Source: an uncultured Gemmatimonadaceae bacterium (lineage in GTDB: Bacteria > Gemmatimonadota > Gemmatimonadetes > Gemmatimonadales > Gemmatimonadaceae). Taken from it: a DNA stretch of 64,000 nt. The position numbers were made by a program, and so were the translations under genes. The DNA lies in NCBI GenBank assembly GCA_963790305.1, contig CAWBOC010000005.1, positions 64,001 to 128,000 of the forward strand, written 5' to 3'. This document shows, one piece after another, positions 1 through 64,000 of this stretch. A model generated the notes under the pieces. The model worked only from the letters and a program-made list of their open reading frames with translations. It did no database searches and was not told where the DNA came from. Every line of letters begins with the position of its first letter. The stretch's first letter is position 1.

Positions 1-72
1 ACGCTGCGTTTCGTCGTTCCGCCGCTGCCGCCGGGCGCCGAGCGGTCGTGGAGATTTGCGATTTCCAACTAG
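1..72 (+). CDS. 3' end of a CDS entering from the left edge (...PPGAERSWRFAISN*)
   Basis: Open frame 1 ending in TAG at 70-72, immediately followed by a repeat element. Confidence 0.5.
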   Translation, partial: TLRFVVPPLPPGAERSWRFAISN

Positions 73-191
73 GAGCTAGGAGTCAGGGGTCAGAGGGTGT
101 CAGGGAAGAGGTTTCAGGAGTCGCGAGAGCCGTTCGCCTCGAACCTTCAACCTGACACCCCCTGACCCCCTGACTCCCGACTCCTGACCCC
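73..191. repeat. Palindromic element family A (GGAGTCA/GGGGTCA heptamer arm ... TGACCCC/TGACTCC arm), copy A1
   Basis: Left arm ggagtcaggggtcagagggtgtcagg; right arm cctgacaccccctgaccccctgactcccgactcctgacccc. Confidence 0.9.
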
Positions 192-235
192 TCGTTCTTC
201 GTGAGACGGTGCGGGGAATGCGTAACGTCTGAAGC

Positions 236-1219
236 ATGACCGCCATTCGTCCCGTCGCGCGCGGGCCCCATATCGAGACCCCGGAGGAAGCGCAGGAGCG
301 GCTGCGGCGGGAGGTTCACGCCGGGCTTCGCGCGAATCCGAAGACGCTGCCGCCAAAGCTCTTTTACGATGACACCGGTGCGCGCCTGTTCGAGGAGATC
401 ACCAAGCTCGACGAGTATTATGTCACGCGCACCGAGCGCGAGATCATGCAGGCACACGCGGCGGAGATGGCGGCGCTCATCGGGCCGAATGCGCTTGTCA
501 TCGAGCCGGGAAGTGGCGAGGCGCTCAAAGTTCGCGTGCTGCTCGATCATCTCGAGAGTCCGGCCGCTTACGTGCCCATCGACATTTCGGCGGAGCAGCT
601 CGCCCGCGTCGCGCGCGAGCTCACTGAGGAATACCCGACCCTGGACGTCATCCCGCTCGAGGCCGACTTCACCCGCGGGCTATGTCTTCCCGACCTGCCC
701 GACACGACACGCCGTGCACGACGGGTCGCGTTCTTTCCCGGCTCGACGATCGGCAATCTCCATCCTCCGCAGGCAGTCGCGCTTCTCCGCGAGATCGCAC
801 GCGTCGTTGGGTCCGGCGGGGGACTGCTGCTCGGCGTCGACCTGCGAAAGGACCCTACCATCCTCCATGCGGCGTACAACGACGCGAGACGCGTCACCGC
901 CGCATTCAACAAGAACGCGCTGGTACGGCTCAACCGTGAGTTCGGTGCGACCTTCGACGTCGATCGTTTTCGGCACTACGCGTACTACAATCCGGTCGCG
1001 AATCGGGTCGAGATGCATCTCGTCAGCCTCGAGACGCATGAGGCAGAGGTCGATGGCGAGCGTTTCCTCTTCGAGCAGGGGGAGCCGATCTGGACGGAGT
1101 CGTCCTACAAGTATTCCCCCGCCGAGCTCGAGGGCTGTGCGCGCGAAGCTGGTCTGGTACTGCGGAAGAGGTGGCACGACCGACGCCGCTGGTTCATGGT
1201 GGCGTTCTTTGAGACATAG
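236..1219 (+). CDS. egtD: L-histidine N-alpha-methyltransferase (ergothioneine pathway)
   Basis: Motifs PKTLPPKLFYD, LFEEITKLDEYYVTRTE, EPGSG, FFPGSTIGN, AYND..VTAAFNKN, IWTESSYKY. Confidence 0.92.
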   Translation: MTAIRPVARGPHIETPEEAQERLRREVHAGLRANPKTLPPKLFYDDTGARLFEEITKLDEYYVTRTEREIMQAHAAEMAALIGPNALVIEPGSGEALKVRVLLDHLESPAAYVPIDISAEQLARVARELTEEYPTLDVIPLEADFTRGLCLPDLPDTTRRARRVAFFPGSTIGNLHPPQAVALLREIARVVGSGGGLLLGVDLRKDPTILHAAYNDARRVTAAFNKNALVRLNREFGATFDVDRFRHYAYYNPVANRVEMHLVSLETHEAEVDGERFLFEQGEPIWTESSYKYSPAELEGCAREAGLVLRKRWHDRRRWFMVAFFET

Positions 1220-1317
1220 GGGTGTCAGGGAAGAGGTTTCAGGAGTCGCGCGAGCCGTTCTCCTCCAACCTTCCCCCTGACACCCCCTGATTCCTGACCC
1301 CTGACTCCTGATCCCTA
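1219..1317. repeat. Family A element copy A2; 1220-1290 is a direct repeat of 95-165
   Basis: 66/71 identity by manual alignment; lies between convergent stop codons. Confidence 0.9.
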
Positions 1318-1845
1318 GTCTATCCGTGCCTTCCGCACGACGCTCCAGCTGCCGTTCCGCCTTACGAGCTGGTAGGCCTGCTCGATCCGGAACCGATTGT
1401 GCTCGCCGGTCGCTGGCGTGTCGTACCGATCCGCCAGCAGGTGAGTCTGCACGGAGTCGCCGGCCATCGCGAACACCTCCGAGAAGCGCACGACATAGCC
1501 GGGGAGGTCCGCTCGGCACACCGGCGTTCGCGTAGGAGCTCGCCGCTCCGGGCTGCACTCCCCTTTGGTGACGCCGGTGCCGCGCAGGGCGGCGCGCACG
1601 TCGGTACCTAACGCGTCGCCGGGGCCCTCGCCACCCACGCGGCTGAGCATCGTCGTGTCGACGAGAAGCGACAGCCCGGGATCGAGATCGAAGGCCCCTC
1701 CGAGCGAGGCGGCGTAGATCTTCGCCCGCTCAGTCGCCGATAGCTGTGCGACCACAAGACCGCGCCCGCGCGCGTAGCTCGCGTCCTTGGCGCAGCCGAG
1801 GACGAGCACGAGAAGAAGAACCTTTCGAAACGAGGGTGAGCTCAT
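1315..1845 (-). CDS. Hypothetical lipoprotein
   Basis: Lipobox-like VLG-C after a hydrophobic stretch; fills the gap between genes. Confidence 0.65.
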   Translation of the reverse strand: MSSPSFRKVLLLVLVLGCAKDASYARGRGLVVAQLSATERAKIYAASLGGAFDLDPGLSLLVDTTMLSRVGGEGPGDALGTDVRAALRGTGVTKGECSPERRAPTRTPVCRADLPGYVVRFSEVFAMAGDSVQTHLLADRYDTPATGEHNRFRIEQAYQLVRRNGSWSVVRKARID

Positions 1846-1901
1846 CTAGGATTCGACGACCGAGCGGCTGGCAGGGTCAACTACAACTGCGTACTCCTCA
1901 A

Positions 1902-2601
1902 ATGCCAATAGCTCTCATCACCGGTGCCACGCGGGGGCTTGGGCGCGCGCTTGCCTTCGACTTCGCGCGCGCGGGATACGTGGTCTACGGCACGGGGCGG
2001 AACGAGACATCGCTTGCCACGCTCGCCACGGAGGCCAATGACGCGAAGCTCAACATCCGCCCCCTCCGCTCAAATGCCGCTACCGAAGAGGGGGCCGAGG
2101 CGATCCTCGAGCGACTCGAATCAGAATGCAGCACGCCTCGACGTCGTGATCCATAATGCCGGTGCGCTCGGCGACCGCGTCGAGTTGGCGAAGTACCCGC
2201 TCGACACGTGGGACGAGGTAATTGCTACGAACGTCCGCGGTCCCTTTCTCCTTACGCAACGGCTGCTGCCAACGCTCGCGCCCAACGCCGCGGTGATCTT
2301 CGTCTCGAGCGGTATCGTCGAGCAGGCGCGGCCGCGGTGGGGTGCGTACTACGTCTCGAAAGTGGCCGTCGACGCCGTCGCCGCAACCTATGCCGTCGAG
2401 CTGAAGGCACAGGGAATCCGAGTGTTCATCGTCAATCCGGGCCCGCTTCGCACGGAGATGCGCGCCGACGCGTTCCCGAGCGAAGACCCGAAGTCAGTCC
2501 CAGCCCCGGAGGACCGCACCGGCGTGTTCCTGTGGCTCGCGCGTAAGGCGGCGATCGAGCTCACGGGGAAGAGGTACGAGGCGGAGGAATTCCGGGGTTG
2601 A
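1902..2601 (+). CDS. SDR oxidoreductase (YciK-like), frameshifted near 2120-2130
   Basis: TGATRGLG in one frame; HNAG, YYVSK and NPGPLRTEMRADAFPSED in another frame. Confidence 0.8.
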
Positions 2602-2602
2602 G

Positions 2603-2743
2603 TTCTTGGCGCCACGAGCCGGACTGCTATCACCACAGAGGCACAGGGGCACAGAGAAGGGCGAACTACTGCAGCACTAGTTCGCCCTTCTCTGTGCCCT
2701 CTGTGCCTCTGTGGTGATAGCAGTCCGGCTCGTGGCGCAAGAA
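2603..2743. repeat. Palindromic element family B (ACCACAGAGGCACAGAGGGCACAGAG arms), about 65-bp near-perfect stem, copy B1
   Basis: Left half is the reverse complement of the right half apart from about 2 bulges; between convergent genes. Confidence 0.92.
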
Positions 2744-2746
2744 GCG

Positions 2747-3595
2747 CTACTCAATGTTCCCCAACGCCCACGCCGCCATCCGCCGCACTTCCGGATCACG
2801 GTCCTCACGAAGCAACGCCGTGAGCGCCGGGATTGCGGCCGGGTCCTCGATCTCGCCCAGGGCCCACGCCGCGTTGATACGCACTAGTGGCTCCGCGTCC
2901 TTCAACGTGCGCTCGAGCGCGGGGATCGCGCGCGAATCCTCGATCTCGCCGAGCGCCCACGCCGCCGCAGCGCGGACCGAGGACTCCCGGTCTTCCAGCG
3001 CGCGCGTCAGCGGATCGATCGTGCTCGGATTCTCGGCGAAGCGCAATCCGACCGCGGCTGCCTCACGAGTTATCGGGTTCTCGTCGCGCAGCGCCGTGAC
3101 CAGCGTCTGGACGGCCGCGTCCTGCTGCGTGCGTCCGAGGAGGGGCGCGACGAATCGGCGAACGCAGGGATCAGGATCCCCGAGCGCGGCGCGCAACGGG
3201 GCGATCACTTCCCGTCCCTTCGGCGAGCTCGCCGCGAAGCGCACCAGGTCCATGTCCCCAGCGCTGCGCGCACGCAGCGGCGTCGCCGGACCAACGTACT
3301 GCCAGTTGCCGTTCCACATTGCGCCGCGCGAAGCGAGCTCGCAGAGAATCGGGTTGGCATTGCGCACCGCGGCGATGAGTGCCGCCACGTTCTCCGCATC
3401 GTCCTGCGACGCCGCCGCCGTCGCACGCATCGGCGTGCCTTGATCCGGCGTCACGATCTCGTCCACGACCACGAGCGCTTCACCCATGATCACGGACCGC
3501 GCGGCCCGCGGAGCCACCGCGACGGCAATGGCGCCGGCACTAATGACCAGCGCCGCGACGACCAGCGGCGTGGCCGCTCCAGTTCGCGTTCTCAT
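2747..3595 (-). CDS. HEAT/PBS-lyase-like repeat protein with N-terminal membrane/signal segment
   Basis: Repeated VR..AAWALGEIED units. Confidence 0.85.
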   Translation of the reverse strand: MRTRTGAATPLVVAALVISAGAIAVAVAPRAARSVIMGEALVVVDEIVTPDQGTPMRATAAASQDDAENVAALIAAVRNANPILCELASRGAMWNGNWQYVGPATPLRARSAGDMDLVRFAASSPKGREVIAPLRAALGDPDPCVRRFVAPLLGRTQQDAAVQTLVTALRDENPITREAAAVGLRFAENPSTIDPLTRALEDRESSVRAAAAWALGEIEDSRAIPALERTLKDAEPLVRINAAWALGEIEDPAAIPALTALLREDRDPEVRRMAAWALGNIE

Positions 3596-6049
3596 TTACC
3601 GTTTCCCCAATGCCTGGGCCGCGATTTTCCGCACTTCCGGATCCGCATCCTTCAGCAGCTCCACCAGCACTTCGACGGCGGCCGAATCCTCGATCTCCGA
3701 GAGTGCGTGCACCGCGGCGTAGCGCAGCGCATTGTCCTGTCCACGCGCCAGCACGGCCAGTACGCCGACAGCTGCCGGATCACCGATCTCGCCAAGCGCG
3801 TGCGCCGCGATCTTCCGAACTTCACGATCCTGGTCACGCGTGGCTTCGATCAGCGCCGGCGGCGCCTCACCGCTGAGGTCGATCTCTCCCAGCGCCCACG
3901 CCGCCTTCCGGCGAACGCCGACGTTCGCGTCCGACAGCGCCTTCGACAGAGCGGCGACCGCCGTCGCATCCTCGATCTCGCCAAGAGCCCATACCGCCGT
4001 CTCGCGCACCTTGGGATCGCGATCCCCGATTGCTGCCGCCAGGGCCTCGACCGCGCGTGGGCTCTCGATCTCGCCTAACGCCCACGCAGCCTGGTGCCGA
4101 ATTTCGGCGTTCTCGTCCTTCAGGAAGGGCAACAGGTGCGGCACGCCATTGGGTGACTCGATCTCGCCCAGCGCCCACACGGCCGTCTTGCGCACCTCGG
4201 GGCTGGAATCCTTGAGCGCGGCGCCCAGCGCTTCGACGGCGGTGGCGCTCTCGATCTCGCCTAACGCCCAGGCGGCCATCCGCCGAACTTCCTCATCTTT
4301 ATCGGAACGAAGGGCATCCGAGAGCGCCGGCACACCGGCCGCGTCCTCGATCTCACCGAGCGCCCACGCCGCCATGCGACGCACTTCGACGCTCTCGTCC
4401 GACCGCAGCGCCCGACTCAGCGCTTCGACGGCGCGCGGATCCTCGATACCGCCCAGGCCCTCGGCGGCCGCGAGCCGAACGAGCGGGTCCGCATCACTCA
4501 GCGCCGCTGACAATCCGGCCACGGCGCGCTCGCTGACACGCGAGTCCTGCTTATCCTGCCTGTCCTGGTGTTGCTGCCTCGACTGCTCGCGCGACATCGG
4601 CGCCGGCGGCTGTGGGGGCTGCGGAACTTGCTCGGCCTCCGGAGCCTGAATCTCAAAACGGAACGCCATGTCGCTCGCGTAGTTTTCCGCGACGTTCTTC
4701 GCCGTCTCGAGACTCGCGGTCACGTTGCCGACGATCTCGTTCCTCAGTGAGCCAAGATCCACGCCGAGGTTTTCGAACGCCGACTTCACGGTCTCGGCTA
4801 CGCCCAGGCCTTCGCCTTCGCCTTCGCCGACGCCGATTCCGGTGCCTTCCCCGCTACCCGTGCCCTCATCGTAGGCGACCGTTTCCTCGGCAGCCGCATC
4901 GTTCGCATCGCTGACCGGGGCGGGCGCCATCGCCGCCAGGGGCATCGCGATCGCCGCCACGAACACCGCGACCGCCAACGAGCGGACACGCGACGGCGCG
5001 CGCCGCGGGCTGATCGGATCGAGGATCGCGAGCAGGCGTCCTTCGAAGTCCGACCGCTGTGCCATTGGCAACGCCACCGCCGGCGACCGCGAGGTCCCCG
5101 CGTTGCGCACGATGTCGAGCAAGTCATCGGCGTACGTGGATGCCGTCATCCCGGAGCGAATCACGAGATCGTCGCAAGCACGCTCGCACTCGTCCCGCAG
5201 CTTGCGCGCGGCGCGCCACACGAGCGGATTCATCCAATGCAACGCGCACGCAATGCGTGACACGAGGCATGTCGCCACGTCATTCCGACGGACGTGCGCC
5301 AGCTCGTGCACGAGGACGGTAAGGCGGCGCTCCTCGCTCCACGACGTCGCCACCGGCGGCATGACGATCGTTGGGCGCAGAATGCCCAGCGTCACCGGCA
5401 TGCCGACGTCGGTGCTTTCATAGAGACGGACGGTGCCGCTTACGCCCGCCATCTCCTGCGCATCGCTCAACAGCTGACGCCACGACGGGTCGCGGACCGG
5501 CACTGCCCGGCTGACGAGCATGCGCGCCGAGATCGCCCCGATCGCGAGACGCACCAGCAACGCGATGGCAATGATGATCCACAGGGTGACGAAGCCTTCC
5601 GCTGGCGAAATCGCCGCGACCGTAGCGACCGTGCACCGCGAGAACAGCGGGCAGGCTTCGGCTGCGGGAAGCGCCGGATCGCTCGTGCCCGACACCAGGC
5701 GTGCCGCGAGCTCCTCGGCATTGGGAAGCGCCGCGTCATTGCTGGCGAAGACGGCGCGCTTGGGCCGCCTCGTCTCTGTATTCTCCTCAGGGGATGCGGC
5801 CGGCGCCGGCGGCGGCGTCACCTGCTCCACCGCTGGCGCGGGAACGGGCACCACCTCGAGACGGGGCAGCACCGCCGAGAGGACGGGAAGCGCGATGAGC
5901 ACCACGATGCCCGCGGCCCACGCGACATGCCGCGTCGCGGCCGAGGCGCCACGCATGAGTCGCGTGACAACGAAAATCGCGATGAGGAGCAGGGCGCCCT
6001 TTGCGCCCGTGTCGATCATCGTCGGGATCCAGCTCACGAAGCGCTCCAT
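3596..6049 (-). CDS. M56 (BlaR1/MecR1-like) membrane metallopeptidase with C-terminal HEAT repeats
   Basis: TM helices, HELAHVRRND, WMNPLVW, ERACDD motifs; about 10 AAWALGEIE-type repeats. Confidence 0.9.
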   Translation of the reverse strand: MERFVSWIPTMIDTGAKGALLLIAIFVVTRLMRGASAATRHVAWAAGIVVLIALPVLSAVLPRLEVVPVPAPAVEQVTPPPAPAASPEENTETRRPKRAVFASNDAALPNAEELAARLVSGTSDPALPAAEACPLFSRCTVATVAAISPAEGFVTLWIIIAIALLVRLAIGAISARMLVSRAVPVRDPSWRQLLSDAQEMAGVSGTVRLYESTDVGMPVTLGILRPTIVMPPVATSWSEERRLTVLVHELAHVRRNDVATCLVSRIACALHWMNPLVWRAARKLRDECERACDDLVIRSGMTASTYADDLLDIVRNAGTSRSPAVALPMAQRSDFEGRLLAILDPISPRRAPSRVRSLAVAVFVAAIAMPLAAMAPAPVSDANDAAAEETVAYDEGTGSGEGTGIGVGEGEGEGLGVAETVKSAFENLGVDLGSLRNEIVGNVTASLETAKNVAENYASDMAFRFEIQAPEAEQVPQPPQPPAPMSREQSRQQHQDRQDKQDSRVSERAVAGLSAALSDADPLVRLAAAEGLGGIEDPRAVEALSRALRSDESVEVRRMAAWALGEIEDAAGVPALSDALRSDKDEEVRRMAAWALGEIESATAVEALGAALKDSSPEVRKTAVWALGEIESPNGVPHLLPFLKDENAEIRHQAAWALGEIESPRAVEALAAAIGDRDPKVRETAVWALGEIEDATAVAALSKALSDANVGVRRKAAWALGEIDLSGEAPPALIEATRDQDREVRKIAAHALGEIGDPAAVGVLAVLARGQDNALRYAAVHALSEIEDSAAVEVLVELLKDADPEVRKIAAQALGKR

Positions 6050-6050
6050 T

Positions 6051-6437
6051 TTACCGTCCCTCCTTCTTGGCCTTACCGATCCGATCCGAGAGCCGCTCGA
6101 GTTCGGCGGGGGTGAGATTGGCGTCAGACATCTGCACGAGGGCTACGAGCGCCTGCTCGGCAGACCCATCGAAGAACGTGTGCACGAGATGCTTGAGCGC
6201 GGCGAACCCCGCTTTGTGGGTCGGGATCGCCGGCAGATAGACATAACGGGGCCCGTCCTGTTTGTGCTTCACGAGGCCCTTGTCCTCCAGGACGCGAAGC
6301 GTGGCGCGCACCGCCGAGTAGCTGGGCGGGTCGGGCATCCGCTCAATGACTTCGTTGACGGTGGCCTCACCGCTCTGGTAGAGCGCGTCCATAATCTCGC
6401 GCTCTCGGCGGGGCAGCTTGGTTTGAGGCAGGATCAT
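6051..6437 (-). CDS. BlaI/MecI/CopY family repressor
   Basis: RREREIMDALY, SYSAVRATLRVLEDKG, TFFDGS; adjacent to the M56 gene. Confidence 0.92.
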   Translation of the reverse strand: MILPQTKLPRREREIMDALYQSGEATVNEVIERMPDPPSYSAVRATLRVLEDKGLVKHKQDGPRYVYLPAIPTHKAGFAALKHLVHTFFDGSAEQALVALVQMSDANLTPAELERLSDRIGKAKKEGR

Positions 6438-6459
6438 GAGGAATCCGGGGCTGTGGAAA

Positions 6460-6514
6460 TGCTAGATATCTAGCAGGCTGCTAGCTATCTAGCAGGGGCC
6501 TGATTCCTAGTCAA
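6460..6514 (-). promoter_or_regulatory. Tandem operator palindromes TGCTAG-N4-CTAGCA (6460-6475, 6479-6494) overlapping a putative blaI promoter (-35 TTGACT at 6514-6509)
   Basis: TGCTAGATATCTAGCA is a perfect palindrome; a second copy starts 19 bp away; TTGACT-N17-TAGATA on the minus strand. Confidence 0.7.
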
Positions 6515-6534
6515 GTAAGACTTGTGTAAACCGA

Positions 6535-6566
6535 GGGGTCAGGAGTCAGGAGTCAGGGATCAGGGG
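6535..6566. repeat. Family A left arm upstream of the four-helix-bundle gene
   Basis: ggggtcaggagtcaggagtcagggatcagggg. Confidence 0.9.
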
Positions 6567-6643
6567 GTTGGAGGTGAATGGGATCGGTCCCGTCGAGTGG
6601 GAGAGATCGCTTACCCTGAACCCGTCCCTGATCCCATTCCCTC

Positions 6644-7036
6644 GTGATCCGCAGCTATCGCGACCTTCACGTCTGGCAGCTCGGGATCCGCCTGGTCATC
6701 GAGTCCTACAAGGTAGGACAGCAGCTGCCAGCGGATGAGCGCTTTGGCCTAACAGCTCAAATCCGAAGGGCCGCTATATCCGTACCAGCCAACATCGCCG
6801 AGGGTCACGGGCGCTCGTCGCGCGGAGACTATCGCCACCACGTCTGGATCGCCGCCGGCTCGCTTCGGGAACTCGAGACCCTTTTCGAGATCCTCATCGT
6901 GCTGAAATACCTCGACGCGAAATCACTGGAGAGGGTAAGAGGGCTCTGCGATGAGCTCGGCCGCATGCTGACACGACTCGCCAAGCGCCTCGAATCACCA
7001 GCTCCCCGCCGTTCCCTACAACCCCCTGATCCCTGA
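6644..7036 (+). CDS. Four helix bundle protein (TIGR02436 / 23S-rRNA-IVS / Avd-like family)
   Basis: SYRDLHVWQ, ERFGLTAQIRRAAISVPANIAEG, IAAGSLRELET signature motifs. Confidence 0.93.
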   Translation: MIRSYRDLHVWQLGIRLVIESYKVGQQLPADERFGLTAQIRRAAISVPANIAEGHGRSSRGDYRHHVWIAAGSLRELETLFEILIVLKYLDAKSLERVRGLCDELGRMLTRLAKRLESPAPRRSLQPPDP

Positions 7037-7057
7037 CCCCTGACTCCTGACACCTAG
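7023..7057. repeat. Family A right arm; supplies the stop codon of the four-helix-bundle gene
   Basis: cccctgatccctgacccctgactcctgacacctag. Confidence 0.9.
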
Positions 7058-8545
7058 TCAAATGCGCCCAAACCTCACCCCCGACACCTCCACGGCGACC
7101 GCGCGATTGCCGTCGAACTCAAAACGCGCCACGCTCCCCGACCCCGTGAGCTCCACCCGAAGCGCATTCTGCGCACCATCAAAAACCTCCACCGCGCTCC
7201 ACGCCTCGCCGGCGCGTGCCTCGAGCTTGCCGTTCACGACGCTGAACACGAGACGCCCGTAGAGCTCGTTCTCGTACGTACCCGCATACGCCTCCAGCGG
7301 GAAGGGCAGCGTTTGCGGACGTGCAGCGCGCCGCGCGCGGTCGGTTGCCACACGCTCACGGAACCCTTCGGCCTCGGTTCGAAGACGCGCGAGCGAGTCG
7401 GCGGAGAATCCCGCTCCATTAATGAGCCGCGAGTATACCGCGCGCGCGGCGAGCTCGGCCAGCGCCGAGCCGGTTCCGTTCTCGTTCGTCATGACGATCA
7501 CGCCGATCCGTCGCTGGGGCATGAACGACATGCTGGTGCTGAATCCGAGGAAGCCGCCGCCGTGCGTAAGAACCGTATCGGTACCGAGCGTGCCGATCTG
7601 CCATCCAAATCCGTAGCCGTTGAGCAACAGCCCACGAGCGTTTGCGCGGACAGTCGCCTGCCGCCGGTGCGTCTCGGCGATCGCGCTCGCCGGGAAGACG
7701 CGGCGGCCGTCGACGACACCGCCGTTGATGTGCGCCTCCAGCCAGCGTGCCATGTCCACGGCGCTGGAGACGAGACCTCCTGCCGCCTGCATGTTCGCAT
7801 CACCCTTGCTGTACGGGGCGCGCGCGAAGCCCGTCGGCTCCCGGCGATAGGGCTGCGCCAGCCGCTCACGCGGCATGCGAGAGACGTACGCGCTCGTGCT
7901 CGTCATGCCTAACGGCTGAAAGATCGTACGCTGCAGGACGTCCCGCCAGCTTGCGCCGGTCGTCGCGTCCATGGCAAGCGCGGCGATGTTGTAGCCGATG
8001 TTGCCGTAGACGTAGTCCCGTCCGGTCTTGGCGGCCGGGTGCGAGGGGAGGAGCGCGACGAGCCGGTCGTTCGTATGCTCGCCGCTGAAGGCGGTGCGAA
8101 AGACGATCGGCCCATCGTTGTCGATGCCGTGCGTGTGCGAGAGCAGCGACCGCAGCGTGATGGAGTCGGGGCTGAGCGGCGCCTGGAGCTTCGCCGCGGG
8201 CAGGTAGCGGCTGAGCGGCGCGTCGAGATCGAGACGGCCCTGTTCATCGAGCAACACGGCGGCGAGCCCGGTGAACGATTTGGTCGTCGAGGCGATGTAG
8301 AAGATCGTCTCCGGCGTGACCGGGCGTTGCGCCTCGACGTCGGCCCACCCGAAGCCCTTCGCGTAGATGACCTGTGTGTCGCGCACGACCGCGATCGACA
8401 TCCCCGGTGCGAGGTCGAGGGCGAAGAGCGCGGTGAGCGTGGAGTCGAGAGCAGCGGTCGTCGACGTGGTCGAGGTCGTCGAGGGAGTCGAGTACTGCGT
8501 GCCGGCGCAGCCGAGCACGAGCGAGAGGAAAGCCAGGCGAATCAT
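7058..8545 (-). CDS. Serine hydrolase, beta-lactamase class C-like, with C-terminal DUF3471-like domain
   Basis: FYIASTTKS (SxxK), YGN, HGG motifs; YAGTYENELYG; lipoprotein signal. Confidence 0.88.
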   Translation of the reverse strand: MIRLAFLSLVLGCAGTQYSTPSTTSTTSTTAALDSTLTALFALDLAPGMSIAVVRDTQVIYAKGFGWADVEAQRPVTPETIFYIASTTKSFTGLAAVLLDEQGRLDLDAPLSRYLPAAKLQAPLSPDSITLRSLLSHTHGIDNDGPIVFRTAFSGEHTNDRLVALLPSHPAAKTGRDYVYGNIGYNIAALAMDATTGASWRDVLQRTIFQPLGMTSTSAYVSRMPRERLAQPYRREPTGFARAPYSKGDANMQAAGGLVSSAVDMARWLEAHINGGVVDGRRVFPASAIAETHRRQATVRANARGLLLNGYGFGWQIGTLGTDTVLTHGGGFLGFSTSMSFMPQRRIGVIVMTNENGTGSALAELAARAVYSRLINGAGFSADSLARLRTEAEGFRERVATDRARRAARPQTLPFPLEAYAGTYENELYGRLVFSVVNGKLEARAGEAWSAVEVFDGAQNALRVELTGSGSVARFEFDGNRAVAVEVSGVRFGRI

Positions 8546-8580
8546 CGGAGCACCGGGATAGGGAAGCTAAAAGCTGCCGA

Positions 8581-9342
8581 TCAGGCCGGGCCCGGTCTTG
8601 AACGGATGAAACCGGCGTACCCACCCGGGGTGAAGCCGGTGCCGCTCCGGAAGGAGCGATTCAAGTGGCTCTGATCGGCGAAACCCGCCTGAAAGGCGAC
8701 CATCGAAAGAGGCAGTGAGGATGATGCGATGAGGTCGGCCGCGCGCGTCACCCGACCGCGCTGAAGGTACGACACGACCGACGAGCCGAAGTAGCGACGG
8801 AACTGCCTCGCCAGGTACACCGGGTGAACGCCCGCACGTGCGGCAATGTCGCGGACCCGCACGCCCGAGCCCACGTCGTCCATTTCCTCGCGCACTCGCG
8901 CGAGCCACCGCGGCGGCTCGCGGCGCGTCTCGTCGGCCAGCTCGCGCAGCGACGAAAGCACGTCGGTCACGCCGCGCTCGAGGAGGACGTCATCGTTCGG
9001 GCTCGTCCGGAGCAGCGCCAGCAGACGGAGGAACGCGGGCACCGCCGGGCCCCCATGCGTCCAGCGCCACTGGCGCGCTGCCGGCTCCCATTCCCGAAGC
9101 GATGCCGCTTCCTGTCCCGTTAGGCCGATCTGGACCGTTCGCGTGCCCCGCGGCCCGAATTGATCGGCATGCTCGGTGTCACCGGGCTTGACGACGATGC
9201 TCAGCGCACGCGCGGTCTCCTGCGCGCTGCCCACGGTCTCACGCAGCGACCCGGCGATCACGAGGGTCACCGTCGTTTCGGCGTGCGCGTGGCGCGGCTG
9301 CAGAAGATGAGGCCCGTAGCTGACCTCCCGAACTCGCGTCAC
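8581..9342 (-). CDS. AraC family transcriptional regulator
   Basis: Cupin HAH plus IAARAGVHPVYLARQFRR and GFADQSHLNRSF. Confidence 0.9.
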   Translation of the reverse strand: MTRVREVSYGPHLLQPRHAHAETTVTLVIAGSLRETVGSAQETARALSIVVKPGDTEHADQFGPRGTRTVQIGLTGQEAASLREWEPAARQWRWTHGGPAVPAFLRLLALLRTSPNDDVLLERGVTDVLSSLRELADETRREPPRWLARVREEMDDVGSGVRVRDIAARAGVHPVYLARQFRRYFGSSVVSYLQRGRVTRAADLIASSSLPLSMVAFQAGFADQSHLNRSFRSGTGFTPGGYAGFIRSRPGPA

Positions 9343-10655
9343 TTGTATCGGACTCCGTGCTTCATCACCAGGTCCACCCTCTGCAACAGATCGATGTACC
9401 GCAACACATCGCCTCTCACCGCGATGATGTCCGCGTACTTCCCCTCACTGATCGTTCCGACATCCCGATCCACCTTCATTGCCACCGCCGGCCAGTAGGT
9501 CGCCGCGCGAATCACCGTCATCGGATCGACACCCAGCCGGTTCACCCAGACGTCGAGCTCATTCCAGGTCGCCATCGCGTGGAACTTCATCGGTATCCCG
9601 GCATCGGTCCCGATGAGCAGTACGACGCCCGACTCCCGGAGCTGCGAGAACTTCCGTGCCAGCGTCGGCCGCCGGCTCGGCGTCATTTGGAAGTACGAAA
9701 GTCGTTCCGGGTGCTCGATCGAGCGTCGGATGTCCGCCACGATCGAGTCGGGCAACCCCTCGTGCCACGACGGATCGTCGAGCTTCTCGGGGTTGTCGCG
9801 AACGTACTCGTAGTTGAACAGCCCTTCGATCGTTGGAGTCCAGAAGAGCGGTCCGGCGTTGCCGCGCGCCGTCCGCTCTCGAATCATAGCCACGATATCG
9901 GCCGGATACTCGGCCGCCGTGGCGAGCCCGGTATGCTCGAAGTCGTCCACACCGGCGGCAAGGCCGCGCCGAATCTCCTCGGGGCGATGCGAGTGTGCGA
10001 CGACCGGAAGGCCTCGCGCGTGCGCTTCCTCCACCACCGCGCGTACTTCCTCCATCGTCATCTGATCCTGGTCGATGAGCTTGATGACATCGACGCCCGC
10101 ATCGGCCAGTCGCTTGACCTTGGCGCGAGCGTCGTTAGGCCCCTTCACCCCCCATCGAAATGCCTCGGTGCCCGGATATGGCGCGTGCTGGATGAACGGA
10201 CCGGACACGTACAGCGTGGGACCCGGGATCTTCCCGGCCTTGATCGCATCCCGCACGCTGATGCTCGCCTCGAGCGGCGCGCCGAGGTCGCGAGCGCTGG
10301 TGACTCCCGCGAGCAGCAACTGCTTCGCGGAGGCCGGCATGATCACGCTCGCGAAGAGCGACGGGTAGGTGCGGTCCCAGTGCGCGTAGTCCGCATGCCC
10401 GTTGATCATCAGGTGGACGTGCATGTCCCAGAGCCCCGGAAGCACGCTCATTCCTTCGGTGGAGATGACTTCCGCGCCCGGCGGTACGGTGAGCCTTCCC
10501 ACCTGTCCCACCGCCTCGATGCGCTCGCCCCGCACGATGATGACCGAATTGCGCAGCGGCGGTCCGCCATGCCCGTCGATCAGGGTGCCGCCGACGAGCG
10601 CCTTGAGTGGCGCGTTCTGCGCGAGGAGAACGGAGAGGAGAATGGTTGCGAGCAT
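9339..10655 (-). CDS. Secreted amidohydrolase
   Basis: PGLWDMHVH, GTDAG, GKYADIIAV. Confidence 0.9.
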   Translation of the reverse strand: MLATILLSVLLAQNAPLKALVGGTLIDGHGGPPLRNSVIIVRGERIEAVGQVGRLTVPPGAEVISTEGMSVLPGLWDMHVHLMINGHADYAHWDRTYPSLFASVIMPASAKQLLLAGVTSARDLGAPLEASISVRDAIKAGKIPGPTLYVSGPFIQHAPYPGTEAFRWGVKGPNDARAKVKRLADAGVDVIKLIDQDQMTMEEVRAVVEEAHARGLPVVAHSHRPEEIRRGLAAGVDDFEHTGLATAAEYPADIVAMIRERTARGNAGPLFWTPTIEGLFNYEYVRDNPEKLDDPSWHEGLPDSIVADIRRSIEHPERLSYFQMTPSRRPTLARKFSQLRESGVVLLIGTDAGIPMKFHAMATWNELDVWVNRLGVDPMTVIRAATYWPAVAMKVDRDVGTISEGKYADIIAVRGDVLRYIDLLQRVDLVMKHGVRYK

Positions 10656-10667
10656 GGGGATCGAAGC

Positions 10668-11285
10668 TCAGGACGACCGATCGATCAACTCACGTAATCG
10701 CGGGAGCTCCGCGTACAGGTTGCGACCGGGACACCGGGTCGACGCGTAGTCCTTGTGTGCACCTAACCGGTCGCCGGGAACGCCGAATCGGCGTGCGAAC
10801 GTCGTGACCAGCGACTCCAGCGCGCGCATCTGCCCCTCGGTGAGCTGCTCGTCCTCGAAGTTGCCTTCGACGACGATGAGCAGATGGCCCGTCGGGTCGT
10901 ACGGCGTATTGCTGTCACCGACGTAGCGCCACGACCGGGCTTCGCCGACCGTGCCGTCCACGGCGATGTAATAATGGTAGGGGATGTCGGCCCACGCCGG
11001 CTTCTTGCGTCCGTCACCCAGGCTGTCGTCTCGCTGCGAGAACGCCTGCAGGCCGCGCAGCTTGTCGGCGAGCGACCGCTCCATGTTCTGACGCGTCGCG
11101 GTGTGATGGATGGTGATTCGCTCAATGCGATGCTCGCGCATCGAGAGTACCGGATCACGCGCGCCCCACTCCGCCCGGCTCACGATCGGTACTTCGGCGA
11201 CCGCGGGGGTTGGAGTTCCGCGGGACGCGCACGCTCCCACGGCGACTGCGAGAGCGACAAGAGAGCAATGTCGGGTGCGATGCAT
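10668..11285 (-). CDS. PGRP/Amidase_2 N-acetylmuramoyl-L-alanine amidase lipoprotein
   Basis: IVSRAEWGA, ITIHHT, WADIPYHY, HKDY..T.CPG. Confidence 0.85.
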   Translation of the reverse strand: MHRTRHCSLVALAVAVGACASRGTPTPAVAEVPIVSRAEWGARDPVLSMREHRIERITIHHTATRQNMERSLADKLRGLQAFSQRDDSLGDGRKKPAWADIPYHYYIAVDGTVGEARSWRYVGDSNTPYDPTGHLLIVVEGNFEDEQLTEGQMRALESLVTTFARRFGVPGDRLGAHKDYASTRCPGRNLYAELPRLRELIDRSS

Positions 11286-11291
11286 CGTCCC

Positions 11292-12410
11292 TCAGCGTCG
11301 ACAGTGAAAGAGCGATAGACCTTCGACGGGCTCGTCGACGGTGAGCTTCGCCACCATCTCCCCGATGGCGGTGGCGAACTTGAAGCCATGCCCGGAGCAT
11401 GGGCTGGCGATCACGACCTCGGAGTGCGCGGGGTGATGGTCGATCACGAAGTGCCCATCCGACGTGTTGGTGTACAGACAGACGGCGCGATCGCGAAGCT
11501 CACCGGCGGCGTCGGGGAGAAACCGTTCAACGAGCCCACGCGCAGTCGCGTCCTCCTGTTCGGTAATCGTGCGTCGAACCCGCTGCGGATCGGTGATCTC
11601 TCCATCGTGATGCACGGCGATCTTGACCCCGTCACCAAAGTCGGGAATCGTGTAGAACATGCCGCCCGACGTTTCCCACAGGGCGATCGGCAACGCCTCC
11701 GGCGCGAAGCGCTCGGCCTGCGCTCTTGGCGTGAACCAGTGCTGCATCTGCCGTTCGACTGCGAGCTGAATCTGCGCCCCGTTGAGAAACTCGGGAAGCC
11801 AGGGGCCCAACGCGAGCACGAGCCGGTCGGCGATGTGCTCGCCAATGGCCGTCGCAACCCGCACGACGCCGCGCTCCACACGCCAGCTCAACATCGCCTC
11901 GCCAGCTCGGACGCTGGCGCCATCGCGCGCCGCGCAGGTGAGCAGCGCACGAACGCACGCTTCCGGAAAGAGGACACCGGCACGCGGCTCGAGGAGGGCC
12001 ACCGCGTCCGGCTCCGGAACCAGCACCGGGAATCGGCGTCGCACCTCGGCGGACGTCAGCATCTCGTGAGGCAGCCCGTGCTGCTCGGCCGACGTCAGCG
12101 CGCCAACAACGAGCTCACCATTCTCTGGACCGATCATGAGGCCGCCGGTCCGCACGAACAGCCGCTCACCCACCTCGCGCTCGAGCTCCTCCCACATGCG
12201 GCTGGCGCGCTGAACGAGCGGGACGTAGGCGGGATCCTCGAAGTACGCCTCCCGGGTGATCCGGGTGCGGCCGTGGGTCGAGCCGTGCGCGTGCGGCGGC
12301 GCATAACGATCGAGTCCCAAAACGCGAAGGCCGCGGCGCGCGAGCTCACGCACCGCGGCACTTCCCATCGCGCCGAGGCCGGTGACGATGACGTCCCAGC
12401 GCTCGGACAC
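11292..12410 (-). CDS. solA: N-methyl-L-tryptophan/sarcosine oxidase
   Basis: GLGAMGS, GSTHGRTRITREAYFEDP, CSGHGFKF. Confidence 0.85.
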   Translation of the reverse strand: MSERWDVIVTGLGAMGSAAVRELARRGLRVLGLDRYAPPHAHGSTHGRTRITREAYFEDPAYVPLVQRASRMWEELEREVGERLFVRTGGLMIGPENGELVVGALTSAEQHGLPHEMLTSAEVRRRFPVLVPEPDAVALLEPRAGVLFPEACVRALLTCAARDGASVRAGEAMLSWRVERGVVRVATAIGEHIADRLVLALGPWLPEFLNGAQIQLAVERQMQHWFTPRAQAERFAPEALPIALWETSGGMFYTIPDFGDGVKIAVHHDGEITDPQRVRRTITEQEDATARGLVERFLPDAAGELRDRAVCLYTNTSDGHFVIDHHPAHSEVVIASPCSGHGFKFATAIGEMVAKLTVDEPVEGLSLFHCRR

Positions 12411-12413
12411 TGC

Positions 12414-13238
12414 TCAGCGCTGGAAGCTGATTCCCAGGCCGATCATCGACTTGGCATCGTCGAGCATCACCTTCTTGAAGCCGACGTCGAGTGACAGGCC
12501 CGACGCGAAACCGAACGAGACGCCGCCGCCAAGCGCGAACGCCGTTCCCGACTCGGTCTCCTCGCCCGAGCCGAAGGTGCTCTCGACATTGAACTTGGTC
12601 TGGCCCCAGAAGAAAGCCGGCTCGATGAATGGCGTGATGGAGATGGTGCCGCTCCTGGCGACGAGGGCAAAAGGAACTCCCACGCCGACGGAGATCCCGC
12701 GTGCAGCTATCTGGATCACTTCGCCTCCGAGGTTGGCATCGATCACGTCCCCGCTTCCAAAGCCGGCAGACGCGTTCAATCCGAGCACGAAGGATTGCCC
12801 CGAGTCACCTGTGCCGATGGGATTGATGAGGAGGGGTGCTGCGAACCGTCCGCCGAACATGAAGGCACTCTCGCAGTTGACCTCAGCCTCCGGAATGTCG
12901 CAGGTGAAGTCGGCATATCCGGCGGTGAGACCGATGCTGGCCGTCCCCATTGGAATGTCGATGCCGACGCCGAAATTCCGGCGACCCGCGTCGCCTTCTT
13001 CGTCCATGCTGCCGAATCGAAAGTTGAACCCGATCCCGCTGACAGTCCGTCCGAGCCAGCTCGCGGGCAGCTGCGTTGGCAGCGCGCCGAAGGGGGTGAT
13101 GGTAGCCGCGCCGCAGGCTGCGGCCTCGTTGAAATCGGGATCCTCCTGGTCGAGGCCCAGGCAGAATTGCGCCGCGGCAGGCGCCGAGGCTAGCGGCAGC
13201 GCGAGGAGCGCCAATAACGTGACGTACTTGATGCGCAT
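12414..13238 (-). CDS. Outer-membrane beta-barrel protein
   Basis: Signal peptide MRIKYVTLLALL, alternating beta strands, C-terminal GLGISF. Confidence 0.7.
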   Translation of the reverse strand: MRIKYVTLLALLALPLASAPAAAQFCLGLDQEDPDFNEAAACGAATITPFGALPTQLPASWLGRTVSGIGFNFRFGSMDEEGDAGRRNFGVGIDIPMGTASIGLTAGYADFTCDIPEAEVNCESAFMFGGRFAAPLLINPIGTGDSGQSFVLGLNASAGFGSGDVIDANLGGEVIQIAARGISVGVGVPFALVARSGTISITPFIEPAFFWGQTKFNVESTFGSGEETESGTAFALGGGVSFGFASGLSLDVGFKKVMLDDAKSMIGLGISFQR

Positions 13239-13329
13239 GGGGTCTCCGATGCGGTAAGTTGCGTGGGGGCCGCAGCGTCGCGGCACCCGACATGATAGAG
13301 GGCTCGCCCTCTGGCGCAATCCCCTCCGA

Positions 13330-13364
13330 TGACACTGACTTCCGACGTCTGAGTCCTGACGTCC
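13330..13364. repeat. Solo heptamer arm (CTGACNN type)
   Basis: tgacactgacttccgacgtctgagtcctgacgtcc. Confidence 0.6.
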
Positions 13365-13377
13365 CTGGATGTACTCA

Positions 13378-14385
13378 ATGACAATTGCCCTATACCGCTC
13401 CACCACTCTTGTCCTCGCGCTTCCGGTGCTCTCGGCCTGCAGCACGATACGGGAGATGTTCCCGTCGCGTGAGGAAGTCTTCAAGCCGATCCCGGTGACC
13501 ATTGGGGACGTGCGCGTGATCGGCGAGGACACGGTCTACGTGCTCGAGTCCCCGGAGTACGAGCTCGTCGCACCAATGCGCGAGCTTCTGCCCAATGCAC
13601 GCAAGGCCCTCGATCACACCGCGCGCGAATACCGTCGCGTCTTTGGCGACGATCCGCAAAAGATCGTGGTCGAGCTGCGCGCGGTGTCGCGCGACCGCGT
13701 GGCGGACGGCTGGATCCCCGACACGGTAGAGCCCAACGAAGGGCCACGCCGCGCCGTCGCTCCCGCCATCGTCCCGGAGAAGCGCTCATCGCGTGCGCCG
13801 GTGGCTCCCGCAGGATTCCTGATGATGCGCGCCGCGCGCGCCTGGCTGCTTGCCCGCGCCGATTACCGCGTTGGCCGCTCACCCTCGGCGCCCACCGCAC
13901 AGGTTCGTTTTGGCGACGACGCACGCATCCCCGACTGGGTCGAGGATGCGCTCACCGAGCTGATCGGCGGATCACCGGCGCAGGAGATGTACGTGGCGCG
14001 CCTTGCTGAACGCGCGGAAACGGTGTCGTTGCGCGATGTGCTCGAGGCGACGCGACCGGAGCCCACGAAGGACGCGCAGCGTCGCGCTCAGCTTCCGCCG
14101 ACGTCAGCAACGCGACCTGCCGGCGGTGTCTTCATGGGCGGGCCAGCGAGCCGCGACCGGGGGAAGCTGGAGGGCGCGGAGCTCTTCCGCGCGCAGGCGG
14201 TCGCCTTCGCGATCTTCCTCGCCGAGCACGAGGGCCGCGAGTTCCTCGGCACCGTCACCGACCGCCTGCTCTCGGGCGAGTCCGCCGAGACGGCGCTCAC
14301 CGCCGCGACGACGTTGCCTGACGATTTGGCGGGGATGGAGAAAGCGTGGAAGGATTGGCTGAGAAAGCTGGCTGCGCGGAACTAG
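13378..14385 (+). CDS. Hypothetical lipoprotein (possible peptidase-MA-like fold)
   Basis: LSA-C lipobox, IPDWVEDAL, terminal EKAWKDWL. Confidence 0.7.
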   Translation: MTIALYRSTTLVLALPVLSACSTIREMFPSREEVFKPIPVTIGDVRVIGEDTVYVLESPEYELVAPMRELLPNARKALDHTAREYRRVFGDDPQKIVVELRAVSRDRVADGWIPDTVEPNEGPRRAVAPAIVPEKRSSRAPVAPAGFLMMRAARAWLLARADYRVGRSPSAPTAQVRFGDDARIPDWVEDALTELIGGSPAQEMYVARLAERAETVSLRDVLEATRPEPTKDAQRRAQLPPTSATRPAGGVFMGGPASRDRGKLEGAELFRAQAVAFAIFLAEHEGREFLGTVTDRLLSGESAETALTAATTLPDDLAGMEKAWKDWLRKLAARN

Positions 14386-14517
14386 GAGTCAGGAGTCAGG
14401 GGTCAGGGATCGGGGGAGTTAGGGAAAGACAAGGGGAAAGGAGAGCGAAGCTGTTCTCCTTTCCCCTTTGTTTGCCCTGACTCCCCCTGATCCCTGATCC
14501 CTGACTCCTGGCGCCTA
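14383..14517. repeat. Family A element copy A4 with a 14-bp perfect internal hairpin
   Basis: Heptamer arms plus aaggggaaaggaga/tctcctttcccctt; between convergent stops. Confidence 0.92.
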
Positions 14518-17121
14518 GTAATTGAACCAGTACGACGCCTTGATGAGAAACGTATTGTTCGGATGCAGCGCGAACAGATCTCTGTAGTCCTGGATTCCCT
14601 CGAAGTCGGACGGGCGGCCGACGTCGCGGAAGCGGCCCTGCTGCCACACGAAGAAGATCGTTGAGCCGGGGCGGTATTCCCAGCGCACGACGGCGTTGGT
14701 GTTGAGCTGCTTGAAGTCGAAGCCTCCCGGATCGCACGGAGTTGCGCTCGCGGCTCCATCGCAATCGCGCGTGAACGGCTGGAATCGGCCTTCGTACGAC
14801 ACGTTCTGCGGATCGGTGAGATCGCGGAGGTTCATGAACGTGCCCTTCGAGATGAAGGGCTGCGCGTAGAACTGGAGCGAGAGGTTCGGCGTCGCCGTGA
14901 AGTTGATGCGGGTCGTAACGTTCACCGTCGTTTGATCGAGCTCGGCGAAGGCGTAGTGCGTCGAGTCATGGCCGGTCGCGCCGAAGCGATCGAAGAACTG
15001 ATCGTCTTCGTGCTGCCACTCGTAATAGAAGTACACCCCGCCGTTGAACCGCGTCGAGAAGCGATAGTTGAACGACGGCTCCACCCAGTGACCCTTGCTC
15101 TGCCCTTCGTTGTTGCGCCAGGTGCCACCGAACAGGAAGGGAGTGATCTGCCACCGCGAATCCCCCTCCACGCCAGTCCAGACGTCGTAGCTCGCGTCAC
15201 GGCGGATGGCCGGGCCGCCGCGCGAGTTGCGATCATCATAGCTGCGACCGGCGAAATCGCTGACGGTGATTCCCCAGTTCAACCACCACTGGTTCTGGAG
15301 CTGGACATGCCAGTTGGTGTTCACGCCTTCGCGTGTCGGCAAGCCCTCCGACGACCAGTAGCGCCAGTAGTTGCTATTGAAGTTCGCGCGACGCCAGTAC
15401 TTGGTGGGCTTGGTGAATTGCAACGCGAACCAGTTGCGGAACATGATCTCGTCGGCACGCTGGAGCCAGCCGAGGTCGTTGAGCTCATACCCGGTCGAGT
15501 AGCGTTGCAGCACGCTCTGGAACCGCGTGATGCCGCCACCGAACTTGCTCATCGAGATGCGCTGCGCGTCTCCGATGAGATTGTCCTGGGTCGGATCATA
15601 TTCAGCGTCGTCATCCGGCCGCTGGTAGTAGTGCACGCTGCTGCGCTGAATGCTCGCGATCGCCTCCGGGTCGCCGCGCACCGTGCTCCCGGAGAGCATG
15701 GCAGCGACCTCGTAGTTGTTGCTCCAGAAGCGGTGCCGGCCGTCGAGGCCGATCGCGTACGCCTCACGAGCCATCGCCGGCCTGGTGACCGCATCGAGGC
15801 GACGGTTCACGGCCGTCATCATCAGGCCAATGTCGCTCGAGCCCTTGTTCAGATCCTGACGCAGGCGAGCCACCGCATAGTTCGTCTGTGGCTCGATCGT
15901 CGTGCCTTCCGCACCAACCTCGTGCTGCGTGAGGGCATTCAGAAACCCGACCGATAGCCCGCTGCCTAACCGTCCCGTGATTTTCGTGGCGCCGAGAATC
16001 GTGGTCGCCAGTGCATCCCCCGAGGCGCCGCCGAGCCCGGGGGCGCGGCCGATACGCCGCGAGTAGAACAGCCCGCGACAACCCGTGTCGATGTCCTGAC
16101 AGTTGGTCCGGAAGGTGAAGATGCCCATCCCTTCGAGAAAGAACGGCCGGCGCTCCTCGCGGAACGTCTCGAACGCGGTGAGGTTGAGCGTCGCCGGGTC
16201 GGCCTCGACCTGTCCGAAGTCGGGATTGATCGTCGCATCGAGCGTCAGGTTCGACGACAACCCGTACTTGATGTCGGCGCCGTAGGATCCGAGCGTCGGA
16301 TGGGTGTAGGTCTCGCGACCGGTGGCGTCCTCGCCTTCGTTCGTCACGCTCTTGACGACGGCGTACGGCGCGATCTCGAGGCGGCGCGGCGTCGGAATGT
16401 TCGTGATCCCGCCGATCTCGCCCGACTGCGAGACGTATCCCTGCTTCGATCGGCTATAGAGCGGCCAGCTGATGCGCGCGTTGGTACGAGCAATGTCGCG
16501 CACGATCATGAGGCCGAAGGTGTGCTCCGGCTTGTTCGCGAACCGCAGCTGACTGAACGGAATGCGGAACTCGGCAACCCAGCCCACGCTGTCGATGGTG
16601 GTGGCGACGTCCCACACCGCATCCCACGAGGCATCCTCGACGTTGTCATTGTAGACGTAGAAGTCCCGCTTGACGCCGGCGGGATTCACGCAGAACTGAT
16701 AGGCCGTGCGCTTGTCGTTGTACGAATCGATCACGAGCTTCACCTGCTCGGACTGCGTGCGCACGTCGCGCCGAGAGAGGAGCGAGATGATGCTGTCGGG
16801 TGCCGGGTCGTACATGCGCACGAGGACGTAGAGGTTCTTGTCATCGAACGTCACGCGCGCTTCGGTCTTGAAGCGCGTCTCGGCGCCCTCGGTGGGCTCG
16901 TACTCGAGGAACTTGTCAATGACCTGGGCCTGCGCCCACGCCGGATCGTCGGTGCGTCCATCGAGCACCGGAGCAATGGTGGCGCGGCTCGCGCTGGCGA
17001 TACGTGCATCGGCAAGGCCGGCAATGGCGACGCTGGTCGGCGGTGCACCATTCGAGGCAAGGATTTGCGCGGCCGCCAGGGAGGGTGCGACGGCGAGCGC
17101 GAACAGAACGAAGCGAAGCAT
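14515..17121 (-). CDS. CBM9-like/DUF5916 outer-membrane protein
   Basis: PVLDGRTDDPAW, TINPDFGQVEAD, ERRPFFLEG, RWEYRPGS, terminal YWFNY. Confidence 0.85.
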   Translation of the reverse strand: MLRFVLFALAVAPSLAAAQILASNGAPPTSVAIAGLADARIASASRATIAPVLDGRTDDPAWAQAQVIDKFLEYEPTEGAETRFKTEARVTFDDKNLYVLVRMYDPAPDSIISLLSRRDVRTQSEQVKLVIDSYNDKRTAYQFCVNPAGVKRDFYVYNDNVEDASWDAVWDVATTIDSVGWVAEFRIPFSQLRFANKPEHTFGLMIVRDIARTNARISWPLYSRSKQGYVSQSGEIGGITNIPTPRRLEIAPYAVVKSVTNEGEDATGRETYTHPTLGSYGADIKYGLSSNLTLDATINPDFGQVEADPATLNLTAFETFREERRPFFLEGMGIFTFRTNCQDIDTGCRGLFYSRRIGRAPGLGGASGDALATTILGATKITGRLGSGLSVGFLNALTQHEVGAEGTTIEPQTNYAVARLRQDLNKGSSDIGLMMTAVNRRLDAVTRPAMAREAYAIGLDGRHRFWSNNYEVAAMLSGSTVRGDPEAIASIQRSSVHYYQRPDDDAEYDPTQDNLIGDAQRISMSKFGGGITRFQSVLQRYSTGYELNDLGWLQRADEIMFRNWFALQFTKPTKYWRRANFNSNYWRYWSSEGLPTREGVNTNWHVQLQNQWWLNWGITVSDFAGRSYDDRNSRGGPAIRRDASYDVWTGVEGDSRWQITPFLFGGTWRNNEGQSKGHWVEPSFNYRFSTRFNGGVYFYYEWQHEDDQFFDRFGATGHDSTHYAFAELDQTTVNVTTRINFTATPNLSLQFYAQPFISKGTFMNLRDLTDPQNVSYEGRFQPFTRDCDGAASATPCDPGGFDFKQLNTNAVVRWEYRPGSTIFFVWQQGRFRDVGRPSDFEGIQDYRDLFALHPNNTFLIKASYWFNY

Positions 17122-17273
17122 GAAGGGAGCTCCCCGAGTGATTCGTGGCCGCGGACAATGGGTGTATCGTCGCGCTGGCCCCGGCTAATCCGGGGATGCG
17201 ACAACCGGGGGTGCTAGAAGGTTGGCACCCCCTTGGAGCTAAAGCGTCTGTAAGTCGTAAGGAATGTGAAAAA

Positions 17274-17370
17274 GAGGTCGTCGAGGGTGTCGAGGTCGTC
17301 GAGGCAATCGAGGGAACGTCGTCGCCTCTCCTCGATCACGTCGACGACCTCGACATCCTTGATCACCTTG
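17274..17370. repeat. Palindromic element family C (9-mer GTCGAGGTN arms), copy C1
   Basis: gtcgagggtgtcgaggtcgtcgagg ... cctcgatcacgtcgacgacctcgac. Confidence 0.88.
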
Positions 17371-18652
17371 AGGTTGCGAGATCACCTGGCAACCGCGGAG
17401 TGCTCAACAGCTCACCGAACCGCTGCCACCGCTCGGCCGGCGTCGCAACGCGCTCCACGTACGCTTTCACTAGATCCTGGCCGAGGTTGTAGTTGATCAC
17501 GTAGCTGCGGTACGTGTCGAAGAAGCGGACGCGTTGGCGCGCACGCTCGGGTGACGACAACGAATAGCGGACCAGCCAGTCGGCGGCCTGCTCGGCCGTG
17601 ATCTGCCCGTTCAGATAGCGTCGCGCCGCTTCGTTGCCGGCGTAGGTGAGCTCGCGCATGAGCTCCTGCACCGTGTAGTAGGCATCCGCTCGTGAGGCAT
17701 CCAGACCGGCGAGCGGAAAGAGCACTGCCTTCTCGTACGCCACGCGCTCCGCCCCGGGGAACGCCATCTCAATGCCGTAATTCGCGCTGCCCTCGGCAAT
17801 GAGCGATTGCGGAGAGAACAACGGATAGACCGAGTACTCCATCCAGCCGCGCTCGCGTACCAGACGATGCTCGAGCAGGGCGTTGTAGACGTGGTGGCCA
17901 GGATATCCCTCGTGACAGGCGAGGTCGACGGCGCGGTCGATGTAGATCGGCAGCTCGACGTTCACCTGAATGAGCGAGCGGTAGTTGCCCTGATACCAGT
18001 TGTATCCGCTCCACGGCTTGTCGATCACGGGCTCGACGGTGAAGCGCTCGCCCGGTGGCAGCACGAGGCGCCGTGACGTACGCGCCTTGCATTCGGCGAT
18101 CGCGGTCGCGAACACGGTGTCGAGCTTCTCACGCGGAATGACGAACGCGCGGCGGAACTCCTCCATCCGCTGGGGCACTGGCCCTGTTCCGGGCAGGAGG
18201 CGCGACAGCGTATCGATCACGCGCTGGAAGTGCGCGTCGTCGTGCGTGGGCGCCACCGCATCGTAGAGCGCCTTCGATTCTTCATCGAAGGTGAATCGCT
18301 GCCCCTGCAGCATGCGCACTCGCGCGCGAAGCGAGCTCAGCTGAGTTCGCAGATATCGATTGCGCAGCGCCGGAAGCTCATCGCCGGCTGGTGCAGGCCC
18401 GAGCTGCGCGAGGCCCACGTCCGCTCGCCGCAGGATTTCGTCCAGCGGCAGCTTCGCCGAGTCGGCGGACGCTTTCCATTCGGGCGGGCCGTAGTACGCG
18501 TCCACGTAGTTGGCGTCGTGCTGACCAACGGCGAGCACGAGCTTGACGTACGATTCGGCGATCGCGTTCATGTTCGGATCGGATTCGGACAGGCGCGCCG
18601 ACGCACAACCGGACAGGAGCGCGGCGGCAAGTAGAGAAATGCGGACAGACAC
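17363..18652 (-). CDS. DUF885-like lipoprotein (putative metalloprotein)
   Basis: HEGYPGHH, AEGSANY; GTG start after AAGGAG; lipobox LSG-C. Confidence 0.8.
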   Translation of the reverse strand: MSVRISLLAAALLSGCASARLSESDPNMNAIAESYVKLVLAVGQHDANYVDAYYGPPEWKASADSAKLPLDEILRRADVGLAQLGPAPAGDELPALRNRYLRTQLSSLRARVRMLQGQRFTFDEESKALYDAVAPTHDDAHFQRVIDTLSRLLPGTGPVPQRMEEFRRAFVIPREKLDTVFATAIAECKARTSRRLVLPPGERFTVEPVIDKPWSGYNWYQGNYRSLIQVNVELPIYIDRAVDLACHEGYPGHHVYNALLEHRLVRERGWMEYSVYPLFSPQSLIAEGSANYGIEMAFPGAERVAYEKAVLFPLAGLDASRADAYYTVQELMRELTYAGNEAARRYLNGQITAEQAADWLVRYSLSSPERARQRVRFFDTYRSYVINYNLGQDLVKAYVERVATPAERWQRFGELLSTPRLPGDLATSR

Positions 18653-18730
18653 GGGAGCTCCTTTCGGGACGAGGTCAATATATGCGGTGCGCACTGTGTG
18701 CCGCCCGTCGGGTGAGCATCATTCACTGAG

Positions 18731-20083
18731 ATGAATTCCTTCGTCGCCCTCCTGCGTCTCGCGCTCCCGATCGTCGTCGTGCAGGTCGGCATCATGCTCA
18801 TGGGAGTGATCGACACGATCATGGTCGGTCATCTCTCGGCGCGCGCCCTGGCGGCGGTCGCGCTCGGCAATCTCTATTTCTGGGCCTGCGGCATCTTCGG
18901 CATGGGCGTCATCATGGCGCTCGATCCCGTGATCGCGCAGGCGGTGGGCGCCAGAGATGAGGCCGCCGTCGCGCGTGGCTTCCAGCGCGGATTCCTGCTC
19001 GCGCTCGTGCTCACCATCCCGATATCGATCGCGGTTTTCTTTGTCGATCCGGTACTGCGGGCCCTCGGGCAGGCTGACGACGTCGTCCCGTTGGCCGTGT
19101 CGTACGCCCTGCTCTGCATTCCAGGCGTTCTGCCATTTCTCGCGTTCAGCGTTCTGCGGCAGACCCTGCAGGCAATGGAGCTGGTGCGGCCCATCGTACT
19201 GGCGATGATCGTGGCGAACCTCGCCAACATCCTGCTCAACTGGGCACTGATCTTCGGAAAGCTGGGCGCCCCGGCGCTTGGTGTCGGTGGCGCTGCGTGG
19301 GCGACGAGCGCCGCGCGGTGGTTGATGGTGCTCTTCCTCTTTGCGATCGCCTGGCGACGCCTGCGCCCGTACCTCACCCCGGTGCGCCGCGACACGTTCG
19401 CGCTCGCGCCGCTGGGACGGATGCTCGCGCTCGGCGCCCCGATCGGGCTTCAGTTTCAGCTCGAATACGGAATCTTCGCGGTGGTGGGGCTGCTGATGGG
19501 AACCATCGGGACGACGCCGCTGGCGGCCCACCAGGTCGCGCTCAATATCGCGTCGTTCACCTTCATGGTGCCGATGGGCGTCGCCGCCGCGGTCGCCGTG
19601 CTCGTGGGGCACGCCGTCGGGCGCGGCGATGCGCTCGAGGCGCGGCGGGCGGCGTCCGCGGCGCTCATTACCGGCGTCGGGTTCATGGCGCTGACGGCGA
19701 TCGTGCTGCTGGTGGCGCCGGGATTGATTGCGCGCCTTTACACACCCGATGCCTCCGTCATCGCCATCGCGGTCATTCTCATCCCGCTCGCCGGGTTCTT
19801 TCAGGTATTCGACGGGATGCAGGTCGTGTGCGGCGGCATCCTCCGGGGCCTGGGCGACACCCACTCTCCGCTCATCGCCAACATCGCCGGATTCTGGGTG
19901 CTGGGCCTCCCGTTAGGCGTGTGGCTCGGGATGCGCCTGGGCCACGGTCCCGCGGGTCTATGGTGGGGGCTGGTCGCCGGCCTGGCGGTCGTGGGCATTG
20001 TGCTGCTCGTCCGCGTGCAGGTGCGGATGAAGCGGACGTTGAAGAGAGTGGAGATCGATTACCAGGAGGCGGCGGAGATGTGA
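18731..20083 (+). CDS. MATE family efflux transporter (NorM-like)
   Basis: About 12 TM, IDTIMVGHL, AAHQVALN, FQVFDGMQ, LRGLGDT. Confidence 0.92.
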   Translation: MNSFVALLRLALPIVVVQVGIMLMGVIDTIMVGHLSARALAAVALGNLYFWACGIFGMGVIMALDPVIAQAVGARDEAAVARGFQRGFLLALVLTIPISIAVFFVDPVLRALGQADDVVPLAVSYALLCIPGVLPFLAFSVLRQTLQAMELVRPIVLAMIVANLANILLNWALIFGKLGAPALGVGGAAWATSAARWLMVLFLFAIAWRRLRPYLTPVRRDTFALAPLGRMLALGAPIGLQFQLEYGIFAVVGLLMGTIGTTPLAAHQVALNIASFTFMVPMGVAAAVAVLVGHAVGRGDALEARRAASAALITGVGFMALTAIVLLVAPGLIARLYTPDASVIAIAVILIPLAGFFQVFDGMQVVCGGILRGLGDTHSPLIANIAGFWVLGLPLGVWLGMRLGHGPAGLWWGLVAGLAVVGIVLLVRVQVRMKRTLKRVEIDYQEAAEM

Positions 20084-20084
20084 G

Positions 20085-20207
20085 CAACGAGCCGACTGCC
20101 ATCACCACAGAGGCACAGAGGGCACAGAGGAGGGCGCACTGCAGGCTGCAGTGCGCCCTCCTCTGTGCCCTCTGTGCCTCTGTGGTGATGCAGTTCAGGC
20201 TCGTCGC
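20085..20207. repeat. Family B element copy B2
   Basis: catcaccacagaggcacagagggcacagaggagggcgcactgcag and its exact reverse complement. Confidence 0.92.
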
Positions 20208-20224
20208 GGAACAACTCCCTGATC

Positions 20225-20587
20225 TCACGTCTCTTCCATCACCGACACCCCCTCCCGCCCGCTCATCTGCCACTCGATGTAGAGACGTACCTGCCCGCCC
20301 GAGGTGTGCTGCGGCGTCGCCCAGCAGCGTCCCGTCTCGATGCGGAGCGCTTCGGTCACGTGCTGAAAGCGACCCTCGAGACAGCCCATGGCGCGCACGA
20401 TCGCGAGCAGCGTTCCATGCTCGACGTTCTCTCCCGTGTAGGTCCCGACCACGATGTCTCCGAACTGCCGGCATTCGAGCACGACGTTCCGCGATGTCGG
20501 AACACCTCCGGTGAGCGTCAAGCGGAAGCGACGGCCCTCGTACGATGGCGTCCGCTCCGCTTCGCTGCGCGAATAAGCTTCAGGCAT
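20225..20587 (-). CDS. Small hypothetical beta-rich protein
   Basis: ORF tail with Q.GD.V.G.Y.G..V..G.L and L..EWQ pattern; start uncertain. Confidence 0.6.
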   Translation of the reverse strand: MPEAYSRSEAERTPSYEGRRFRLTLTGGVPTSRNVVLECRQFGDIVVGTYTGENVEHGTLLAIVRAMGCLEGRFQHVTEALRIETGRCWATPQHTSGGQVRLYIEWQMSGREGVSVMEET

Positions 20588-20842
20588 CCGTCGCCGGGAT
20601 ACGCACGGCCGGGAAGATGACGGGTCACATACAACCGCACATCTCCCCCGGGACGAGGCGCATGTAATGGTTGACCACCGCCCTTTATCCGCGTGCGGGT
20701 CGGGCCCATGAAGGCCGGACGTTAGGCGACCGGTTCGCGTCTTTACCGAATCTGTACAATCCTCCGACGCGCCGCGCACCCCTGTTTCCATTCCGCGCTG
20801 CATTATCGCGGAGAGGCACCCGTGGTTCCCGTTTATCCGGAG

Positions 20843-21538
20843 ATGCACATGGCCATGCTGACCGTCATCGCGCTGGCCGCGGTCATCGTCGTCGAAGAGG
20901 AAGGCTCGCCTCGTGCTGAGTCGCCGGTCTCCGTCCCGCGCTCCCGCGCGGTCGTGATCGACGGGAACATCGAAGAGGCCGAGTGGCGCGGAAGTGCGGT
21001 GGTGAGACGACCGGAGGGGGAAATGCTGCTGCGCCACGACGGCAAATACCTCTACATCGGCGTCCGCGCGGCGCGACGCGGCTTCCCCAGCGTGTGCCTC
21101 ATGCGCGGCAACACCGTTCGCGTCATGCACGCCTCGTTCGCTCTCGGCAATGTGATCTACGCGAAGACGAACGCAACGTGGCGCCTGGGCGCGCCGTTCG
21201 AGTGGGAGCCGCCTGCGCGCGCGGTCGGCAGCGATCGGGATCCGCAGCGCGCCAAATTCCTCGCTGAGCGCGGATGGCTCGGAAGCACCGTGCCAATGGG
21301 AAACCCGCGGCATGCCGAGATACAGATCGCGCTGGATCAGCTCGACCGACGCGACCTGCGCATTTCACTGGCGTTCCTCATGGAAGACCAGGGGCGCGGC
21401 GAAGAGATCGCCTCATGGTCTCGGCTCGGCGCCCGCCCCGCACGCGACGGCTGCGCCAACGAGCGGCTCGTGCGCGGCTACGCCCCGGAGCGGCTCACGT
21501 TTCGGAAGAATGCCTGGACGCGTGTGAAGCTGACGTAG
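20843..21538 (+). CDS. Hypothetical exported protein (DOMON/CBM9-like IDG.I.E.EW motif)
   Basis: Signal-like N-terminus; VIDGNIEEAEW...YLYIG. Confidence 0.6.
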   Translation: MHMAMLTVIALAAVIVVEEEGSPRAESPVSVPRSRAVVIDGNIEEAEWRGSAVVRRPEGEMLLRHDGKYLYIGVRAARRGFPSVCLMRGNTVRVMHASFALGNVIYAKTNATWRLGAPFEWEPPARAVGSDRDPQRAKFLAERGWLGSTVPMGNPRHAEIQIALDQLDRRDLRISLAFLMEDQGRGEEIASWSRLGARPARDGCANERLVRGYAPERLTFRKNAWTRVKLT

Positions 21539-21616
21539 TCGAGGGTGTCGAGGTGATCGAGGAGAGCAACGACGTTCCCTCGATTACCTCGACGACCTGG
21601 ATTACCTCGAGTACCT
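21536..21616. repeat. Family C element copy C2 (inverted relative to C1)
   Basis: Core is the reverse complement of the C1 core with 2 differences. Confidence 0.85.
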
Positions 21617-22091
21617 ATCTCTTCGCACACCCCTCTCGCCGCGCGGTGTCCGAGAGCGCAACGATCTTCCAGCCCGCACTCGTCTTGAGCAGCTGAAACG
21701 CGTCCACCCCACAGTGGCTGAACTTGTCGCCCAGGTGGAAGTCGTATTCCGTCCACACCGAGGCGAGCGCGCCGTCGATCCGAACCTCCGGGGCGAACAT
21801 CCGCTCATTCCACGGCTCGGTCGCGCGTCCGAGTGCCTCGATGAACTCCGAGACCGCCGTCAACTGCACGCGCGCCTCCCCGTTGCGATTGACGACCCGC
21901 GACAGCATCGCCGACGAATCGAACACCGAACGGGCCATCGCGGTATCTCTTGCCTTCATGCCATCCCAGAGTCGCTGGACGACGGCGAGCACCGCCGCTC
22001 GCTCGTCAGGCGAAGCCCCGGATGCTTGCCCGTGAGCGAGTGACGGCGCCAGAGACAGCAGGCCGATCAGTGTCACGCGAAATCGAGTCAT
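21615..22091 (-). CDS. NTF2-like exported protein
   Basis: EVRIDGALASVWTEYDF..SHCGVDAFQL...GWKIV. Confidence 0.82.
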   Translation of the reverse strand: MTRFRVTLIGLLSLAPSLAHGQASGASPDERAAVLAVVQRLWDGMKARDTAMARSVFDSSAMLSRVVNRNGEARVQLTAVSEFIEALGRATEPWNERMFAPEVRIDGALASVWTEYDFHLGDKFSHCGVDAFQLLKTSAGWKIVALSDTARREGCAKR

Positions 22092-22095
22092 TCGG

Positions 22096-23520
22096 TCACC
22101 CTCTCGGGGCGCCTGCGTTGCGAGCCGCCATCTCGGTGAGCATCCGATCCAGCTCCGCGGATGGCAGCCAGCGTCCGCGAACCATGACGCCCGCGCGCCG
22201 CGCGACATTGCGCACATCGGTGAGCGGATTGGCATCGAGCAGGATGAGATCGGCGCGATTGCCCACCGTCACCGTTCCGAACTTCCCGTCGAGCTTCAGG
22301 TCCTTGGCGGCATACTCGGCGACGTTTCGCGTCCCCGACTCGAGCACCTGATAGGGCCTGAGCCCCGCTTCCTGCATCAGCTCGATCTCGTGGTGGAGGG
22401 CGAACCCGGGAACGTTGAACATCTGCGGGGAGTCGGTGCCCATGAGCAGCTTCGCGCCCGAGTCCGCGAGCGTCTTGAGCAGGGTGCGTCGCAGCGAGAG
22501 ATACCGCGTCGACACATCCGCGCTCACGCCGTTAGCCTGATCCTGCTGAATGCGGTTGCGCTTCTGATTCGACCAACCGGTGATCCACTGCGGCTGGGCA
22601 TACTTCATCTCCGACCGCTTGGCCATGTCCTCGGGCGACTCGGGCGAGAAGAAGCTCTCCCAGAGGAACGCCGTCGGGACGTTCCACGTGCCCGCCTTAC
22701 GAGTGTCGGCCGCCAGCGCCGCGAAGCGCGAGGCGTCGACGGCATTCACCATCTCGCCAAGGTTGGCCTGATCGGCCATCACGCGCATGCGCAGGGCCTC
22801 GGGGACCGCCGCCTCGAGGTAGCCATCGAGGTGGTCGATGGTGGATTGCCGGTTCGCGAGCGTGTGCTCGAGCCCTACGCCTTGCGAGATGTGGCCCGCG
22901 TACGTGATGCCGACAGCGCGGGACGCGGCGACGATCGAATCGTACGATGTCCGCGGGATGCCCGGGTGCAGCTTGAGGAAATCGTACCCCGCAGCCTTGT
23001 GCTCGCGCACCAGCCGGGCGGCGGTCGCGGGATCGGTGGCGTTGTTTCCGTTGAGCGACGGGGCTCCGACGAAGATCGTGGGGCCGAGCATCTCGCCGCT
23101 GGCGGTCCTGGTGCGCAGGGCGAGCTGATTCGGGGCGCCGAGCATGCCGCGGATGGTCGTGACGCCGTTCGCGATGTAGAGGGTGAAGATGTCGCGAATC
23201 ACCTGCTCCGACGCCTGCGCACCAGGAATGTGCGCGTGCATCTCGGCAAGCCCGGGCATGAGATACTTGCCTCGCGCGTCCACGCGTACCGCTCCCGCGG
23301 GCACGCGCGCGCGTGCGGAGGGCCCGATCGAGGCGATCCGCCCGTCGCGCACGATCACCGTCTGTCCCTCGAGGACTCGCTCGCGATCCATCGGGATGAC
23401 GTTGACGTCGACGAAGGCGACGACGGGCGCGGCCGGCGCGTTCTGCGCTCTCAGCGGGGCGGCGAGAGGGATCGCGACGGCGGCAAGCGCCGCAAGACGT
23501 GTCAAATGGAATGGCTTCAT
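22096..23520 (-). CDS. Secreted amidohydrolase
   Basis: PGLAEMHAH, GTDSP, GNRADLILLDANPL. Confidence 0.9.
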   Translation of the reverse strand: MKPFHLTRLAALAAVAIPLAAPLRAQNAPAAPVVAFVDVNVIPMDRERVLEGQTVIVRDGRIASIGPSARARVPAGAVRVDARGKYLMPGLAEMHAHIPGAQASEQVIRDIFTLYIANGVTTIRGMLGAPNQLALRTRTASGEMLGPTIFVGAPSLNGNNATDPATAARLVREHKAAGYDFLKLHPGIPRTSYDSIVAASRAVGITYAGHISQGVGLEHTLANRQSTIDHLDGYLEAAVPEALRMRVMADQANLGEMVNAVDASRFAALAADTRKAGTWNVPTAFLWESFFSPESPEDMAKRSEMKYAQPQWITGWSNQKRNRIQQDQANGVSADVSTRYLSLRRTLLKTLADSGAKLLMGTDSPQMFNVPGFALHHEIELMQEAGLRPYQVLESGTRNVAEYAAKDLKLDGKFGTVTVGNRADLILLDANPLTDVRNVARRAGVMVRGRWLPSAELDRMLTEMAARNAGAPRG

Positions 23521-23748
23521 GGCACGGCCAGGAGAGGAGAGTCCGGGGCAAGGAGCCCGGTGGCGGGGGGCGATTCCGGGTATCCCCCCGGCCAACCGGA
23601 ATCCTGAAGAACCACGCGCGTCTATGATGGCGCCTGGGCTCAGCCGCGGAAGGGGAAGGGTTTGGATATTACCGAGCACTTACACCGGACGGGCGCGCCC
23701 GGCCCTGCTGGGTGTTTGCGCCTTCCTCACGTTCCCCAAGTCATGACT

Positions 23749-23846
23749 GCATAACCACAGAGGCACAGAGGGCACAGAGGACGGCGAACTGCAAAGGCCT
23801 TTGCAGTTCGCCGTCCTCTGTGCCCTCTGTGCCTCTGTAGTTATGC
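23749..23846. repeat. Family B element copy B3
   Basis: gcataaccacagaggcacagagggcacagaggacggcgaactgcaaagg plus reverse complement (1 mismatch). Confidence 0.92.
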
Positions 23847-23872
23847 TCCTTGGCTCGTTGCGCAGACGGATC

Positions 23873-24172
23873 CTACACGCGCGTAGGAGTCTCCGCCGCC
23901 TTCGCTACCGGTAAGAAAGTCGATGTAGACGGCAGTGGCTCGAGTCGCGTCGCGTGCAGACAGGAGTCTTCGAGCTGCCGCACCGGGAGGCGCATCCAAT
24001 CATCGGGGTAAGGAGCGAGCCGTCGTTTCTCACCGGAGGACTCGAAGAGCAGCCATCCGCGCGCGAACTCCGGGTCGGTGAGCAAGTACGTGGGAATCAT
24101 CGCCAGGTTGGGATCCTTCACTTCGCGGACGATCCAATCACGTCCCTTGCTGTCTACGAACCTCGTTATCAC
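23873..24172 (-). CDS. Small hypothetical protein (GWLLFES..EKRRLAP.P..W)
   Basis: GTG start after GGAGG; plausible composition. Confidence 0.7.
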   Translation of the reverse strand: MITRFVDSKGRDWIVREVKDPNLAMIPTYLLTDPEFARGWLLFESSGEKRRLAPYPDDWMRLPVRQLEDSCLHATRLEPLPSTSTFLPVAKAAETPTRV

Positions 24173-24311
24173 GATCCACCTCCGCAGCGACCTCGCATCA
24201 AGAAAATGCAATTGTCAACCGATCGCGGTGATGCTTGTCACGAGGGTACGTGCGCATACACACTGTTGTGCATCTTCGCCGTTCGCGCAAGTGTCATTCG
24301 GAGGACGGCAG

Positions 24312-24422
24312 AGACGTCAGATATCAGAATTCAGAACTCAGATAAAAACATACGGGGAGCCAATACTGGCTCCCCGTTGTCGTTTCTGACATTCGAATTC
24401 TGAATTCTGATATCTGACGTCT
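24312..24422. repeat. Palindromic element family F (TCAGAAT/ATTCTGA arms) enclosing a terminator-like hairpin
   Basis: gacgtcagatatcagaattcagaactcaga ... tctgaattctgatatctgacgtc. Confidence 0.88.
24342..24378 (-). terminator. Probable intrinsic terminator downstream of the DinB-like gene
   Basis: 11-bp stem acggggagcca/tggctccccgt followed by ATGTTTTTAT on the minus strand. Confidence 0.6.
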
Positions 24423-24976
24423 TAGTCCGACCAGGGAGGAACGACTCCGTTCACGCGTGCGTACGCGATCAGCTGCCCCAGATGCTCACCGAGATGGCGC
24501 GCCATGAAGAAGGAGAAGCTCCGGCCCGTCATGTCCATCCCGAAGACCTTCATCGCCTTGTCGGCATCCGCGTCCTTCATCGAGCTCGCCGCCGCCTCGA
24601 TGTGCGCGAATGATTTCTTCAGCTCGGCGATGATTTTCGCCTTGTCGGTCGTCGACGCCTCGTAGCCCTGCCCGGAGAATCCGGCCGGCGCCTTGATCCC
24701 AGCCATTCCCGGGAGGCCCTGGTTCGCTGCCGAGACGTGCAGCAGAACTTCCGCCACCGACCGCACCCCGGCGGCCGGACGCCACGTGAACTTGTCCGCT
24801 GGAATCGCCTCGGCGAGCTGCGTGAAGCGACCTTCGAAGTACTTCATCTCTTTCAGAAACTCGGCGCGATACCCGGACGTGGGTTCGGCCGAGGTGGCCG
24901 CCGCTGCCTGTGCCCCCGCCACGGACACGACGCCCGTGAGCGCCGCGGCGATGAGCGTGAACCGAACTGTGCGCAT
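24422..24976 (-). CDS. DinB/YfiT family protein, exported
   Basis: WRPAAGVRSVAEVLLH, HLGEHLGQLIAYAR..G.VPPWS. Confidence 0.88.
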   Translation of the reverse strand: MRTVRFTLIAAALTGVVSVAGAQAAAATSAEPTSGYRAEFLKEMKYFEGRFTQLAEAIPADKFTWRPAAGVRSVAEVLLHVSAANQGLPGMAGIKAPAGFSGQGYEASTTDKAKIIAELKKSFAHIEAAASSMKDADADKAMKVFGMDMTGRSFSFFMARHLGEHLGQLIAYARVNGVVPPWSD

Positions 24977-25074
24977 TGATGATCTCCAGTGAGAGTGATC
25001 AAAATCGGTGGCCTGGTGGGCCATCCCGCAAGCCTCGGATCGTCAGAAAACCATGGGGAAGATGACCCCGTGAC

Positions 25075-25828
25075 TCAGCTCACTTTCCCGACGCGCACGC
25101 TCAGCCGCCAGGCCACGCGGCGTGCCTCGTGAGGATCCCCCCAAACCTCGCGCAACCCGGCCTCGAAGTCGACCGTGGGGTCTTCGTTCAATGCCTTACG
25201 ATACGCACTCGTCGCCGACCAGGTGCTGACGTAGCCAACGAGCTGGTCGACCGTCCATCGCTCTGCCATTCTCGAAGTCAGGCACCGCGATCTCGTCGAA
25301 CGGCATCCGGATCGAGCGGTACCCCTCGTCGACCAGATGGCGCTCCGGCGGCCAGTAGGGGCCGATGACCGACCTGGCGAAGTGACGGAGGACCCCGTCG
25401 GCCACGGGATGATCGATTACGACGTCGTTGTAGCTCCACACCGCGACCAGCCCAGCCGGCCGCGCCACGCGCGCAGCCTCGCGAAAGAACGCGTCAATGT
25501 CGAGCCAGTGCAGCGCCTGTGCGACGGTCACGAGATCGCACGTCCCCGTCGGAATCCCGCTCCGCTCGCCGGGAGCGATCCGCCATTCGACGCGAGGATG
25601 CGCCGGCGCTTCGGCGATCTGCGCGGCGCTCGAGTCGGTGCCGATCACTCGATCGAATCGCGCGGCGAGATCGATCGTCGCCTGCCCATTCCCGCACGCA
25701 CAGTCCCACGCCAGCATACGCGCGGGCGCACGGCCAGCGAGAAAATCGAACAGCTCGCCCGGATAGCGGGGTCGATAGGCCGCGTAGCCGTGCGCGATCT
25801 GGGAGAAGTGGTCGCGAGACGTGGTCAC
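25075..25828 (-). CDS. Class I SAM-dependent methyltransferase, frameshifted near 25270
   Basis: DHFS..A..YA.YRPRYP, WDCACGNGQ, VAQALHW; C-terminal GYVSTWSA in a shifted frame. Confidence 0.82.
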
Positions 25829-25832
25829 TCCC

Positions 25833-26805
25833 TCACAAGGGAATCAGTCCCTTCTCGATCTCGGACCTTCGGCCTTCCAGGAACGGCGGCAAGGAAAGAC
25901 GCTCACCGAGATGCTCGAGCGGCTCATCGGCGGTCATGCCCGGTCCATCGGTCGCGATCTCGAACAGCACCCCACTCGGAGTCATGAAGTAGATCGAGTG
26001 GAAATAGAAACGGTCGATCACGGGCGTCACCTGAAATCCGGCGTTGCCGATTCGGTCGCGCCAGGCCGCGTGGGTCGCATCGGTCGGCGTACGCAGGGCG
26101 ACGTGATGCACCCCGCCTCGCCCGAACCGCCCACGCGGCGCATCACGACGGACCGCCAGGTGAAGCTGCGCATCGACATCCCCGTCAGCGGTAGCGAACA
26201 CGAGGACACTCGTCTCCGCTGTGACATTCGGGCGAAGTGCGCGTGACATATTCGTTGGCCTGACGAAAGCCGAGCACATCGGTAAGAAACGAGCTCATCG
26301 GGCGAGGGTCGGCGACTTCGATCGTCGCCGGACCGAGTCCCTTCACCCCATGCTCCTGCCCCACGTCTTCAGCACTCCACGCGACACCGTTCGCGAGACC
26401 GCGATCGTCGACGAGCACGAGCGATTGTCCCTCTGGATCGAGAAAGCGCAGGGTCACGCGCCCATTCTCTTCCGCGATGTCACTGTGCGTGACACCCGCG
26501 CTCGTCAGGCGCCGCGCCCACCACTCCAGGGCCTCCTCGCTTCCGACACGCAGGCCCGTCGATGCGATGGTGCCCGGGCCGCGCCGCCGCGGTACCGCAT
26601 GCGCCCAATCGAAGAACGTGAGCTCGGAGCCAGGGCTGGCAACCGCATCCCCGTAGAAGAGGTGATACGCGGTGACATCGTCCTGGTTGACGGTCTTCTT
26701 CGTGAGACGCATGCCAAGGGTTCGCGTATAAAAACGGACGTTCTCGGCGGCCGAGCCCGTGATGGCGGTGACGTGGTGAAGTCCAGTAAGGGCGCCCGGC
26801 GGCAT
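25833..26805 (-). CDS. Ring-cleaving dioxygenase/glyoxalase (MhqO-like VOC), frameshifted near 26240
   Basis: GLHHVTAI, KKTVNQDD..AYHLFYGD; C-half GVHHVA, DRFYFHSIYF, LFEIATDGPG. Confidence 0.85.
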
Positions 26806-27012
26806 TCGTGCTCTTTGCCGACTGACTGCCCTGAACCGTAGTCGTGTCCATGGTGTACCTACCCGCGAAATGAGACGCTGGGAGCGACACTGACAGGTTA
26901 TCGCTCCCGGGTGACCAACGCGATAGTCGTGGCCTGGGTTCTCGATTCGGGGCCAGGCCGGTCCTCGCGCCACGTGTTCCGTCCCCCGCGTCGGCGTGTA
27001 ACGTTTCCTCAT

Positions 27013-28548
27013 ATGGAGAATCATTTGCGATCGATTTTGACGATGCTCGCCCTGGCGCTCACACCACTCCTCGTGGAGGCGCAGCACCCGCACACGACGG
27101 CCAAGCTGCTCAATGGGCTCGGCGACCACCATCACGCAATCACGACGAAGAGCCCGCAGGCGCAGCGCTTCTTCGACCAGGGGCTCGCGCTCGCGTACGC
27201 CTTCAATCATCCGGAAGCGAAGCGGTCGTTCGAGGAGGCGGCGCGCCTCGACCCGTCGTGCGCCATGTGCCATTGGGGGATCGCCTTCGTGCTCGGCCCC
27301 AACATCAACGCGTCGATGGACCCGGCGGTGAACGCGGAGGCATATTCGGCATCGCGCCGAGCGCTGGCGCTGGCGCCTAACGTCACCGCTCGAGAGCGCG
27401 CCTACGTTGAAGCGCTGGCGAAGCGGTACGCCGAGCGTTCACCAGAGAACCGCGCCCCGCTCGACAGCGCGTTCGCGCGCGCGATGCGCGAGGTCGCCAC
27501 ACGCTTTCCAGCGGACGACGATGCCAGGACCATCTACGCCGAAGCGCTGATGGATTTGACGCCGTGGACGTACTGGACTCGCGATAAGCGCCCTCTTCCT
27601 GGCACGGCCGACCTCATCGCGGCGCTCGAGACCGTCAGTGCGCGGAATCCCAAGCATCCCGGCGCCTGTCATCTGTACATCCACGCCGTCGAATCGGCCT
27701 TCCCAGAACGAGCGGTGGCCTGTGCCGAGCGGCTGGCGGCGCTCATGCCGTCAGCTGGCCACATCGTGCACATGCCGGCGCACATCTACCTCCGCGTGGG
27801 GCGGTACGAGGACGCCATCCGCGCGAACGAGCACGCCGTCCACGCCGACGAGACCTACATCGCCGACCAGCGAGCCGAGAGCTTCTATACGGTCGCGTAC
27901 TATCCGCACAACTATCACTTTCTCGCGTTCGCCGCGATCATGGCTGGCCTCGACTCCCGCGCGCTCGAGGCTGCACGTGCAGCGGCGTCGAAGATTCCGC
28001 TGGACATCGCCGCCGTCGCGCCAGATCTCCAGCTTCTGGTCGCGTATCCACACGTGACGCTGGCGACGTTCGACCGCTTCGACGAAGTGCTTCGCGAGCC
28101 GCTTCCCCGGAGCGACCTCCGCGTCGCGACCGGCCTCGCATGGTTCGCGCGCGGAGTCGCGTTCGCCGCCAAACAACGGTTCGCCGACGCGAGAGCCGCC
28201 CTCGACACCGTCCGCGCGATATCAGCCGCGTTGACGACCAATCCGGGGGATCCGGTGATGAGCATCGCCGAGCGAGTGCTCGCGGCGCAGATCGCCATGC
28301 GATTGGGAAGGCCCGCCGATGCGATCGCGCCCCTCACCGAGGCGAAGGACATCGAGGACGGCTTGATGTACATGGAGCCGCCCTTCTGGCACCAACCCGT
28401 GCGCCACGTTCTGGGTGCGGCGCTCCTCGAGCTTGGCCGCCCGGCGGACGCGGAACGGGTCTATCGCGAAGACCTTGCGAGGTTTCCAAAGAACGTGTGG
28501 AGCATGCGCGGTCTCGAGCGGAGCTCCCGCGCGTCGAGGCAGAACTGA
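27013..28548 (+). CDS. Exported TPR-repeat protein
   Basis: AQRFFDQGL..YAFNH.EA, HPGACHLYIH, GHIVHMPAHIY. Confidence 0.85.
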   Translation: MENHLRSILTMLALALTPLLVEAQHPHTTAKLLNGLGDHHHAITTKSPQAQRFFDQGLALAYAFNHPEAKRSFEEAARLDPSCAMCHWGIAFVLGPNINASMDPAVNAEAYSASRRALALAPNVTARERAYVEALAKRYAERSPENRAPLDSAFARAMREVATRFPADDDARTIYAEALMDLTPWTYWTRDKRPLPGTADLIAALETVSARNPKHPGACHLYIHAVESAFPERAVACAERLAALMPSAGHIVHMPAHIYLRVGRYEDAIRANEHAVHADETYIADQRAESFYTVAYYPHNYHFLAFAAIMAGLDSRALEAARAAASKIPLDIAAVAPDLQLLVAYPHVTLATFDRFDEVLREPLPRSDLRVATGLAWFARGVAFAAKQRFADARAALDTVRAISAALTTNPGDPVMSIAERVLAAQIAMRLGRPADAIAPLTEAKDIEDGLMYMEPPFWHQPVRHVLGAALLELGRPADAERVYREDLARFPKNVWSMRGLERSSRASRQN

Positions 28549-28592
28549 GGGACGATTGCGGAGTCATCGCAACGCGCCTCAGTCGCGTGGAC

Positions 28593-30518
28593 TCACCCTC
28601 CGGGACGCGGCCTGGCGCGAGCCGCGGCGGCGAGCAAGCGTAACCGCTCGAGAAGGTCGGTCTCGGTCGGCGTTCCGCGGCACGAGTGCTCCTGCAACCG
28701 CTCGAGCACCGTCCAGATCGCGTGCAGTGTCGCGTTGGCATCCTCGCGCTCGAGACGCTTCACCTCGAGAAGCTCGGCCTGTCCCCGCATGATCCTCGCG
28801 TATCCCTCGAGGTGTTGACGGGCGTCGCGCTGTGTTTCGTTCAGCTGAGCCATACGTCGCTCCATCCGGTTGAGCTCTTCCGGATCGGCATCTCGGGCGA
28901 GGTTCTCGATATCGCCGTCCAGCCGCTCGACATCGTCGAGAAGAAGGCGCGCGGCATCGGTGGCGTCACTGCCGCCTTCGCGCGCCCGTCCGCTCAACAG
29001 CCCCGCCGCGTTTTCGATCGCACGCAGCATGGATCGCGCGGAGTCCGGTGGTGTCGCGCATGCGGCCGCGGCATCGGGACGCGTGATGAGGACGGCGTTG
29101 AAAGGCGGTTGATTCCAGAACGCGACACCGATCGTGGGACCGAAGAGCAGGCGCGACGCGTTCTGCATCGCGAAGCCGCGAGCGCGCCAGCGCACGAGGG
29201 CTGTCGCTACGGCCAGCACGGCGACGACCGAAACCGCGATCACCGACCACCTCAGTGGCTCGCGTGCGAGGCCGGGAAGTGCCGATCGCGTCACGAGCCA
29301 CGCGAGGATGGTGGCGAACATGAGCGTCAGAAGGACGCGTGTGAGCCGCGCGCTCGGCGGGAGACACTCCCACACGTCTCCCGGACGACGGAGGGCGCGC
29401 GGCCACCAGAGGCCCCACCACTTGGGAGCCCACATGCTCACACGGAGCACGTCACGCAGTGCATACCCGTGGTCCGCGATGCCACGCGCGTAAATCAGGA
29501 ATCCGATGGCGACGAGCAGCCCCGCGAGCGACGTCACCGCCGCAAGGACATAGTCGGCTGATGCCCAGCCGTTCACTGCCCAGGCCACCGCGGCGAGCAA
29601 CACAATCACCATGAAGGCGCCGAACCCCGTCACTCCTCGCAGCTCCTCGGTGACCGGCTCGTCCTCGCTTGCCTCACGAGAGAGAGCACTGTGCAGAGCC
29701 CGGGCATCGGGCCATCGGCGCTCCGGAGCCTTCTCGAGACATCTCGAGATAGCCGCCACCAGATCCTGCGGCGCGTCAGGCACCAATTCGCGCAGCGGCA
29801 TTGGTTCTTCGGTGAGAATCTTCCCGATGACGCTGGCCGGCCCGCTCCCCTGGTGCGGGGGGCGACCGGCGAGCATGGTGTAGCCGATAGCGCCAAGAGA
29901 ATAGAGGTCACTTCAATGATCAATGTCGCGCTCCGCGGCCGCTTGCTCCGGCGACATGTATTGGGGGGTGCCGATCATGAATCCGGAGAGCGTGAGGTGG
30001 CTTCCGTCGTCCATGGCCTTGGCAATGCCGAAATCCGCGAGGAGCGGCCGTCCCGAGTCGGCAGCGATCAGAATGTTTTCTGGTTTGAGGTCGCGATGAA
30101 TGATTCCGCGGCGGTGCGCATGGTCGAGTGCATCAGAGAGGTCGAGGAGAATGCGACGGGTTGCGTCGGGAGGGAGACGCCCCTCGTACCGGAGTCGTCG
30201 GCCGAGCGATTCGCCGCGCACGAATTCCATGATGATGTACGGAAACTCTCCCGTTTCATCGAACTCGAACACCGGGACGATCAATGGGTGGGACAGCGAG
30301 GCTGCGAGTCGCGCTTCGCGCCGAAACCGGTCGCGGGCGCCCGCGGTGAGCGCGCCCGGGAGGAGGACCTTGATCGCGACCAGCTTTTCGAGGGCTCGCG
30401 CCCGTGCGCAGAACACCATGCCCATGCCGCCGTGGCCATGGAGATTCAGAATCTCGTAACGCGCGCTCAGGGCATCCTCGAGCGCGGCACGCGCAGACTC
30501 GGACCGTTCGCGGTCCAT
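28593..30518 (-). pseudogene. Membrane Ser/Thr protein kinase interrupted by an in-frame TGA at 29913-29915
   Basis: GHGGMG, VAIK, HRDLKPEN, DFG, GTPQYMSPEQ; then DH*SDLYSLG continues in the same frame into TM and coiled-coil parts. Confidence 0.85.
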
Positions 30519-30584
30519 TCGCCCTCCGCGGCGCTCACGGCGGCTTGCCGTCCGACTCCGCCAATATCCGGGCATTGTGCAGGG

Positions 30585-31280
30585 GTGTCAAACGCTCGTT
30601 ATGGCTGGATCGCCGGAGCTCTCGCAGGCACGCTCGCCATGGGACCGCTCTGGGCGCAGACGAGCTCGGCCGAGCTGACGGCCGAGCAGCGCGGGCTCAT
30701 CAATGCGCGGGAGCAGGTGTTCGTCACGCGCGACTCGGCGAAGACACCGTGGCCAATGGCGTGGGCCTATCAGTTCATCGACGCGACACCAGAGGTCGCC
30801 GCTGCAGTCTTTGCCGATGCGGAACGACAGGTCGACTACGTCCCGGGCCTCAAGAGCTCACGCGTCACCCGGACGATCGCTCCGGGCGTGATCGAGGTCC
30901 GGCAGGAGATGCGCGTCCCAATCGTGAAAGATGAATGGTGGGAGGTGCGCGACACGGTGCGCGCGCACGATGATGGCAGCTATCGCATCACCTGGACGCT
31001 CGTTCGCGCCCGCACGACGAAGAGCGTTACCGGGTACGCGCACTTCGAGCCCTATCGCAACGCACTTACCGGCCGCGATGGGACGCTACTGACTTATCAC
31101 AACTTCGCCGTTCCGGGCTCCCGCATGGCGGGAATCGGTCCGATCGAGCGACACGCGCTGAAGAAGCTGCGCGAGACCGCGCGCGCACTGCGAGACCAGG
31201 TCGAGCGCGAGCGCAGCGAGGACCCGGATCTCCTGGCGAGGCAACTCGCGGCGTTGAAAGAGATGGTTCGAAAGGAGTGA
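30585..31280 (+). CDS. SRPBCC/START-like exported protein
   Basis: Signal peptide; IDATPE..AAVF.D..RQ..YVPGL; start uncertain. Confidence 0.7.
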   Translation: MSNARYGWIAGALAGTLAMGPLWAQTSSAELTAEQRGLINAREQVFVTRDSAKTPWPMAWAYQFIDATPEVAAAVFADAERQVDYVPGLKSSRVTRTIAPGVIEVRQEMRVPIVKDEWWEVRDTVRAHDDGSYRITWTLVRARTTKSVTGYAHFEPYRNALTGRDGTLLTYHNFAVPGSRMAGIGPIERHALKKLRETARALRDQVERERSEDPDLLARQLAALKEMVRKE

Positions 31281-31377
31281 GGAGTGAGGAGTGAGGAGTG
31301 CGGATTGTGATGCGGAATAGAACCATTCGATCAATCGCATTCCTCACTCCTCACTCCTCACTCCTCACTCCTCACTC
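31273..31377. repeat. Palindromic element family E (GAGGAGT arm / ACTCCTC arm), overlapping both convergent stop codons
   Basis: aggagtgaggagtgaggagtgaggagtg ... cctcactcctcactcctcactcctcactcctcactc. Confidence 0.92.
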
Positions 31378-32886
31378 GTTCGCCGCTGTCCCCCGCTTCA
31401 TCGCATCCTTCCTCGTCAGCGCGAACCCGACTGAATTGAAGTTCCAGCTCGCGACATCCTGAAAGAGCTTCCGCGCTTCGTCCGACTGCCCCGCGCCTTG
31501 AAGCGCGAGCGCAAGGTGGTACTTCTGGTACACGTCGGTGAGATCGGCCTGGCGGTAATGCGGGATCGCCTGCGCGAACTCCTTCTTGCGCAGCTCGATC
31601 AAGCCCAGCAGCGAGTGGTAGGTCTCGAGGCGCCGCGGGTTCTGATCCTTCTCCACGAGGGCTTTGTGCTCGTTCGCCTTCGCGAGCGCCTTGGCGAAGT
31701 CGCCGCGCCGGGCCGCGAGCTGGCTCTCCCAGGACGTGATCGCCGCCTCCGTCAGACGCGTGTTGTTCGCGTCGTTCACCGCGTTCGCGTCGGCACGTAC
31801 CACCCGTGCGTACAGCGGGAGCACCCGCTCGGCGTCGGCCAGAAGATCGTTATGCAGCGCGATCTGGAGAGCGCTCACCAACGCGAACGTCTTGGCGCCA
31901 TTCACCTGCTTGGCCGGGACCGTCTTCTCCGCTGAGCGCGCGACGGCGGTGAGCTCTTCGATGGCGGCCGCGGGCTGCGCCGCGTGCACGCTCGCGTACG
32001 CGCGGAACACGCCGTACGTCGTCTTCTCGACCTCCTTCCCCTCCGCGATTGCCGCATCGTAGGCGGCGCGGGCTTCGTCATAGTTCCCGAGGAACGAGTT
32101 GATGTGGCCCTTCTTCAGCACCGCGACGGCGAGCTTCGAATCCTTGTCCACAGCTCGGGAATAGGCGTCGCGTGCCTGCTCCAGCTGATTCAGCGCGCGA
32201 TACACGTCGCCGAGCTGCTCGTACCCCTTCGCCTCCTGCGGATCGGCGGCGATCGTCTGCTCCATGTGCCACTTCGCCTTCGCGAGATCGCGTGGCTCGT
32301 TGAACAGATAGGAGAATCCCGCTGCACTCTGCGCCAGAAACATCTTCGGCTCGAGCTCGATCGCCTGGCTGTACGCCTTGCGAGCGATCTCGTGGCGGTT
32401 CAGCGCGCCCTGTGCGTTTCCGAGCGCGATCCAGGCACGTGCCGACGTGGGGTGCGTCTTCACCAGCTTCTCAGCGAGCTCCACCCGGCGCTCGGCGTTG
32501 TTGTCGAGAAAAGTGCGATTGATCTCGACGAGAAGACGCTCACCGTCGCTCTTGCCGGTGAGGCTCGCGTTCGCGCGATCCAGATTCTCCTTGAACTCCG
32601 GTGCCGACGCCGCGGCGGCAGCCAGGTTCAGGTACCCGTACGCGAATGACGGATCCTGCTCGACGGCGAGGCGGAAATGCTCGCGTGCCTCGCGAGGGCG
32701 CCCAACGTCGAGCAGCCGTTGGCCGACGTCGAAGTGCGCCCGCGCCGCGGACGACGCCGTCGTGATCGGGATTTCCTCGGCTCGAGCGACGGAGCCCGCC
32801 TTCTCGCTCACCGCCACGACTTGCGCGTGTGCCCCGCCGGCGACGATCGCCACCGCGAGCAGCGCGTGTATTCTGACCCTGGTCAT
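31372..32886 (-). CDS. Exported TPR-repeat protein
   Basis: IPITTASSAARAHF, multiple TPR-like helices, GGAGG RBS. Confidence 0.85.
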   Translation of the reverse strand: MTRVRIHALLAVAIVAGGAHAQVVAVSEKAGSVARAEEIPITTASSAARAHFDVGQRLLDVGRPREAREHFRLAVEQDPSFAYGYLNLAAAAASAPEFKENLDRANASLTGKSDGERLLVEINRTFLDNNAERRVELAEKLVKTHPTSARAWIALGNAQGALNRHEIARKAYSQAIELEPKMFLAQSAAGFSYLFNEPRDLAKAKWHMEQTIAADPQEAKGYEQLGDVYRALNQLEQARDAYSRAVDKDSKLAVAVLKKGHINSFLGNYDEARAAYDAAIAEGKEVEKTTYGVFRAYASVHAAQPAAAIEELTAVARSAEKTVPAKQVNGAKTFALVSALQIALHNDLLADAERVLPLYARVVRADANAVNDANNTRLTEAAITSWESQLAARRGDFAKALAKANEHKALVEKDQNPRRLETYHSLLGLIELRKKEFAQAIPHYRQADLTDVYQKYHLALALQGAGQSDEARKLFQDVASWNFNSVGFALTRKDAMKRGTAANE

Positions 32887-33292
32887 CGCTACCTCCCCCG
32901 TCGAAAAATTCGGGTCGATCGATCGGGCCACGCGGTGCGCGCGACCCGATCACGTGCGTGTCCACGATTGGAGGGGGTGCGTTGACCGGCAATACAGGCA
33001 CCGTAAGGTCCCGGTCAGGATGCCGTGCTGTTTTCGGTCTCGAAGAACGCGCGAAGGCGCGACATCCCGCGCAACGTTAGGCCCTGGTCTCGACGGTTTA
33101 AGTAACGGTGTGACATTAATCACGAATTTCGCTGCGGATGTAATGACGCCAAACACCTCGGGCGGCATAGGCAATGCTTTGTAAACAACGTTCGCAGCGA
33201 CGGTTCCGTCGCTCGGGGGGAAACACCAGATTGCCCCGTCCGCAACAACGCCCGCGGAGCAGAGCTGGAGGGCGAGGCAAGGAGATGATGAT

Positions 33293-34195
33293 ATGCAACG
33301 TCGAAGCATTCGATTCTTCCCTCTCGCCGTGGCAATGGTGCTCACGGCCGGAATCACCGCGGAGGGGGCAGCGCAGGACACCACGCGCTCGCAGACACCG
33401 GTGACCTCGACCAGACGGATTCCCGTTTCGAAAGAGGGCACGACGGTAACGGAATCTCCGGGCGCGATCTCTCGGGACAGCGCCGCGAGAGCCGATTCGA
33501 TCGCCGCCGCCGAGCGCGCGCGGCAGGATTCACTCGCCGCCATCGAGCGGGCTCGTCAGGACTCGATCGCCGCGGCCGAGCGTGCGCGTCAGGAAGAGCT
33601 CGCCAGGATCGAGCGGGCACGTCTGGACTCGATCGCGAGAGCCGAACAGGCTCGGCGGGACTCGATCGCGGCCGCTGAGGCCGCGGCTGCGGAGCGCTTC
33701 CGGGTCGGCCGCTTCGGTGGCTGGTACTTCAACCTCGGCGGCGGGATTAGCATGCCCAGGGGAGCGCTTGACGATCTGTATGGAAACGGGTGGAACGTCA
33801 CTGGCTCCGTCGGGTGGCATCCGACCGAATCGCCCTTCGGTGTGCGTTTCGACGCGACCTACGATCGCCTGAACGGGCAGTCGTTCCCGGCAGGCAGCTC
33901 GAACGAGCTTGCCGATGCGTCGGTGCTCGCCGGACTGGCTGAGGTGACACTTCGCGTCCCGCGCGCGCTTGGGCTCAACCCGTACATCGTTGGCGGCGGT
34001 GGTGTGTATCGCTTCAACGACTATGGTGTAGAGGATGCAGAGGCTTCGACGGAGTTCGGGTGGAACGTGGGCGCCGGTCTCCGTTTCGGATGGGGCTTCA
34101 CCAGCCTCTTCGTCGAATCGCGGTACATGAGCGTCGGCACGCCCGTCGAGCGCGCGACGTACATTCCGATTATTCTGGGTATAACGTTCCGTTAA
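33293..34195 (+). CDS. Outer-membrane beta-barrel protein with N-terminal 11-residue repeat helix
   Basis: Signal peptide, (RQDSIAAAERA)-like x6, barrel strands ending ILGITFR. Confidence 0.8.
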   Translation: MQRRSIRFFPLAVAMVLTAGITAEGAAQDTTRSQTPVTSTRRIPVSKEGTTVTESPGAISRDSAARADSIAAAERARQDSLAAIERARQDSIAAAERARQEELARIERARLDSIARAEQARRDSIAAAEAAAAERFRVGRFGGWYFNLGGGISMPRGALDDLYGNGWNVTGSVGWHPTESPFGVRFDATYDRLNGQSFPAGSSNELADASVLAGLAEVTLRVPRALGLNPYIVGGGGVYRFNDYGVEDAEASTEFGWNVGAGLRFGWGFTSLFVESRYMSVGTPVERATYIPIILGITFR

Positions 34196-34198
34196 ACT

Positions 34199-34285
34199 GA
34201 AGGTCGTCGAGGTGGTCAAGGTGATCCAGGTGATCGAGGGTTCCCTTGATCACCTCGACCGCCTCGATCACCTCGACTGCCTTTG
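34199..34285. repeat. Family C element copy C3 (short core)
   Basis: gtcgaggtggtcaaggtgatccaggtgatcgaggg / cccttgatcacctcgaccgcctcgatcacctcgac. Confidence 0.85.
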
Positions 34286-35077
34286 AAGAGTCCATTCATC
34301 CCCGCTGTCCTCAGCACTCTCCTGCTCGCGGCCACCGCGCCCGCCCAGGAGACCTACCTCGACACGGCGTACGTGGAGCTCCTGCCGCTGAGCCCACCGG
34401 TGTTCGAGTCGACGGCGCATCTCGTCTCCCGTAAGGACAGCATCGCATCGGCCAAGGCGCGTCGCGCGGCGGAGCGCTCGAGCGCGATGCGCGTCGTCGT
34501 CTCGATAGGCGCGCGGCGACTGTGGGTTGTTTCGGGCGCAGACACGCTGCTCGATGCGTCAGTGGCGGTTGGAATGGGACGCACGCTCTCGTACGCCGGC
34601 CGGCGCTGGACGTTCGCGACGCCGATCGGGGTGCGCAAAGTACTGGAGAAGCGTTCGACACCCTACTGGCGTCCGCCCGATTGGGCGTACGCCGAAGTCG
34701 CGCGCGAGCACGGGCTGCGGCTGGAGCGTCTCGGCGCGGATCGTCCAGTGACCCTCGGCGACGGACGGCTGCTCGTCGTCCGTGACAGTCTCGTTGGCGT
34801 GATGATGCCCGATGGCTTCGCACCCTTGCCCGTCGAGGAGCACATCGTCTTCGATGAGACGCTCTACGTCCCGCCACTCGGCACTCGCAACCGCCTGATC
34901 GAAGGAGAGCTGGGGACCTACCAGCTCGATCTCGGCGAGGGCTATCTTCTGCACGGCACGCCGCACGAGGAGTCGATCGGCCTCGCGACGACGCACGGCT
35001 GCGTCCGGCTGAAAGGCCACGACATCGAGTGGCTGTTCGCGAACGTGCCAGTGGGGACGGCGGTGTATCTGTACTGA
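34283..35077 (+). CDS. L,D-transpeptidase (YkuD family)
   Basis: YLLHGT...SIG...THGCVRL catalytic motif. Confidence 0.88.
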   Translation: MKSPFIPAVLSTLLLAATAPAQETYLDTAYVELLPLSPPVFESTAHLVSRKDSIASAKARRAAERSSAMRVVVSIGARRLWVVSGADTLLDASVAVGMGRTLSYAGRRWTFATPIGVRKVLEKRSTPYWRPPDWAYAEVAREHGLRLERLGADRPVTLGDGRLLVVRDSLVGVMMPDGFAPLPVEEHIVFDETLYVPPLGTRNRLIEGELGTYQLDLGEGYLLHGTPHEESIGLATTHGCVRLKGHDIEWLFANVPVGTAVYLY

Positions 35078-35079
35078 AG

Positions 35080-35200
35080 GCGAATGCGGAATGCGGAATG
35101 CGGAATGCTGTTAAGACCTTCAGCGATTGAGGGCTCCGGTGGTTGAACCGGAGCCCTCTCGCAGTACGGTCTTACCCGCAATCCGCATTCCGCATTCCGC
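35080..35200. repeat. Palindromic element family D (GCGGAAT/ATTCCGC arms), copy D1
   Basis: Heptamer arms plus 12-bp inner stem gagggctccggt/accggagccctc. Confidence 0.9.
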
Positions 35201-35207
35201 TTTCTAT

Positions 35208-37389
35208 ATGATCCATCGTCACGCCATTCGCGTCGTTTTCAGCACCGTCGTTTTCGCGACCAGCGTAGCCCACGCTCAGCGCCCCTGTGACGTATCGCCG
35301 GCGCCGAACGGGCCGAGCCGCGACCTCTACTGCATCGAGCTGGTTGCCGTGCCTGGGGTTGCCGAAGCGATCGGGCGCGTTGAGCTCGCGTATCTGCCCA
35401 ACCCCTTCACCGTCGCGGCGCTCCCCGACGGGCGGTTGCAATACCAACCGATCGCATACCTCAGCCGCCTTCCTCCGCCAGCGTCGTTAGGTGCGTTCAC
35501 GCAGTACGTCGCGTGGATCAGCTCGACGAGCATGGACTCGGTAGCTCGACTCGGCACCGTGACCGAGGGCACCACCTCACTTCCGGCGATCGGTCTCGAG
35601 AAGTTCATCATTCTCGTCACGGCTGAGCCAGCGGGCGACGGCGCAGCGCCGCGCGGTCGTATCGTTCTTCGAGGCCAGTCGCCTTCGACACGCCTTCAGC
35701 CACCGGAGATCGTGCAGCTCGCGCTCGGCGCCATGGTCGATACGAGCTCCCGGGCGCCAACCGTCGATCACTCCAGTCATGGTGCGCACGGCACGACGGC
35801 CGAGATCAGGGCGCGCGGCGCTCCGGCGAGCTGGACCTCCGTCCCCATGCTTCCGGGGCTGCAGATGCTCGCCGCCGAAATGGCGCTCCGTCCCCAGGTA
35901 TCGCCGTGGCTTCCGGCGTGGTCGGACACGCTGCCGCTCGTGCAGCCGTCACGGCTCGTCCGCCTCGACAATGGCGATACGCTGCACCTCGACGCGGGAC
36001 TCGTCAGGCGGTCGTTCAAAGGGCGCGACGTGGCGATGTATGCCTTCAACGGACAGCACCCCGGGCCGTTGCTGATGGTGCCGCAGCATGCGGAGATCGT
36101 CGTCGTGCTTCGGAATGCGCTCGATCAGCCGACTACGATCCACTGGCACGGCGTGCGCCTCGACAACCGCTTCGACGGCGTGCCCGATCTCACGCAGGCG
36201 CCGGTGCCGCCCGGCGGCCGCTTCACCTACCGGATTCGCTTTCCCGACGCCGGCATCTACTGGTACCACCCACACGTGCGTGAGGACGTGCAGCAGGAGC
36301 TCGGCCTTTACGGCAATCTGCTGATCCGGTCGCCGCGCCCCGACTATTACGGACCTTCCCATCGCGAAGAAGTGCTCATCCTCGATGACCTGCTTCTCAC
36401 CGAGTCGGGCCTCGTCCCGTTCGGCGCTGAAGCAGCGACTCACGCGTTGATGGGGCGCTTCGGTGACGTCCTGCTCGTCAACGGCGAGCCTGGCTACCAG
36501 TTGGATGTGCGCCGCGGCGAGGTCGTCCGCTTCTTTCTGACGAACGTCTCCAACACGCGCACGCTCAACCTGTCATTCGCCGGCGCGCGAATGAAAGTCG
36601 TCGCGTCCGACGTGGGAGCTTTCGCCACCGAGGCATGGGTCGAGAGCGTCGTGATCGCGCCCGCGGAGCGGTACGTGGTGCACGTTCGTTTCGACGTGCC
36701 AGGAACGACGACCCTCGTGAATCGCGTCCGCGGACTCGATCATCTCTTTGGTCGCTTCTTCGCGCACGTCGACACGCTCGGGGTCATTCGCGTCGGCGAG
36801 CAGCCCGGGGTTCCCGATCTCGCGGCGAGCTTCGCCGTGCTGCGCCGCGATAGCGTCGCGACGGCCAATGCCGAGCGCTACCAGGAGCGGCGTGTCCCGC
36901 CCGCCGGATCGGTCCCTCGTCCTCTCCCTTCGCCGGCGCGATCTCCCGTTCATCACGAACCAGCTCCTCCAGCTCGATTCGATCTACTTCGCGCCGATCG
37001 AGTGGATCGGGACGATGCCCGCGATGAACTGGGCCTCGGACGCCCGGCAAGTGACGTGGGTGCTTCGCGATCCGGCGACGGGCCGCGAGAACATGGACAT
37101 CGACTGGCGCTTTCGGCGCGGGCAAGTCGTGAAGCTCCGGCTCGTCAGCGAGCGGCAGAGCGTGCACGCCATGCAGCATCCGGTGCACATTCACGGACAG
37201 CGGTTTCTCATCCTGGCGGTCAACGGCGTTCCCACGCGGCATCGCGCCTGGAAGGACACCGTCTTGCTCCCAGCAGGTGCGACGGTGGATCTTCTGGTCG
37301 AGATGAGCAACCCGGGGCGGTGGATGCTGCACTGCCACATCGCCGAGCATCTGTCGGCGAACATGATGATGGCCTTCACGGTGGAGTGA
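35208..37389 (+). CDS. Multicopper oxidase, frameshifted near 36890
   Basis: IHWHG, WYHPH; C-terminal HPVHIHG and HCHIAEH..M in a shifted frame. Confidence 0.88.
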
Positions 37390-37393
37390 CCTC

Positions 37394-38839
37394 ATGAGAC
37401 GGTACCTAACGACGCTCGGAGTTGCCCTCGCCCTCCTGGCGACAGGACTCGGCGAAACCCTCGCCGCACAGCGGGCGGACTCGCTTTCCTCCAACGTCCG
37501 CGAGTTCGTCTCCGTCGCCGAGCCGGTGGTGGCGCTCACCGGCGTGACGGTGATCGACGGGACCGGTGCGGCCCCGCGCCGCGATCAGACGATCGTCATC
37601 CGGAACGGGCGCATCGCCGAGGTCGGGCCTGCGTCGCGAGTGAAGACGCCGGCGGGCGCGCGCGAGATATCGTTGGCAGGTCACACCGTCATTCCTGGGC
37701 TGATCGGGATCCACGACCATCTCTTCTACACGGCGGCCGGCGGGCGCGCCGTGCAGATGGGATTCACCGGGCCACGTCTGTATCTCGGATCGGGAGTCAC
37801 GACGATCCGCACCACCGGCGGCCGGTCGCCGTACGCGGAGATCAACACCAAGGCCGCCGTCGACGCCGGCCGCGTCCCCGGTCCGCGTGTCTATCTCACC
37901 GCCCCCTACATCACCGGAGGCACGGGCGGCGGGGCGGGCAGCATGGCCGCGATCAATTCACCCGAGGCGGCTCGCCGATTCGTCGCGTACTGGGCGGCGG
38001 AAGGAATGACGTGGATCAAGGCCTACACCGACATTAGCCGCGCCGACCTCGGGGCCGCGATCGACGAAGCGCACAAGCGCGGCATGAAGGCCACCGGTCA
38101 TCTCTGCTCGGTGAGCTTCCGTGAGGCGGTGGAGCTCGGCATCGACAACCTCGAGCACGGGATGCTGGTCGCGTCGGACTTCGCGGCCGGAAAGCCCGTC
38201 GATGTCTGCCCCACGAACTACATGGCGGGCATCGCGCAGGCGAATCCGACCGGTCCGGAAGCGCAGGCGGTGATCAAGACGATGGTCGATCGCGGCGTGT
38301 CGATGACCTCGACGCTGGCGGTGTTCGAGCCGTTCGTGCCCGGTCGCCTGTCCAACGATGAGCGCACCTTGTCGATGATGACGCCGCCGCTGCGCGACGC
38401 CTATAAGACGCTCAAGCATCGCATCGACTCCGCGCGCTCCAGCCCGTTCACGGAACAGGTCTTCAAGAACGCGCTCGCCTTCGAGCGCGCGTTCGTGCAG
38501 GCCGGGGGTCTCCTCGCGGCAGGGGTCGATCCCACCGGAGCCGGTGGCGCGCTCGCGGGCTTCGGGGATCAGCGCAACTACGAGCTGCTGATCGAGGCGG
38601 GGTTCACTCCTCAGCAGGTCGTGCAGATCATGACGCTGAACGGCGCCAAGGTGCTCGGCGCGCAGGAACGGTTAGGCAGCATCGAGGCGGGAAAGCTCGC
38701 CGACCTGGTGGTGCTGCGCGGCGATCTCGTGGCGAATCCCCTCGTCATCCGTGAGGTGACGACGGTGTTCAAGGACGGCGTGGGGTACGATTCGCCGAAG
38801 CTGTTGGCGGCGGTGAAGGGGCGGGTGGGGATTGATTGA
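37394..38839 (+). CDS. Secreted amidohydrolase
   Basis: PGLIGIHDH, GHLCS, GKLADLVVL. Confidence 0.9.
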   Translation: MRRYLTTLGVALALLATGLGETLAAQRADSLSSNVREFVSVAEPVVALTGVTVIDGTGAAPRRDQTIVIRNGRIAEVGPASRVKTPAGAREISLAGHTVIPGLIGIHDHLFYTAAGGRAVQMGFTGPRLYLGSGVTTIRTTGGRSPYAEINTKAAVDAGRVPGPRVYLTAPYITGGTGGGAGSMAAINSPEAARRFVAYWAAEGMTWIKAYTDISRADLGAAIDEAHKRGMKATGHLCSVSFREAVELGIDNLEHGMLVASDFAAGKPVDVCPTNYMAGIAQANPTGPEAQAVIKTMVDRGVSMTSTLAVFEPFVPGRLSNDERTLSMMTPPLRDAYKTLKHRIDSARSSPFTEQVFKNALAFERAFVQAGGLLAAGVDPTGAGGALAGFGDQRNYELLIEAGFTPQQVVQIMTLNGAKVLGAQERLGSIEAGKLADLVVLRGDLVANPLVIREVTTVFKDGVGYDSPKLLAAVKGRVGID

Positions 38840-38841
38840 GG

Positions 38842-38990
38842 GCGATTGCGGATTGCTGACGGCGATTGCGGATTGCTGATTGCGGATTGCGTGCAAGACC
38901 CTTAGCGACAGAGGGCTGCGGTTCACCACACCGGAGCCCTCTGCATCGTATGCCCTTACATGCAATCCGCAATCAGCAATCCGCAATCGC
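38842..38990. repeat. Family D element copy D2 (GCGGATT/GCTGATT arms; core homologous to D1)
   Basis: aagacc...agcga..gagggct.cggt...accggagccctct shared with D1. Confidence 0.9.
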
Positions 38991-38992
38991 TC

Positions 38993-39622
38993 TTATCCCG
39001 CCATGCCGAACATGAGCAGCTCTGTGGCGGTGAGCGTCAGCACTTCCGTTGATGGCGCGCTCTTGCCGCGCACCTGTCCGTCGATCGCGAGCATGGCGAG
39101 GCCGTGCACGAGCGCCCAGGCCGTGAGCGCCATCGCCTGCGGATCTCCCGACCGCACCAGCTTCTGGCGCTGGAGCATCGCGATTCCCTCCCGCAGAAAC
39201 CCGAACACCTCGTTCCGGGACGCCGGTGCGATTGCCGGATCCGCCGCGAGCTCGCTGCCGAACATCACGCGGTACTCATCGGGGTGCGCGACCGCAAACT
39301 GGACGTAGGCGAGGGCGATTGCCTGAAGACCACCGCGTGAGGTCTGCTGCGGCTTTCGCAGCGTCTTCTCTGGCGACTCCGCCGCAGCGCGAAGCTGGGC
39401 GTGAAGGCGCTTGAAGCCCTCGTCGGCGACCGCGGCGACCAGAGCCGCTCGATCGGCGAAGTGACGGTACGGGGCCATCGGGCTCACGCCCGCCGCGCGC
39501 GCGAGCGCGCGCATCGTCAGGGCCTCCGGCCCGCCCTTCCGTAAGAGCGGCATCGCCGCGGCCAGCAGCGCGCGGCGCAGGTCGCCGTGGTGGTACCCCT
39601 GCTTCTGGACGCGTTTAGCCAT
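38993..39622 (-). CDS. TetR/AcrR family regulator
   Basis: YHHGDLRRALL, LARAAGVSPMAPYRHF, WALVHGLA. Confidence 0.92.
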   Translation of the reverse strand: MAKRVQKQGYHHGDLRRALLAAAMPLLRKGGPEALTMRALARAAGVSPMAPYRHFADRAALVAAVADEGFKRLHAQLRAAAESPEKTLRKPQQTSRGGLQAIALAYVQFAVAHPDEYRVMFGSELAADPAIAPASRNEVFGFLREGIAMLQRQKLVRSGDPQAMALTAWALVHGLAMLAIDGQVRGKSAPSTEVLTLTATELLMFGMAG

Positions 39623-39634
39623 GAAACTGAATCT

Positions 39635-39680
39635 ATGTTGACATCGTATACTCTGCCAGGTATGTATACAGTGTCCACAT
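39635..39680. promoter_or_regulatory. Divergent promoter/operator: two related imperfect palindromes, TTGACA at 39638
   Basis: atgttgacatcgtatac and atgtatacagtgtccacat between tetR and the divergent gene. Confidence 0.6.
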
Positions 39681-39698
39681 TTTGCCGGAGCATCCCCC

Positions 39699-40415
39699 AT
39701 GTCGCTCGCTCATCGCGCCCGTCTCGACAGCTGGCTTCCCGCGCTGCTCCTCGTCGCTGGATCGCTCATCTTCCTCGGCGCCGGACGGCACCACCCCATC
39801 ATCGACGCCACGCTCGGTCCGCCCGGCAGCGATGAGTACTTTCGGGCGTTCGCCGCGCAGATGCTCCACATGCCGAACTGGGAAAGCATGCATCTCGGGA
39901 TCCTGGTCGGCCCAGTCCTGTGGACGCTAGGGCTCGCTAGCATCGCACGCCTGGTTTCGGCGAGAGCGACTTCCCTCGCCGATGTCGGCAAGACGGCCCT
40001 GATGCTCGGCGCGAGCTTGTGGGCAATCGCGTTCGTGCTCGATGGATACGTCGGACCGCGCCTCGCGCAGGTGCTCGCGACGGCTGGGGTTGGTGCCGAC
40101 GCGCTCGCCATCAAGACGTTCAGCACGAATCAATACATGATGGCGCGGCTCGGAATGCTCAGCATCGCGTTCATCGGCGGCGCGATTCTCGTGATCAGCG
40201 CCGCGATGCTCGTCGGGTCGCCTCTGCGGTCGTGGCGCACCGTCGTCGGCGGGCTCGGCGTATTCGTTGGCGGCTGGCCCTTGATCGCGGCGGCTCGCGG
40301 AGAATTCTGGCCGGGGCCATTCACGAGCCCGTATTGGACAGCGACCGCGCTCACGCTGGGCATCTGGTTCCTGTTGCTCGGAACCGCGATGCCGGGGATG
40401 CGACGCATTGATTGA
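39699..40415 (+). CDS. Multi-pass membrane protein (probable TetR target)
   Basis: About 6 hydrophobic segments. Confidence 0.75.
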   Translation: MSLAHRARLDSWLPALLLVAGSLIFLGAGRHHPIIDATLGPPGSDEYFRAFAAQMLHMPNWESMHLGILVGPVLWTLGLASIARLVSARATSLADVGKTALMLGASLWAIAFVLDGYVGPRLAQVLATAGVGADALAIKTFSTNQYMMARLGMLSIAFIGGAILVISAAMLVGSPLRSWRTVVGGLGVFVGGWPLIAAARGEFWPGPFTSPYWTATALTLGIWFLLLGTAMPGMRRID

Positions 40416-40417
40416 AG

Positions 40418-40508
40418 CGAGACTGCGAGCTGCGATCTGAAAGCCTCAGGAAGCTTCCAATGCCACACGTAGCTTCCGGTTTTTAGTTCGCAGCGTGCAG
40501 TTCGCAGT
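40418..40508. repeat. Degenerate palindromic element family I (CTGCGAG / TTCGCAG heptamers)
   Basis: gcgagactgcgagctgcga ... ttcgcagcgtgcagttcgcag. Confidence 0.6.
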
Positions 40509-40517
40509 GGCCTTTAG

Positions 40518-40589
40518 AGGCGCGGGCCGGAATCGAACCGGCGAGTGGGAGTTTTGCAGACTCCTGCCTTACCACTTGGCTACCGCGCC
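40518..40589 (-). tRNA. tRNA-Cys(GCA); CCA not encoded
   Basis: GGCGCGG/CCGCGCC acceptor stem, D-arm TAGCCAAGTGGTAAGGC, anticodon loop CTGCAAA, GGTTCGATTCC T-arm, U73. Confidence 0.95.
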
Positions 40590-40644
40590 GAAGTCCTTGC
40601 AATCTAGCGCGATAGCGAGGGTGGCTCAAGCGAGTCTAGGCACG

Positions 40645-40675
40645 TCTGAAATCTGAATTCTGATATCTGACGTCT
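40645..40675. repeat. Solo family F right arm
   Basis: tctgaattctgatatctgacgtctt is identical to the end of the 24312-24422 element. Confidence 0.75.
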
Positions 40676-40682
40676 TTGCCGT

Positions 40683-41438
40683 TCAGGCGTGCCTTGATGC
40701 TGGAACGCGCGCGATCATCGGCGCGCGGAGCTGCGTCGCCAGCCACGCCGCCGCGTCCTCTGTCGCCTCCGCCGGAAGGATGTGGCCCGTATTCCACCAG
40801 CGCATCTCCTTCGGCTCACCAGCCGCGGCGAAGAGTCGGTCGGCGTCCACGGGACGCACCGTTTGATCGTACCGGCCATGCGTCATGAGCAGCGGGCGCC
40901 CCGACAGCTTCCGCACCGCCTTGAGCGGATCCGCGACCGTTCGAATCAGCCGCTCGAACGGCGTGCCGAGCGGAAGGTCGCCGGCGGCCGCGAGCACGAC
41001 GGCGCGGACGCGCTTGTCGCGGGCCGCCGCCGCAACGCCCACGTACGCACCTAACGAATAGCCCACGATCGCCAGCCTCGAGGGATCATAGCGCTCGTGC
41101 TTGGCGAGACAGTCGAGCGCAGCTGCGCATTCCGCGAGTGCCAGGCGCCAATGACGGACCAGCGCCATCGGATTGAGCAGCGACTGCCGCTGGAGGGGTG
41201 CGTCCCGATCGCCATGCAGGGGAAGATCGATCGCCAGCGAGGCCACGCCACGGGATGCCAGCGCGCGGCCCACGGTGTCGGCCATCCGCTCCTTTCGCGA
41301 CGAATAGCCGTGGAGCAGCAGCGCCGCGGGCACCGGGTGCTCGAGGCCCGGCGGAAGGAGAAGAATCGCGGGAACGACGGCATCGCCGACGTGCAGCCGC
41401 AACGCGTGCCGCTCGACCTTCCCGTTCTGGTTTGGCAT
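40683..41438 (-). CDS. Alpha/beta hydrolase
   Basis: LLHG, GYSLG nucleophile elbow, D..V, GH. Confidence 0.88.
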   Translation of the reverse strand: MPNQNGKVERHALRLHVGDAVVPAILLLPPGLEHPVPAALLLHGYSSRKERMADTVGRALASRGVASLAIDLPLHGDRDAPLQRQSLLNPMALVRHWRLALAECAAALDCLAKHERYDPSRLAIVGYSLGAYVGVAAAARDKRVRAVVLAAAGDLPLGTPFERLIRTVADPLKAVRKLSGRPLLMTHGRYDQTVRPVDADRLFAAAGEPKEMRWWNTGHILPAEATEDAAAWLATQLRAPMIARVPASRHA

Positions 41439-41565
41439 GGGGTGTCAGCAACGGGCAAAAAGCTCGCCCGCGGCTGGCATTCTCGCAGTTCCCTGTGCAT
41501 ATCCGTAGCCCGGCGATGCGCCACCCTGGGGCGCCTTCGCCGCGTCTCACCGTCTCGGAGGACTC

Positions 41566-44457
41566 ATGCACGCGTCCCGCTGCGCCGCGCTCCTGCTCGC
41601 GGCCGTTCTCGTCGCCCCAATCGGTGCACAGCAAGCGCACGACGCCGAGTACACGGCGAAGATTCGAGAGCTTACGCCGACCGACGTGAAGTGGAAGTTC
41701 ACCACCGAGCTCGTCGACCACCTCCCGGCATCGGCGACGGTACCGTCCCCACTCAAGGTCCTCGGCTACGTTCCCGGCACTCCCGGGCGTCTGTCATACG
41801 TCGCCGACATCAATCGCTACTTCCGTGCACTCGACGCGGCGTCGCCTCGCGTGTCGCTCGTCTCACTCGGCACGAGCGACGAAGGGCGCGAGATGCTCCT
41901 CGCGGTCATCGCCGACGAGGCGACCATGTCGCGCCTCGAGGAGTATCGGACGATGCTCGGTCGCATCGCGGATCCCCGCGGCCTGACGGCGGAGGAGAAG
42001 ACGCGCCTGCTCGGCAGCGCGAAGCCCATCTACTGGCTCACCGGATCGATCCACTCTCCGGAGATCGGCAGTCCGGAGATGCTGATGGAGCTCGCGTATC
42101 GGCTGGCCGTCGACGAGTCGGAGTTCGTGAAGACGATCCGTTCCGGCGTCATCACCCTGATCACACCGGTGACGGAGGTCGACGGACGCGACCGCATGGT
42201 GGACGTCAACAAGCTCACGCGGCAGCTCAAGCTCGGGCCGCAGGGCGTGTCGCTCATCTACTGGGGGAAGTACACCGCACACGACAACAACCGTGACGGC
42301 ATGGTGCTCTCCCAGAAGCTCACGCAGAACGTGATGAAAGGATTCCTGCACTGGAAGCCGGTCGTTTTTCACGATCTGCACGAGTCGGTGCCGTTCCTGT
42401 ACACGAGCACTGGCACCGGTCCGTACAACGACGAGTTCGACCCGATCGTGATTCAGGAATGGCACACCCTGGCGTACCAGGAGATCACCGAGCTCACGCG
42501 GCGCGGGCTACCCGGCGTGTGGACACACGGCTTCTACGACGGGTGGGCGCCTAACTACATGCTGGCGATCGGCAACCTCCACAACAGCATCGGTCGTTTC
42601 TACGAGACGTACACATCGACCGGCACCGATTGTCAGACGGTGAAGCTTCCGGCGACGCAGACGGAGCGCCGCTGGGACCGCCCGAACCCGCCCGTGAACG
42701 GCGTGAAGTGGTGCATGCGCAGCAACATCAACTACCAGCAGTCGGGTGTGATGATCGCGCTCAAGTACGTCGCCGACCACTCGCGCACCTTCCTCGACAA
42801 CTATCTCGCGAAAGCCGATCGGATGGTGCGGAAGGGGCAGACGTCGGCACCGTACGCGTTCGTGATTCCGCGCGACCAGCGTCGCGTCGCGGAAGCGGCC
42901 GATCTCGTGAATCTGTTCCGGGCCCACGGGGCGGAAGTGCACGTCGCCGACGGAGACTTCGAGATCAAGGGGGCAGGAGTCAGGAGTCAGGGATCAGGGG
43001 GGGCCGGGGCACGAGGGGATAGCGCAGGTGCTGCGCGCCCCGTGTCACCTGACTCCGCAACGCGCCCCCTGGTTCCTGACTCCCGACCCCTGACCCCTAC
43101 GACAGTCAAACGCGGCGACTGGATCGTGCGCCTGGATCAGCCGTATACGGCGACCGTCCGTACGCTGCTCGCCGTCCAGAAGTACAAGGCCGACGATCCG
43201 CCGCCGTACGACGACACCGGCTGGACCCTCGACGAGCTGCGGCACGTCGTGACGTACAAGATCAGCGACTCGACCGTCCTCGCGAAACCGATGACCTTGA
43301 TGACGGCCGACGCCAAGGTCGAAGGAAGCCTGTCCGGAGACGGTGGTGTCGTGCTCGTCGAGCACCTGGGCGACTGGCGCTCGGCGGTGCTTCCCTGGAA
43401 GGTGGGAGGAACGCGCGTGCGTGCAGCCGAGGTGGCGTTTACCGCGGCAGGGCGCACGTGGCCGGCGGGCACGTACCTCGTTCCCGCCGACGGGCGCGCG
43501 CGCACCGCGGTCCGTGACCTCGGCCTAACGGCTGTCGCGGTCGCCAGCGCACCCACCGTTCGTACGCACGACGTCAAGCCGCCACGCGTGGCGCTCGTGC
43601 ACTCCTGGCTCGAGACGCAGAACGAAGGGTGGGTGCGCTACGCCTTCGACCAGCTCGGTGTGCCCTATACGTACATCTCTGATCAGTCTCTCGCGGCATC
43701 CGGCCGTCTCGACGCCTTCGATGTCCTGGTCTTCCCGCACGTGAATGGCTCGGCGCAGGCGCTGATCAACGGTCGCCCAATGACAGGGCCGCCGATTCCG
43801 TGGAAGAAGACGGCGCTCACGCCGAACCTCGACAAGTGGGACACGACCGACGACATCCGCCGTGGCATGGGGCTGGACGGAGCGGCAGCGTTGCGACGCT
43901 TCGTGGAGCGCGGCGGCGTTCTCATCACGACCGGCAATACGTCGCGTCTTCCGATCACGTTAGGCTTCAATCCGACGGTCAGTGAAGCGGAGGCCCGAAC
44001 GCTGCGTGCTCGCGGCGCGATCTTCCGTGCGAAGGGCGACACGACGGGAAGTCCCATTCTGTACGGCTACGAGCGCTCGACGTTCCCGGTGTATTTCAAC
44101 CAATCGCCCCTCCTCTCGGTGCAGCCGCCCGACACGACTGGACGTCTCGATGCGGTCGATCCTGCCATCATCGCCGACATCGAGCGCCAGCGCGGACGCA
44201 TCGTGCTGCGATTCCACGACAAGGCCGATTCATTGCTCGTGTCCGGACTGCTCGTGAACGGTGGTGAGATGACGGGCAAGGCGGCGGTGGTCGATGCACC
44301 GGTCGGACGGGGTCATGTCGTGCTCTTCGGCATCCGTCCAATGTGGCGTTGGCAGTCCCAGGGCACGTTCGCGATGCTGCTGAATGCAATGGTGCACTGG
44401 GATCATCTGGGCACGATCACAAGGGTAGAGAAGCCAACGGTGGCGGCAGGGCAATGA
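41566..44457 (+). CDS. M14 family zinc carboxypeptidase, exported
   Basis: IHSPE, DGRD, DNNRD, HDLHE motifs. Confidence 0.88.
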   Translation: MHASRCAALLLAAVLVAPIGAQQAHDAEYTAKIRELTPTDVKWKFTTELVDHLPASATVPSPLKVLGYVPGTPGRLSYVADINRYFRALDAASPRVSLVSLGTSDEGREMLLAVIADEATMSRLEEYRTMLGRIADPRGLTAEEKTRLLGSAKPIYWLTGSIHSPEIGSPEMLMELAYRLAVDESEFVKTIRSGVITLITPVTEVDGRDRMVDVNKLTRQLKLGPQGVSLIYWGKYTAHDNNRDGMVLSQKLTQNVMKGFLHWKPVVFHDLHESVPFLYTSTGTGPYNDEFDPIVIQEWHTLAYQEITELTRRGLPGVWTHGFYDGWAPNYMLAIGNLHNSIGRFYETYTSTGTDCQTVKLPATQTERRWDRPNPPVNGVKWCMRSNINYQQSGVMIALKYVADHSRTFLDNYLAKADRMVRKGQTSAPYAFVIPRDQRRVAEAADLVNLFRAHGAEVHVADGDFEIKGAGVRSQGSGGAGARGDSAGAARPVSPDSATRPLVPDSRPLTPTTVKRGDWIVRLDQPYTATVRTLLAVQKYKADDPPPYDDTGWTLDELRHVVTYKISDSTVLAKPMTLMTADAKVEGSLSGDGGVVLVEHLGDWRSAVLPWKVGGTRVRAAEVAFTAAGRTWPAGTYLVPADGRARTAVRDLGLTAVAVASAPTVRTHDVKPPRVALVHSWLETQNEGWVRYAFDQLGVPYTYISDQSLAASGRLDAFDVLVFPHVNGSAQALINGRPMTGPPIPWKKTALTPNLDKWDTTDDIRRGMGLDGAAALRRFVERGGVLITTGNTSRLPITLGFNPTVSEAEARTLRARGAIFRAKGDTTGSPILYGYERSTFPVYFNQSPLLSVQPPDTTGRLDAVDPAIIADIERQRGRIVLRFHDKADSLLVSGLLVNGGEMTGKAAVVDAPVGRGHVVLFGIRPMWRWQSQGTFAMLLNAMVHWDHLGTITRVEKPTVAAGQ
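42974..43098. repeat. Family A element inserted in frame within the M14 peptidase
   Basis: caggagtcaggagtcagggatcagggg ... cctggttcctgactcccgacccctgacccct. Confidence 0.85.
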
Positions 44458-44490
44458 GATCAACGTCCGCGGACGTTGATCTTCCACATC

Positions 44491-45948
44491 ATGGAGCTCC
44501 GAATGCGCATATATCTCAGTTCTGTTCTGATCCTGGCATCAGGCTCCGCGCTCGGTCAGACGCGCCCGACTCTCTTTGACGACGCCGTTCGCGCCATGGG
44601 TGGCGAGGCCGCCATTCGCGCCGCGACGTCGCTCACCATCGAGGCCACCGGGCGCAACTACAACTTCGGCCAGGGGATGTCGCCGGGCGTCCCGCTTCCG
44701 CGATTCGATGTGAGCGAGCTGCGTCGGTCAACCGATCTCACCGGCGTGCGCCATCGTCATGAGGTCACCCGCACGGCGGCGTTCACGACGGCGGTGACGA
44801 CCCCCCAGCGGATCGTCTTCGGCCTCGATGGGGACATCGCGTACGCCGTGGCACCTAACGGCAACGCGACTCGCAATGTCGCGGCGGCGGTGGCGCCACG
44901 GCGCCACGAGCACTACCACCACCCGCTTGTGCTCGTGCGGGCTGCGCTCGAGCCCGGGGCGGAAATACGGGCAGCGGGCACGCAAGCTGGCAGCCATGTG
45001 CTCCGCATCAAGCTCAGTCCGACGGACAGCTTCCAGCTTTGGCTCGACCGCCAGACGCACCTGCCATCCCGCATCCGCTCGGTTCGATACGACGTCAACC
45101 TTGGCGACGCCCTCTACGAGACACGGTTCGAGAATTGGGCCCCCAGCGGATCGCTCCAGCTCCCGACGCGGATGGCGAGCACCTTGGCCGGCGCCGTGGT
45201 CGCGGAGTATGAAGGCGCGCGCAATGTCGTCGCGACCGAGGCCACCGACCTGGCGGCGCCTGAAGCAGCCCGGGCCGCCGCGCCGACACCGCCGGTGAAC
45301 GTCACGTCGGAAGAGCTCGCCCCCGGCGTCTGGTACCTCGCCGGCGGGTCGCACCATAGCGTACTCGTCGAGTTCGATCAGTACCTCATGCTCATCGAGA
45401 CTCCGCAGAACGACGCGCGCACCCTTGCCGTCATCGCCAAGGCGCGCGAGCTGCGGCCGGACAAGCCGCTCCGCTACGGGGTGAACACGCATCATCACCA
45501 CGATCACTCCGGTGGCGTGCGCGCGGCGATCTCGGAAGGACTCACCATCCTCACGCATTCGGGGAACGTGGCGTTCTTCCGTGATGTCGCCCGTCGGCCG
45601 CATACCCTTCAGCCGGATGCGCTCGCGCGCTCCCCGAAAGCGCCCACCATCGTTCCGGTCGGCGAAAAGCGCGTGTTCCAGGATCGCTCCCGCACCGTCG
45701 AGCTCTACCACCTTCGCGGCAACCCGCACACCTCGACGATGATCGTTGCGTATCTGCCGACGGAGCGCCTGCTGGTGCAGGCCGACGCCTACAACCCGCC
45801 CGCGCCTAACGCCCCGCCGCCACCGTCGTTCCCCTTCGCGAAGAACCTGGTCGAGAACGTCGAGCGCCTGGGTCTGCGTGTCGACCGAGTCGCGGCGCTG
45901 CATGGGAGGGTGGTGCCGTTCTCGGAGATCAGGGAGGCGGCTCAGTAA
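44491..45948 (+). CDS. MBL-fold metallo-hydrolase, exported (start uncertain)
   Basis: THHHHDHSGG, PHT, QAD, LHG. Confidence 0.88.
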   Translation: MELRMRIYLSSVLILASGSALGQTRPTLFDDAVRAMGGEAAIRAATSLTIEATGRNYNFGQGMSPGVPLPRFDVSELRRSTDLTGVRHRHEVTRTAAFTTAVTTPQRIVFGLDGDIAYAVAPNGNATRNVAAAVAPRRHEHYHHPLVLVRAALEPGAEIRAAGTQAGSHVLRIKLSPTDSFQLWLDRQTHLPSRIRSVRYDVNLGDALYETRFENWAPSGSLQLPTRMASTLAGAVVAEYEGARNVVATEATDLAAPEAARAAAPTPPVNVTSEELAPGVWYLAGGSHHSVLVEFDQYLMLIETPQNDARTLAVIAKARELRPDKPLRYGVNTHHHHDHSGGVRAAISEGLTILTHSGNVAFFRDVARRPHTLQPDALARSPKAPTIVPVGEKRVFQDRSRTVELYHLRGNPHTSTMIVAYLPTERLLVQADAYNPPAPNAPPPPSFPFAKNLVENVERLGLRVDRVAALHGRVVPFSEIREAAQ

Positions 45949-46044
45949 GAGGTGGTCGAGGTCGTCGAGGATGTCCAGGTGATCGAGGGAACGTCGTCGC
46001 CTCTCCTCGATCACCTCGCCGTCCTGGACGACCTCGACCACCTC
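45949..46044. repeat. Family C element copy C4
   Basis: 33-nt core identical to C1. Confidence 0.9.
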
Positions 46045-46964
46045 CGCAGTTCGGCCTCCGCCGCGATCGCCCCGAACGGCGCCCAGTTTCCCGTCGCCAC
46101 GATTCGCTGAAAAATCGCTTCGGCACGCACACGGTCGCCGGTGTAGAGATACCAGTTCCCAACCCCGTATGCGGTCGTGACGTCATCGAGCGCGGCGCTC
46201 GATGACGCCGAGAGCAGCGAATCGGCCGATAGCTCGCCCTTGTACATCAGAAGCAGGCGGTGGTAGGCGCCATTCTCAATGACATCGAGGTCGGCGCGGA
46301 TCGGCTCGAGGACGCGCGCGGCTTCCGCGTCGCGACCGAGACGACGGAGCGTCATGTACAACCAATGCGACGTCGCCACGAGCATGTCGGGATTCTTCGA
46401 GACTTCCATGCAGGCGCGATAGGCATTCAGCGCGCGCTCGAAATCGCCCTTGAGGTAATGAGCGAGCCCCAGATGGTACCAGATGTTCGACTGGAGCGTG
46501 CTCGTCGGCGTGTTGCGCGCATTGGGAATGCCGTCGGGCTCGATCTCGTCGGCGCGACCGGACGTGAGCGACGCCGCGCGCTCGAGATCGACGATCGCGC
46601 GATCGAAATCCCGGATCGTGATGTAGCGATGCCCGCGATGCCGGTAGAAGCGAGCATCACGCGGATGCCTCTCAATGCCCCGCGTGTAGATCCCGATCGC
46701 TTCACGAAAGCGGCCGAGATACGCGGTGCGTCGCCCAAACCAGATCAGCGCATCGGCGTCCCCGGGAGCGGCGTAGCTTTGCTGCCGCGCTTCGGCCAAG
46801 GCTTCCTCGTAGCGACGTCTCGTATCTTCCGGCAACGCGGGACGCGCCAGCGGTCGCCCCAGCAGGGACGTGGCCTCCACCTCGCCGCCCTGCGCTGCGG
46901 GCTGCGGCGCGGGGTCCGAACGGCAGGAGGCGAAAAGCAGGAGTGCAGCAGCGAATCGTCGCAT
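46011..46964 (-). CDS. TPR lipoprotein
   Basis: FAS-C lipobox, YRHRGHRYIT, IWYHLGLAHYL. Confidence 0.82.
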   Translation of the reverse strand: MRRFAAALLLFASCRSDPAPQPAAQGGEVEATSLLGRPLARPALPEDTRRRYEEALAEARQQSYAAPGDADALIWFGRRTAYLGRFREAIGIYTRGIERHPRDARFYRHRGHRYITIRDFDRAIVDLERAASLTSGRADEIEPDGIPNARNTPTSTLQSNIWYHLGLAHYLKGDFERALNAYRACMEVSKNPDMLVATSHWLYMTLRRLGRDAEAARVLEPIRADLDVIENGAYHRLLLMYKGELSADSLLSASSSAALDDVTTAYGVGNWYLYTGDRVRAEAIFQRIVATGNWAPFGAIAAEAELRRWSRSSRTAR

Positions 46965-47067
46965 GGTTTCTTCGTCCGAAGGTGTTCAGCTTCGAGCTGC
47001 CGGGACCACGGGGCTCCAACTTCCGGACCCCTGACCACTAGCTCCTCGGTCTCTTATCGTATCAAAC

Positions 47068-47733
47068 ATGCTCATCGGCGTGGCGGGAATGGTGGGGGCG
47101 GGCAAGACGACGCTGACGCGAGCGCTTGCAGCGCGATTCGGGCTCCAGCTCGCGCTCGAGAGCGTTGACGAGGACAACCCGTGGCTCGAGCTGTTCTACC
47201 GCGACACCGACAGCCGCCGGGCGTATTCCCTCGAGTTGCAGCTCCACTTTCTTGCCACCCGCTTCGCGGCGATGCGCCGCATGCGCGCGCAGGGCGGAAG
47301 CTGGATTCTCGACCGCACCTGGTACGAGGACGCCGAGGTGTTCGCCCACGGATTGTACGAGCGCGGACTCCTGTCGCGCATCGAGCACGATCTCTACATG
47401 CGACTGTACGTAGAGCTCCTCCATTCCCCCGCCGCTCGACCACCGAAGCTGCTCATCTATCTTCACGGCCCGCTCGACGTACTACTCGGCCGCATCCGCA
47501 CACGCGGCCGCCCGTCGGAACGCGAGACTGAACCCGAATACTGGGCCCACCTGCACGAGCGATACGAGCGGTGGATCGGCAACTTCCGCCACTGCCCCGT
47601 GCTCGGCGTCAATGTGCGCGATTACGACGTCGTGGCCGATCCGGCGGCGCTCGACGCGATCGTTCACCGCATCCGAAAACACCTCGAGCCAGCGATCCCG
47701 CAACACGAATTCTGGGAAGCGGTCTCCGGCTAG
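47068..47733 (+). CDS. Deoxynucleoside kinase
   Basis: GMVGAGKTT, NPWLELFY, LQLHFL, DRT, RIRTRGRPSE. Confidence 0.9.
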   Translation: MLIGVAGMVGAGKTTLTRALAARFGLQLALESVDEDNPWLELFYRDTDSRRAYSLELQLHFLATRFAAMRRMRAQGGSWILDRTWYEDAEVFAHGLYERGLLSRIEHDLYMRLYVELLHSPAARPPKLLIYLHGPLDVLLGRIRTRGRPSERETEPEYWAHLHERYERWIGNFRHCPVLGVNVRDYDVVADPAALDAIVHRIRKHLEPAIPQHEFWEAVSG

Positions 47734-47746
47734 TCGCGCAGCGCGA

Positions 47747-47971
47747 TCAGCTCGGGCGTCGCCCGCGTCTTCCCGCCACCACCAGCGCGATTCCCGCCAC
47801 CAGAGCCACGCCGCCGAGCACCGGGCTGATGGTCCCTCTTTCTTCGACCGTCGCGCCGATCGGTCCCACCCGCACCGTCTCGCTCCGCTTCGTGTAGCTG
47901 ATCCCTTCGAACGCGAGCACGACCGCGCCGAGGATGACGAGCAGGATTCCGACGAGAGTTGCGATGTTCAT
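47747..47971 (-). CDS. Small two-TM membrane protein
   Basis: GISYTKRSET..VGP; two hydrophobic helices. Confidence 0.75.
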   Translation of the reverse strand: MNIATLVGILLVILGAVVLAFEGISYTKRSETVRVGPIGATVEERGTISPVLGGVALVAGIALVVAGRRGRRPS

Positions 47972-48007
47972 GGGCAGAGAGCTCCGATGAAGAGTGGGCC
48001 TGGACGC

Positions 48008-48140
48008 CGAATGCGGAACGCGGAATGCGGAATCTGCGATAGACCATCCATTAAGCGGGGTCTTGTCTAATTCCGCATTCCGCATTCCGCATTGATGGTG
48101 GGCGTCCTATTTGCAATCCGCAATCCGCAATCCGCAATCG
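48008..48140. repeat. Family D element copy D3 with an additional AATCCGC arm
   Basis: gcggaacgcggaatgcggaat ... attccgcattccgcattccgc ... (caatccg)x3. Confidence 0.85.
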
Positions 48141-48147
48141 CCCTCTC

Positions 48148-48951
48148 GTGTCTCTTCGTTCAATCTCGCTCCGCCGCCGCGGCTCCATGCCGGCGGGATT
48201 CCCCTTCGACGTTCCCGTCGTGCGCTCGCTCGAGACGCTCGAGCTGAGCACGGGAGTCACCTTCTTCGTCGGCGAGAACGGATCGGGGAAATCCACGCTG
48301 CTCGAGGCACTCGCGCTTGCGGCCGAGCTGCCGACGGTCGGCAGTGATGAGACGCGCCAGGACGCAACGCTCGATGCGCAGCGCGCGCTCGCCAAACACC
48401 TCACCCTGTCGTGGACCACTCGCTCGAAGCGCGGGTTCTTCCTTCGCGCGGAGGATTTCTTCGGCTATGCGAAACGTCTATCTCGCATGAAGGCCGAGAT
48501 GCGAGAGCGCATCGCGGAGATCGAGCGCGAGTACGAGGGCCGCTCCGAGTACGCGCGGGGGCTCGCCATGGGGCCGGCGTACGCGTCACTCGCCGCCATC
48601 GAGGGGCAATATGGCGGCGACCTCGATGGCCGTTCACACGGCCAGAGCTTCCTCACGCTTTTTCAGGCGCGGTTTGTGCCAGGGGGACTGCACCTGCTCG
48701 ACGAGCCGGAGGCTCCGCTGTCGCCGCAGTCCCAACTCGCGCTCATGGCGCTCATGCAGGACATGACCGCCGAGGGCGGCCAATTCGTCATCGCAACGCA
48801 CTCGCCCATTCTCCTCGCCTTCCCTGCCGCAACGATCTACACCTTCGACCGCACCCCACCGGAGCAAGTCGGGTTCGAGGACCTCGAGCACGTGAATCTC
48901 ACGCGAGCGTTCCTGAACAATCCGGAGTCGTTTCTACGGCGCCTCACCTGA
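48148..48951 (+). CDS. AAA/ABC-type ATPase (COG3910-like)
   Basis: GENGSGKST, SHGQSF, LLDEPEAPLSP, IATHSPILL. Confidence 0.9.
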   Translation: MSLRSISLRRRGSMPAGFPFDVPVVRSLETLELSTGVTFFVGENGSGKSTLLEALALAAELPTVGSDETRQDATLDAQRALAKHLTLSWTTRSKRGFFLRAEDFFGYAKRLSRMKAEMRERIAEIEREYEGRSEYARGLAMGPAYASLAAIEGQYGGDLDGRSHGQSFLTLFQARFVPGGLHLLDEPEAPLSPQSQLALMALMQDMTAEGGQFVIATHSPILLAFPAATIYTFDRTPPEQVGFEDLEHVNLTRAFLNNPESFLRRLT

Positions 48952-49077
48952 GGCGCTGACGCTGCACCGTTTTGCACCGTAGCTCGAAGTCTTCCAGCAG
49001 GTTGCGGCTTCATGACCCCGCTCGTCTTTTCTCGGGTCGCGCCGCGACCCATGAGCGCCCCCGCCCTACGACGCAGT

Positions 49078-51151
49078 ATGGCCGACTTCATCACCGCGGT
49101 CTACATCTCGTTCATCATCCAGGCCGGTGGCGCGCTCCTCACGGCCGCGGTGTTTCGTAGTTTTCAACGGTACTACCAGAAGGCGTATCTCACGCACCTC
49201 CAGTGGAGCTGGCTCGCCCTCAGCGTCCACCTGCTTGCCGGCGCGGTCGGGCTCTATCTGTCGAGCACTTTCGACGCGACGCACCCATTTCGTCTCCTCG
49301 TCAACATCATCGCCGGGATCGCGGGATTCACGCAGATCCCGCTCGTGCTTTTTGGGACCTATGAGCTGACGACCGGGCGCTCGATCTCTGCCCGTTTTGT
49401 GAAGCGCGCCCTGCTCGCCGCCGCGACGACGGGCCTCGTTACCGCGATCGTGTTCGTCTGGAAGGAAGATGCCGGCTTCGCGCGATTCCTCGCGCGCGTC
49501 GGGCTGCGCGCGATTCTCTCCGGCACAGGGTTCCTCGCGGCCGCGTTCGGGATCTGGCGCGTGCGCGCGACCGTACAGGGACTGGGCCCGCGGATGGTGA
49601 GCGGCGCCTTTTTTGTTTACGGACTTCTCCAGCTGCACTACCTCGGCGTCGCGATCTACGAATCGATCTCACAGAACTACCCGGCCTACGTCTCGTACAC
49701 CGGCTTCCTCGACATCCTGATGTACTTCCTGATGGCGCTCGGCACCGTCATCTCGGCTGCTCGAGAACGAGCAGAAGACCGCGATGCAGGCCGCCGCGCA
49801 GATCGAGCATCTCGCCTATCACGACACGCTCACTGGCCTGCCCAACCGACAGCTCTTTCTCGACCGGCTCAATCTCGCCATCTCGCACGCGCACCGGTCG
49901 CAGCGCCGGCTGGCCGTATTCTTTCTCGATCTCGATCGCTTCAAGGTCATCAACGATTCGCTCGGCCACGCGATCGGCGATCGTCTGCTGCAATCGATCT
50001 CACGTCGCCTCACCGGACTCCTGCGCGAAGGCGACACGGTCACGCGCATCGGAGGCGACGAGTTCACGATCCTCGTTCCGCATCTCCAGCACTCCGACGA
50101 CGCCATCGTCGTCGCGCGTAAAGTGCGTGACGCGCTGAAGCATCCGATCGAGATCGATGGCCGCGAGCTCTACGTCTCGACGAGTATCGGCATCTCGCTC
50201 TACCCGAACGACGGCGAGGACGCCAACGCGCTGCTGCGCAACGCCGACGCCGCCATGTACCGCGCCAAGGCACAGGGCCGCGACACCTTCCGGCTGTACG
50301 CGCCGGCGATGAACGCGAAAGCGCTCGAGCAGCTCGCGCTCGAGAACGGGCTGCGCAAGGCGATCGCGAATGGCGAGCTCATCATGCACTACCAGCCGAT
50401 CGTCAGCTTCGCGACCAGCCGCGTCGTCGGCGTCGAGGCGCTGATTCGGTGGAATCACCCCGAGCTTGGACTGCTCTATCCGGCGGACTTCATCTCGCTC
50501 GCCGAAGCGACGGGACTCATTGGACCGCTCGGGGAATGGTCGCTCAAGGAGGCATGCACGCAGGTGAAGGAGCTGCGCGAGCGCGGCCTCTCCAACCTGC
50601 ACGCGGCCTGCAACCTGTCGGTGCGACAGATCCAGCAGCTCGACTTCGTCGAGATGATCTCATCGATCCTTCACGACACCGGCCTGCCGGCAGAGGCGCT
50701 GGATCTGGAGATCACCGAGAGCATCGCGATGCAGAGCGACGACGACACCATCGAGAAGCTGCGCGCGGTGAAGCGCCTCGGCGTGAGAATCTCGATCGAC
50801 GACTTCGGCACCGGCTACTCGTCGCTCAGCGCCCTCCGTCTCTTCCCGGTGGATTCGCTCAAGATCGATCAGTCCTTCGTGCACGACATCACCGCGACCT
50901 CGGGCGACGCCGCGATCGCCACCGCCGTCATCGCCATGGCGCACTCACTCGACCTGACCGTGATCGCGGAGGGTGTGGAGACCGAGGGCCAGCTGGCGTT
51001 CCTGCGCGGCCGCGGTTGTAACGCGTACCAGGGCTACTACGTGAGTCACCCGCTGACGGCAGAGGAGTGCGAGGCGGTGATCCGGGCTCATGATGGGATG
51101 CCGATCGGGGTCAAGAAGAGAAAGACGGGCCGCATAGCGAAAGCAGGTTAG
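49078..51151 (+). CDS. Membrane GGDEF-EAL diguanylate cyclase/phosphodiesterase, frameshifted near 49756
   Basis: About 7-TM N-domain; DTLTGLPNR, GGDEF, EAL, DDFGTGYSS. Confidence 0.88.
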
Positions 51152-51158
51152 GGAAAAC

Positions 51159-52721
51159 CTACCTGACCCGTATCGCATCAGCGATCACGACGTACCCAGA
51201 CGTAGTCCAGCGAGACAGCTGAACACGATTCCACCCAGCGGGGAAGCTCCAGGTCCCCAGGGTATTCCATGCGGCCCCATGCTGCTGCTGGTTCACGTAC
51301 ACCGTCGCCAGCCTCTCCCCCGCTGACGTCAGCACGAGATACGGCGCGCTTGGCGCGCGGTTCGTGCCCGAGGTCCACCAGGCATCGATCGTTCGCGTTG
51401 CGGGCGCGTCGAGATAGAACCAGAACGTCGCTGGATCGCTCACCGCCTGCGTCGCGGCGAAAGCGTACCCGGAGCCATAGTGCCCCGCCGTCGCGGCGGA
51501 TTCGGTCCACGACGCCGAGAATTCCGCGCGGCCGCGCGCGGGATCGTTCGCGCCGTTGTTGCTGTCGATGATGAGCGTGCTGCCGCAGTGCTGCTCGATG
51601 CGGCGCAGATAGTCCGCCCATGGCCAGTTCGGCCCCGGGTCCGTCCGGTTGTGCGGCTGGAGCTTGCCGTGCGCGACGATGTGCAGCTGGTCGCGCGGAA
51701 TCCCGCGATCCCGCGTGATGTCGCAGACCAGCCGTGCCGACGCGTCGATCTGCGACGTCGACCACGATGGCTGCGATGCGAAGCCGGCGTGCTCGATGCC
51801 GATCGTGAAGTGATTGCTCTGTTGACCGTTGCGCGCGCAGTCATGATTGGAATTGAGCGTGCAGTCGTACGTCGCGGCGATGTGCCAGGCGCGCTTCGGC
51901 TCCTCGACGAGCTGCGAGATCTCGGAGCCATCCTCGTTCACGACGTAGTGCGCGCTCACGTTCGAGACGGGATTGACGAGCCACGCCCAGCAGCCGGCGT
52001 AGTTCCCCTCGCACGTGTGGATGATGATCATGTGCGGGGTGCCGGCGTCGCCTGGCGCGCGATCATCGAAGTTGGGTGACGGCCTCCAGATCGCGCTGGC
52101 GAAGTCCGCGCTCGACGTCGTGATGATCGATGGGCGTGGAAAGGCGACGCTGGCGTCGATGCGCGGGATGCGTGTGACGACGCGTCCCCGCTGCTCCACG
52201 TCCAGTCCGCGCCGCAACAGACCGTAGACCGCATCGTGCACGTACGACCCGACCGCCTGCGGATGCGAGATCCCCGAGTATCTCGCGACCGCCGCCGCCC
52301 AATCTCCGATTCGAGTGCGGTCGACCGAGAGCTCCTCGGCGTAGGCGCGCAGCAGCGCTGCCCCCGCACGGATGTTCGCGCGTGCATCGGTCTGTGCTCC
52401 CGCGATCGACACGCCAGCCAATGTCGCGCCGCGAATCAGTCTCTCGCCACGCAGTGCCATGACGCCAAACGCCGCCGGCTGTCCGTCGAATTCCGTGTCG
52501 CCGCGGACCATCTGCATCCGCGTTTCTGCGAACGCCACCGCCTTGAGGAGGGCCGAGGGAACACCAAACTCGCGCGCCGCCGCCTCGAAGTGCACGTCGA
52601 GCGGCCCTGCCTGGAACGTTGCCGATGACGCGACGTCCGTCACGCGCGTCGGCAGGTCCGAGCAGGCGAGGATGACCGGGACTACGAGCCCCGGAAGCAG
52701 GAACGACCGAGTTCGTCTCAT
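51159..52721 (-). CDS. N-acetylmuramoyl-L-alanine amidase (Amidase_2) with N-terminal lysozyme-like and C-terminal carbohydrate-binding-like domains
   Basis: IIIHT, SAHYVV, AWH, IGIEH, DPGPNWPW; VVIADAIRV. Confidence 0.85.
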   Translation of the reverse strand: MRRTRSFLLPGLVVPVILACSDLPTRVTDVASSATFQAGPLDVHFEAAAREFGVPSALLKAVAFAETRMQMVRGDTEFDGQPAAFGVMALRGERLIRGATLAGVSIAGAQTDARANIRAGAALLRAYAEELSVDRTRIGDWAAAVARYSGISHPQAVGSYVHDAVYGLLRRGLDVEQRGRVVTRIPRIDASVAFPRPSIITTSSADFASAIWRPSPNFDDRAPGDAGTPHMIIIHTCEGNYAGCWAWLVNPVSNVSAHYVVNEDGSEISQLVEEPKRAWHIAATYDCTLNSNHDCARNGQQSNHFTIGIEHAGFASQPSWSTSQIDASARLVCDITRDRGIPRDQLHIVAHGKLQPHNRTDPGPNWPWADYLRRIEQHCGSTLIIDSNNGANDPARGRAEFSASWTESAATAGHYGSGYAFAATQAVSDPATFWFYLDAPATRTIDAWWTSGTNRAPSAPYLVLTSAGERLATVYVNQQQHGAAWNTLGTWSFPAGWNRVQLSRWTTSGYVVIADAIRVR

Positions 52722-52785
52722 CGATTAGTAGTACCGCCGCAGTCGCGAAAGTGTTCTCGACGAACTGGGCGGGGCTGAAAACGGC

Positions 52786-53008
52786 AACATCATTCCGGCA
52801 TCCAGGTTCAAAGGGGGGACGCGGATGAGGCGGATGCAGCGGATCAGGCGGATCGTTCCTGGCGCAGAGAACTCTCCTCGCGCAGGAAAAAGCAACCGCT
52901 TTTTGCTCCTGGGAAGGAGAGATCGCGGTGCACGGAGCAATCCGCCGCATCCGCTGCATCCGCCGAATCCGCGTCCCCCCTTTGAACCTGGATGCCAGTA
53001 ATGATGTT
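52786..53008. repeat. MITE-like palindromic element family H (about 41-bp terminal IR followed by GCGGATNNN 9-mer arms)
   Basis: 30-bp perfect IR ggcatccaggttcaaaggggggacgcggat; inner aaaaagc/gcttttt hairpin. Confidence 0.85.
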
Positions 53009-53009
53009 A

Positions 53010-53736
53010 CTAGTGCTTATGCCCCGCGGAATGCTGAGCCTCGAATCCCTGATCGAGCGACACATGCACCATCCATCCGAAGATCTGCGGGATGAATCGC
53101 GCGTTCTCGCGCTCACACTCAGCCTTGGTGCTGATCGCGCCGGCGGGGCCAAACTTCATCTGGCTGCCCACCATCTCGCGCCAGCGCTGCCGGTCGCGCG
53201 GACGTGGCGCGCAGATGTTCACGTGCGCGTGCCACTGCGCGAGGCTGAGCGGAACACGCGCGTTGAGCTCGTCAGGCGTTGCATCCTTTCGCGCGACGTA
53301 CATCGCACCCACGAGTGTGTAGCCGCCGTCAGGCCGACGTTCGTATAGCAGCGAGCTCGGCTTCCGCGCGTCGAACGACCGGCCTTCCCAGATCGCGCGC
53401 CCGTAGTTGGTGAAGTGGTACACCTTCATCGGGACGTTCGGCAGGAAGATCTTGTAGCCGTCGTCGATCGCCTTGCGATAGTCGCGATACGGCTCGAATG
53501 CCCTCGCGCAAACCGCGCAGAATCTCTTCGCCGCGGGCGCTGTCGCGCGCGCTGGGCGCGCGCATCGCCGTCAGCTTGAGGTGTGGCGTCTGCACAATGG
53601 GACCGCCCATCGCGGCGGCGCCACCGGCGGCGGTGGGATCGGCGCTCTCGCCATGCGAATGGTCGTGGCTCTGCGCCTCGACGCAGCCGGGCAAAAACGC
53701 GAGTCCAACGAGAATGAAGGCAGATCGGATCGACAT
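53010..53736 (-). CDS. Hypothetical exported His-containing protein, frameshifted near 53495
   Basis: N-part frame joins YRDYRKAIDDGY..HFTN..LLYE..GAMY..WHAH..WMVHV. Confidence 0.7.
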
Positions 53737-53834
53737 GAGTCCCCCAGGAGGTCACGGCCGGGTGAATACGTAGTAACTACCCCGCGCCGCACACTTCGTT
53801 GGACGACCGACCGATCGCTCTCGTTAAGCCGCTT

Positions 53835-54518
53835 CTACCGCACCCCGGCCGATGCCGAAGAGACACCGGAGCCCGGAACCAACGCGTGAAGCGTGGGAGC
53901 ATGGAGCAACGCATCCTCGTCGCCGATGAGCGCAAGCTCGATGGTGCGATCGAGTGACCCGCCCATGGTCACATACAGCCGTGGATCCCGAACGTCGTGC
54001 GGCACATCGATCACCACTGCGTGAGTGAACGAATGCCCGGCTTCGACTGGGCGCTCCAGATCGAGCTGCGCGCGCCCCAGTGCCTGCTCGGCCTCGAGCG
54101 AACGCGCATGTCGAAAGCCCTCCGCGTCGACGATCACGATGTCCGGCTGGTCCAGTTGGAGCGGCACGCGACGGGCGTCGCTGCTCACCCGTAGGGTGAT
54201 GACGTAGAACGTCCCGCCCGCACGAATGCCGCCGATTTGGGACATCGTGTCGACGTGCTCGACGGCGACGCCCATATGACAATCGAGATAGAACCCGCAG
54301 AAGCGCTTGGTCTCCCCAAGCGCGAGAATGCGCTCGCGACTCGTGAGCGATGTGACGACGAGAACCGTCGCGTACGCGGCGACCCACGCAGCCACGACCA
54401 GCGCGATCGATCGCGCGACTGGCGCGCGTCCACGTCGAACGAGCGCAATGCACGCGACCCCCAAGGCTAGAATGCCAAGGATCGTCGCCGCGAGAAGTGG
54501 AACGCCGGGAAGCTCCAT
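53835..54518 (-). CDS. Membrane-anchored hypothetical protein (DUF4352-like)
   Basis: 2 TM plus beta-sandwich-like domain. Confidence 0.7.
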   Translation of the reverse strand: MELPGVPLLAATILGILALGVACIALVRRGRAPVARSIALVVAAWVAAYATVLVVTSLTSRERILALGETKRFCGFYLDCHMGVAVEHVDTMSQIGGIRAGGTFYVITLRVSSDARRVPLQLDQPDIVIVDAEGFRHARSLEAEQALGRAQLDLERPVEAGHSFTHAVVIDVPHDVRDPRLYVTMGGSLDRTIELALIGDEDALLHAPTLHALVPGSGVSSASAGVR

Positions 54519-54598
54519 AAGGGCCTCAGGGAGAGGGTCAGCAAGTACTTTATACTACAAAGTAAACGAACGCAATGGCTGTCGCGTAACTTTCTCCC

Positions 54599-55318
54599 GT
54601 GATCCAGCTCCCCGAGATCGGGCCCCTGCTCACCGACCGCCCGCTCACCGCGCTCCCGCTCGCGTTCCTCGGCGGCGTGCTGACGAGCCTCACGCCATGC
54701 ATCTACCCGATGATCCCGATCACCGCGTCGATCGTCGGGGGACAGGCAGTCGGCAGCGCTCGGCCAAGCAAACGACGCGCGGTCGCGCTGACCTTTGCCT
54801 ACGTCCTCGGGCTCGCACTCGTCTACGCGGCGCTCGGGCTGCTCGCGGGAATGACCGGGACGATGTTCGGAACGGTCAGCACGAACCCATGGCTGCACCT
54901 GGTCATGGCGAATCTGCTCATCCTGGCGGCATTGGCGATGCTGGACGTCATCCCCATCCGCCTGCCCGCCGCACTCACGACGCGCGCGGCCTCGGTCGGA
55001 GAGGGCGGCCGTGTTACCGGTGCCTTTCTCATGGGCAGCGCCTCGGGTCTCGTCGCCGCTCCCTGCTCGGCGCCCGTCATGGCCGCCGTGCTCACCTGGG
55101 TTTCTCTCACCAAGAGTGCAGCGCTCGGCTTCCTCTACCTCTTCGTATTCTCGCTCGGCATGTGTACGCTGCTCGTCGCCGTCGGGATCTCGGTGGGGGT
55201 GCTCGGGGTTCTTCCAAGAGCAGGGGCGTGGATGATCTGGGTAAAACGTCTCTTCGCGCTCATCATGCTCATCGTCGCCGAGTACTATCTCGTGCGAATG
55301 GGAGGGTTGTTGATATGA
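54599..55318 (+). CDS. Cytochrome c biogenesis/DsbD-type CcdA protein
   Basis: SLTPCIYPMIP and AAPCSAP. Confidence 0.9.
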   Translation: MIQLPEIGPLLTDRPLTALPLAFLGGVLTSLTPCIYPMIPITASIVGGQAVGSARPSKRRAVALTFAYVLGLALVYAALGLLAGMTGTMFGTVSTNPWLHLVMANLLILAALAMLDVIPIRLPAALTTRAASVGEGGRVTGAFLMGSASGLVAAPCSAPVMAAVLTWVSLTKSAALGFLYLFVFSLGMCTLLVAVGISVGVLGVLPRAGAWMIWVKRLFALIMLIVAEYYLVRMGGLLI

Positions 55319-55830
55319 AGGTGTTCGCGCTCGCGGCATTGGCACTGACGCTCGTCTCGACGTCTGCATCCGCGCAGGACGGCGGGCTTCCCGTTGGTGC
55401 GGTCGCGCCGTCGGTGTCCCTCGAGACGCTCGACGGCAAGCGCATGGAGCTCGGCTCGCTGATCGGGAAGACGCCCCTCGTGCTCGAATTCTGGGCGACG
55501 TGGTGCGGCAACTGCGAGGAGCTCGAGCCGACGTTTCAGGCGGTGCAGAAGAAGTTCGCGGGGAAGGTGCGCTTCGCGAGCATCGCCGTGGCGATCAACC
55601 AGTCGCCGGAGCGCGTCCGCCGCTGGGTCGCGCGGCACAAGCCGGGACGGGATGTTTTCTACGATTACGCCGGAGACGCCGCCGAGCAGTATGACGCGCC
55701 GGCAACGTCGTTCGTGGTGATCGTGAATCGCGAAGGGCGCGTGACCTACACCGGCGTAGGTGGCAAGCAGGATCTCGAAGGCGAGATCGCGAAAGCGATG
55801 AGGAACCCTAGGGCGCTGGATAAGCGCTAG
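55315..55830 (+). CDS. TlpA-family thiol-disulfide oxidoreductase
   Basis: FWATWCGNC; ATGA overlap with the CcdA gene. Confidence 0.9.
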   Translation: MKVFALAALALTLVSTSASAQDGGLPVGAVAPSVSLETLDGKRMELGSLIGKTPLVLEFWATWCGNCEELEPTFQAVQKKFAGKVRFASIAVAINQSPERVRRWVARHKPGRDVFYDYAGDAAEQYDAPATSFVVIVNREGRVTYTGVGGKQDLEGEIAKAMRNPRALDKR

Positions 55831-55898
55831 GAGCGCTGGGGAAGCGCTAAGGGTTTTTCAGCGCTATTCCAGCGCCCCAGCGCTTTTCCAGCGCTCTA
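55808..55898. repeat. Palindromic element family G (AGCGCT-based 9-10-mer arms), copy G1
   Basis: gcgctggataagcgctaggagcgctgg ... ccagcgccccagcgcttttccagcgct. Confidence 0.82.
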
Positions 55899-58538
55899 GC
55901 CTCTTAGCGCCTCGGTCGGCTGCACTCGCATCGCCCGCATCGCCGGAAGCGCGGTAGCAACGAGCGACGTCACCAGGATCACGAGTGCGACGATCGCGTA
56001 TGTCACCGCGTCGCGCGAGGTGGTCTCGAACAACATACCGGATAGAGCGCCGCCTGCCGCGGCGGCGCCGATCGTTCCGAGCGCCACGCCGAGCCCGACC
56101 ATCGCAACGCCGCTGCGCATTACGGTCGCCATGATGCTGCGCGCCTGCGCGCCGAGCGCGACGCGAACGCCGATCTCGTGATTGCGCTCGGCCGTCGCAT
56201 GGCTCACGACGCCGTACACACCGATCGCGGCCAGCACCAAGGCCGCCAGCGAGAAGGTGAGCAGCAGCGCCAGATGAAAGCGGCGCGCGCGCAGCGAGTC
56301 CTCGAGAAGCGCATCGAGAGTCGTGGGATCCTCGACCGGCATCGCTGAGTTGATCGCGCTCAGCTCGGCCCGCAGTGCCCGCAGCGCGGTCGCCGCGTCG
56401 TGTTCTCCTCGCACGACGAAAGTGAGCCCGCCCGTCGGCGATTGCGCGTGCGCGAGGAATATGGTGGGGTGTGGTGCTGCGTGGAGCCCTTCATGACGCA
56501 TGTCACCCACGATGCCGACAATCTCTGTCGTCGTTTCGACACCCATGAAGCGCACGGCTATGCGGCGACCGATGGCCTCACCCTCTCGAAAGTGTCGACG
56601 CGCGAACGCGGCGTTCACGATCATCACGGGCGTCGTGTTGGCGCGGTCCCGCTCGTCGAACAGTCGCCCACGCTGCAGGGGTGATTTCAAGGCCTCGAAG
56701 TACGCTCCCGCGACGATCGCGAGGTGTACCGAAGGCCACTCCGCGGCGGACGGGCGCGCTTCTCCTTCGATGACGTAGTTGGCTTCGTCCGCGCCGATCG
56801 GCGGTGACAACGGCAGCGATGACGTCACGCCAACGGCGGTCACACGCGGCGCACCGTTCAATCGCTCCACAGCCTGCCGGACGAACTCCGCGCGACGCGC
56901 CGGGTCGCGATAGTGTTGCCACGTTTGCACCGTGCCCACCGCGACATTCGCGGTGTCGTAGCCCCGCTCTACGCGGAGCAGCGACACCAGACTTCGCACC
57001 AGAAGTCCCGCGCCGACGAGGAGCATTGTCGCCAGCGTCACCTGGCCAATGGCGAGCGCCGAGCGCAGCCCGCGCGTTCGAGGACCCGCCGTCGATGTGC
57101 GGCCACCCTCCTTCAGAGCCTCGCCGAGGTTTCCACGCGCCACCCACGCCGCGGGGAGAGCACCGGCCGCGATGGCCACGAGAATCGCCGTCACCGTTCC
57201 GAACAGGAGGACGCGCGCATCGATCGCGAGCTCATCCATCCGTGGGATGTCCCGCGGGCCTAGTGCTCTTACTACATCGAGGGCCCATGTCGCGGCGAGC
57301 ACGCCAAGGGCCGCTCCGACAATGGAGACGAGCAACACTTCGGTGAGCATCTGCCGCGCGAGTCGCCCGGGCCGCGCGCCAAGTGCGCCGCGAATGGCGA
57401 ATTCGCGTGCTCGACCCATCGACCGGCCGAGGACAATGTTGGCGACGTTGGCGCACGCGATGATCAGCAAGAGCACCACTGCAGCCGCGAGCGTCGACAG
57501 GGCCCCGCGTGCATCCCCGAGCAAGGCGTCCTCGAGCGGCGTGATGAGCACGCCCATTTCGCGATTGGTGGCTGGGTATGCGAGCGCGAGCTCAGAGGCG
57601 ATCATCGACATCTCGCGTTGCGCCCGCTCGAGCGTCGTTCCGGGGCGCAGTCGGCCGAGGACGGTCCACCACCCGTCGCTTCGGCGGACCTGACGGACGT
57701 CGGCAGTGATGGTGAGGGGCACCCATGCGTCACGACCCGCTGGCAACGCGAATCCGCGCGGCATCACACCGACGACGACGAATGGAGCGCCATCGAGCGT
57801 GATCGACCGGCCGATGATGGTCGAGTCTCCGGCGAACCGCTCGCGCCACATGCGGTCGCCGAGGATCACGACGCGGTCGGATCCGGGCGTGAACTCGTCA
57901 GGCCGAAAGGTGCGCCCGAGGCGGGCCGGCGTTCCGAGCAGACTGAAGAAGTCAGTCGACACGAGCCACACCGGGAGCGACGTCATCCCCTGATCGGTGC
58001 GGTGATCCAGGCTGTAGGGCACGGCCGCCGAGAGGTGCTCCAGCGTGCGCGTGCGCTCGCGCCAGTCGACAAAGTTGCCGGGGGCGACATCGTCGAGCGC
58101 GCCGTCGGAGAGCGTCTGTTGACGCACGGCCACGAGCCTGCCCGCACTCTCGTACGGCAACGGCTTGAGGAGCACGCCGTCGATGACGCTGAAGATCGTG
58201 GTCGCCGCGGCAATCCCGACCGCAAGAGTGATCACAGAGACCGCGGTGATGCCGGGGCTTCGGCGCAGCATGCGGGCACCGATGCGCAGATCCTGCGCGA
58301 AATCCTCGATCGGGCGAACCCCGCGCTCGTCGAGACACTCTTCGCGAAGGCGAGTGGAATCTCCGAACGAGCGTTGGGCGCGCGCGCGAGCTTCGGAGCG
58401 GTCGACGCCGGTCGCGGCGAGCCGCTCGGTCTCCATGTCGATGTGGAAGGCCAGCTCGTTCTCCACATCCCGCGAGACCGCGCGTTTCTGCACGAGCGCG
58501 CGGAGCCGATACCAGGCGGCGTGTGGCGTCATCATCAA
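55896..58538 (-). CDS. ADOP-type duplicated ABC permease (MacB/FtsX-like)
   Basis: ELAFHIDME, DLRIGARMLRRSPG, LLIIACANVAN, EIGVRVALGA. Confidence 0.92.
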   Translation of the reverse strand: MMMTPHAAWYRLRALVQKRAVSRDVENELAFHIDMETERLAATGVDRSEARARAQRSFGDSTRLREECLDERGVRPIEDFAQDLRIGARMLRRSPGITAVSVITLAVGIAAATTIFSVIDGVLLKPLPYESAGRLVAVRQQTLSDGALDDVAPGNFVDWRERTRTLEHLSAAVPYSLDHRTDQGMTSLPVWLVSTDFFSLLGTPARLGRTFRPDEFTPGSDRVVILGDRMWRERFAGDSTIIGRSITLDGAPFVVVGVMPRGFALPAGRDAWVPLTITADVRQVRRSDGWWTVLGRLRPGTTLERAQREMSMIASELALAYPATNREMGVLITPLEDALLGDARGALSTLAAAVVLLLIIACANVANIVLGRSMGRAREFAIRGALGARPGRLARQMLTEVLLVSIVGAALGVLAATWALDVVRALGPRDIPRMDELAIDARVLLFGTVTAILVAIAAGALPAAWVARGNLGEALKEGGRTSTAGPRTRGLRSALAIGQVTLATMLLVGAGLLVRSLVSLLRVERGYDTANVAVGTVQTWQHYRDPARRAEFVRQAVERLNGAPRVTAVGVTSSLPLSPPIGADEANYVIEGEARPSAAEWPSVHLAIVAGAYFEALKSPLQRGRLFDERDRANTTPVMIVNAAFARRHFREGEAIGRRIAVRFMGVETTTEIVGIVGDMRHEGLHAAPHPTIFLAHAQSPTGGLTFVVRGEHDAATALRALRAELSAINSAMPVEDPTTLDALLEDSLRARRFHLALLLTFSLAALVLAAIGVYGVVSHATAERNHEIGVRVALGAQARSIMATVMRSGVAMVGLGVALGTIGAAAAGGALSGMLFETTSRDAVTYAIVALVILVTSLVATALPAMRAMRVQPTEALRG

Positions 58539-58542
58539 TGCA

Positions 58543-58875
58543 TCACGTCATCTGCAGCACGAGCCGCACCGCCTCGGCGTATTGTCGCCAGGTAGCGGTC
58601 TCTTCATCGAGCTGCCGACGGCCGGCGGCGGTGAGGCGATAGTATTTCGCCTGACGATTGTTCTCCGTCACCGCCCAGGAGGAGGCGATCAGCCCGCGGG
58701 CCTCCAGTCGGTGCAGGGCGGGATAGAGCGAGCCCTGCGCGACCTGAAGCACGTCGCGTGAGGCATACTGCAAGCGCTGCGTGATCCCCCATCCATGCAT
58801 CGGCTCGACGGAGATCGTCTTGAGGATGAGAAGGTCGAGCGTCCCCTGAAGGAGGTCGACGGTGGACCGGGGCAC
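58543..58875 (-). CDS. PadR family regulator (acidobacterial type)
   Basis: LLQGTLDLLILK, GSLYPALHRLE, NRQAKYY. Confidence 0.92.
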   Translation of the reverse strand: MPRSTVDLLQGTLDLLILKTISVEPMHGWGITQRLQYASRDVLQVAQGSLYPALHRLEARGLIASSWAVTENNRQAKYYRLTAAGRRQLDEETATWRQYAEAVRLVLQMT

Positions 58876-58882
58876 GGAAGCT

Positions 58883-58935
58883 CCTGTAGACGGTCGACAG
58901 GGACGATGGGAGAACTCCTGTAGGATGTCAAGAGG
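58883..58935. promoter_or_regulatory. Two related imperfect palindromes, putative PadR operators
   Basis: cctgtagacggtcgacagg and cctgtaggatgtcaagagg. Confidence 0.55.
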
Positions 58936-58942
58936 AAAGAAC

Positions 58943-59027
58943 TGGCGCTGGAATAGCGCTGAAGAAGGGCTGGAACAGCGCTGGGGTTCCAGCGCTCCTC
59001 CAGCGCTCCCAGCGCTGTTCCAGCGCC
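58943..59027. repeat. Family G element copy G2
   Basis: ggcgctggaatagcgctg...ccagcgctcccagcgctgttccagcgcc. Confidence 0.82.
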
Positions 59028-59033
59028 TGTTCG

Positions 59034-59876
59034 CTACGTCACCCCAACCAGCTCCTCGCTCTTTTCCCAAAGCTCTCGAGCAAGCCCGGACCGACGAGTC
59101 TGCCGCGGGAACGATGCCCTTCGCTGACGCACGAAGTAGCATCCCGTTATCCCGGTGACTGCGCTCGAGGCGGCCAGACGGACGATCGGAGCTGCGCCAT
59201 CCTCAGGAGCTCTCAACGACCACTCCCACGTCTTCCGGATCCAGCGTGGCCATTCGCGCATGAGGTCGGTCGCGACGACTCCAGGATGCACACAGTTCGC
59301 CGCCACGTTGCTTCCCCGCAGCCGCTCGGCAAGCTCGACCGAGAACAGCATGTTGGCGAGCTTCGTGTCGCAATACGCGCGAAGGCCGGACGAGGCGCGG
59401 GCGGTGCCGATATCGGCCGGGATTACGCGTCCCAGGATTCCGAACCGCGACGTGACATTGACGATTCGCGCCCTGTCGGCGGCGCGCAGCTGCGGAAGCA
59501 GCTGATTCGTGAAGAGGAAGGGACCGAGGTGATTGACCGCCCAGGTCATCTCGAATCCGTCCACGCTCTCGCGGCGTGAGCGCAGGTGGACACCAGCATT
59601 GTTCACCAGCACATGGACTGCGTCGTGATTCGAGGCGATCTCCGCAGCCGCGGCGCAGACCAATGCCAGCGAGGCGAGGTCCAGGGCGACGAACGAGACG
59701 GCGGCCCCGGGAGCAGCCGCTTCACGCACCCGCTGCGCAGCCCTTTCGCCTCGGTCACGATCGCGACCGAGCATCACGACGGTCGCTCCCATCCCGGCGA
59801 GTGCGGTGGCAGTCGCGAGACCGAGTCCCCGCGTCGCTCCCGTAACAACGCACACGCGTCCAAGGAGGTCGATCAC
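59034..59876 (-). CDS. SDR oxidoreductase (retinol-dehydrogenase-like); start uncertain
   Basis: TGATRGLG, NNAG, VNHLGPF, YCDTK, HPGVVAT. Confidence 0.88.
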   Translation of the reverse strand: MIDLLGRVCVVTGATRGLGLATATALAGMGATVVMLGRDRDRGERAAQRVREAAAPGAAVSFVALDLASLALVCAAAAEIASNHDAVHVLVNNAGVHLRSRRESVDGFEMTWAVNHLGPFLFTNQLLPQLRAADRARIVNVTSRFGILGRVIPADIGTARASSGLRAYCDTKLANMLFSVELAERLRGSNVAANCVHPGVVATDLMREWPRWIRKTWEWSLRAPEDGAAPIVRLAASSAVTGITGCYFVRQRRASFPRQTRRSGLARELWEKSEELVGVT

Positions 59877-59930
59877 CTCGCGTGAGGACTGGCGCCGTTC
59901 TTCGCGGCGTGGAGTATTCATCTCACTGTT

Positions 59931-60599
59931 ATGTCGCCTGTGACCATCGTTCTCGCTCTCGTGCTGCTCATCGGCACCGCGTTGCATGGCGTCGGTGCGC
60001 TCCTGCACCCGATGCTTGCCGGTGACGGCGCCACACAACTTCGCACGATCGCCGACATGGCGCACTGGCGAGAGCTCCACCTGGTCATGCTCGCCGGCAG
60101 CGGCCTCATCGTCGCGGGCGTGTGGGTTCGGCTGGTGGGAGATCGCGCGTTCGTTCGTCCCCCGCTCGTCGCCGCCCTCGCGGTGATCTCCATCGGGGTG
60201 ACCATCAACGCGCTCAACATCGCGTACATGACGGGCGCCGGGTGGCACATGGCCTCGCAATTTGCCGCGGGCGATGCCTCCATGGTGCCGCTGTTCGACG
60301 CGACCCATCCCATCGGCCTCATGGCCGCCCGCTTCGGCAACTTCATCGTCGCGCTTGGTGCCCTCGTGCTCGGCTGGGCGGAATGGCACGACGCCGAGCC
60401 GCGCCGTGTCGATGCGGTACTGGCGTGGATCGCGGGGGTGGGCGGTCTGGTTGGCGCGATCTTCTTCCTGGAGTCGAGCCGTATCGCGCTCGCCGCGGTC
60501 GCCCTGCTCTCGGCTTGGCAGGTCGTCACCGCGCTCAGGGCCCTTACCTTGTCGGTGAGGGGGTCGCGCCGTACGATCACCGAGGATACCAGGAGTTAG
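59931..60599 (+). CDS. Multi-pass membrane protein
   Basis: About 6 TM; LHP and W..LH motifs. Confidence 0.75.
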   Translation: MSPVTIVLALVLLIGTALHGVGALLHPMLAGDGATQLRTIADMAHWRELHLVMLAGSGLIVAGVWVRLVGDRAFVRPPLVAALAVISIGVTINALNIAYMTGAGWHMASQFAAGDASMVPLFDATHPIGLMAARFGNFIVALGALVLGWAEWHDAEPRRVDAVLAWIAGVGGLVGAIFFLESSRIALAAVALLSAWQVVTALRALTLSVRGSRRTITEDTRS

Positions 60600-60688
60600 G
60601 AGTCAGGAGTCGGGAATCAGGGGAACAGCGCTGCGCCGCAGGCGTGCGTATCTGACAACTGACACCTGACGTCTGATCCCTGACGTCT
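60590..60688. repeat. Family A-like element with a hybrid right arm
   Basis: caggagttaggagtcaggagtcgggaatcagg ... ctgacaactgacacctgacgtctgatccctgacgtc. Confidence 0.82.
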
Positions 60689-60711
60689 TCGGACGTTCAC
60701 CTTGGAGACCC

Positions 60712-62385
60712 ATGCGCTTACTCGCTCTTCTTGTCGGGTTCGCCTTCCCCTGCGTCGCTCTCGCCCAGGACGGGACCTGGGCGCTGACCAATGCGCGGAT
60801 CGAGACGGTCACGCGCGGCGTCATCGAGCGTGGCACCATCGTCGTGCGCGATGGTCTCATCGAAGCGGTTGGCGCCGAGGTGCGGCCGCCCGCGGATGCG
60901 CGCATCGTCGATCTCGCCGGAAAGCGCGTATACCCGGGCCTCATCGATCTCACCTCGACGCTCGGACTCGCGAGCGCTCCGCCCGCCGGTGGCGGACCTG
61001 GAAGCCAGGGCGCCGCTGCGTCTCAATCGAGCAGTGCAACCGTCCGCAATGTCGGTCTCGAGCCCGGACGCGTCATCGCCAGCGAGCTGCGGCCGAGCGC
61101 CTCCGACATTCGCGCCGCGCGAGATGTGGGGATAACGACGGTGCTCGTCGCACCGTCGCGCGGCGCCTTCCGTGGACTCTCGGCGCTCGTCCCGCTGCGT
61201 GATGAATCGGCCGAGCAGTACGTGGTGAAGTCGCCTGTCGCGCTGCACATGGGCTTTCAAGGCGCGCAGGGAACAGGCTTTGGAGGGCGCTACCCCGCCA
61301 CGCTGCTTGGCGTCATCGCCTACGAGCGCCAGTCGCTGTACGATGCCCGCCATCATGCGGCGCTCCAGGACCGGTATCGCGCCGGTGCTCGCGGTGCCGT
61401 GCGTCCCTCATACGATGCCGACCTCGACGCGCTCGTTCCCGTCGTGCGCGGAACCGTTCCGGCATTCTTCGCCGCCGACCGCGAGAACGAGATACGCCGC
61501 GCGGTGCGCATCGGTGATGAGTTCGATCTCAAGCTCACCATCGTCGGGGCCACGGAAGGTTTCCGCGCGATCGACGCGCTCAAGCGCGCGGATGGTATCG
61601 TCGTCTCGCTGGACTTCCCGCGCTCGACCGACGTGACGGGGTGGTCCTATCGCTCGACCCGGCGCCACGCGCTGGAGGACAGCGCCGCCACGGACAGCGC
61701 CGTCCGCCGTACGCTCGAGGCCAATGCAGCCACGCTTCACACCGCGGGCATTCGTTTCGCGCTCTCGTCAGGCGGAGCGCGACCGGGCGATTTCCTCGGG
61801 AACGTTCGCAAGGCGATCGCCGCCGGCCTGCCGCGCGAGGTGGCGCTTCAGGCACTCACCGTCCGCGCCGCTGACCTCGCGGGCGTCGGCGCACAGCTCG
61901 GCAGCATCGAGGCCGGGAAGATCGCCAACCTCGTGGTCACCGAGCGCGACATCCTCGGAGACAGCGCGAACGTGCGCATGGTATTCGTCGACGGCATTCG
62001 ACACGAGGTCATTGCGCAACCCGCCGCGGAGCGGCGGCGAGGGGCGGGAGGTGAGCGCGGCGGCGGTGAGGGAGGCGAGAGCGCGCGCGTCGCTGGAACG
62101 TGGGACATCACGGTGACGTCGCAACAGGGCGAGAACCGCGCGAGCATGACCGTCACACAATCGGGCGCCACGCTCGAAGGCACGATGGCGACCGAGATGG
62201 GCACGGTGCAGGTCACGGACGGCCGCATAACGGGTCAGCGTGTCGCCTTCTCGATCGCGGTGCCGATCAGCGGTCAGACGACGACCATCGTGTTTCGCGG
62301 AACAGTCGACGGGAATCGCATGACGGGCACGGCCGACCTTGGGGCGATGGGGAGTGCAACGTTTACGGGAGAGCGGAGACCATGA
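60712..62385 (+). CDS. Amidohydrolase-fold protein lacking the HxH metal motif, with C-terminal beta domain
   Basis: PGLIDLTS instead of D.H.H; GSIEAGKIANLVV. Confidence 0.85.
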   Translation: MRLLALLVGFAFPCVALAQDGTWALTNARIETVTRGVIERGTIVVRDGLIEAVGAEVRPPADARIVDLAGKRVYPGLIDLTSTLGLASAPPAGGGPGSQGAAASQSSSATVRNVGLEPGRVIASELRPSASDIRAARDVGITTVLVAPSRGAFRGLSALVPLRDESAEQYVVKSPVALHMGFQGAQGTGFGGRYPATLLGVIAYERQSLYDARHHAALQDRYRAGARGAVRPSYDADLDALVPVVRGTVPAFFAADRENEIRRAVRIGDEFDLKLTIVGATEGFRAIDALKRADGIVVSLDFPRSTDVTGWSYRSTRRHALEDSAATDSAVRRTLEANAATLHTAGIRFALSSGGARPGDFLGNVRKAIAAGLPREVALQALTVRAADLAGVGAQLGSIEAGKIANLVVTERDILGDSANVRMVFVDGIRHEVIAQPAAERRRGAGGERGGGEGGESARVAGTWDITVTSQQGENRASMTVTQSGATLEGTMATEMGTVQVTDGRITGQRVAFSIAVPISGQTTTIVFRGTVDGNRMTGTADLGAMGSATFTGERRP

Positions 62386-63773
62386 GAACGATCGCGATGG
62401 TATTGGTGAGCACGGCGCTTGGCGCGGTCGCGCTCCCGGTCGCCGCGCAGCAAACGACCGCGGTGCGCGACACGGCCCGCCTGCTCTCGTATCCGATTCC
62501 TCCCGCGGGCCGGCTGGTGGCGATCACCAACGCCACGATCATGACGGCCTCGAATGGAACGATTCCGAAAGGAACGGTGGTCATCCGCGATGGAAAGATC
62601 GCCGCAGTCGGAGCCAATGTCGCCGTGCCGGCCGGTGCGCAGGTCATTGACGGAAATGGGAAGTACGTGATTCCGGGCATCGTCGACGCGCACTCGCACA
62701 GCGCGGCCGAATCCATCAATGAGGGGACGCAGTCGATCACGGCGCAGGTCCGCATGGAGGACGTTCTGCGTCAGGATGCGCTCGGACTCTATCGCGAGCT
62801 CGCGGGCGGGGTCACGACCCTCAACATCCTGCACGGATCGGCAAACACCATCGGGGGCCAGAACGCAACGGTGAAGGTCCGCTGGGGATTGCCCGCCGAC
62901 AGTCTGCTGTTTCAGGGCGCGCCTCCGGGAATCAAGTTCGCGCTCGGCGAAAACGTGAGGCAGACGAACCGCACCGTGCTGCCGGGTCAGCAACGGCGCT
63001 ACCCGCGCACGCGCATGGGCGTGGAGGAGCTGCTGCGCGACGCATTCACGCGCGCGCAGGAGTATCGCCGCGAATGGCAGGAATACGAGCGCGGCAGACG
63101 GAATGTGAAGAAGGGTCAGACCGCACCGATTGCGCCGAAGCGCGACCTCCAGCTCGATGCGCTCGTGGAGGTGCTCGAGGGGAAACGGCTCGTGCATTGC
63201 CACTCGTACCGCGCGGACGAGATCCTGATGATGCTCCAGGTCGCGAAGGACTTTGGCTTCCGCGTCGCGAGCTTCCAGCACGTGCTCGAGGGCTACAAGG
63301 TCGCCGACGAAATTGCCGCCGCCGGCAGCGGCGCGTCGACCTTCGCCGACAACTGGGCGTACAAGCTCGAGGCCTTCGACGCGATTCCGCATAACGCGGC
63401 GCTCATGGCGGAGCGCGGCGTCCGCGTCTCGATCAACTCCGACTCCGACGAGCGTGCACGGCGTCTCTACCAGGAGGCCGCGAAGGCCATGCACTACGGC
63501 GGCGTCTCGGAGGACGAAGCGCTGAAGATGATCACGCTCCACGCCGCCTGGCAGCTGGGCATCGACAAGCGGGTCGGCTCGATCGAAGTGGGCAAGGATG
63601 CCGACCTCGCCATCTTCAATGGCCATCCCTTCGCGCCCGCGTCGCGGGTGGAGATGACGTTGATCGACGGGCGCGTCTTCTTCGATCGCAGCACCGCGCC
63701 AACGCTCGAGTACCTGATGGAGCTCATCCGCCAGAAGCAGGGACCGCGGCAGGTGACGGAGGTGCTGCCATGA
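62382..63773 (+). CDS. Amidohydrolase (metal ligands intact)
   Basis: PGIVDAHSH, KFALGEN, HCHSYRADE, GKDADL. Confidence 0.9.
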   Translation: MRTIAMVLVSTALGAVALPVAAQQTTAVRDTARLLSYPIPPAGRLVAITNATIMTASNGTIPKGTVVIRDGKIAAVGANVAVPAGAQVIDGNGKYVIPGIVDAHSHSAAESINEGTQSITAQVRMEDVLRQDALGLYRELAGGVTTLNILHGSANTIGGQNATVKVRWGLPADSLLFQGAPPGIKFALGENVRQTNRTVLPGQQRRYPRTRMGVEELLRDAFTRAQEYRREWQEYERGRRNVKKGQTAPIAPKRDLQLDALVEVLEGKRLVHCHSYRADEILMMLQVAKDFGFRVASFQHVLEGYKVADEIAAAGSGASTFADNWAYKLEAFDAIPHNAALMAERGVRVSINSDSDERARRLYQEAAKAMHYGGVSEDEALKMITLHAAWQLGIDKRVGSIEVGKDADLAIFNGHPFAPASRVEMTLIDGRVFFDRSTAPTLEYLMELIRQKQGPRQVTEVLP

Positions 63774-64000
63774 GGGGCTTTAGATTGCGGATTGCGGATT
63801 GCGGATGGTCGGCAATCGTAGTGCTCGCGAGCGTTGCATCCGCCCAGACACCGATCCGCAATCAGCAATCCGCAATCGTCGTGATCCAGAATGCGACGAT
63901 TGTGCCCGTGACGGGCCCCCGCATTCAGAACGGGAGCATCGTTCTCCGCGGTGGGCGCATTGAAGCCGTCGGGCCGAACGTCGCAGCGCCCGGCGACGCG
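63770..64000 (+). CDS. Amidohydrolase-family protein, partial (runs off the window)
   Basis: ATGA overlap, GGAGG RBS; IQNATIVPVTGPRIQNGSIVLRGGRIEAVG. Confidence 0.8.
   Translation, partial: MRGFRLRIADCGWSAIVVLASVASAQTPIRNQQSAIVVIQNATIVPVTGPRIQNGSIVLRGGRIEAVGPNVAAPGDA
63783..63878. repeat. Family D element D4 translated as part of a signal peptide
   Basis: gattgcggattgcggattgcgga ... atccgcaatcagcaatccgcaatc inside the ORF. Confidence 0.82.

Follow-up and report, generated by a model that had tools for sequence, protein, structure and literature searches.

The 64-kb window analysed here (the whole stretch of DNA under study) is punctuated by repeated palindromes built of short tandem words, and in its genome (G000, an assembly that is 94% complete) each of the ten main families of these palindromes has one copy that carries a gene. 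We consider it moderately probable that the encoded protein reads the word of its own family and drives copying and replacement of hairpins at the level of DNA. The partner genes are six four-helix-bundle genes (Avd-like, TIGR02436) and four genes for a GxxExxY nuclease (PF13366). All ten are enclosed by word arms, with ten different words, one gene per main family, so that the suspected link of the palindromes to these two kinds of gene is borne out. No other gene families were found inside arms, profiles built from the genus detected no further partner genes in G000, and among small host genes taken as control 3 of 298 lie in word arms. Families with a gene-carrying copy cover 418 of the 448 loci; the other 30 belong to families without a cassette in G000. 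The original prediction had assumed one mechanism behind different words in one layout. This is supported, but the partner protein families are probably two.

All families that had been named (A to I) are present in the window where they had been placed. Our count comes to 22 gene-less hairpins with both arms, a single cassette with a gene inside and a single isolated arm, that is, one element per 2.8 kb against about one per 3 kb predicted. Compared with 40 base-shuffled versions of itself, each of the 22 gene-less hairpins folds far better (z −3.6 to −26). With a strict detector, 15 elements are recovered from the real window, whereas Markov windows (20) and windows shuffled by dinucleotide (30) or by codon/intergenic scheme (30) yield none at all, which is the outcome expected for real elements in a composition-matched comparison; the detector finds 94 in the real contig C9 and 0 in 1 Mb of Markov sequence. 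Genome-wide, 458 detector calls give 448 loci once overlaps are merged, a count in which contig-end overlaps of about 30 kb may double a few. The predicted three to five units are found in 764 of 896 arms in the genome, where periods of 7 and 9 are the dominant unit lengths; the predicted unit length of 7-10 nt does not hold throughout, since the G elements of the window have an 11-nt unit. The arms are direct tandem words, with palindromes of 4-6 nt within some words only. As foreseen, the purine-rich arm is the 5' one (456/458 calls), but because the elements look alike on both strands this is a trait of about 15 families and not 458 independent cases. Being dispersed inverted pairs in a genome that gave no RAYT match, the elements are neither a CRISPR array nor classic REPs, as had been proposed, and the single Rfam match in the window is a tRNA.

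Elements and partner gene in the 64-kb window, with the same site in related genomes (G numbers) where recorded
Feature	Position	Strand	Remarks
Gene-carrying family-A cassette	6534..7055	.	arms 6534-6565 and 7024-7055, word GGAGTCA, ~40-bp stem around ORF
Four-helix-bundle gene (23S_rRNA_IVP / TIGR02436, Avd-like), 130 aa	6644..7036	+	profile match E 7e-32
Family A hairpin	78..190	.	inner part approximately repeats that of 1217-1318; another A subtype in G004, G008
Family A hairpin, left arm short	1217..1318	.	begins at egtD TAG; G003 empty
Family B hairpin (CACAGAGG, GxxExxY-linked)	2609..2738	.	near-perfect palindrome; G-type in G005; none in G001, G003
Family A hairpin	14381..14519	.	fills convergent gap; both stop codons on its ends
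Family C hairpin (GTCGAGGTN)	17275..17368	.	family I in G004, G005, G008; missing from bridging contig of run X5
Family B hairpin	20100..20190	.	A in G005, G008; 11-mer G in G004
Family C hairpin	21532..21616	.	missing from bridging contig of run X5
Family B hairpin	23749..23846	.	palindrome 98%
Family F hairpin (TCAGAAT)	24312..24422	.	
Family E hairpin (GAGGAGT)	31272..31380	.	word GAGGAAC in G004, G008
Family C hairpin	34200..34283	.	
Family D hairpin (GCGGAAT)	35077..35204	.	inner stem shared
Family D hairpin, GCGGATT variant	38844..38990	.	
Family I hairpin (CTGCGAG/CTGCGAA)	40417..40510	.	adjoins tRNA-Cys
Lone right arm, family F	40645..40680	.	
Family A hairpin	42968..43098	.	in frame within 963-aa gene 41566-44457
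Palindrome of 24 nt, likely collapsed family F element	44458..44481	.	full F hairpins in G004, G005, G008
Family C hairpin	45949..46044	.	loop common with 17275-17368
Family D composite, three arms	48004..48139	.	
Remnant of 13 nt (two stop codons and loop)	51149..51161	.	full A hairpins in G004, G005
Family H hairpin (GCGGATNNN, GxxExxY-linked), 200 nt	52797..52996	.	fixed terminal repeats
11-mer AGCGCTGG hairpin	55808..55895	.	three other families at slot in G004, G005, G008
11-mer AGCGCTGG hairpin	58945..59032	.	9-mer G in G004, G005
Chimera, left arm family A, right arm family F-like	60590..60690	.	
Family D hairpin	63783..63878	.	overlaps start of next gene

Two points had escaped the original prediction: one window element has a partner gene inside it, and one family takes the place of another at a given site. 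The cassette is present at the same site in G004, G005 and G008. Its gene matches 2gsc, a structure of five chains (E 4e-19), has its stop codon within the right arm and runs antisense to both host neighbours. A direct repeat at egtD, considered as a further gene cassette, consists instead of two A-subtype hairpins. For family I no cassette was found in G000; one is present in G004, G005 and G008. The in-frame A hairpin at 42968 is shared with G001, G004, G005 and G008, and G003 has a short linker instead. The slot of the C hairpin at 45949 holds B in G004 and G008, GAGGAAC in G005 and GGGCCA in G001.

Purifying selection acts on the four-helix genes (dN/dS medians 0.08-0.15 in five clades), which lie mostly at fixed loci in congeners; some cassettes do move, G9 being found at four sites. 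All six in G000 lie between protein genes, mostly antisense, and none in the rRNA genes checked. Among four-helix relatives drawn from a wide range of phyla, 63 of 77 have periodic inverted arms at their sides; for mismatched pairs the figure is 46 of 400. The GxxExxY proteins have invariant E26, D66, E76, K78 and Q90 and a PD-(D/E)XK fold with its catalytic D and E-x-K; a fold search returned Cas4 as best hit (Z 7.9, rmsd 3.7, 99 aligned), no standout and no close solved relative. Three of six four-helix and one of four GxxExxY genes are frameshifted in G000, in an assembly that also splits ordinary genes; the C gene is broken in G000, truncated in G004 and internally deleted in G008.

Throughout the genus protein clade, word and locus coincide, and word numbers follow the cassettes. 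In a comparison of nine genomes of the genus, which are related and whose counts are therefore not independent, the GGGCCA word occurs 37-127 times in the five genomes with its cassette and 0-1 times in the four without, carriers and non-carriers being interleaved on the species tree. The CTCAGGGT[GC]CTC word occurs 64-278 times in four carriers and 0-19 times in five others, the B word 45-69 times in three carriers and 0-4 times in 28 others, and the C word 5-6 times in three genomes where the cassette at the C locus carries another word. G022, which has neither partner gene, contains 2 word matches versus 8-47 in three congeners, and 0 hairpins in 59 kb. There are exceptions: G008 holds 82 C matches despite its internally deleted C gene; A matches number 92 in G001 and 84 in G002, where no A cassette was found (in G001 one of the loci falls at the end of a contig); and H copies are numerous in G005 without a GxxExxY match, the locus being at a contig end. 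A single GxxExxY enzyme serving all families was rejected, because G020, G026 and G028 have four-helix cassettes and words and no GxxExxY match.

Co-occurrence of cassettes and words would also fit cassettes that belong to a flourishing family without driving it. Any word hairpin would then be copied by an enzyme of the host, or by a mobile one that escaped detection, and the cassette gene would be kept for another purpose while its arms are rewritten like any slot. Indeed, cassette arms at fixed loci switch word between congeners just as ordinary slots do, families outlive damage to their gene, and no catalytic site is known in the four-helix fold. It is hard to see, however, why just two gene families should then lie inside arms, why protein clade should track word and why words should be nearly absent where the cassette is absent, and we regard passenger genes as unlikely. 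The known movers are likewise wanting: RAYT/Y1 (PF01797, IS200), which had been named among the genes to check for co-occurrence, the IS110 enzyme, DUF559 and reverse transcriptase (RVT_1) all gave no match in G000 and were rejected, and reverse transcriptase is found in only 6 of 31 genomes.

Whole elements are copied, loop included: non-repetitive loops are common to 37, 25 and 13 distant copies within families. Occupied sites remain occupied while the family changes. Orthologous slots are still filled in 33/34 cases (vs 9/87), and 17 of the 34 were refilled by another family. At in-frame sites in conserved enzymes a hairpin sits at one codon in 9/9 and 8/8 genomes with four to five different words, and slots switch among unrelated periods (7, 8-9, 11). 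Since each gene has its own word and hairpins of other families occupy the same spots, a gene likely copies its own hairpins over others. One could instead suppose that nothing moves, each site holding an ancient palindrome in which slippage and the correction of one arm by the other let the words drift, with family likeness as mutational convergence. This would suit the words at in-frame sites, which are one or two letters apart, the variable unit numbers and the self-mirrored B copies, whose best match is their own other half (23 vs 2; confined to B, with 3 vs 66 in A and 0 vs 13 in H). It is nonetheless very improbable in view of the loops shared by distant copies, the switches between unrelated periods and the genome-specific words that follow cassettes. 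Frequent visible nesting was rejected, as arms of another family flank only 7 of 448 loci, one being a misclassified H, and so was local copying: of 21 near-identical pairs, 2 lie no more than 100 kb apart, where 1 would be expected.

Copying fits the earlier suggestion of selfish MITE-like units, but neither a transposase nor a target duplication was found to go with it. Classical MITEs or ends of a known IS, moved by a transposase acting in trans, have very little probability, even though the terminal inverted repeats of H and B are fixed and an IS3-like element sits inside one H copy. This element is the only repeated IS (the screen covered repeated IS); its 25-nt ends share no word and it made its own 3-nt duplication within the hairpin, which agrees with the view that the elements are not IS ends. 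No target-site duplication was constant in the flanks inspected. Clean empty sites were not found, 'empty' sites looking like remnants or differing too much; two sites are bridged in run contigs, with other letters between.

A role at the 3' ends of transcripts is suggested by position. Stop codons lie within 12 nt of a neighbouring element in 373/544 cases, start codons in 74/348, and 138 of 150 elements in tandem gaps are nearer to the stop. Elements fill convergent gaps, as had been noted (10/13 in the window), but genome-wide most are in tandem gaps: by our own gene calls, 144/529 convergent, 240/2850 tandem and 50/526 divergent gaps are filled. The elements could then be host RNA elements (3'-end shields, RNase III sites or mRNA landing pads) that Avd-like rings bind as RNA, and selection at 3' ends would explain slot memory with any family. 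In the parts of the sources available, the Avd pentamer of diversity-generating retroelements binds RNA, a stem-loop being held by all five protomers (bioRxiv 2023.10.23.563531), and the IVS arm of Coxiella is cut by RNase III at the first heptamer (PMC4990558). On the other hand, a T-run follows the stem in only 24/448 loci, unlike in intrinsic terminators, and G·U pairs have no transcribed-strand bias (83 vs 85 elements; 293 vs 272 pairs); a main role in termination or 3'-end protection, which had been named as one possibility, is not supported. On the G-rich strand G·U pairs are in excess (80 vs 48 elements), probably through mutational skew. Slot memory also exists inside coding sequence, where 12 elements of the genome lie in frame, and the copying of loops is left unexplained by an RNA model. 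We hold such an RNA role to be quite unlikely as the principal one. Rare T-tails and absent transcript-strand bias make DNA-level copy-and-replace likelier, with which an RNA role can be compatible as a secondary use.

How could copy-and-replace work? A pentameric four-helix ring may read three to five tandem words on an extruded hairpin, as single-stranded or cruciform DNA, and, without a catalytic site of its own, would recruit host repair or recombination enzymes. The GxxExxY protein might itself cut such hairpins, and the self-mirrored B copies would follow from fold-back repair. Hairpins already in place would be targeted by preference, so that an old family would be overwritten, would receive a nested copy or would shrink to a small palindrome. 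Selection would retain what results where it lies behind a stop codon or in a protein loop that tolerates it. The proposal would give a function to TIGR02436 and GxxExxY, two orphan protein families of very wide distribution. Within one genus there are matched protein-word pairs, some a letter or two apart, which makes specificity directly testable. In addition, the in-frame elements rewrite protein loops.

Palindromic elements of Rickettsia lie in frame in protein loops, and the STRR repeats of cyanobacteria are heptamer arrays that form hairpins; for neither do we know of a partner gene or of family replacement. Our literature search returned nothing relevant on in-frame palindromes and no gene-paired class of word hairpins. 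A paper on the TAACTGA heptamer of Beggiatoa does not mention four helix, 23S or GxxExxY in its available part (PMC4679880). Closer are the purine-rich heptamer arrays of Xanthomonas (GGGAATC) and Nostoc (GGGGA(C/T)T), with about four units and 70-75 inverted pairs per genome; the accessible part of that study, of one word per genome, reads them as G-quadruplex motifs and draws no link to XCC0516 (PMC4692102). GGG tracts are missing from most words here. Repeat 15 of its supplement, as far as accessible, overlaps the start of XCC0516, which is the solved four-helix protein 2gsc (PMC4692102). In the S23p IVS of 23S rRNA (Coxiella), inverted repeats enclose an ORF with tandem heptamers upstream, and ORF-less forms occur, according to the available parts of two reports (PMC4990558; bioRxiv 2024.02.27.582315). 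The cassettes share with it the PF05635 protein family and an ORF enclosed by inverted repeats. Unlike it, they lie outside the rRNA genes checked, between protein genes and mostly antisense, and are accompanied by hundreds of gene-less copies. With Avd the four-helix proteins share a related pentameric barrel (a weak family match, NF033474, 29.5 bits, below the cut-off of 80), whereas diversity-generating retroelements have a reverse transcriptase that G000 lacks. It is tempting to extend the proposal to replicators free of transposase and reverse transcriptase, in which an Avd-like pentamer or GxxExxY protein makes host enzymes copy its hairpin over hairpins and ten teams compete for slots, even in coding sequence. 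This might also explain S23p IVS and the Xanthomonas and cyanobacterial heptamers, and so give long-unexplained bacterial heptamer repeats an origin, and its teams would amount to a natural collection of small proteins whose word specificity can be switched, but we put it forward only tentatively and with considerable doubt.

REPIN-RAYT is the only comparable partnership of gene and repeat that we found in print. As described in the available parts of the sources, it consists of extragenic hairpins of about 100 nt in hundreds of copies, with several systems per genome, and of a gene that resides at a fixed locus with its own repeat on either side; repeat numbers follow the gene, and conserved spaces with mixed types 'may be overwritten' (13/20) (bioRxiv 2021.07.10.451892; REPORTH, bioRxiv 2024.10.14.618302). 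Here too, the elements are about 100 nt long, consist of inverted repeats separated by a variable spacer and occur in hundreds of mostly extragenic copies, and repeat number follows a resident gene at a fixed locus, with the exceptions of G008, G001/G002 and G005. In contrast to REPIN-RAYT there is no RAYT/Y1 enzyme, the flanked genes being TIGR02436 and PF13366, that is, an Avd-like ring and a PD-(D/E)XK nuclease; the arms are tandem 7-11-nt words and not REPs with 14-nt palindromes; and ten systems share one genome, with in-frame copies and some cassettes that change locus. By this analogy the life history is likely that of REPIN-RAYT with unrelated proteins, and a second and a third partnership of this kind would show that such a life style arose repeatedly.

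The word hairpins and their partner genes are a real, genome-wide system. The window, C5:64001-128000, contains 22 two-armed hairpins, one gene-carrying cassette, in which word arms enclose a partner gene, and one lone arm. A strict detector (a tandem arm and a reverse-complement arm within 160 nt) found 15 elements in the window, none in any of 80 control windows and 448 non-overlapping hairpin loci in the whole genome (4.31 Mb, 13 contigs); the palindromic word elements thus exist as claimed in the original prediction. By family, these loci are D (106), C (87), A (81), the 9-mer G9 (56), B (26), GTGCTC (17), F (16), H (15), CGCAGAGG (14), E (12), J (5), I (5), the 11-mer G11 (3), K (3) and L (2), where labels follow motif rules of this analysis and counts are lower bounds, since the detector overlooks 7 of the 22 window hairpins. 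Three to five units are present in 764 of 896 arms, and the purine-rich arm is the 5′ arm in 456 of 458 calls and likewise in 61 of 63 cassettes of other genomes. The expected enrichment between convergent genes was borne out: 144 of 529 convergent gaps carry an element, whereas tandem gaps do so in 240 of 2850 cases and divergent gaps in 50 of 526, the gap types being somewhat error-prone because genes were called with a codon model built for this analysis. Neighbouring stop codons lie ≤12 nt from an element in 373 of 544 cases, starts in 74 of 348.

Several purine-rich words in C, E and A arms look like Shine-Dalgarno sequences, and in family C GAGGTGATC is perfectly complementary to the 16S 3′ end; this likeness may be chance. 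The 25-member loop subtype of family A has two inner stems flanking a CTCATCAGATGAG core, occurs in either orientation within the A arms and is possibly a separate insert. The TGCTAG..CTAGCA palindromes near the window cassette are conserved in four congeners (G003, G004, G005, G008). The first of the four frameshift-split genes is a single gene in five congeners and, given this, all four are probably assembly indels; as the assembly breaks up ordinary genes, lone frameshifts are weak evidence.

Coordinates of features in the window and on contigs C5, C7, C9 and C12 of the same genome
Feature	Position	Remark
Cassette arms	window 6534-6565 and 7024-7055	enclose 130-aa four-helix-bundle gene (TIGR02436, PF05635)
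Apparent frameshift-split genes	window 1902-2601, 28593-30518, 48952-51151, 52644-53755	
BlaI-family repressor gene	window 6051-6437	
Two TGCTAG..CTAGCA palindromes	window 6460-6496	upstream of BlaI-family gene; likely its operator (predicted)
Serine hydrolase, beta-lactamase/AmpH type	window 7058-8545	beside cassette; under all named cut-offs
Shine-Dalgarno-like words	window 34200-34283	
tRNA-Cys	window 40517-40589	between family I hairpin and lone F arm
CTCATCAGATGAG-core loops, family A	C5:287034, 490544	examples
EF-Tu genes	C9:409231-410560, C9:434127-435467	family D hairpins on each side of both
IS3-like element	C12:2200-4100 (locus L172)	in loop of family H hairpin; 3-nt duplication
IS3-like insertion, seen again	C7:4712-5988	overlapping contig end

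Every four-helix gene (six) and every GxxExxY gene (four) in the genome is enclosed by word arms, with a different word each, in agreement with the anticipated co-occurrence; one GxxExxY cassette is interrupted by a contig start. The four-helix cassettes have the words A, C, D, E-like, F and G9, the GxxExxY cassettes B, H, J and CGCAGAGG, and together the ten families account for 418 of the 448 loci. As RNA, the arms of the window cassette would form a long stem closing around the four-helix gene; the closest named relatives of its product share 92% and 88% identity with it and come from Gemmatimonadaceae genomes. Among four-helix relatives from many phyla (n = 80; 77 with enough flank), periodic inverted arms were detected in 63 of 77, compared with 3 of 298 small host genes and 46 of 400 mismatched pairs; at GxxExxY loci of relatives arms were detected in 23 of 34, a count that, like the 31-genome tallies, takes in the unpublished genome G015, on which no conclusion rests. 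Four-helix genes mostly run antisense to the host genes on either side, as seen in 12 distinct flank pairs versus 3 that are co-oriented; in 23 of 27, the host gene downstream converges with the four-helix gene.

In 48 proteins from eight congeners, protein clade, word and locus coincide. Most cassettes sit at orthologous sites, the G9 cassette at four loci. Five clades have median dN/dS values of 0.08-0.15; after exclusion of saturated pairs, 62 of 86 could be used. Two A cassettes of G008, at loci L010 and L091, are near-identical sisters on the tree, and at L091 G004 and G005 carry a different arm variant, which points to recent whole-cassette copying or conversion.

Word abundance follows cassette presence. 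Exact GGGCCA counts are 119, 44, 99, 127 and 37 with the cassette and 0, 0, 1 and 0 without it; those of CTCAGGGT[GC]CTC are 278, 157, 125 and 64 versus 19, 0, 10, 1 and 19. The B word occurs 61, 69 and 45 times in three closely related carriers versus 0-4 times in 28 genomes, and in another genus a genome with neither gene has 2 matches, comparison genomes 47, 24 and 8. There are, however, counter-cases. G008 has 82 C matches although about 280 nt of its C gene are deleted, with arms intact; in the window's genome, too, the C gene is broken, and in G004 it is truncated. No A cassette was found in G001 and G002 despite 92 and 84 A matches, and no GxxExxY match in G005 though H copies are many; contig breaks end the G005 H locus, the G006 C locus and one G001 A locus.

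Non-repetitive loops are common to 37, 25 and 13 dispersed copies, from which it follows that whole elements are copied, though 151 of the 268 loops are without relatives. Slots, i.e., orthologous gaps, that are filled in the window's genome are also filled in 33 of 34 comparisons with G004, G005 and G008 (13 of 14 for non-convergent gaps only), and empty ones are filled in 9 of 87, counting gaps of up to 450 nt with both neighbours. Another family occupies the filled slot in 17 of 34, where words that are related, for instance E and GAGGAAC, were scored as different. At ten loci with a four-helix cassette in congeners and none here, a hairpin or remnant is present at nine, six of them of another family. 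Four of 12 in-frame elements within genes, the genes being named from their sequences, were compared across genomes. An E1-alpha-like gene has a hairpin at the same codon in 9 of 9 genomes and a second enzyme gene in 8 of 8 alignable ones, and each of these two sites shows four or five different words among the genomes. At the isoleucyl-tRNA synthetase site about five hairpins are clear and others decayed, and the fourth site, in the window, has family A in five genomes. 'Empty' sites of the window's genome often retain tiny terminal palindromes, so loss proceeds by collapse. Two bridging contigs of sequencing run X5 are without C elements present in the window.

As to mechanism, a search of the genome (94% complete) for RAYT, DUF559, IS110 and reverse transcriptase found none, and the suggested RAYT co-occurrence was not seen; a reverse transcriptase is present in 6 of 31 relatives. 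An origin from the ends of a known IS is improbable: the sole repeated IS is IS3-like, has other ends and has itself inserted into an H hairpin. A main role in 3′-end protection or termination is not supported either: T-tails follow only 24 of 448 stems and wobble pairs show no preference for the transcript strand (a test of moderate power), and we therefore place the action on DNA.

GxxExxY proteins, of unknown function according to the available part of a 2012 survey (PMC3424549), retain a complete set of catalytic residues in all 20 sequences aligned, and the predicted fold (pLDDT 94.8) is PD-(D/E)XK, near Cas4 and Hjc with no standout match. Four-helix families thrive without them. B copies are privately mirrored, the own half beating any other copy 23 versus 2, and four-helix families and H are not; in family B only, this would fit cut-and-fold-back repair. 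The four-helix protein is related to Avd, whose pentamer holds a stem-loop with all five protomers (bioRxiv 2023.10.23.563531, as far as the accessible text goes). Given five subunits and arms of 3-5 words, the protein may act as a ring that reads the words. We consider word-specific, protein-guided copy-and-replace of hairpins somewhat probable.

Within the literature covered (gene names with repeats, STRR hairpins, Avd homologues, Gemmatimonad repeats; subscription journals mostly uncovered, bioRxiv supplements outside scope), no paper describing a pairing of partner gene and word repeat was found. In the accessible part of a paper on a Xanthomonas heptamer (PMC4692102), a repeat of the supplement covers the start of XCC0516, the solved homologue 2gsc. 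23S_rRNA_IVP genes are noted within cas loci in the accessible part of PMC3936711; insertion of cassettes between genes would account for this. For REPINs, the same overwriting is described in what is accessible of REPORTH (bioRxiv 2024.10.14.618302). The word hairpins are similar to REPIN-RAYT, the known partnership of a repeat with a transposase-like gene, in their mode of working, but fail its defining tests; here, two unrelated partner families form ten gene-word teams in one genome. Should the partner proteins be the movers, this would be a categorically new system.

Follow-up and report, generated by a model that had tools for sequence, protein, structure and literature searches.

A four-helix-bundle protein gene between complementary tandem heptamer arms as the probable coding member of a dispersed hairpin-repeat family in a Gemmatimonadaceae genome

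Background

What is the role of a gene from an orphan four-helix-bundle family that is enclosed in a palindrome whose arms recur, without any gene, throughout the same genome? The question is raised by a locus in the window analysed here, a stretch of 64,000 nucleotides forming part of contig C5 of an uncultured Gemmatimonadaceae bacterium (genome 4.31 Mb, 66% G+C, 94% complete). The protein belongs to PF05635, a large orphan family with solved structures that is found in many phyla and for which, to our knowledge, no function has been described outside diversity-generating retroelements (DGRs). Bacterial genomes have also been known for years to contain an excess of heptamer repeats, for which an explanation has been lacking (PMC4692102, PMC4679880). 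The locus and its genus provide a testable link between this heptamer excess and the orphan family, and six pairs of gene and word are represented by natural gains and losses among the sister genomes. In full-text literature searches we found no paper that connects tandem-repeat arms, or hairpins scattered without a gene, with PF05635 genes located outside rRNA, and a repeat system with a protein of its own such as that described below is apparently undescribed.

Results and discussion

Anatomy of the cassette

The insertable unit, consisting of arm, leader, gene and arm, occupies positions 6534..7059 (526 nt), its limits being defined by those of the similarity to a second copy and by an empty site in the related genome G002. 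The left (5') arm (6534..6574, plus strand) is G-rich and comprises about 5-6 tandem heptamers (AGGGGTC, AGGAGTC, AGGAGTC, AGGGATC, AGGGGGT and further units), and is followed by a leader that extends to the start codon (6575..6643, plus strand), by the gene for the four-helix-bundle protein (6644..7036, plus strand; 130 aa, GTG start, TGA stop; PF05635/TIGR02436), and by the right (3') arm of complementary C-rich heptamers of the type CCCCCTGATCCCTGACCCCTGACTCCTGACACC (7015..7055, plus strand). Together, the two 41-nt arms form an inverted repeat of tandem GGRRTCA units which are 93% complementary and lie 440 nt apart. The arm limits proposed in a first-pass annotation of this DNA (6535-6566 and 7023-7057) capture the cleanest heptamers but fall short of the full extent, as the complementarity continues for about 8 nt further inward on each side. 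The same annotation had stated that the right arm provides the stop codon of the gene and that the gene runs opposite to its neighbours, and both points are borne out: the TGA (7034-7036) lies within the first unit of the right arm, and the flanking genes, encoding a BlaR1-like sensor (3596-6049), a BlaI/CopY-like repressor (6051-6437) and a class C beta-lactamase-like serine hydrolase (7058-8545), are all on the minus strand.

The leader contains the C-rich heptamer-like words CCCTGAA and CCTGATCCC, both of which could pair with the left arm; it forms a hairpin of its own in the minimum free energy (MFE) structure and includes conserved alignment blocks. In the MFE fold of the RNA the left and right arms pair with each other and close the entire cassette, with an energy of -245.3 kcal/mol as against -202.5 +/- 6.7 for shuffled sequences (z -6.35). 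A promoter scan, which is uninformative for this phylum, found no sigma-70-like promoter.

The protein and the selection acting on it

The 130-aa ORF matches TIGR02436 with 111.6 bits (cut-off 24) over positions 1-108 of the 109 in the profile, in agreement with the family membership initially ascribed to it, and PF05635 with 115.8 bits (cut-off 33.8). Its relatives of solved structure include 2gsc (XCC0516, E 4e-19) and 2rld, both of which were deposited with 5 chains, and the sequence similarity predicts that the protein likewise forms a pentamer of four-helix bundles. The motif typical of the PF05635 family, GxxRxxxSxxxNxxE (PMC3936711), is present in the form RxxxSxxxNxxE, with S37, N41 and E44 invariant and R33 nearly so among 17 aligned relatives; its first position is occupied by Q30 in this protein, not by G. 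No known defence protein was indicated by a PADLOC match.

Comparison of eight genes of the GGRRTCA arm family yielded Ka/Ks values of 0.03-0.16 in 23 of the 28 pairs, the other 5 being not computable on account of saturated Ks, and the protein is thus under strong purifying selection. The arms are far better conserved than the synonymous sites of the gene they enclose: six copies, drawn from five genomes, have almost identical arms, although the Ks of the gene ranges from 0.27 to 1.7 where computable. For the copy in this genome (G000) and the orthologous copy in G008, visual inspection of the alignment gives arm differences at about 2 of 69 positions, at a Ks of 0.81.

The fold raises the possibility that the cassette is a remnant of a DGR, with the gene encoding an Avd accessory protein. 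Avd, a pentamer that binds nucleic acid and acts together with a partner enzyme, shares its fold superfamily with the 130-aa protein, which shows weak similarity to the Avd models NF033474 (29.5 bits) and PF22296 (22.5 bits). Both scores are under the respective cut-offs of 80 and 40, the 94%-complete genome contains no reverse transcriptase (0 RVT_1 matches), and there is no pair of template and variable repeats, all of which renders a DGR origin of the cassette exceedingly improbable.

Gene-less copies of the hairpin

The arms of the cassette recur in the window around short non-coding spacers, and the five such copies listed in the first-pass annotation proved to be real. Hairpins with GGRRTCA-type arms are present at 69..192, 14382..14518 and 42969..43098, the second of which is paired nearly to the loop (-112 kcal/mol, z -13.6). 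The copy at 1218..1316 has lost most of its outer left arm, its orthologous copy in G005 being complete, and that at 60590..60687 is degenerate, with a right arm that has drifted to CTGACAA, CTGACAC, CTGACGT and similar units; no strand is assigned to any of these palindromes. Those window copies that were folded gave energies of -44 to -112 kcal/mol. Three tandem GGRRTCA units, with at most one mismatch, occur 14 times in the window as against 0 times in each of 100 shuffles.

Across the genome the arms of the cassette enclose 78 short gene-less spacers. With a strict pattern, 60 adjacent pairs of G-arm and C-arm were recovered, 56 of them with a spacer of 40-100 nt, and the single pair with a spacer of 464 nt is the four-helix-bundle cassette itself. 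A looser pattern raised the number of paired GGRRTCA elements to 80, half of them no longer than the median of 126 nt, and the arms of these roughly 80 copies measure 28-35 nt and are near-identical. In 18 of the 80 the arms surround an unrelated two-hairpin core. As a candidate identity for this core, which contains CTCATCTGATGAG, the hammerhead ribozyme was discarded, since the core lacks the GAAA element and reaches 18 bits where the gathering score is 48.5; the remaining RNA-family matches are to generic long-hairpin miRNA models and lie below threshold. A genome scan that presupposed no word detected 149 inverted pairs of tandem arrays, of which 95 have a period of 7 and 53 a period of 9. 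Among these pairs the four-helix-bundle gene is the sole recurrent cargo. Other apparent cargo in long array pairs lacking TIGR02436 was rejected, being mostly an ordinary gene situated between the outward-facing arms of two neighbouring elements. The dinucleotide TA is frequently found next to the arms, but is ambiguous as a sign of target-site duplication, being palindromic and in many cases part of an outer degenerate unit.

On whichever strand the element is read, the G-rich arm is the 5' one, with 2 exceptions among 135 local palindromes (133 of 135) and 5 among 125 cassette loci (120 of 125). This asymmetry accords with a reading of the arms as regulatory repeats that form G-quadruplexes, as was proposed for the heptamers of Xanthomonas and Nostoc, in which case both the pairing of the arms and the gene would be incidental; quadruplex formation has indeed been demonstrated for GGGAATC-type sequences by Rehm et al. 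2015 (PMC4692102). Nevertheless, some arm families are devoid of G runs (CTGCGAA, CAGAATT, GGAATGC), every array has a complementary partner, and the link to the gene is left unexplained, so that we view quadruplexes as a very improbable basis of the system.

Six paralogous cassettes and their counterparts in other phyla

There are 6 TIGR02436 matches in this genome and inverted tandem arrays flank every one of them. The six genes are associated with six different arm words, namely GGAGTCA, GGGGAGT, GAGGTCGTC, GTCAGAN, GCTAGAGGC and GGAATGC, with units of 7 or 9 nt, and each word also makes gene-less palindromes. The cassette accordingly shows both traits of its type, a PF05635 gene flanked on its two sides by complementary arrays that repeat a 7-9-nt word in tandem, and hairpins built from that word but lacking a gene. 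The paralogues are 34-53% identical to the 130-aa protein. Three of the six carry one frame change each relative to intact relatives, which may reflect decay or an assembly error, and their families still have gene-less copies, amounting to about 2 to 30 array pairs.

The association of gene and arms extends well beyond this genome. One and the same arm test was used for all samples: it takes the highest-scoring inverted repeat without gaps that one flank of a locus forms with the other (score at least 14) and demands tandem periodicity. Among loci from 18 relatives, arms were detected at 34/34 in a first set and 31/34 in a second (65/68 together), the three misses being contig ends or fragments. 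A sample spanning many phyla, including Acidobacteriota, Planctomycetota, Bacteroidota, Chloroflexota, Proteobacteria, Verrucomicrobiota and Patescibacteria, gave arms at 60 of 80 loci, in 55 with a period of 7, and most of the 20 misses have shorter periodic arms that lie just under the threshold. The controls were rarely positive, at 2 of 600 intervals of 320 bp drawn at random from this genome and, in the cross-phyla sample, at 4 of 80 when flanks were mismatched. TIGR02436 genes are hence strongly enriched for inverted tandem arms, as had been anticipated, and the contrary case, in which orthologous genes lack the arms, was not encountered, the orthologous loci having kept them. Arm length at cassette loci varies from 4 to about 8 units; the notion of one protein subunit per repeat unit, which would call for a fixed five, gains no support from these lengths.

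Co-occurrence of each gene with its arm word

Across nine congeneric genomes each gene and its arm family co-occur in a nearly one-to-one manner, down to a single-base variant. In a matrix of six families by nine genomes, with at least 30 hits counted as abundant (a threshold set after seeing the data), arms were abundant in 20 of 21 gene-positive cells as against 4 of 33 gene-negative cells, counts which are not independent trials, the nine genomes being kin and 7 of the other 8 being draft assemblies of 110-330 contigs. Because of this kinship much of the co-occurrence could stem from shared descent of gene and arms.

The pattern is clearest for GGGCCAR, the gene of which is present in 5 genomes with 92-207 hits as opposed to 0-2 in genomes lacking it, and for the nonamer GGGTSCTCR, with 169-343 hits in the 4 genomes that have the gene and 1-25 in the rest. 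The gene of the CTGCGWR family is found in 3 genomes with 258-629 hits, and genomes without it have 0-1 hits, apart from the present genome, in which this gene-less family has 33 hits that are at most 4 units long and in part solo, a state suggestive of arm shortening once the gene is gone. GGGGAGT, with a gene in this genome alone, has 34 hits here and 0-4 elsewhere. For GAGGARC, genes are present in 3 genomes, that in G008 being a contig-end fragment, with 168, 137 and 3 hits, and genomes without the gene have 56 hits (G004) or 2-9. Finally, BLAST searches with GGRRTCA arms gave 95-121 hits in the 5 genomes with the gene and 97, 84, 17 and 1 in those without. The exceptions thus comprise arms for which no such gene was found, namely GGRRTCA in G001 (97 hits) and G002 (84) and GAGGAAC in G004 (56), and the converse case of G001, which has a GAGGAAC-type gene and just 3 hits.

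The nonamer family is split by a single base. G003 has 250 hits for the G variant GGGTGCTC and 0 for the C variant GGGTCCTC; in G004, G005 and G008 there are 0-2 hits for GGGTGCTC and 102-192 for GGGTCCTC. In all four genomes the prevailing variant is that found in the arms of the resident gene.

Three relatives without TIGR02436 (G011, G019 and G016) had 0 inverted array pairs in samples of 324, 160 and 232 kb, respectively; this genome has 3.29 such pairs per 100 kb, a density at which about 23 would be expected in the 716 kb sampled from the three. G015 has 13 TIGR02436 matches and 1 inverted array pair in 238 kb, and the genes are therefore not always accompanied by many gene-less copies.

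These distributions bear on the view that the hairpins are the primary entity, akin to REP or MITE sequences and moved or rebuilt by some host enzyme, and that the four-helix-bundle gene is a long-term passenger that contributes nothing to their propagation. A catalytic signature is missing from the protein, the arms also accommodate other interiors, such as the two-hairpin core of 18 out of 80 GGRRTCA elements, arms persist without a cognate gene in G001, G002 and G004, and half of the six genes in this genome are frame-shifted, all as one would expect of a passenger. Against this stand the status of the gene as the only recurrent cargo and the strong purifying selection on it, the retention of its own word by each diverged paralogue (34-53% identity), the abundance of the families almost solely where their own gene is found, and the lack of such hairpins in the samples from gene-free relatives. 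On balance we judge it unlikely that the gene is only a passenger.

Gain and loss of cassettes among congeners

Congeners either have the complete block of arm, gene and arm or lack it altogether. The cassette is found at the orthologous site in G004, G005 and G008, with 86-88% identity that continues through the flanks. A comparison of loci for empty sites had been proposed as a check, and one such site is indeed provided by G002, in which the same two flanking genes are separated by about 55 unrelated bases without arms. G008 contains in addition a second copy (contig C54), whose similarity is limited to window positions 6534-7060, that is from arm tip to arm tip, at 88%. The flanks of this second copy match contig C7 of the present genome, whose corresponding site is occupied instead by a nonamer-family palindrome without a gene, and G006 has a cassette at the same site.

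Congeners frequently differ at the element sites that lie within the first 20 kb of the window; these include one occupied by different families depending on the genome and one with a single leftover unit. Altogether two sites are occupied by different families in sister genomes. Homing into existing hairpins was considered and set aside, as few 3' gaps are tolerated and the elements already take up a good part of them, so that co-occupancy may arise by chance. No target-site duplication was evident at the two comparisons of filled and empty sites. A 16-nt direct repeat, D3, was rejected as a candidate duplication, since genomes that lack the cassette have nevertheless conserved its left copy. 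Four soil-metagenome DNA runs were likewise discarded as evidence on the locus, having yielded only pile-ups over the arms and joints with short sides (20-35 nt), which represent gene-less copies elsewhere.

The positions of the elements could point to a more prosaic explanation, according to which they are non-mobile, locally evolved terminators or mRNA-stabilising stems, with units generated by replication slippage and an ordinary gene that needs the stem for its regulation. By crude ORF calls in this genome, the elements lie at a median of 6 nt from the stop codon of a neighbour, are enriched in convergent gaps, which contain 42 of 118 intergenic elements and make up 364 of 1554 gaps in the background, and are depleted from divergent gaps; they fold with very low energies, and the presence of different families at two sites in sister genomes is what would be expected if a hairpin were needed there. 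Local origin, on the other hand, does not sit well with some 80 copies having near-identical arms of 28-35 nt, with the genome-wide prevalence of one single-base variant in each genome, with a similarity to the second cassette copy that stops exactly at the arm tips, or with gene-free relatives that manage without such hairpins. Such an origin consequently appears quite improbable. The gene is better understood as the coding member of a dispersed repeat system, as the first-pass annotation had proposed, and this proposal is upheld by the arms around 6/6 genes, by the gain and loss of the block, and by the tracking of arms with the cognate gene.

Relationship to known elements

The best-supported account of the locus is that of a selfish cassette of the intervening-sequence (IVS) type with gene-less derivatives. 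The ORF-bearing IVS of 23S rRNA, for which reference lists name Ralph and McClelland 1993, resemble the cassette in having a PF05635 gene inside stem-forming terminal inverted repeats, as in Leptospira and, with the gene for S23p, in Coxiella; the terminal stem that characterises an IVS is seen here in the 41-nt arms, 93% complementary and paired in the MFE structure. In Coxiella burnetii, RNase III cuts the stem of 28 bp formed by the ends of the IVS, tandem GACAGAT heptamers stand before the S23p ORF in a copy number that varies between strains, and the element is considered to be selfish and to have been acquired horizontally (PMC4990558). The authors of that study also conclude that S23p is not made in vivo (PMC4990558), which counts against our main reading.

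The differences are equally clear. The cassette does not reside in rRNA, lying instead between the repressor and serine-hydrolase genes; in an Rfam search of the window a tRNA was the single match to reach its gathering score, with no rRNA present, and the flanks are protein-coding. In contrast to the rRNA elements, the arms consist wholly of tandem words, and there are six paralogues with six words and from a few to about 80 gene-less copies each. The gene of the cassette is, moreover, under strong purifying selection. PF05635-related genes in yet another setting are known from cas loci, inside which 23S_rRNA_IVP genes occur (PMC3936711).

A second set of relatives is to be sought among the intergenic heptamer repeats, whose G-rich 7-nt units and arrays of about four, in Xanthomonas (GGGAATC)n and Nostoc GGGGA(C/T)T, resemble the copies in this genome; the STRR of cyanobacteria presumably belong with these over-represented repeats. 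In Xanthomonas, GGGAATC-type repeats number 186 and 183, usually consist of four units, form 70-75 convergent pairs per genome and have been read as quadruplex repeats (PMC4692102). The passages of that paper concerned with them name no associated gene, and the terms 'intervening' and 'hypothetical protein' occur 0 times in these passages. TAACTGA repeats furnish a partial precedent (PMC4679880). The heptamer repeats of Xanthomonas and Nostoc are probably gene-less hairpins of the same kind, and the link between intergenic heptamer repeats and PF05635 is added by the present analysis.

The first-pass annotation had further likened the arrangement to an autonomous element with derivative copies, as in RAYT and REP. 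The part of this analogy that concerns gene-less derivatives with the same arms holds well, whereas that which concerns an enzyme does not, since neither a Y1 transposase nor a reverse transcriptase was found. REP/BIME sequences with their RAYT share with the cassette the dispersed palindromic repeats and the single-copy gene flanked by inverted repeats. RAYT is a Y1 (HUH) transposase; the cassette protein, in contrast, is a small helical bundle without a known catalytic site, its arms are tandem arrays, and the genome has 0 Y1_Tnp matches, with 2 candidates scored. MITEs, such as the Correia elements of Neisseria, are comparable to the gene-less copies in their hairpin-forming inverted repeats, their length of 100-150 nt, their location at gene ends and the lack of a transposase of their own, and Correia transcripts are reportedly cut by RNase III. 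MITEs descend from insertion sequences, their termini are well defined and they are flanked by target duplications, whereas the elements described here have ragged ends of tandem units, gave no sign of a duplication in the two comparisons of filled and empty sites, and possess a full-length form with a non-enzymatic gene.

A possible mode of propagation

These comparisons, taken together with the distribution of genes and arms, make it fairly probable that the cassette is the gene-bearing copy of a hairpin-repeat family, whose protein binds its own arms and keeps the approximately 80 gene-less copies going. In the transcript the arms would pair into a stem of about 40 bp, and RNase III might cut this stem in the manner of the ORF-bearing IVS of 23S rRNA. 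Such cutting, for which the rRNA IVS provide the precedent (PMC4990558), would enable the cassette to sit in or beside host transcription units. The protein, a predicted pentamer, would be specific for the word that is repeated in its own family's arms, and would promote the copying, expansion or homogenisation of these arms by way of host replication or recombination enzymes. Both the binding of the own word and the copying or homogenising role are suggested by the co-occurrence of gene and arms and by the family link to the nucleic-acid-binding Avd. The gene-less hairpins would then be internal-deletion or hitch-hiking derivatives, which decay after loss of the cognate gene. A copying enzyme for the elements was not identified, the genome having no RVT_1 or Y1_Tnp match.

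A bolder version of this account is possible, and we advance it tentatively as something less than probable: the cassettes could constitute a new class of selfish element that relies on one non-enzymatic pentameric protein, the paralogues each reading their own 7-9-nt word, repeated about five times per arm, and copying, lengthening and homogenising hundreds of gene-less hairpins through host replication or recombination enzymes. If true, it would account both for the function of the orphan PF05635 family and for the long-noted heptamer excess of bacterial genomes. A protein that drives the spread of its hairpins in this way would amount to a mobile element without a nuclease or polymerase of its own.

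Apart from the mechanism, the hairpins matter for annotation and strain typing because they lie beside stop codons and vary between close relatives. They also break assemblies, and many of the genes found here are at contig ends.

Polarity and variation of the palindromic elements

The inverted arms of these elements show a consistent polarity, with the G- or purine-rich arm forming the 5' arm, whichever strand is considered, in 133 of the 135 local palindromes and at 120 of the 125 cassette loci. The family occupying a given site can differ among congeners. At about 17274-17378 of the window, one intergenic spot carries a nonamer-family palindrome (GAGGTCGTC) that encloses no gene, and in the congener genomes G004 and G008 this spot is occupied by a palindrome built of the heptamer CTGCGAA. 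At window 1882-1894 there is a lone ACTGCGT unit, and the same site in G004, G005 and G008 bears a palindrome with CTGCGAA/GCTCGCA arms; the remnant in the window resembles the scar of a deletion between short repeats of TACT.

Variation also extends to the interior of the elements. In the genome containing the window, 18 of 80 GGRRTCA elements, such as L089 (contig C9, 360950-361210), L090 and L091, possess a different interior, comprising a palindrome, CTCATCTGATGAG, flanked by two GC-rich hairpins with GAAG/TTCG-type loops. These alternative versions have a folding energy of -135 kcal/mol (z -16.6), and their two-hairpin interior matched no Rfam family. Among the solo arrays of this genome, many two-unit matches represent GGCGTTAGG-type words (compare the word CGTTAGGC).

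Cargo and candidate cargo genes

A 94-aa ORF with no TIGR02436 match is situated between GGAATGC arms on contig C7 (189546-189911) of the same genome. The ORF may be cargo of a second type; alternatively, it may be a small gene of the host with a half element on either side. Three of the six four-helix-bundle genes of this genome, namely those at L003 (C7:228042), L004 (C9:163389) and L005 (C9:787730), each display one frame change relative to intact orthologues, which may reflect decay, an assembly error or something programmed.

Repressor-side neighbourhood of the cassette

The gap separating the BlaI/CopY-like repressor gene from the cassette contains, at window 6460-6494, two palindromic boxes of 17-18 nt each and almost the same sequence, TGCTAGATATCTAGCAGG and TGCTAGCTATCTAGCAGG. 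These boxes are retained in G003 and in G002, the congener with an empty site at the cassette position, and probably constitute the operator of this repressor. In the same region, the minus strand at 3596-6049 encodes an 817-aa protein that unites a BlaR1-like M56 sensor and a long HEAT-repeat tail in one fusion, the tail giving matches to phycobilisome-lyase-type repeat models.
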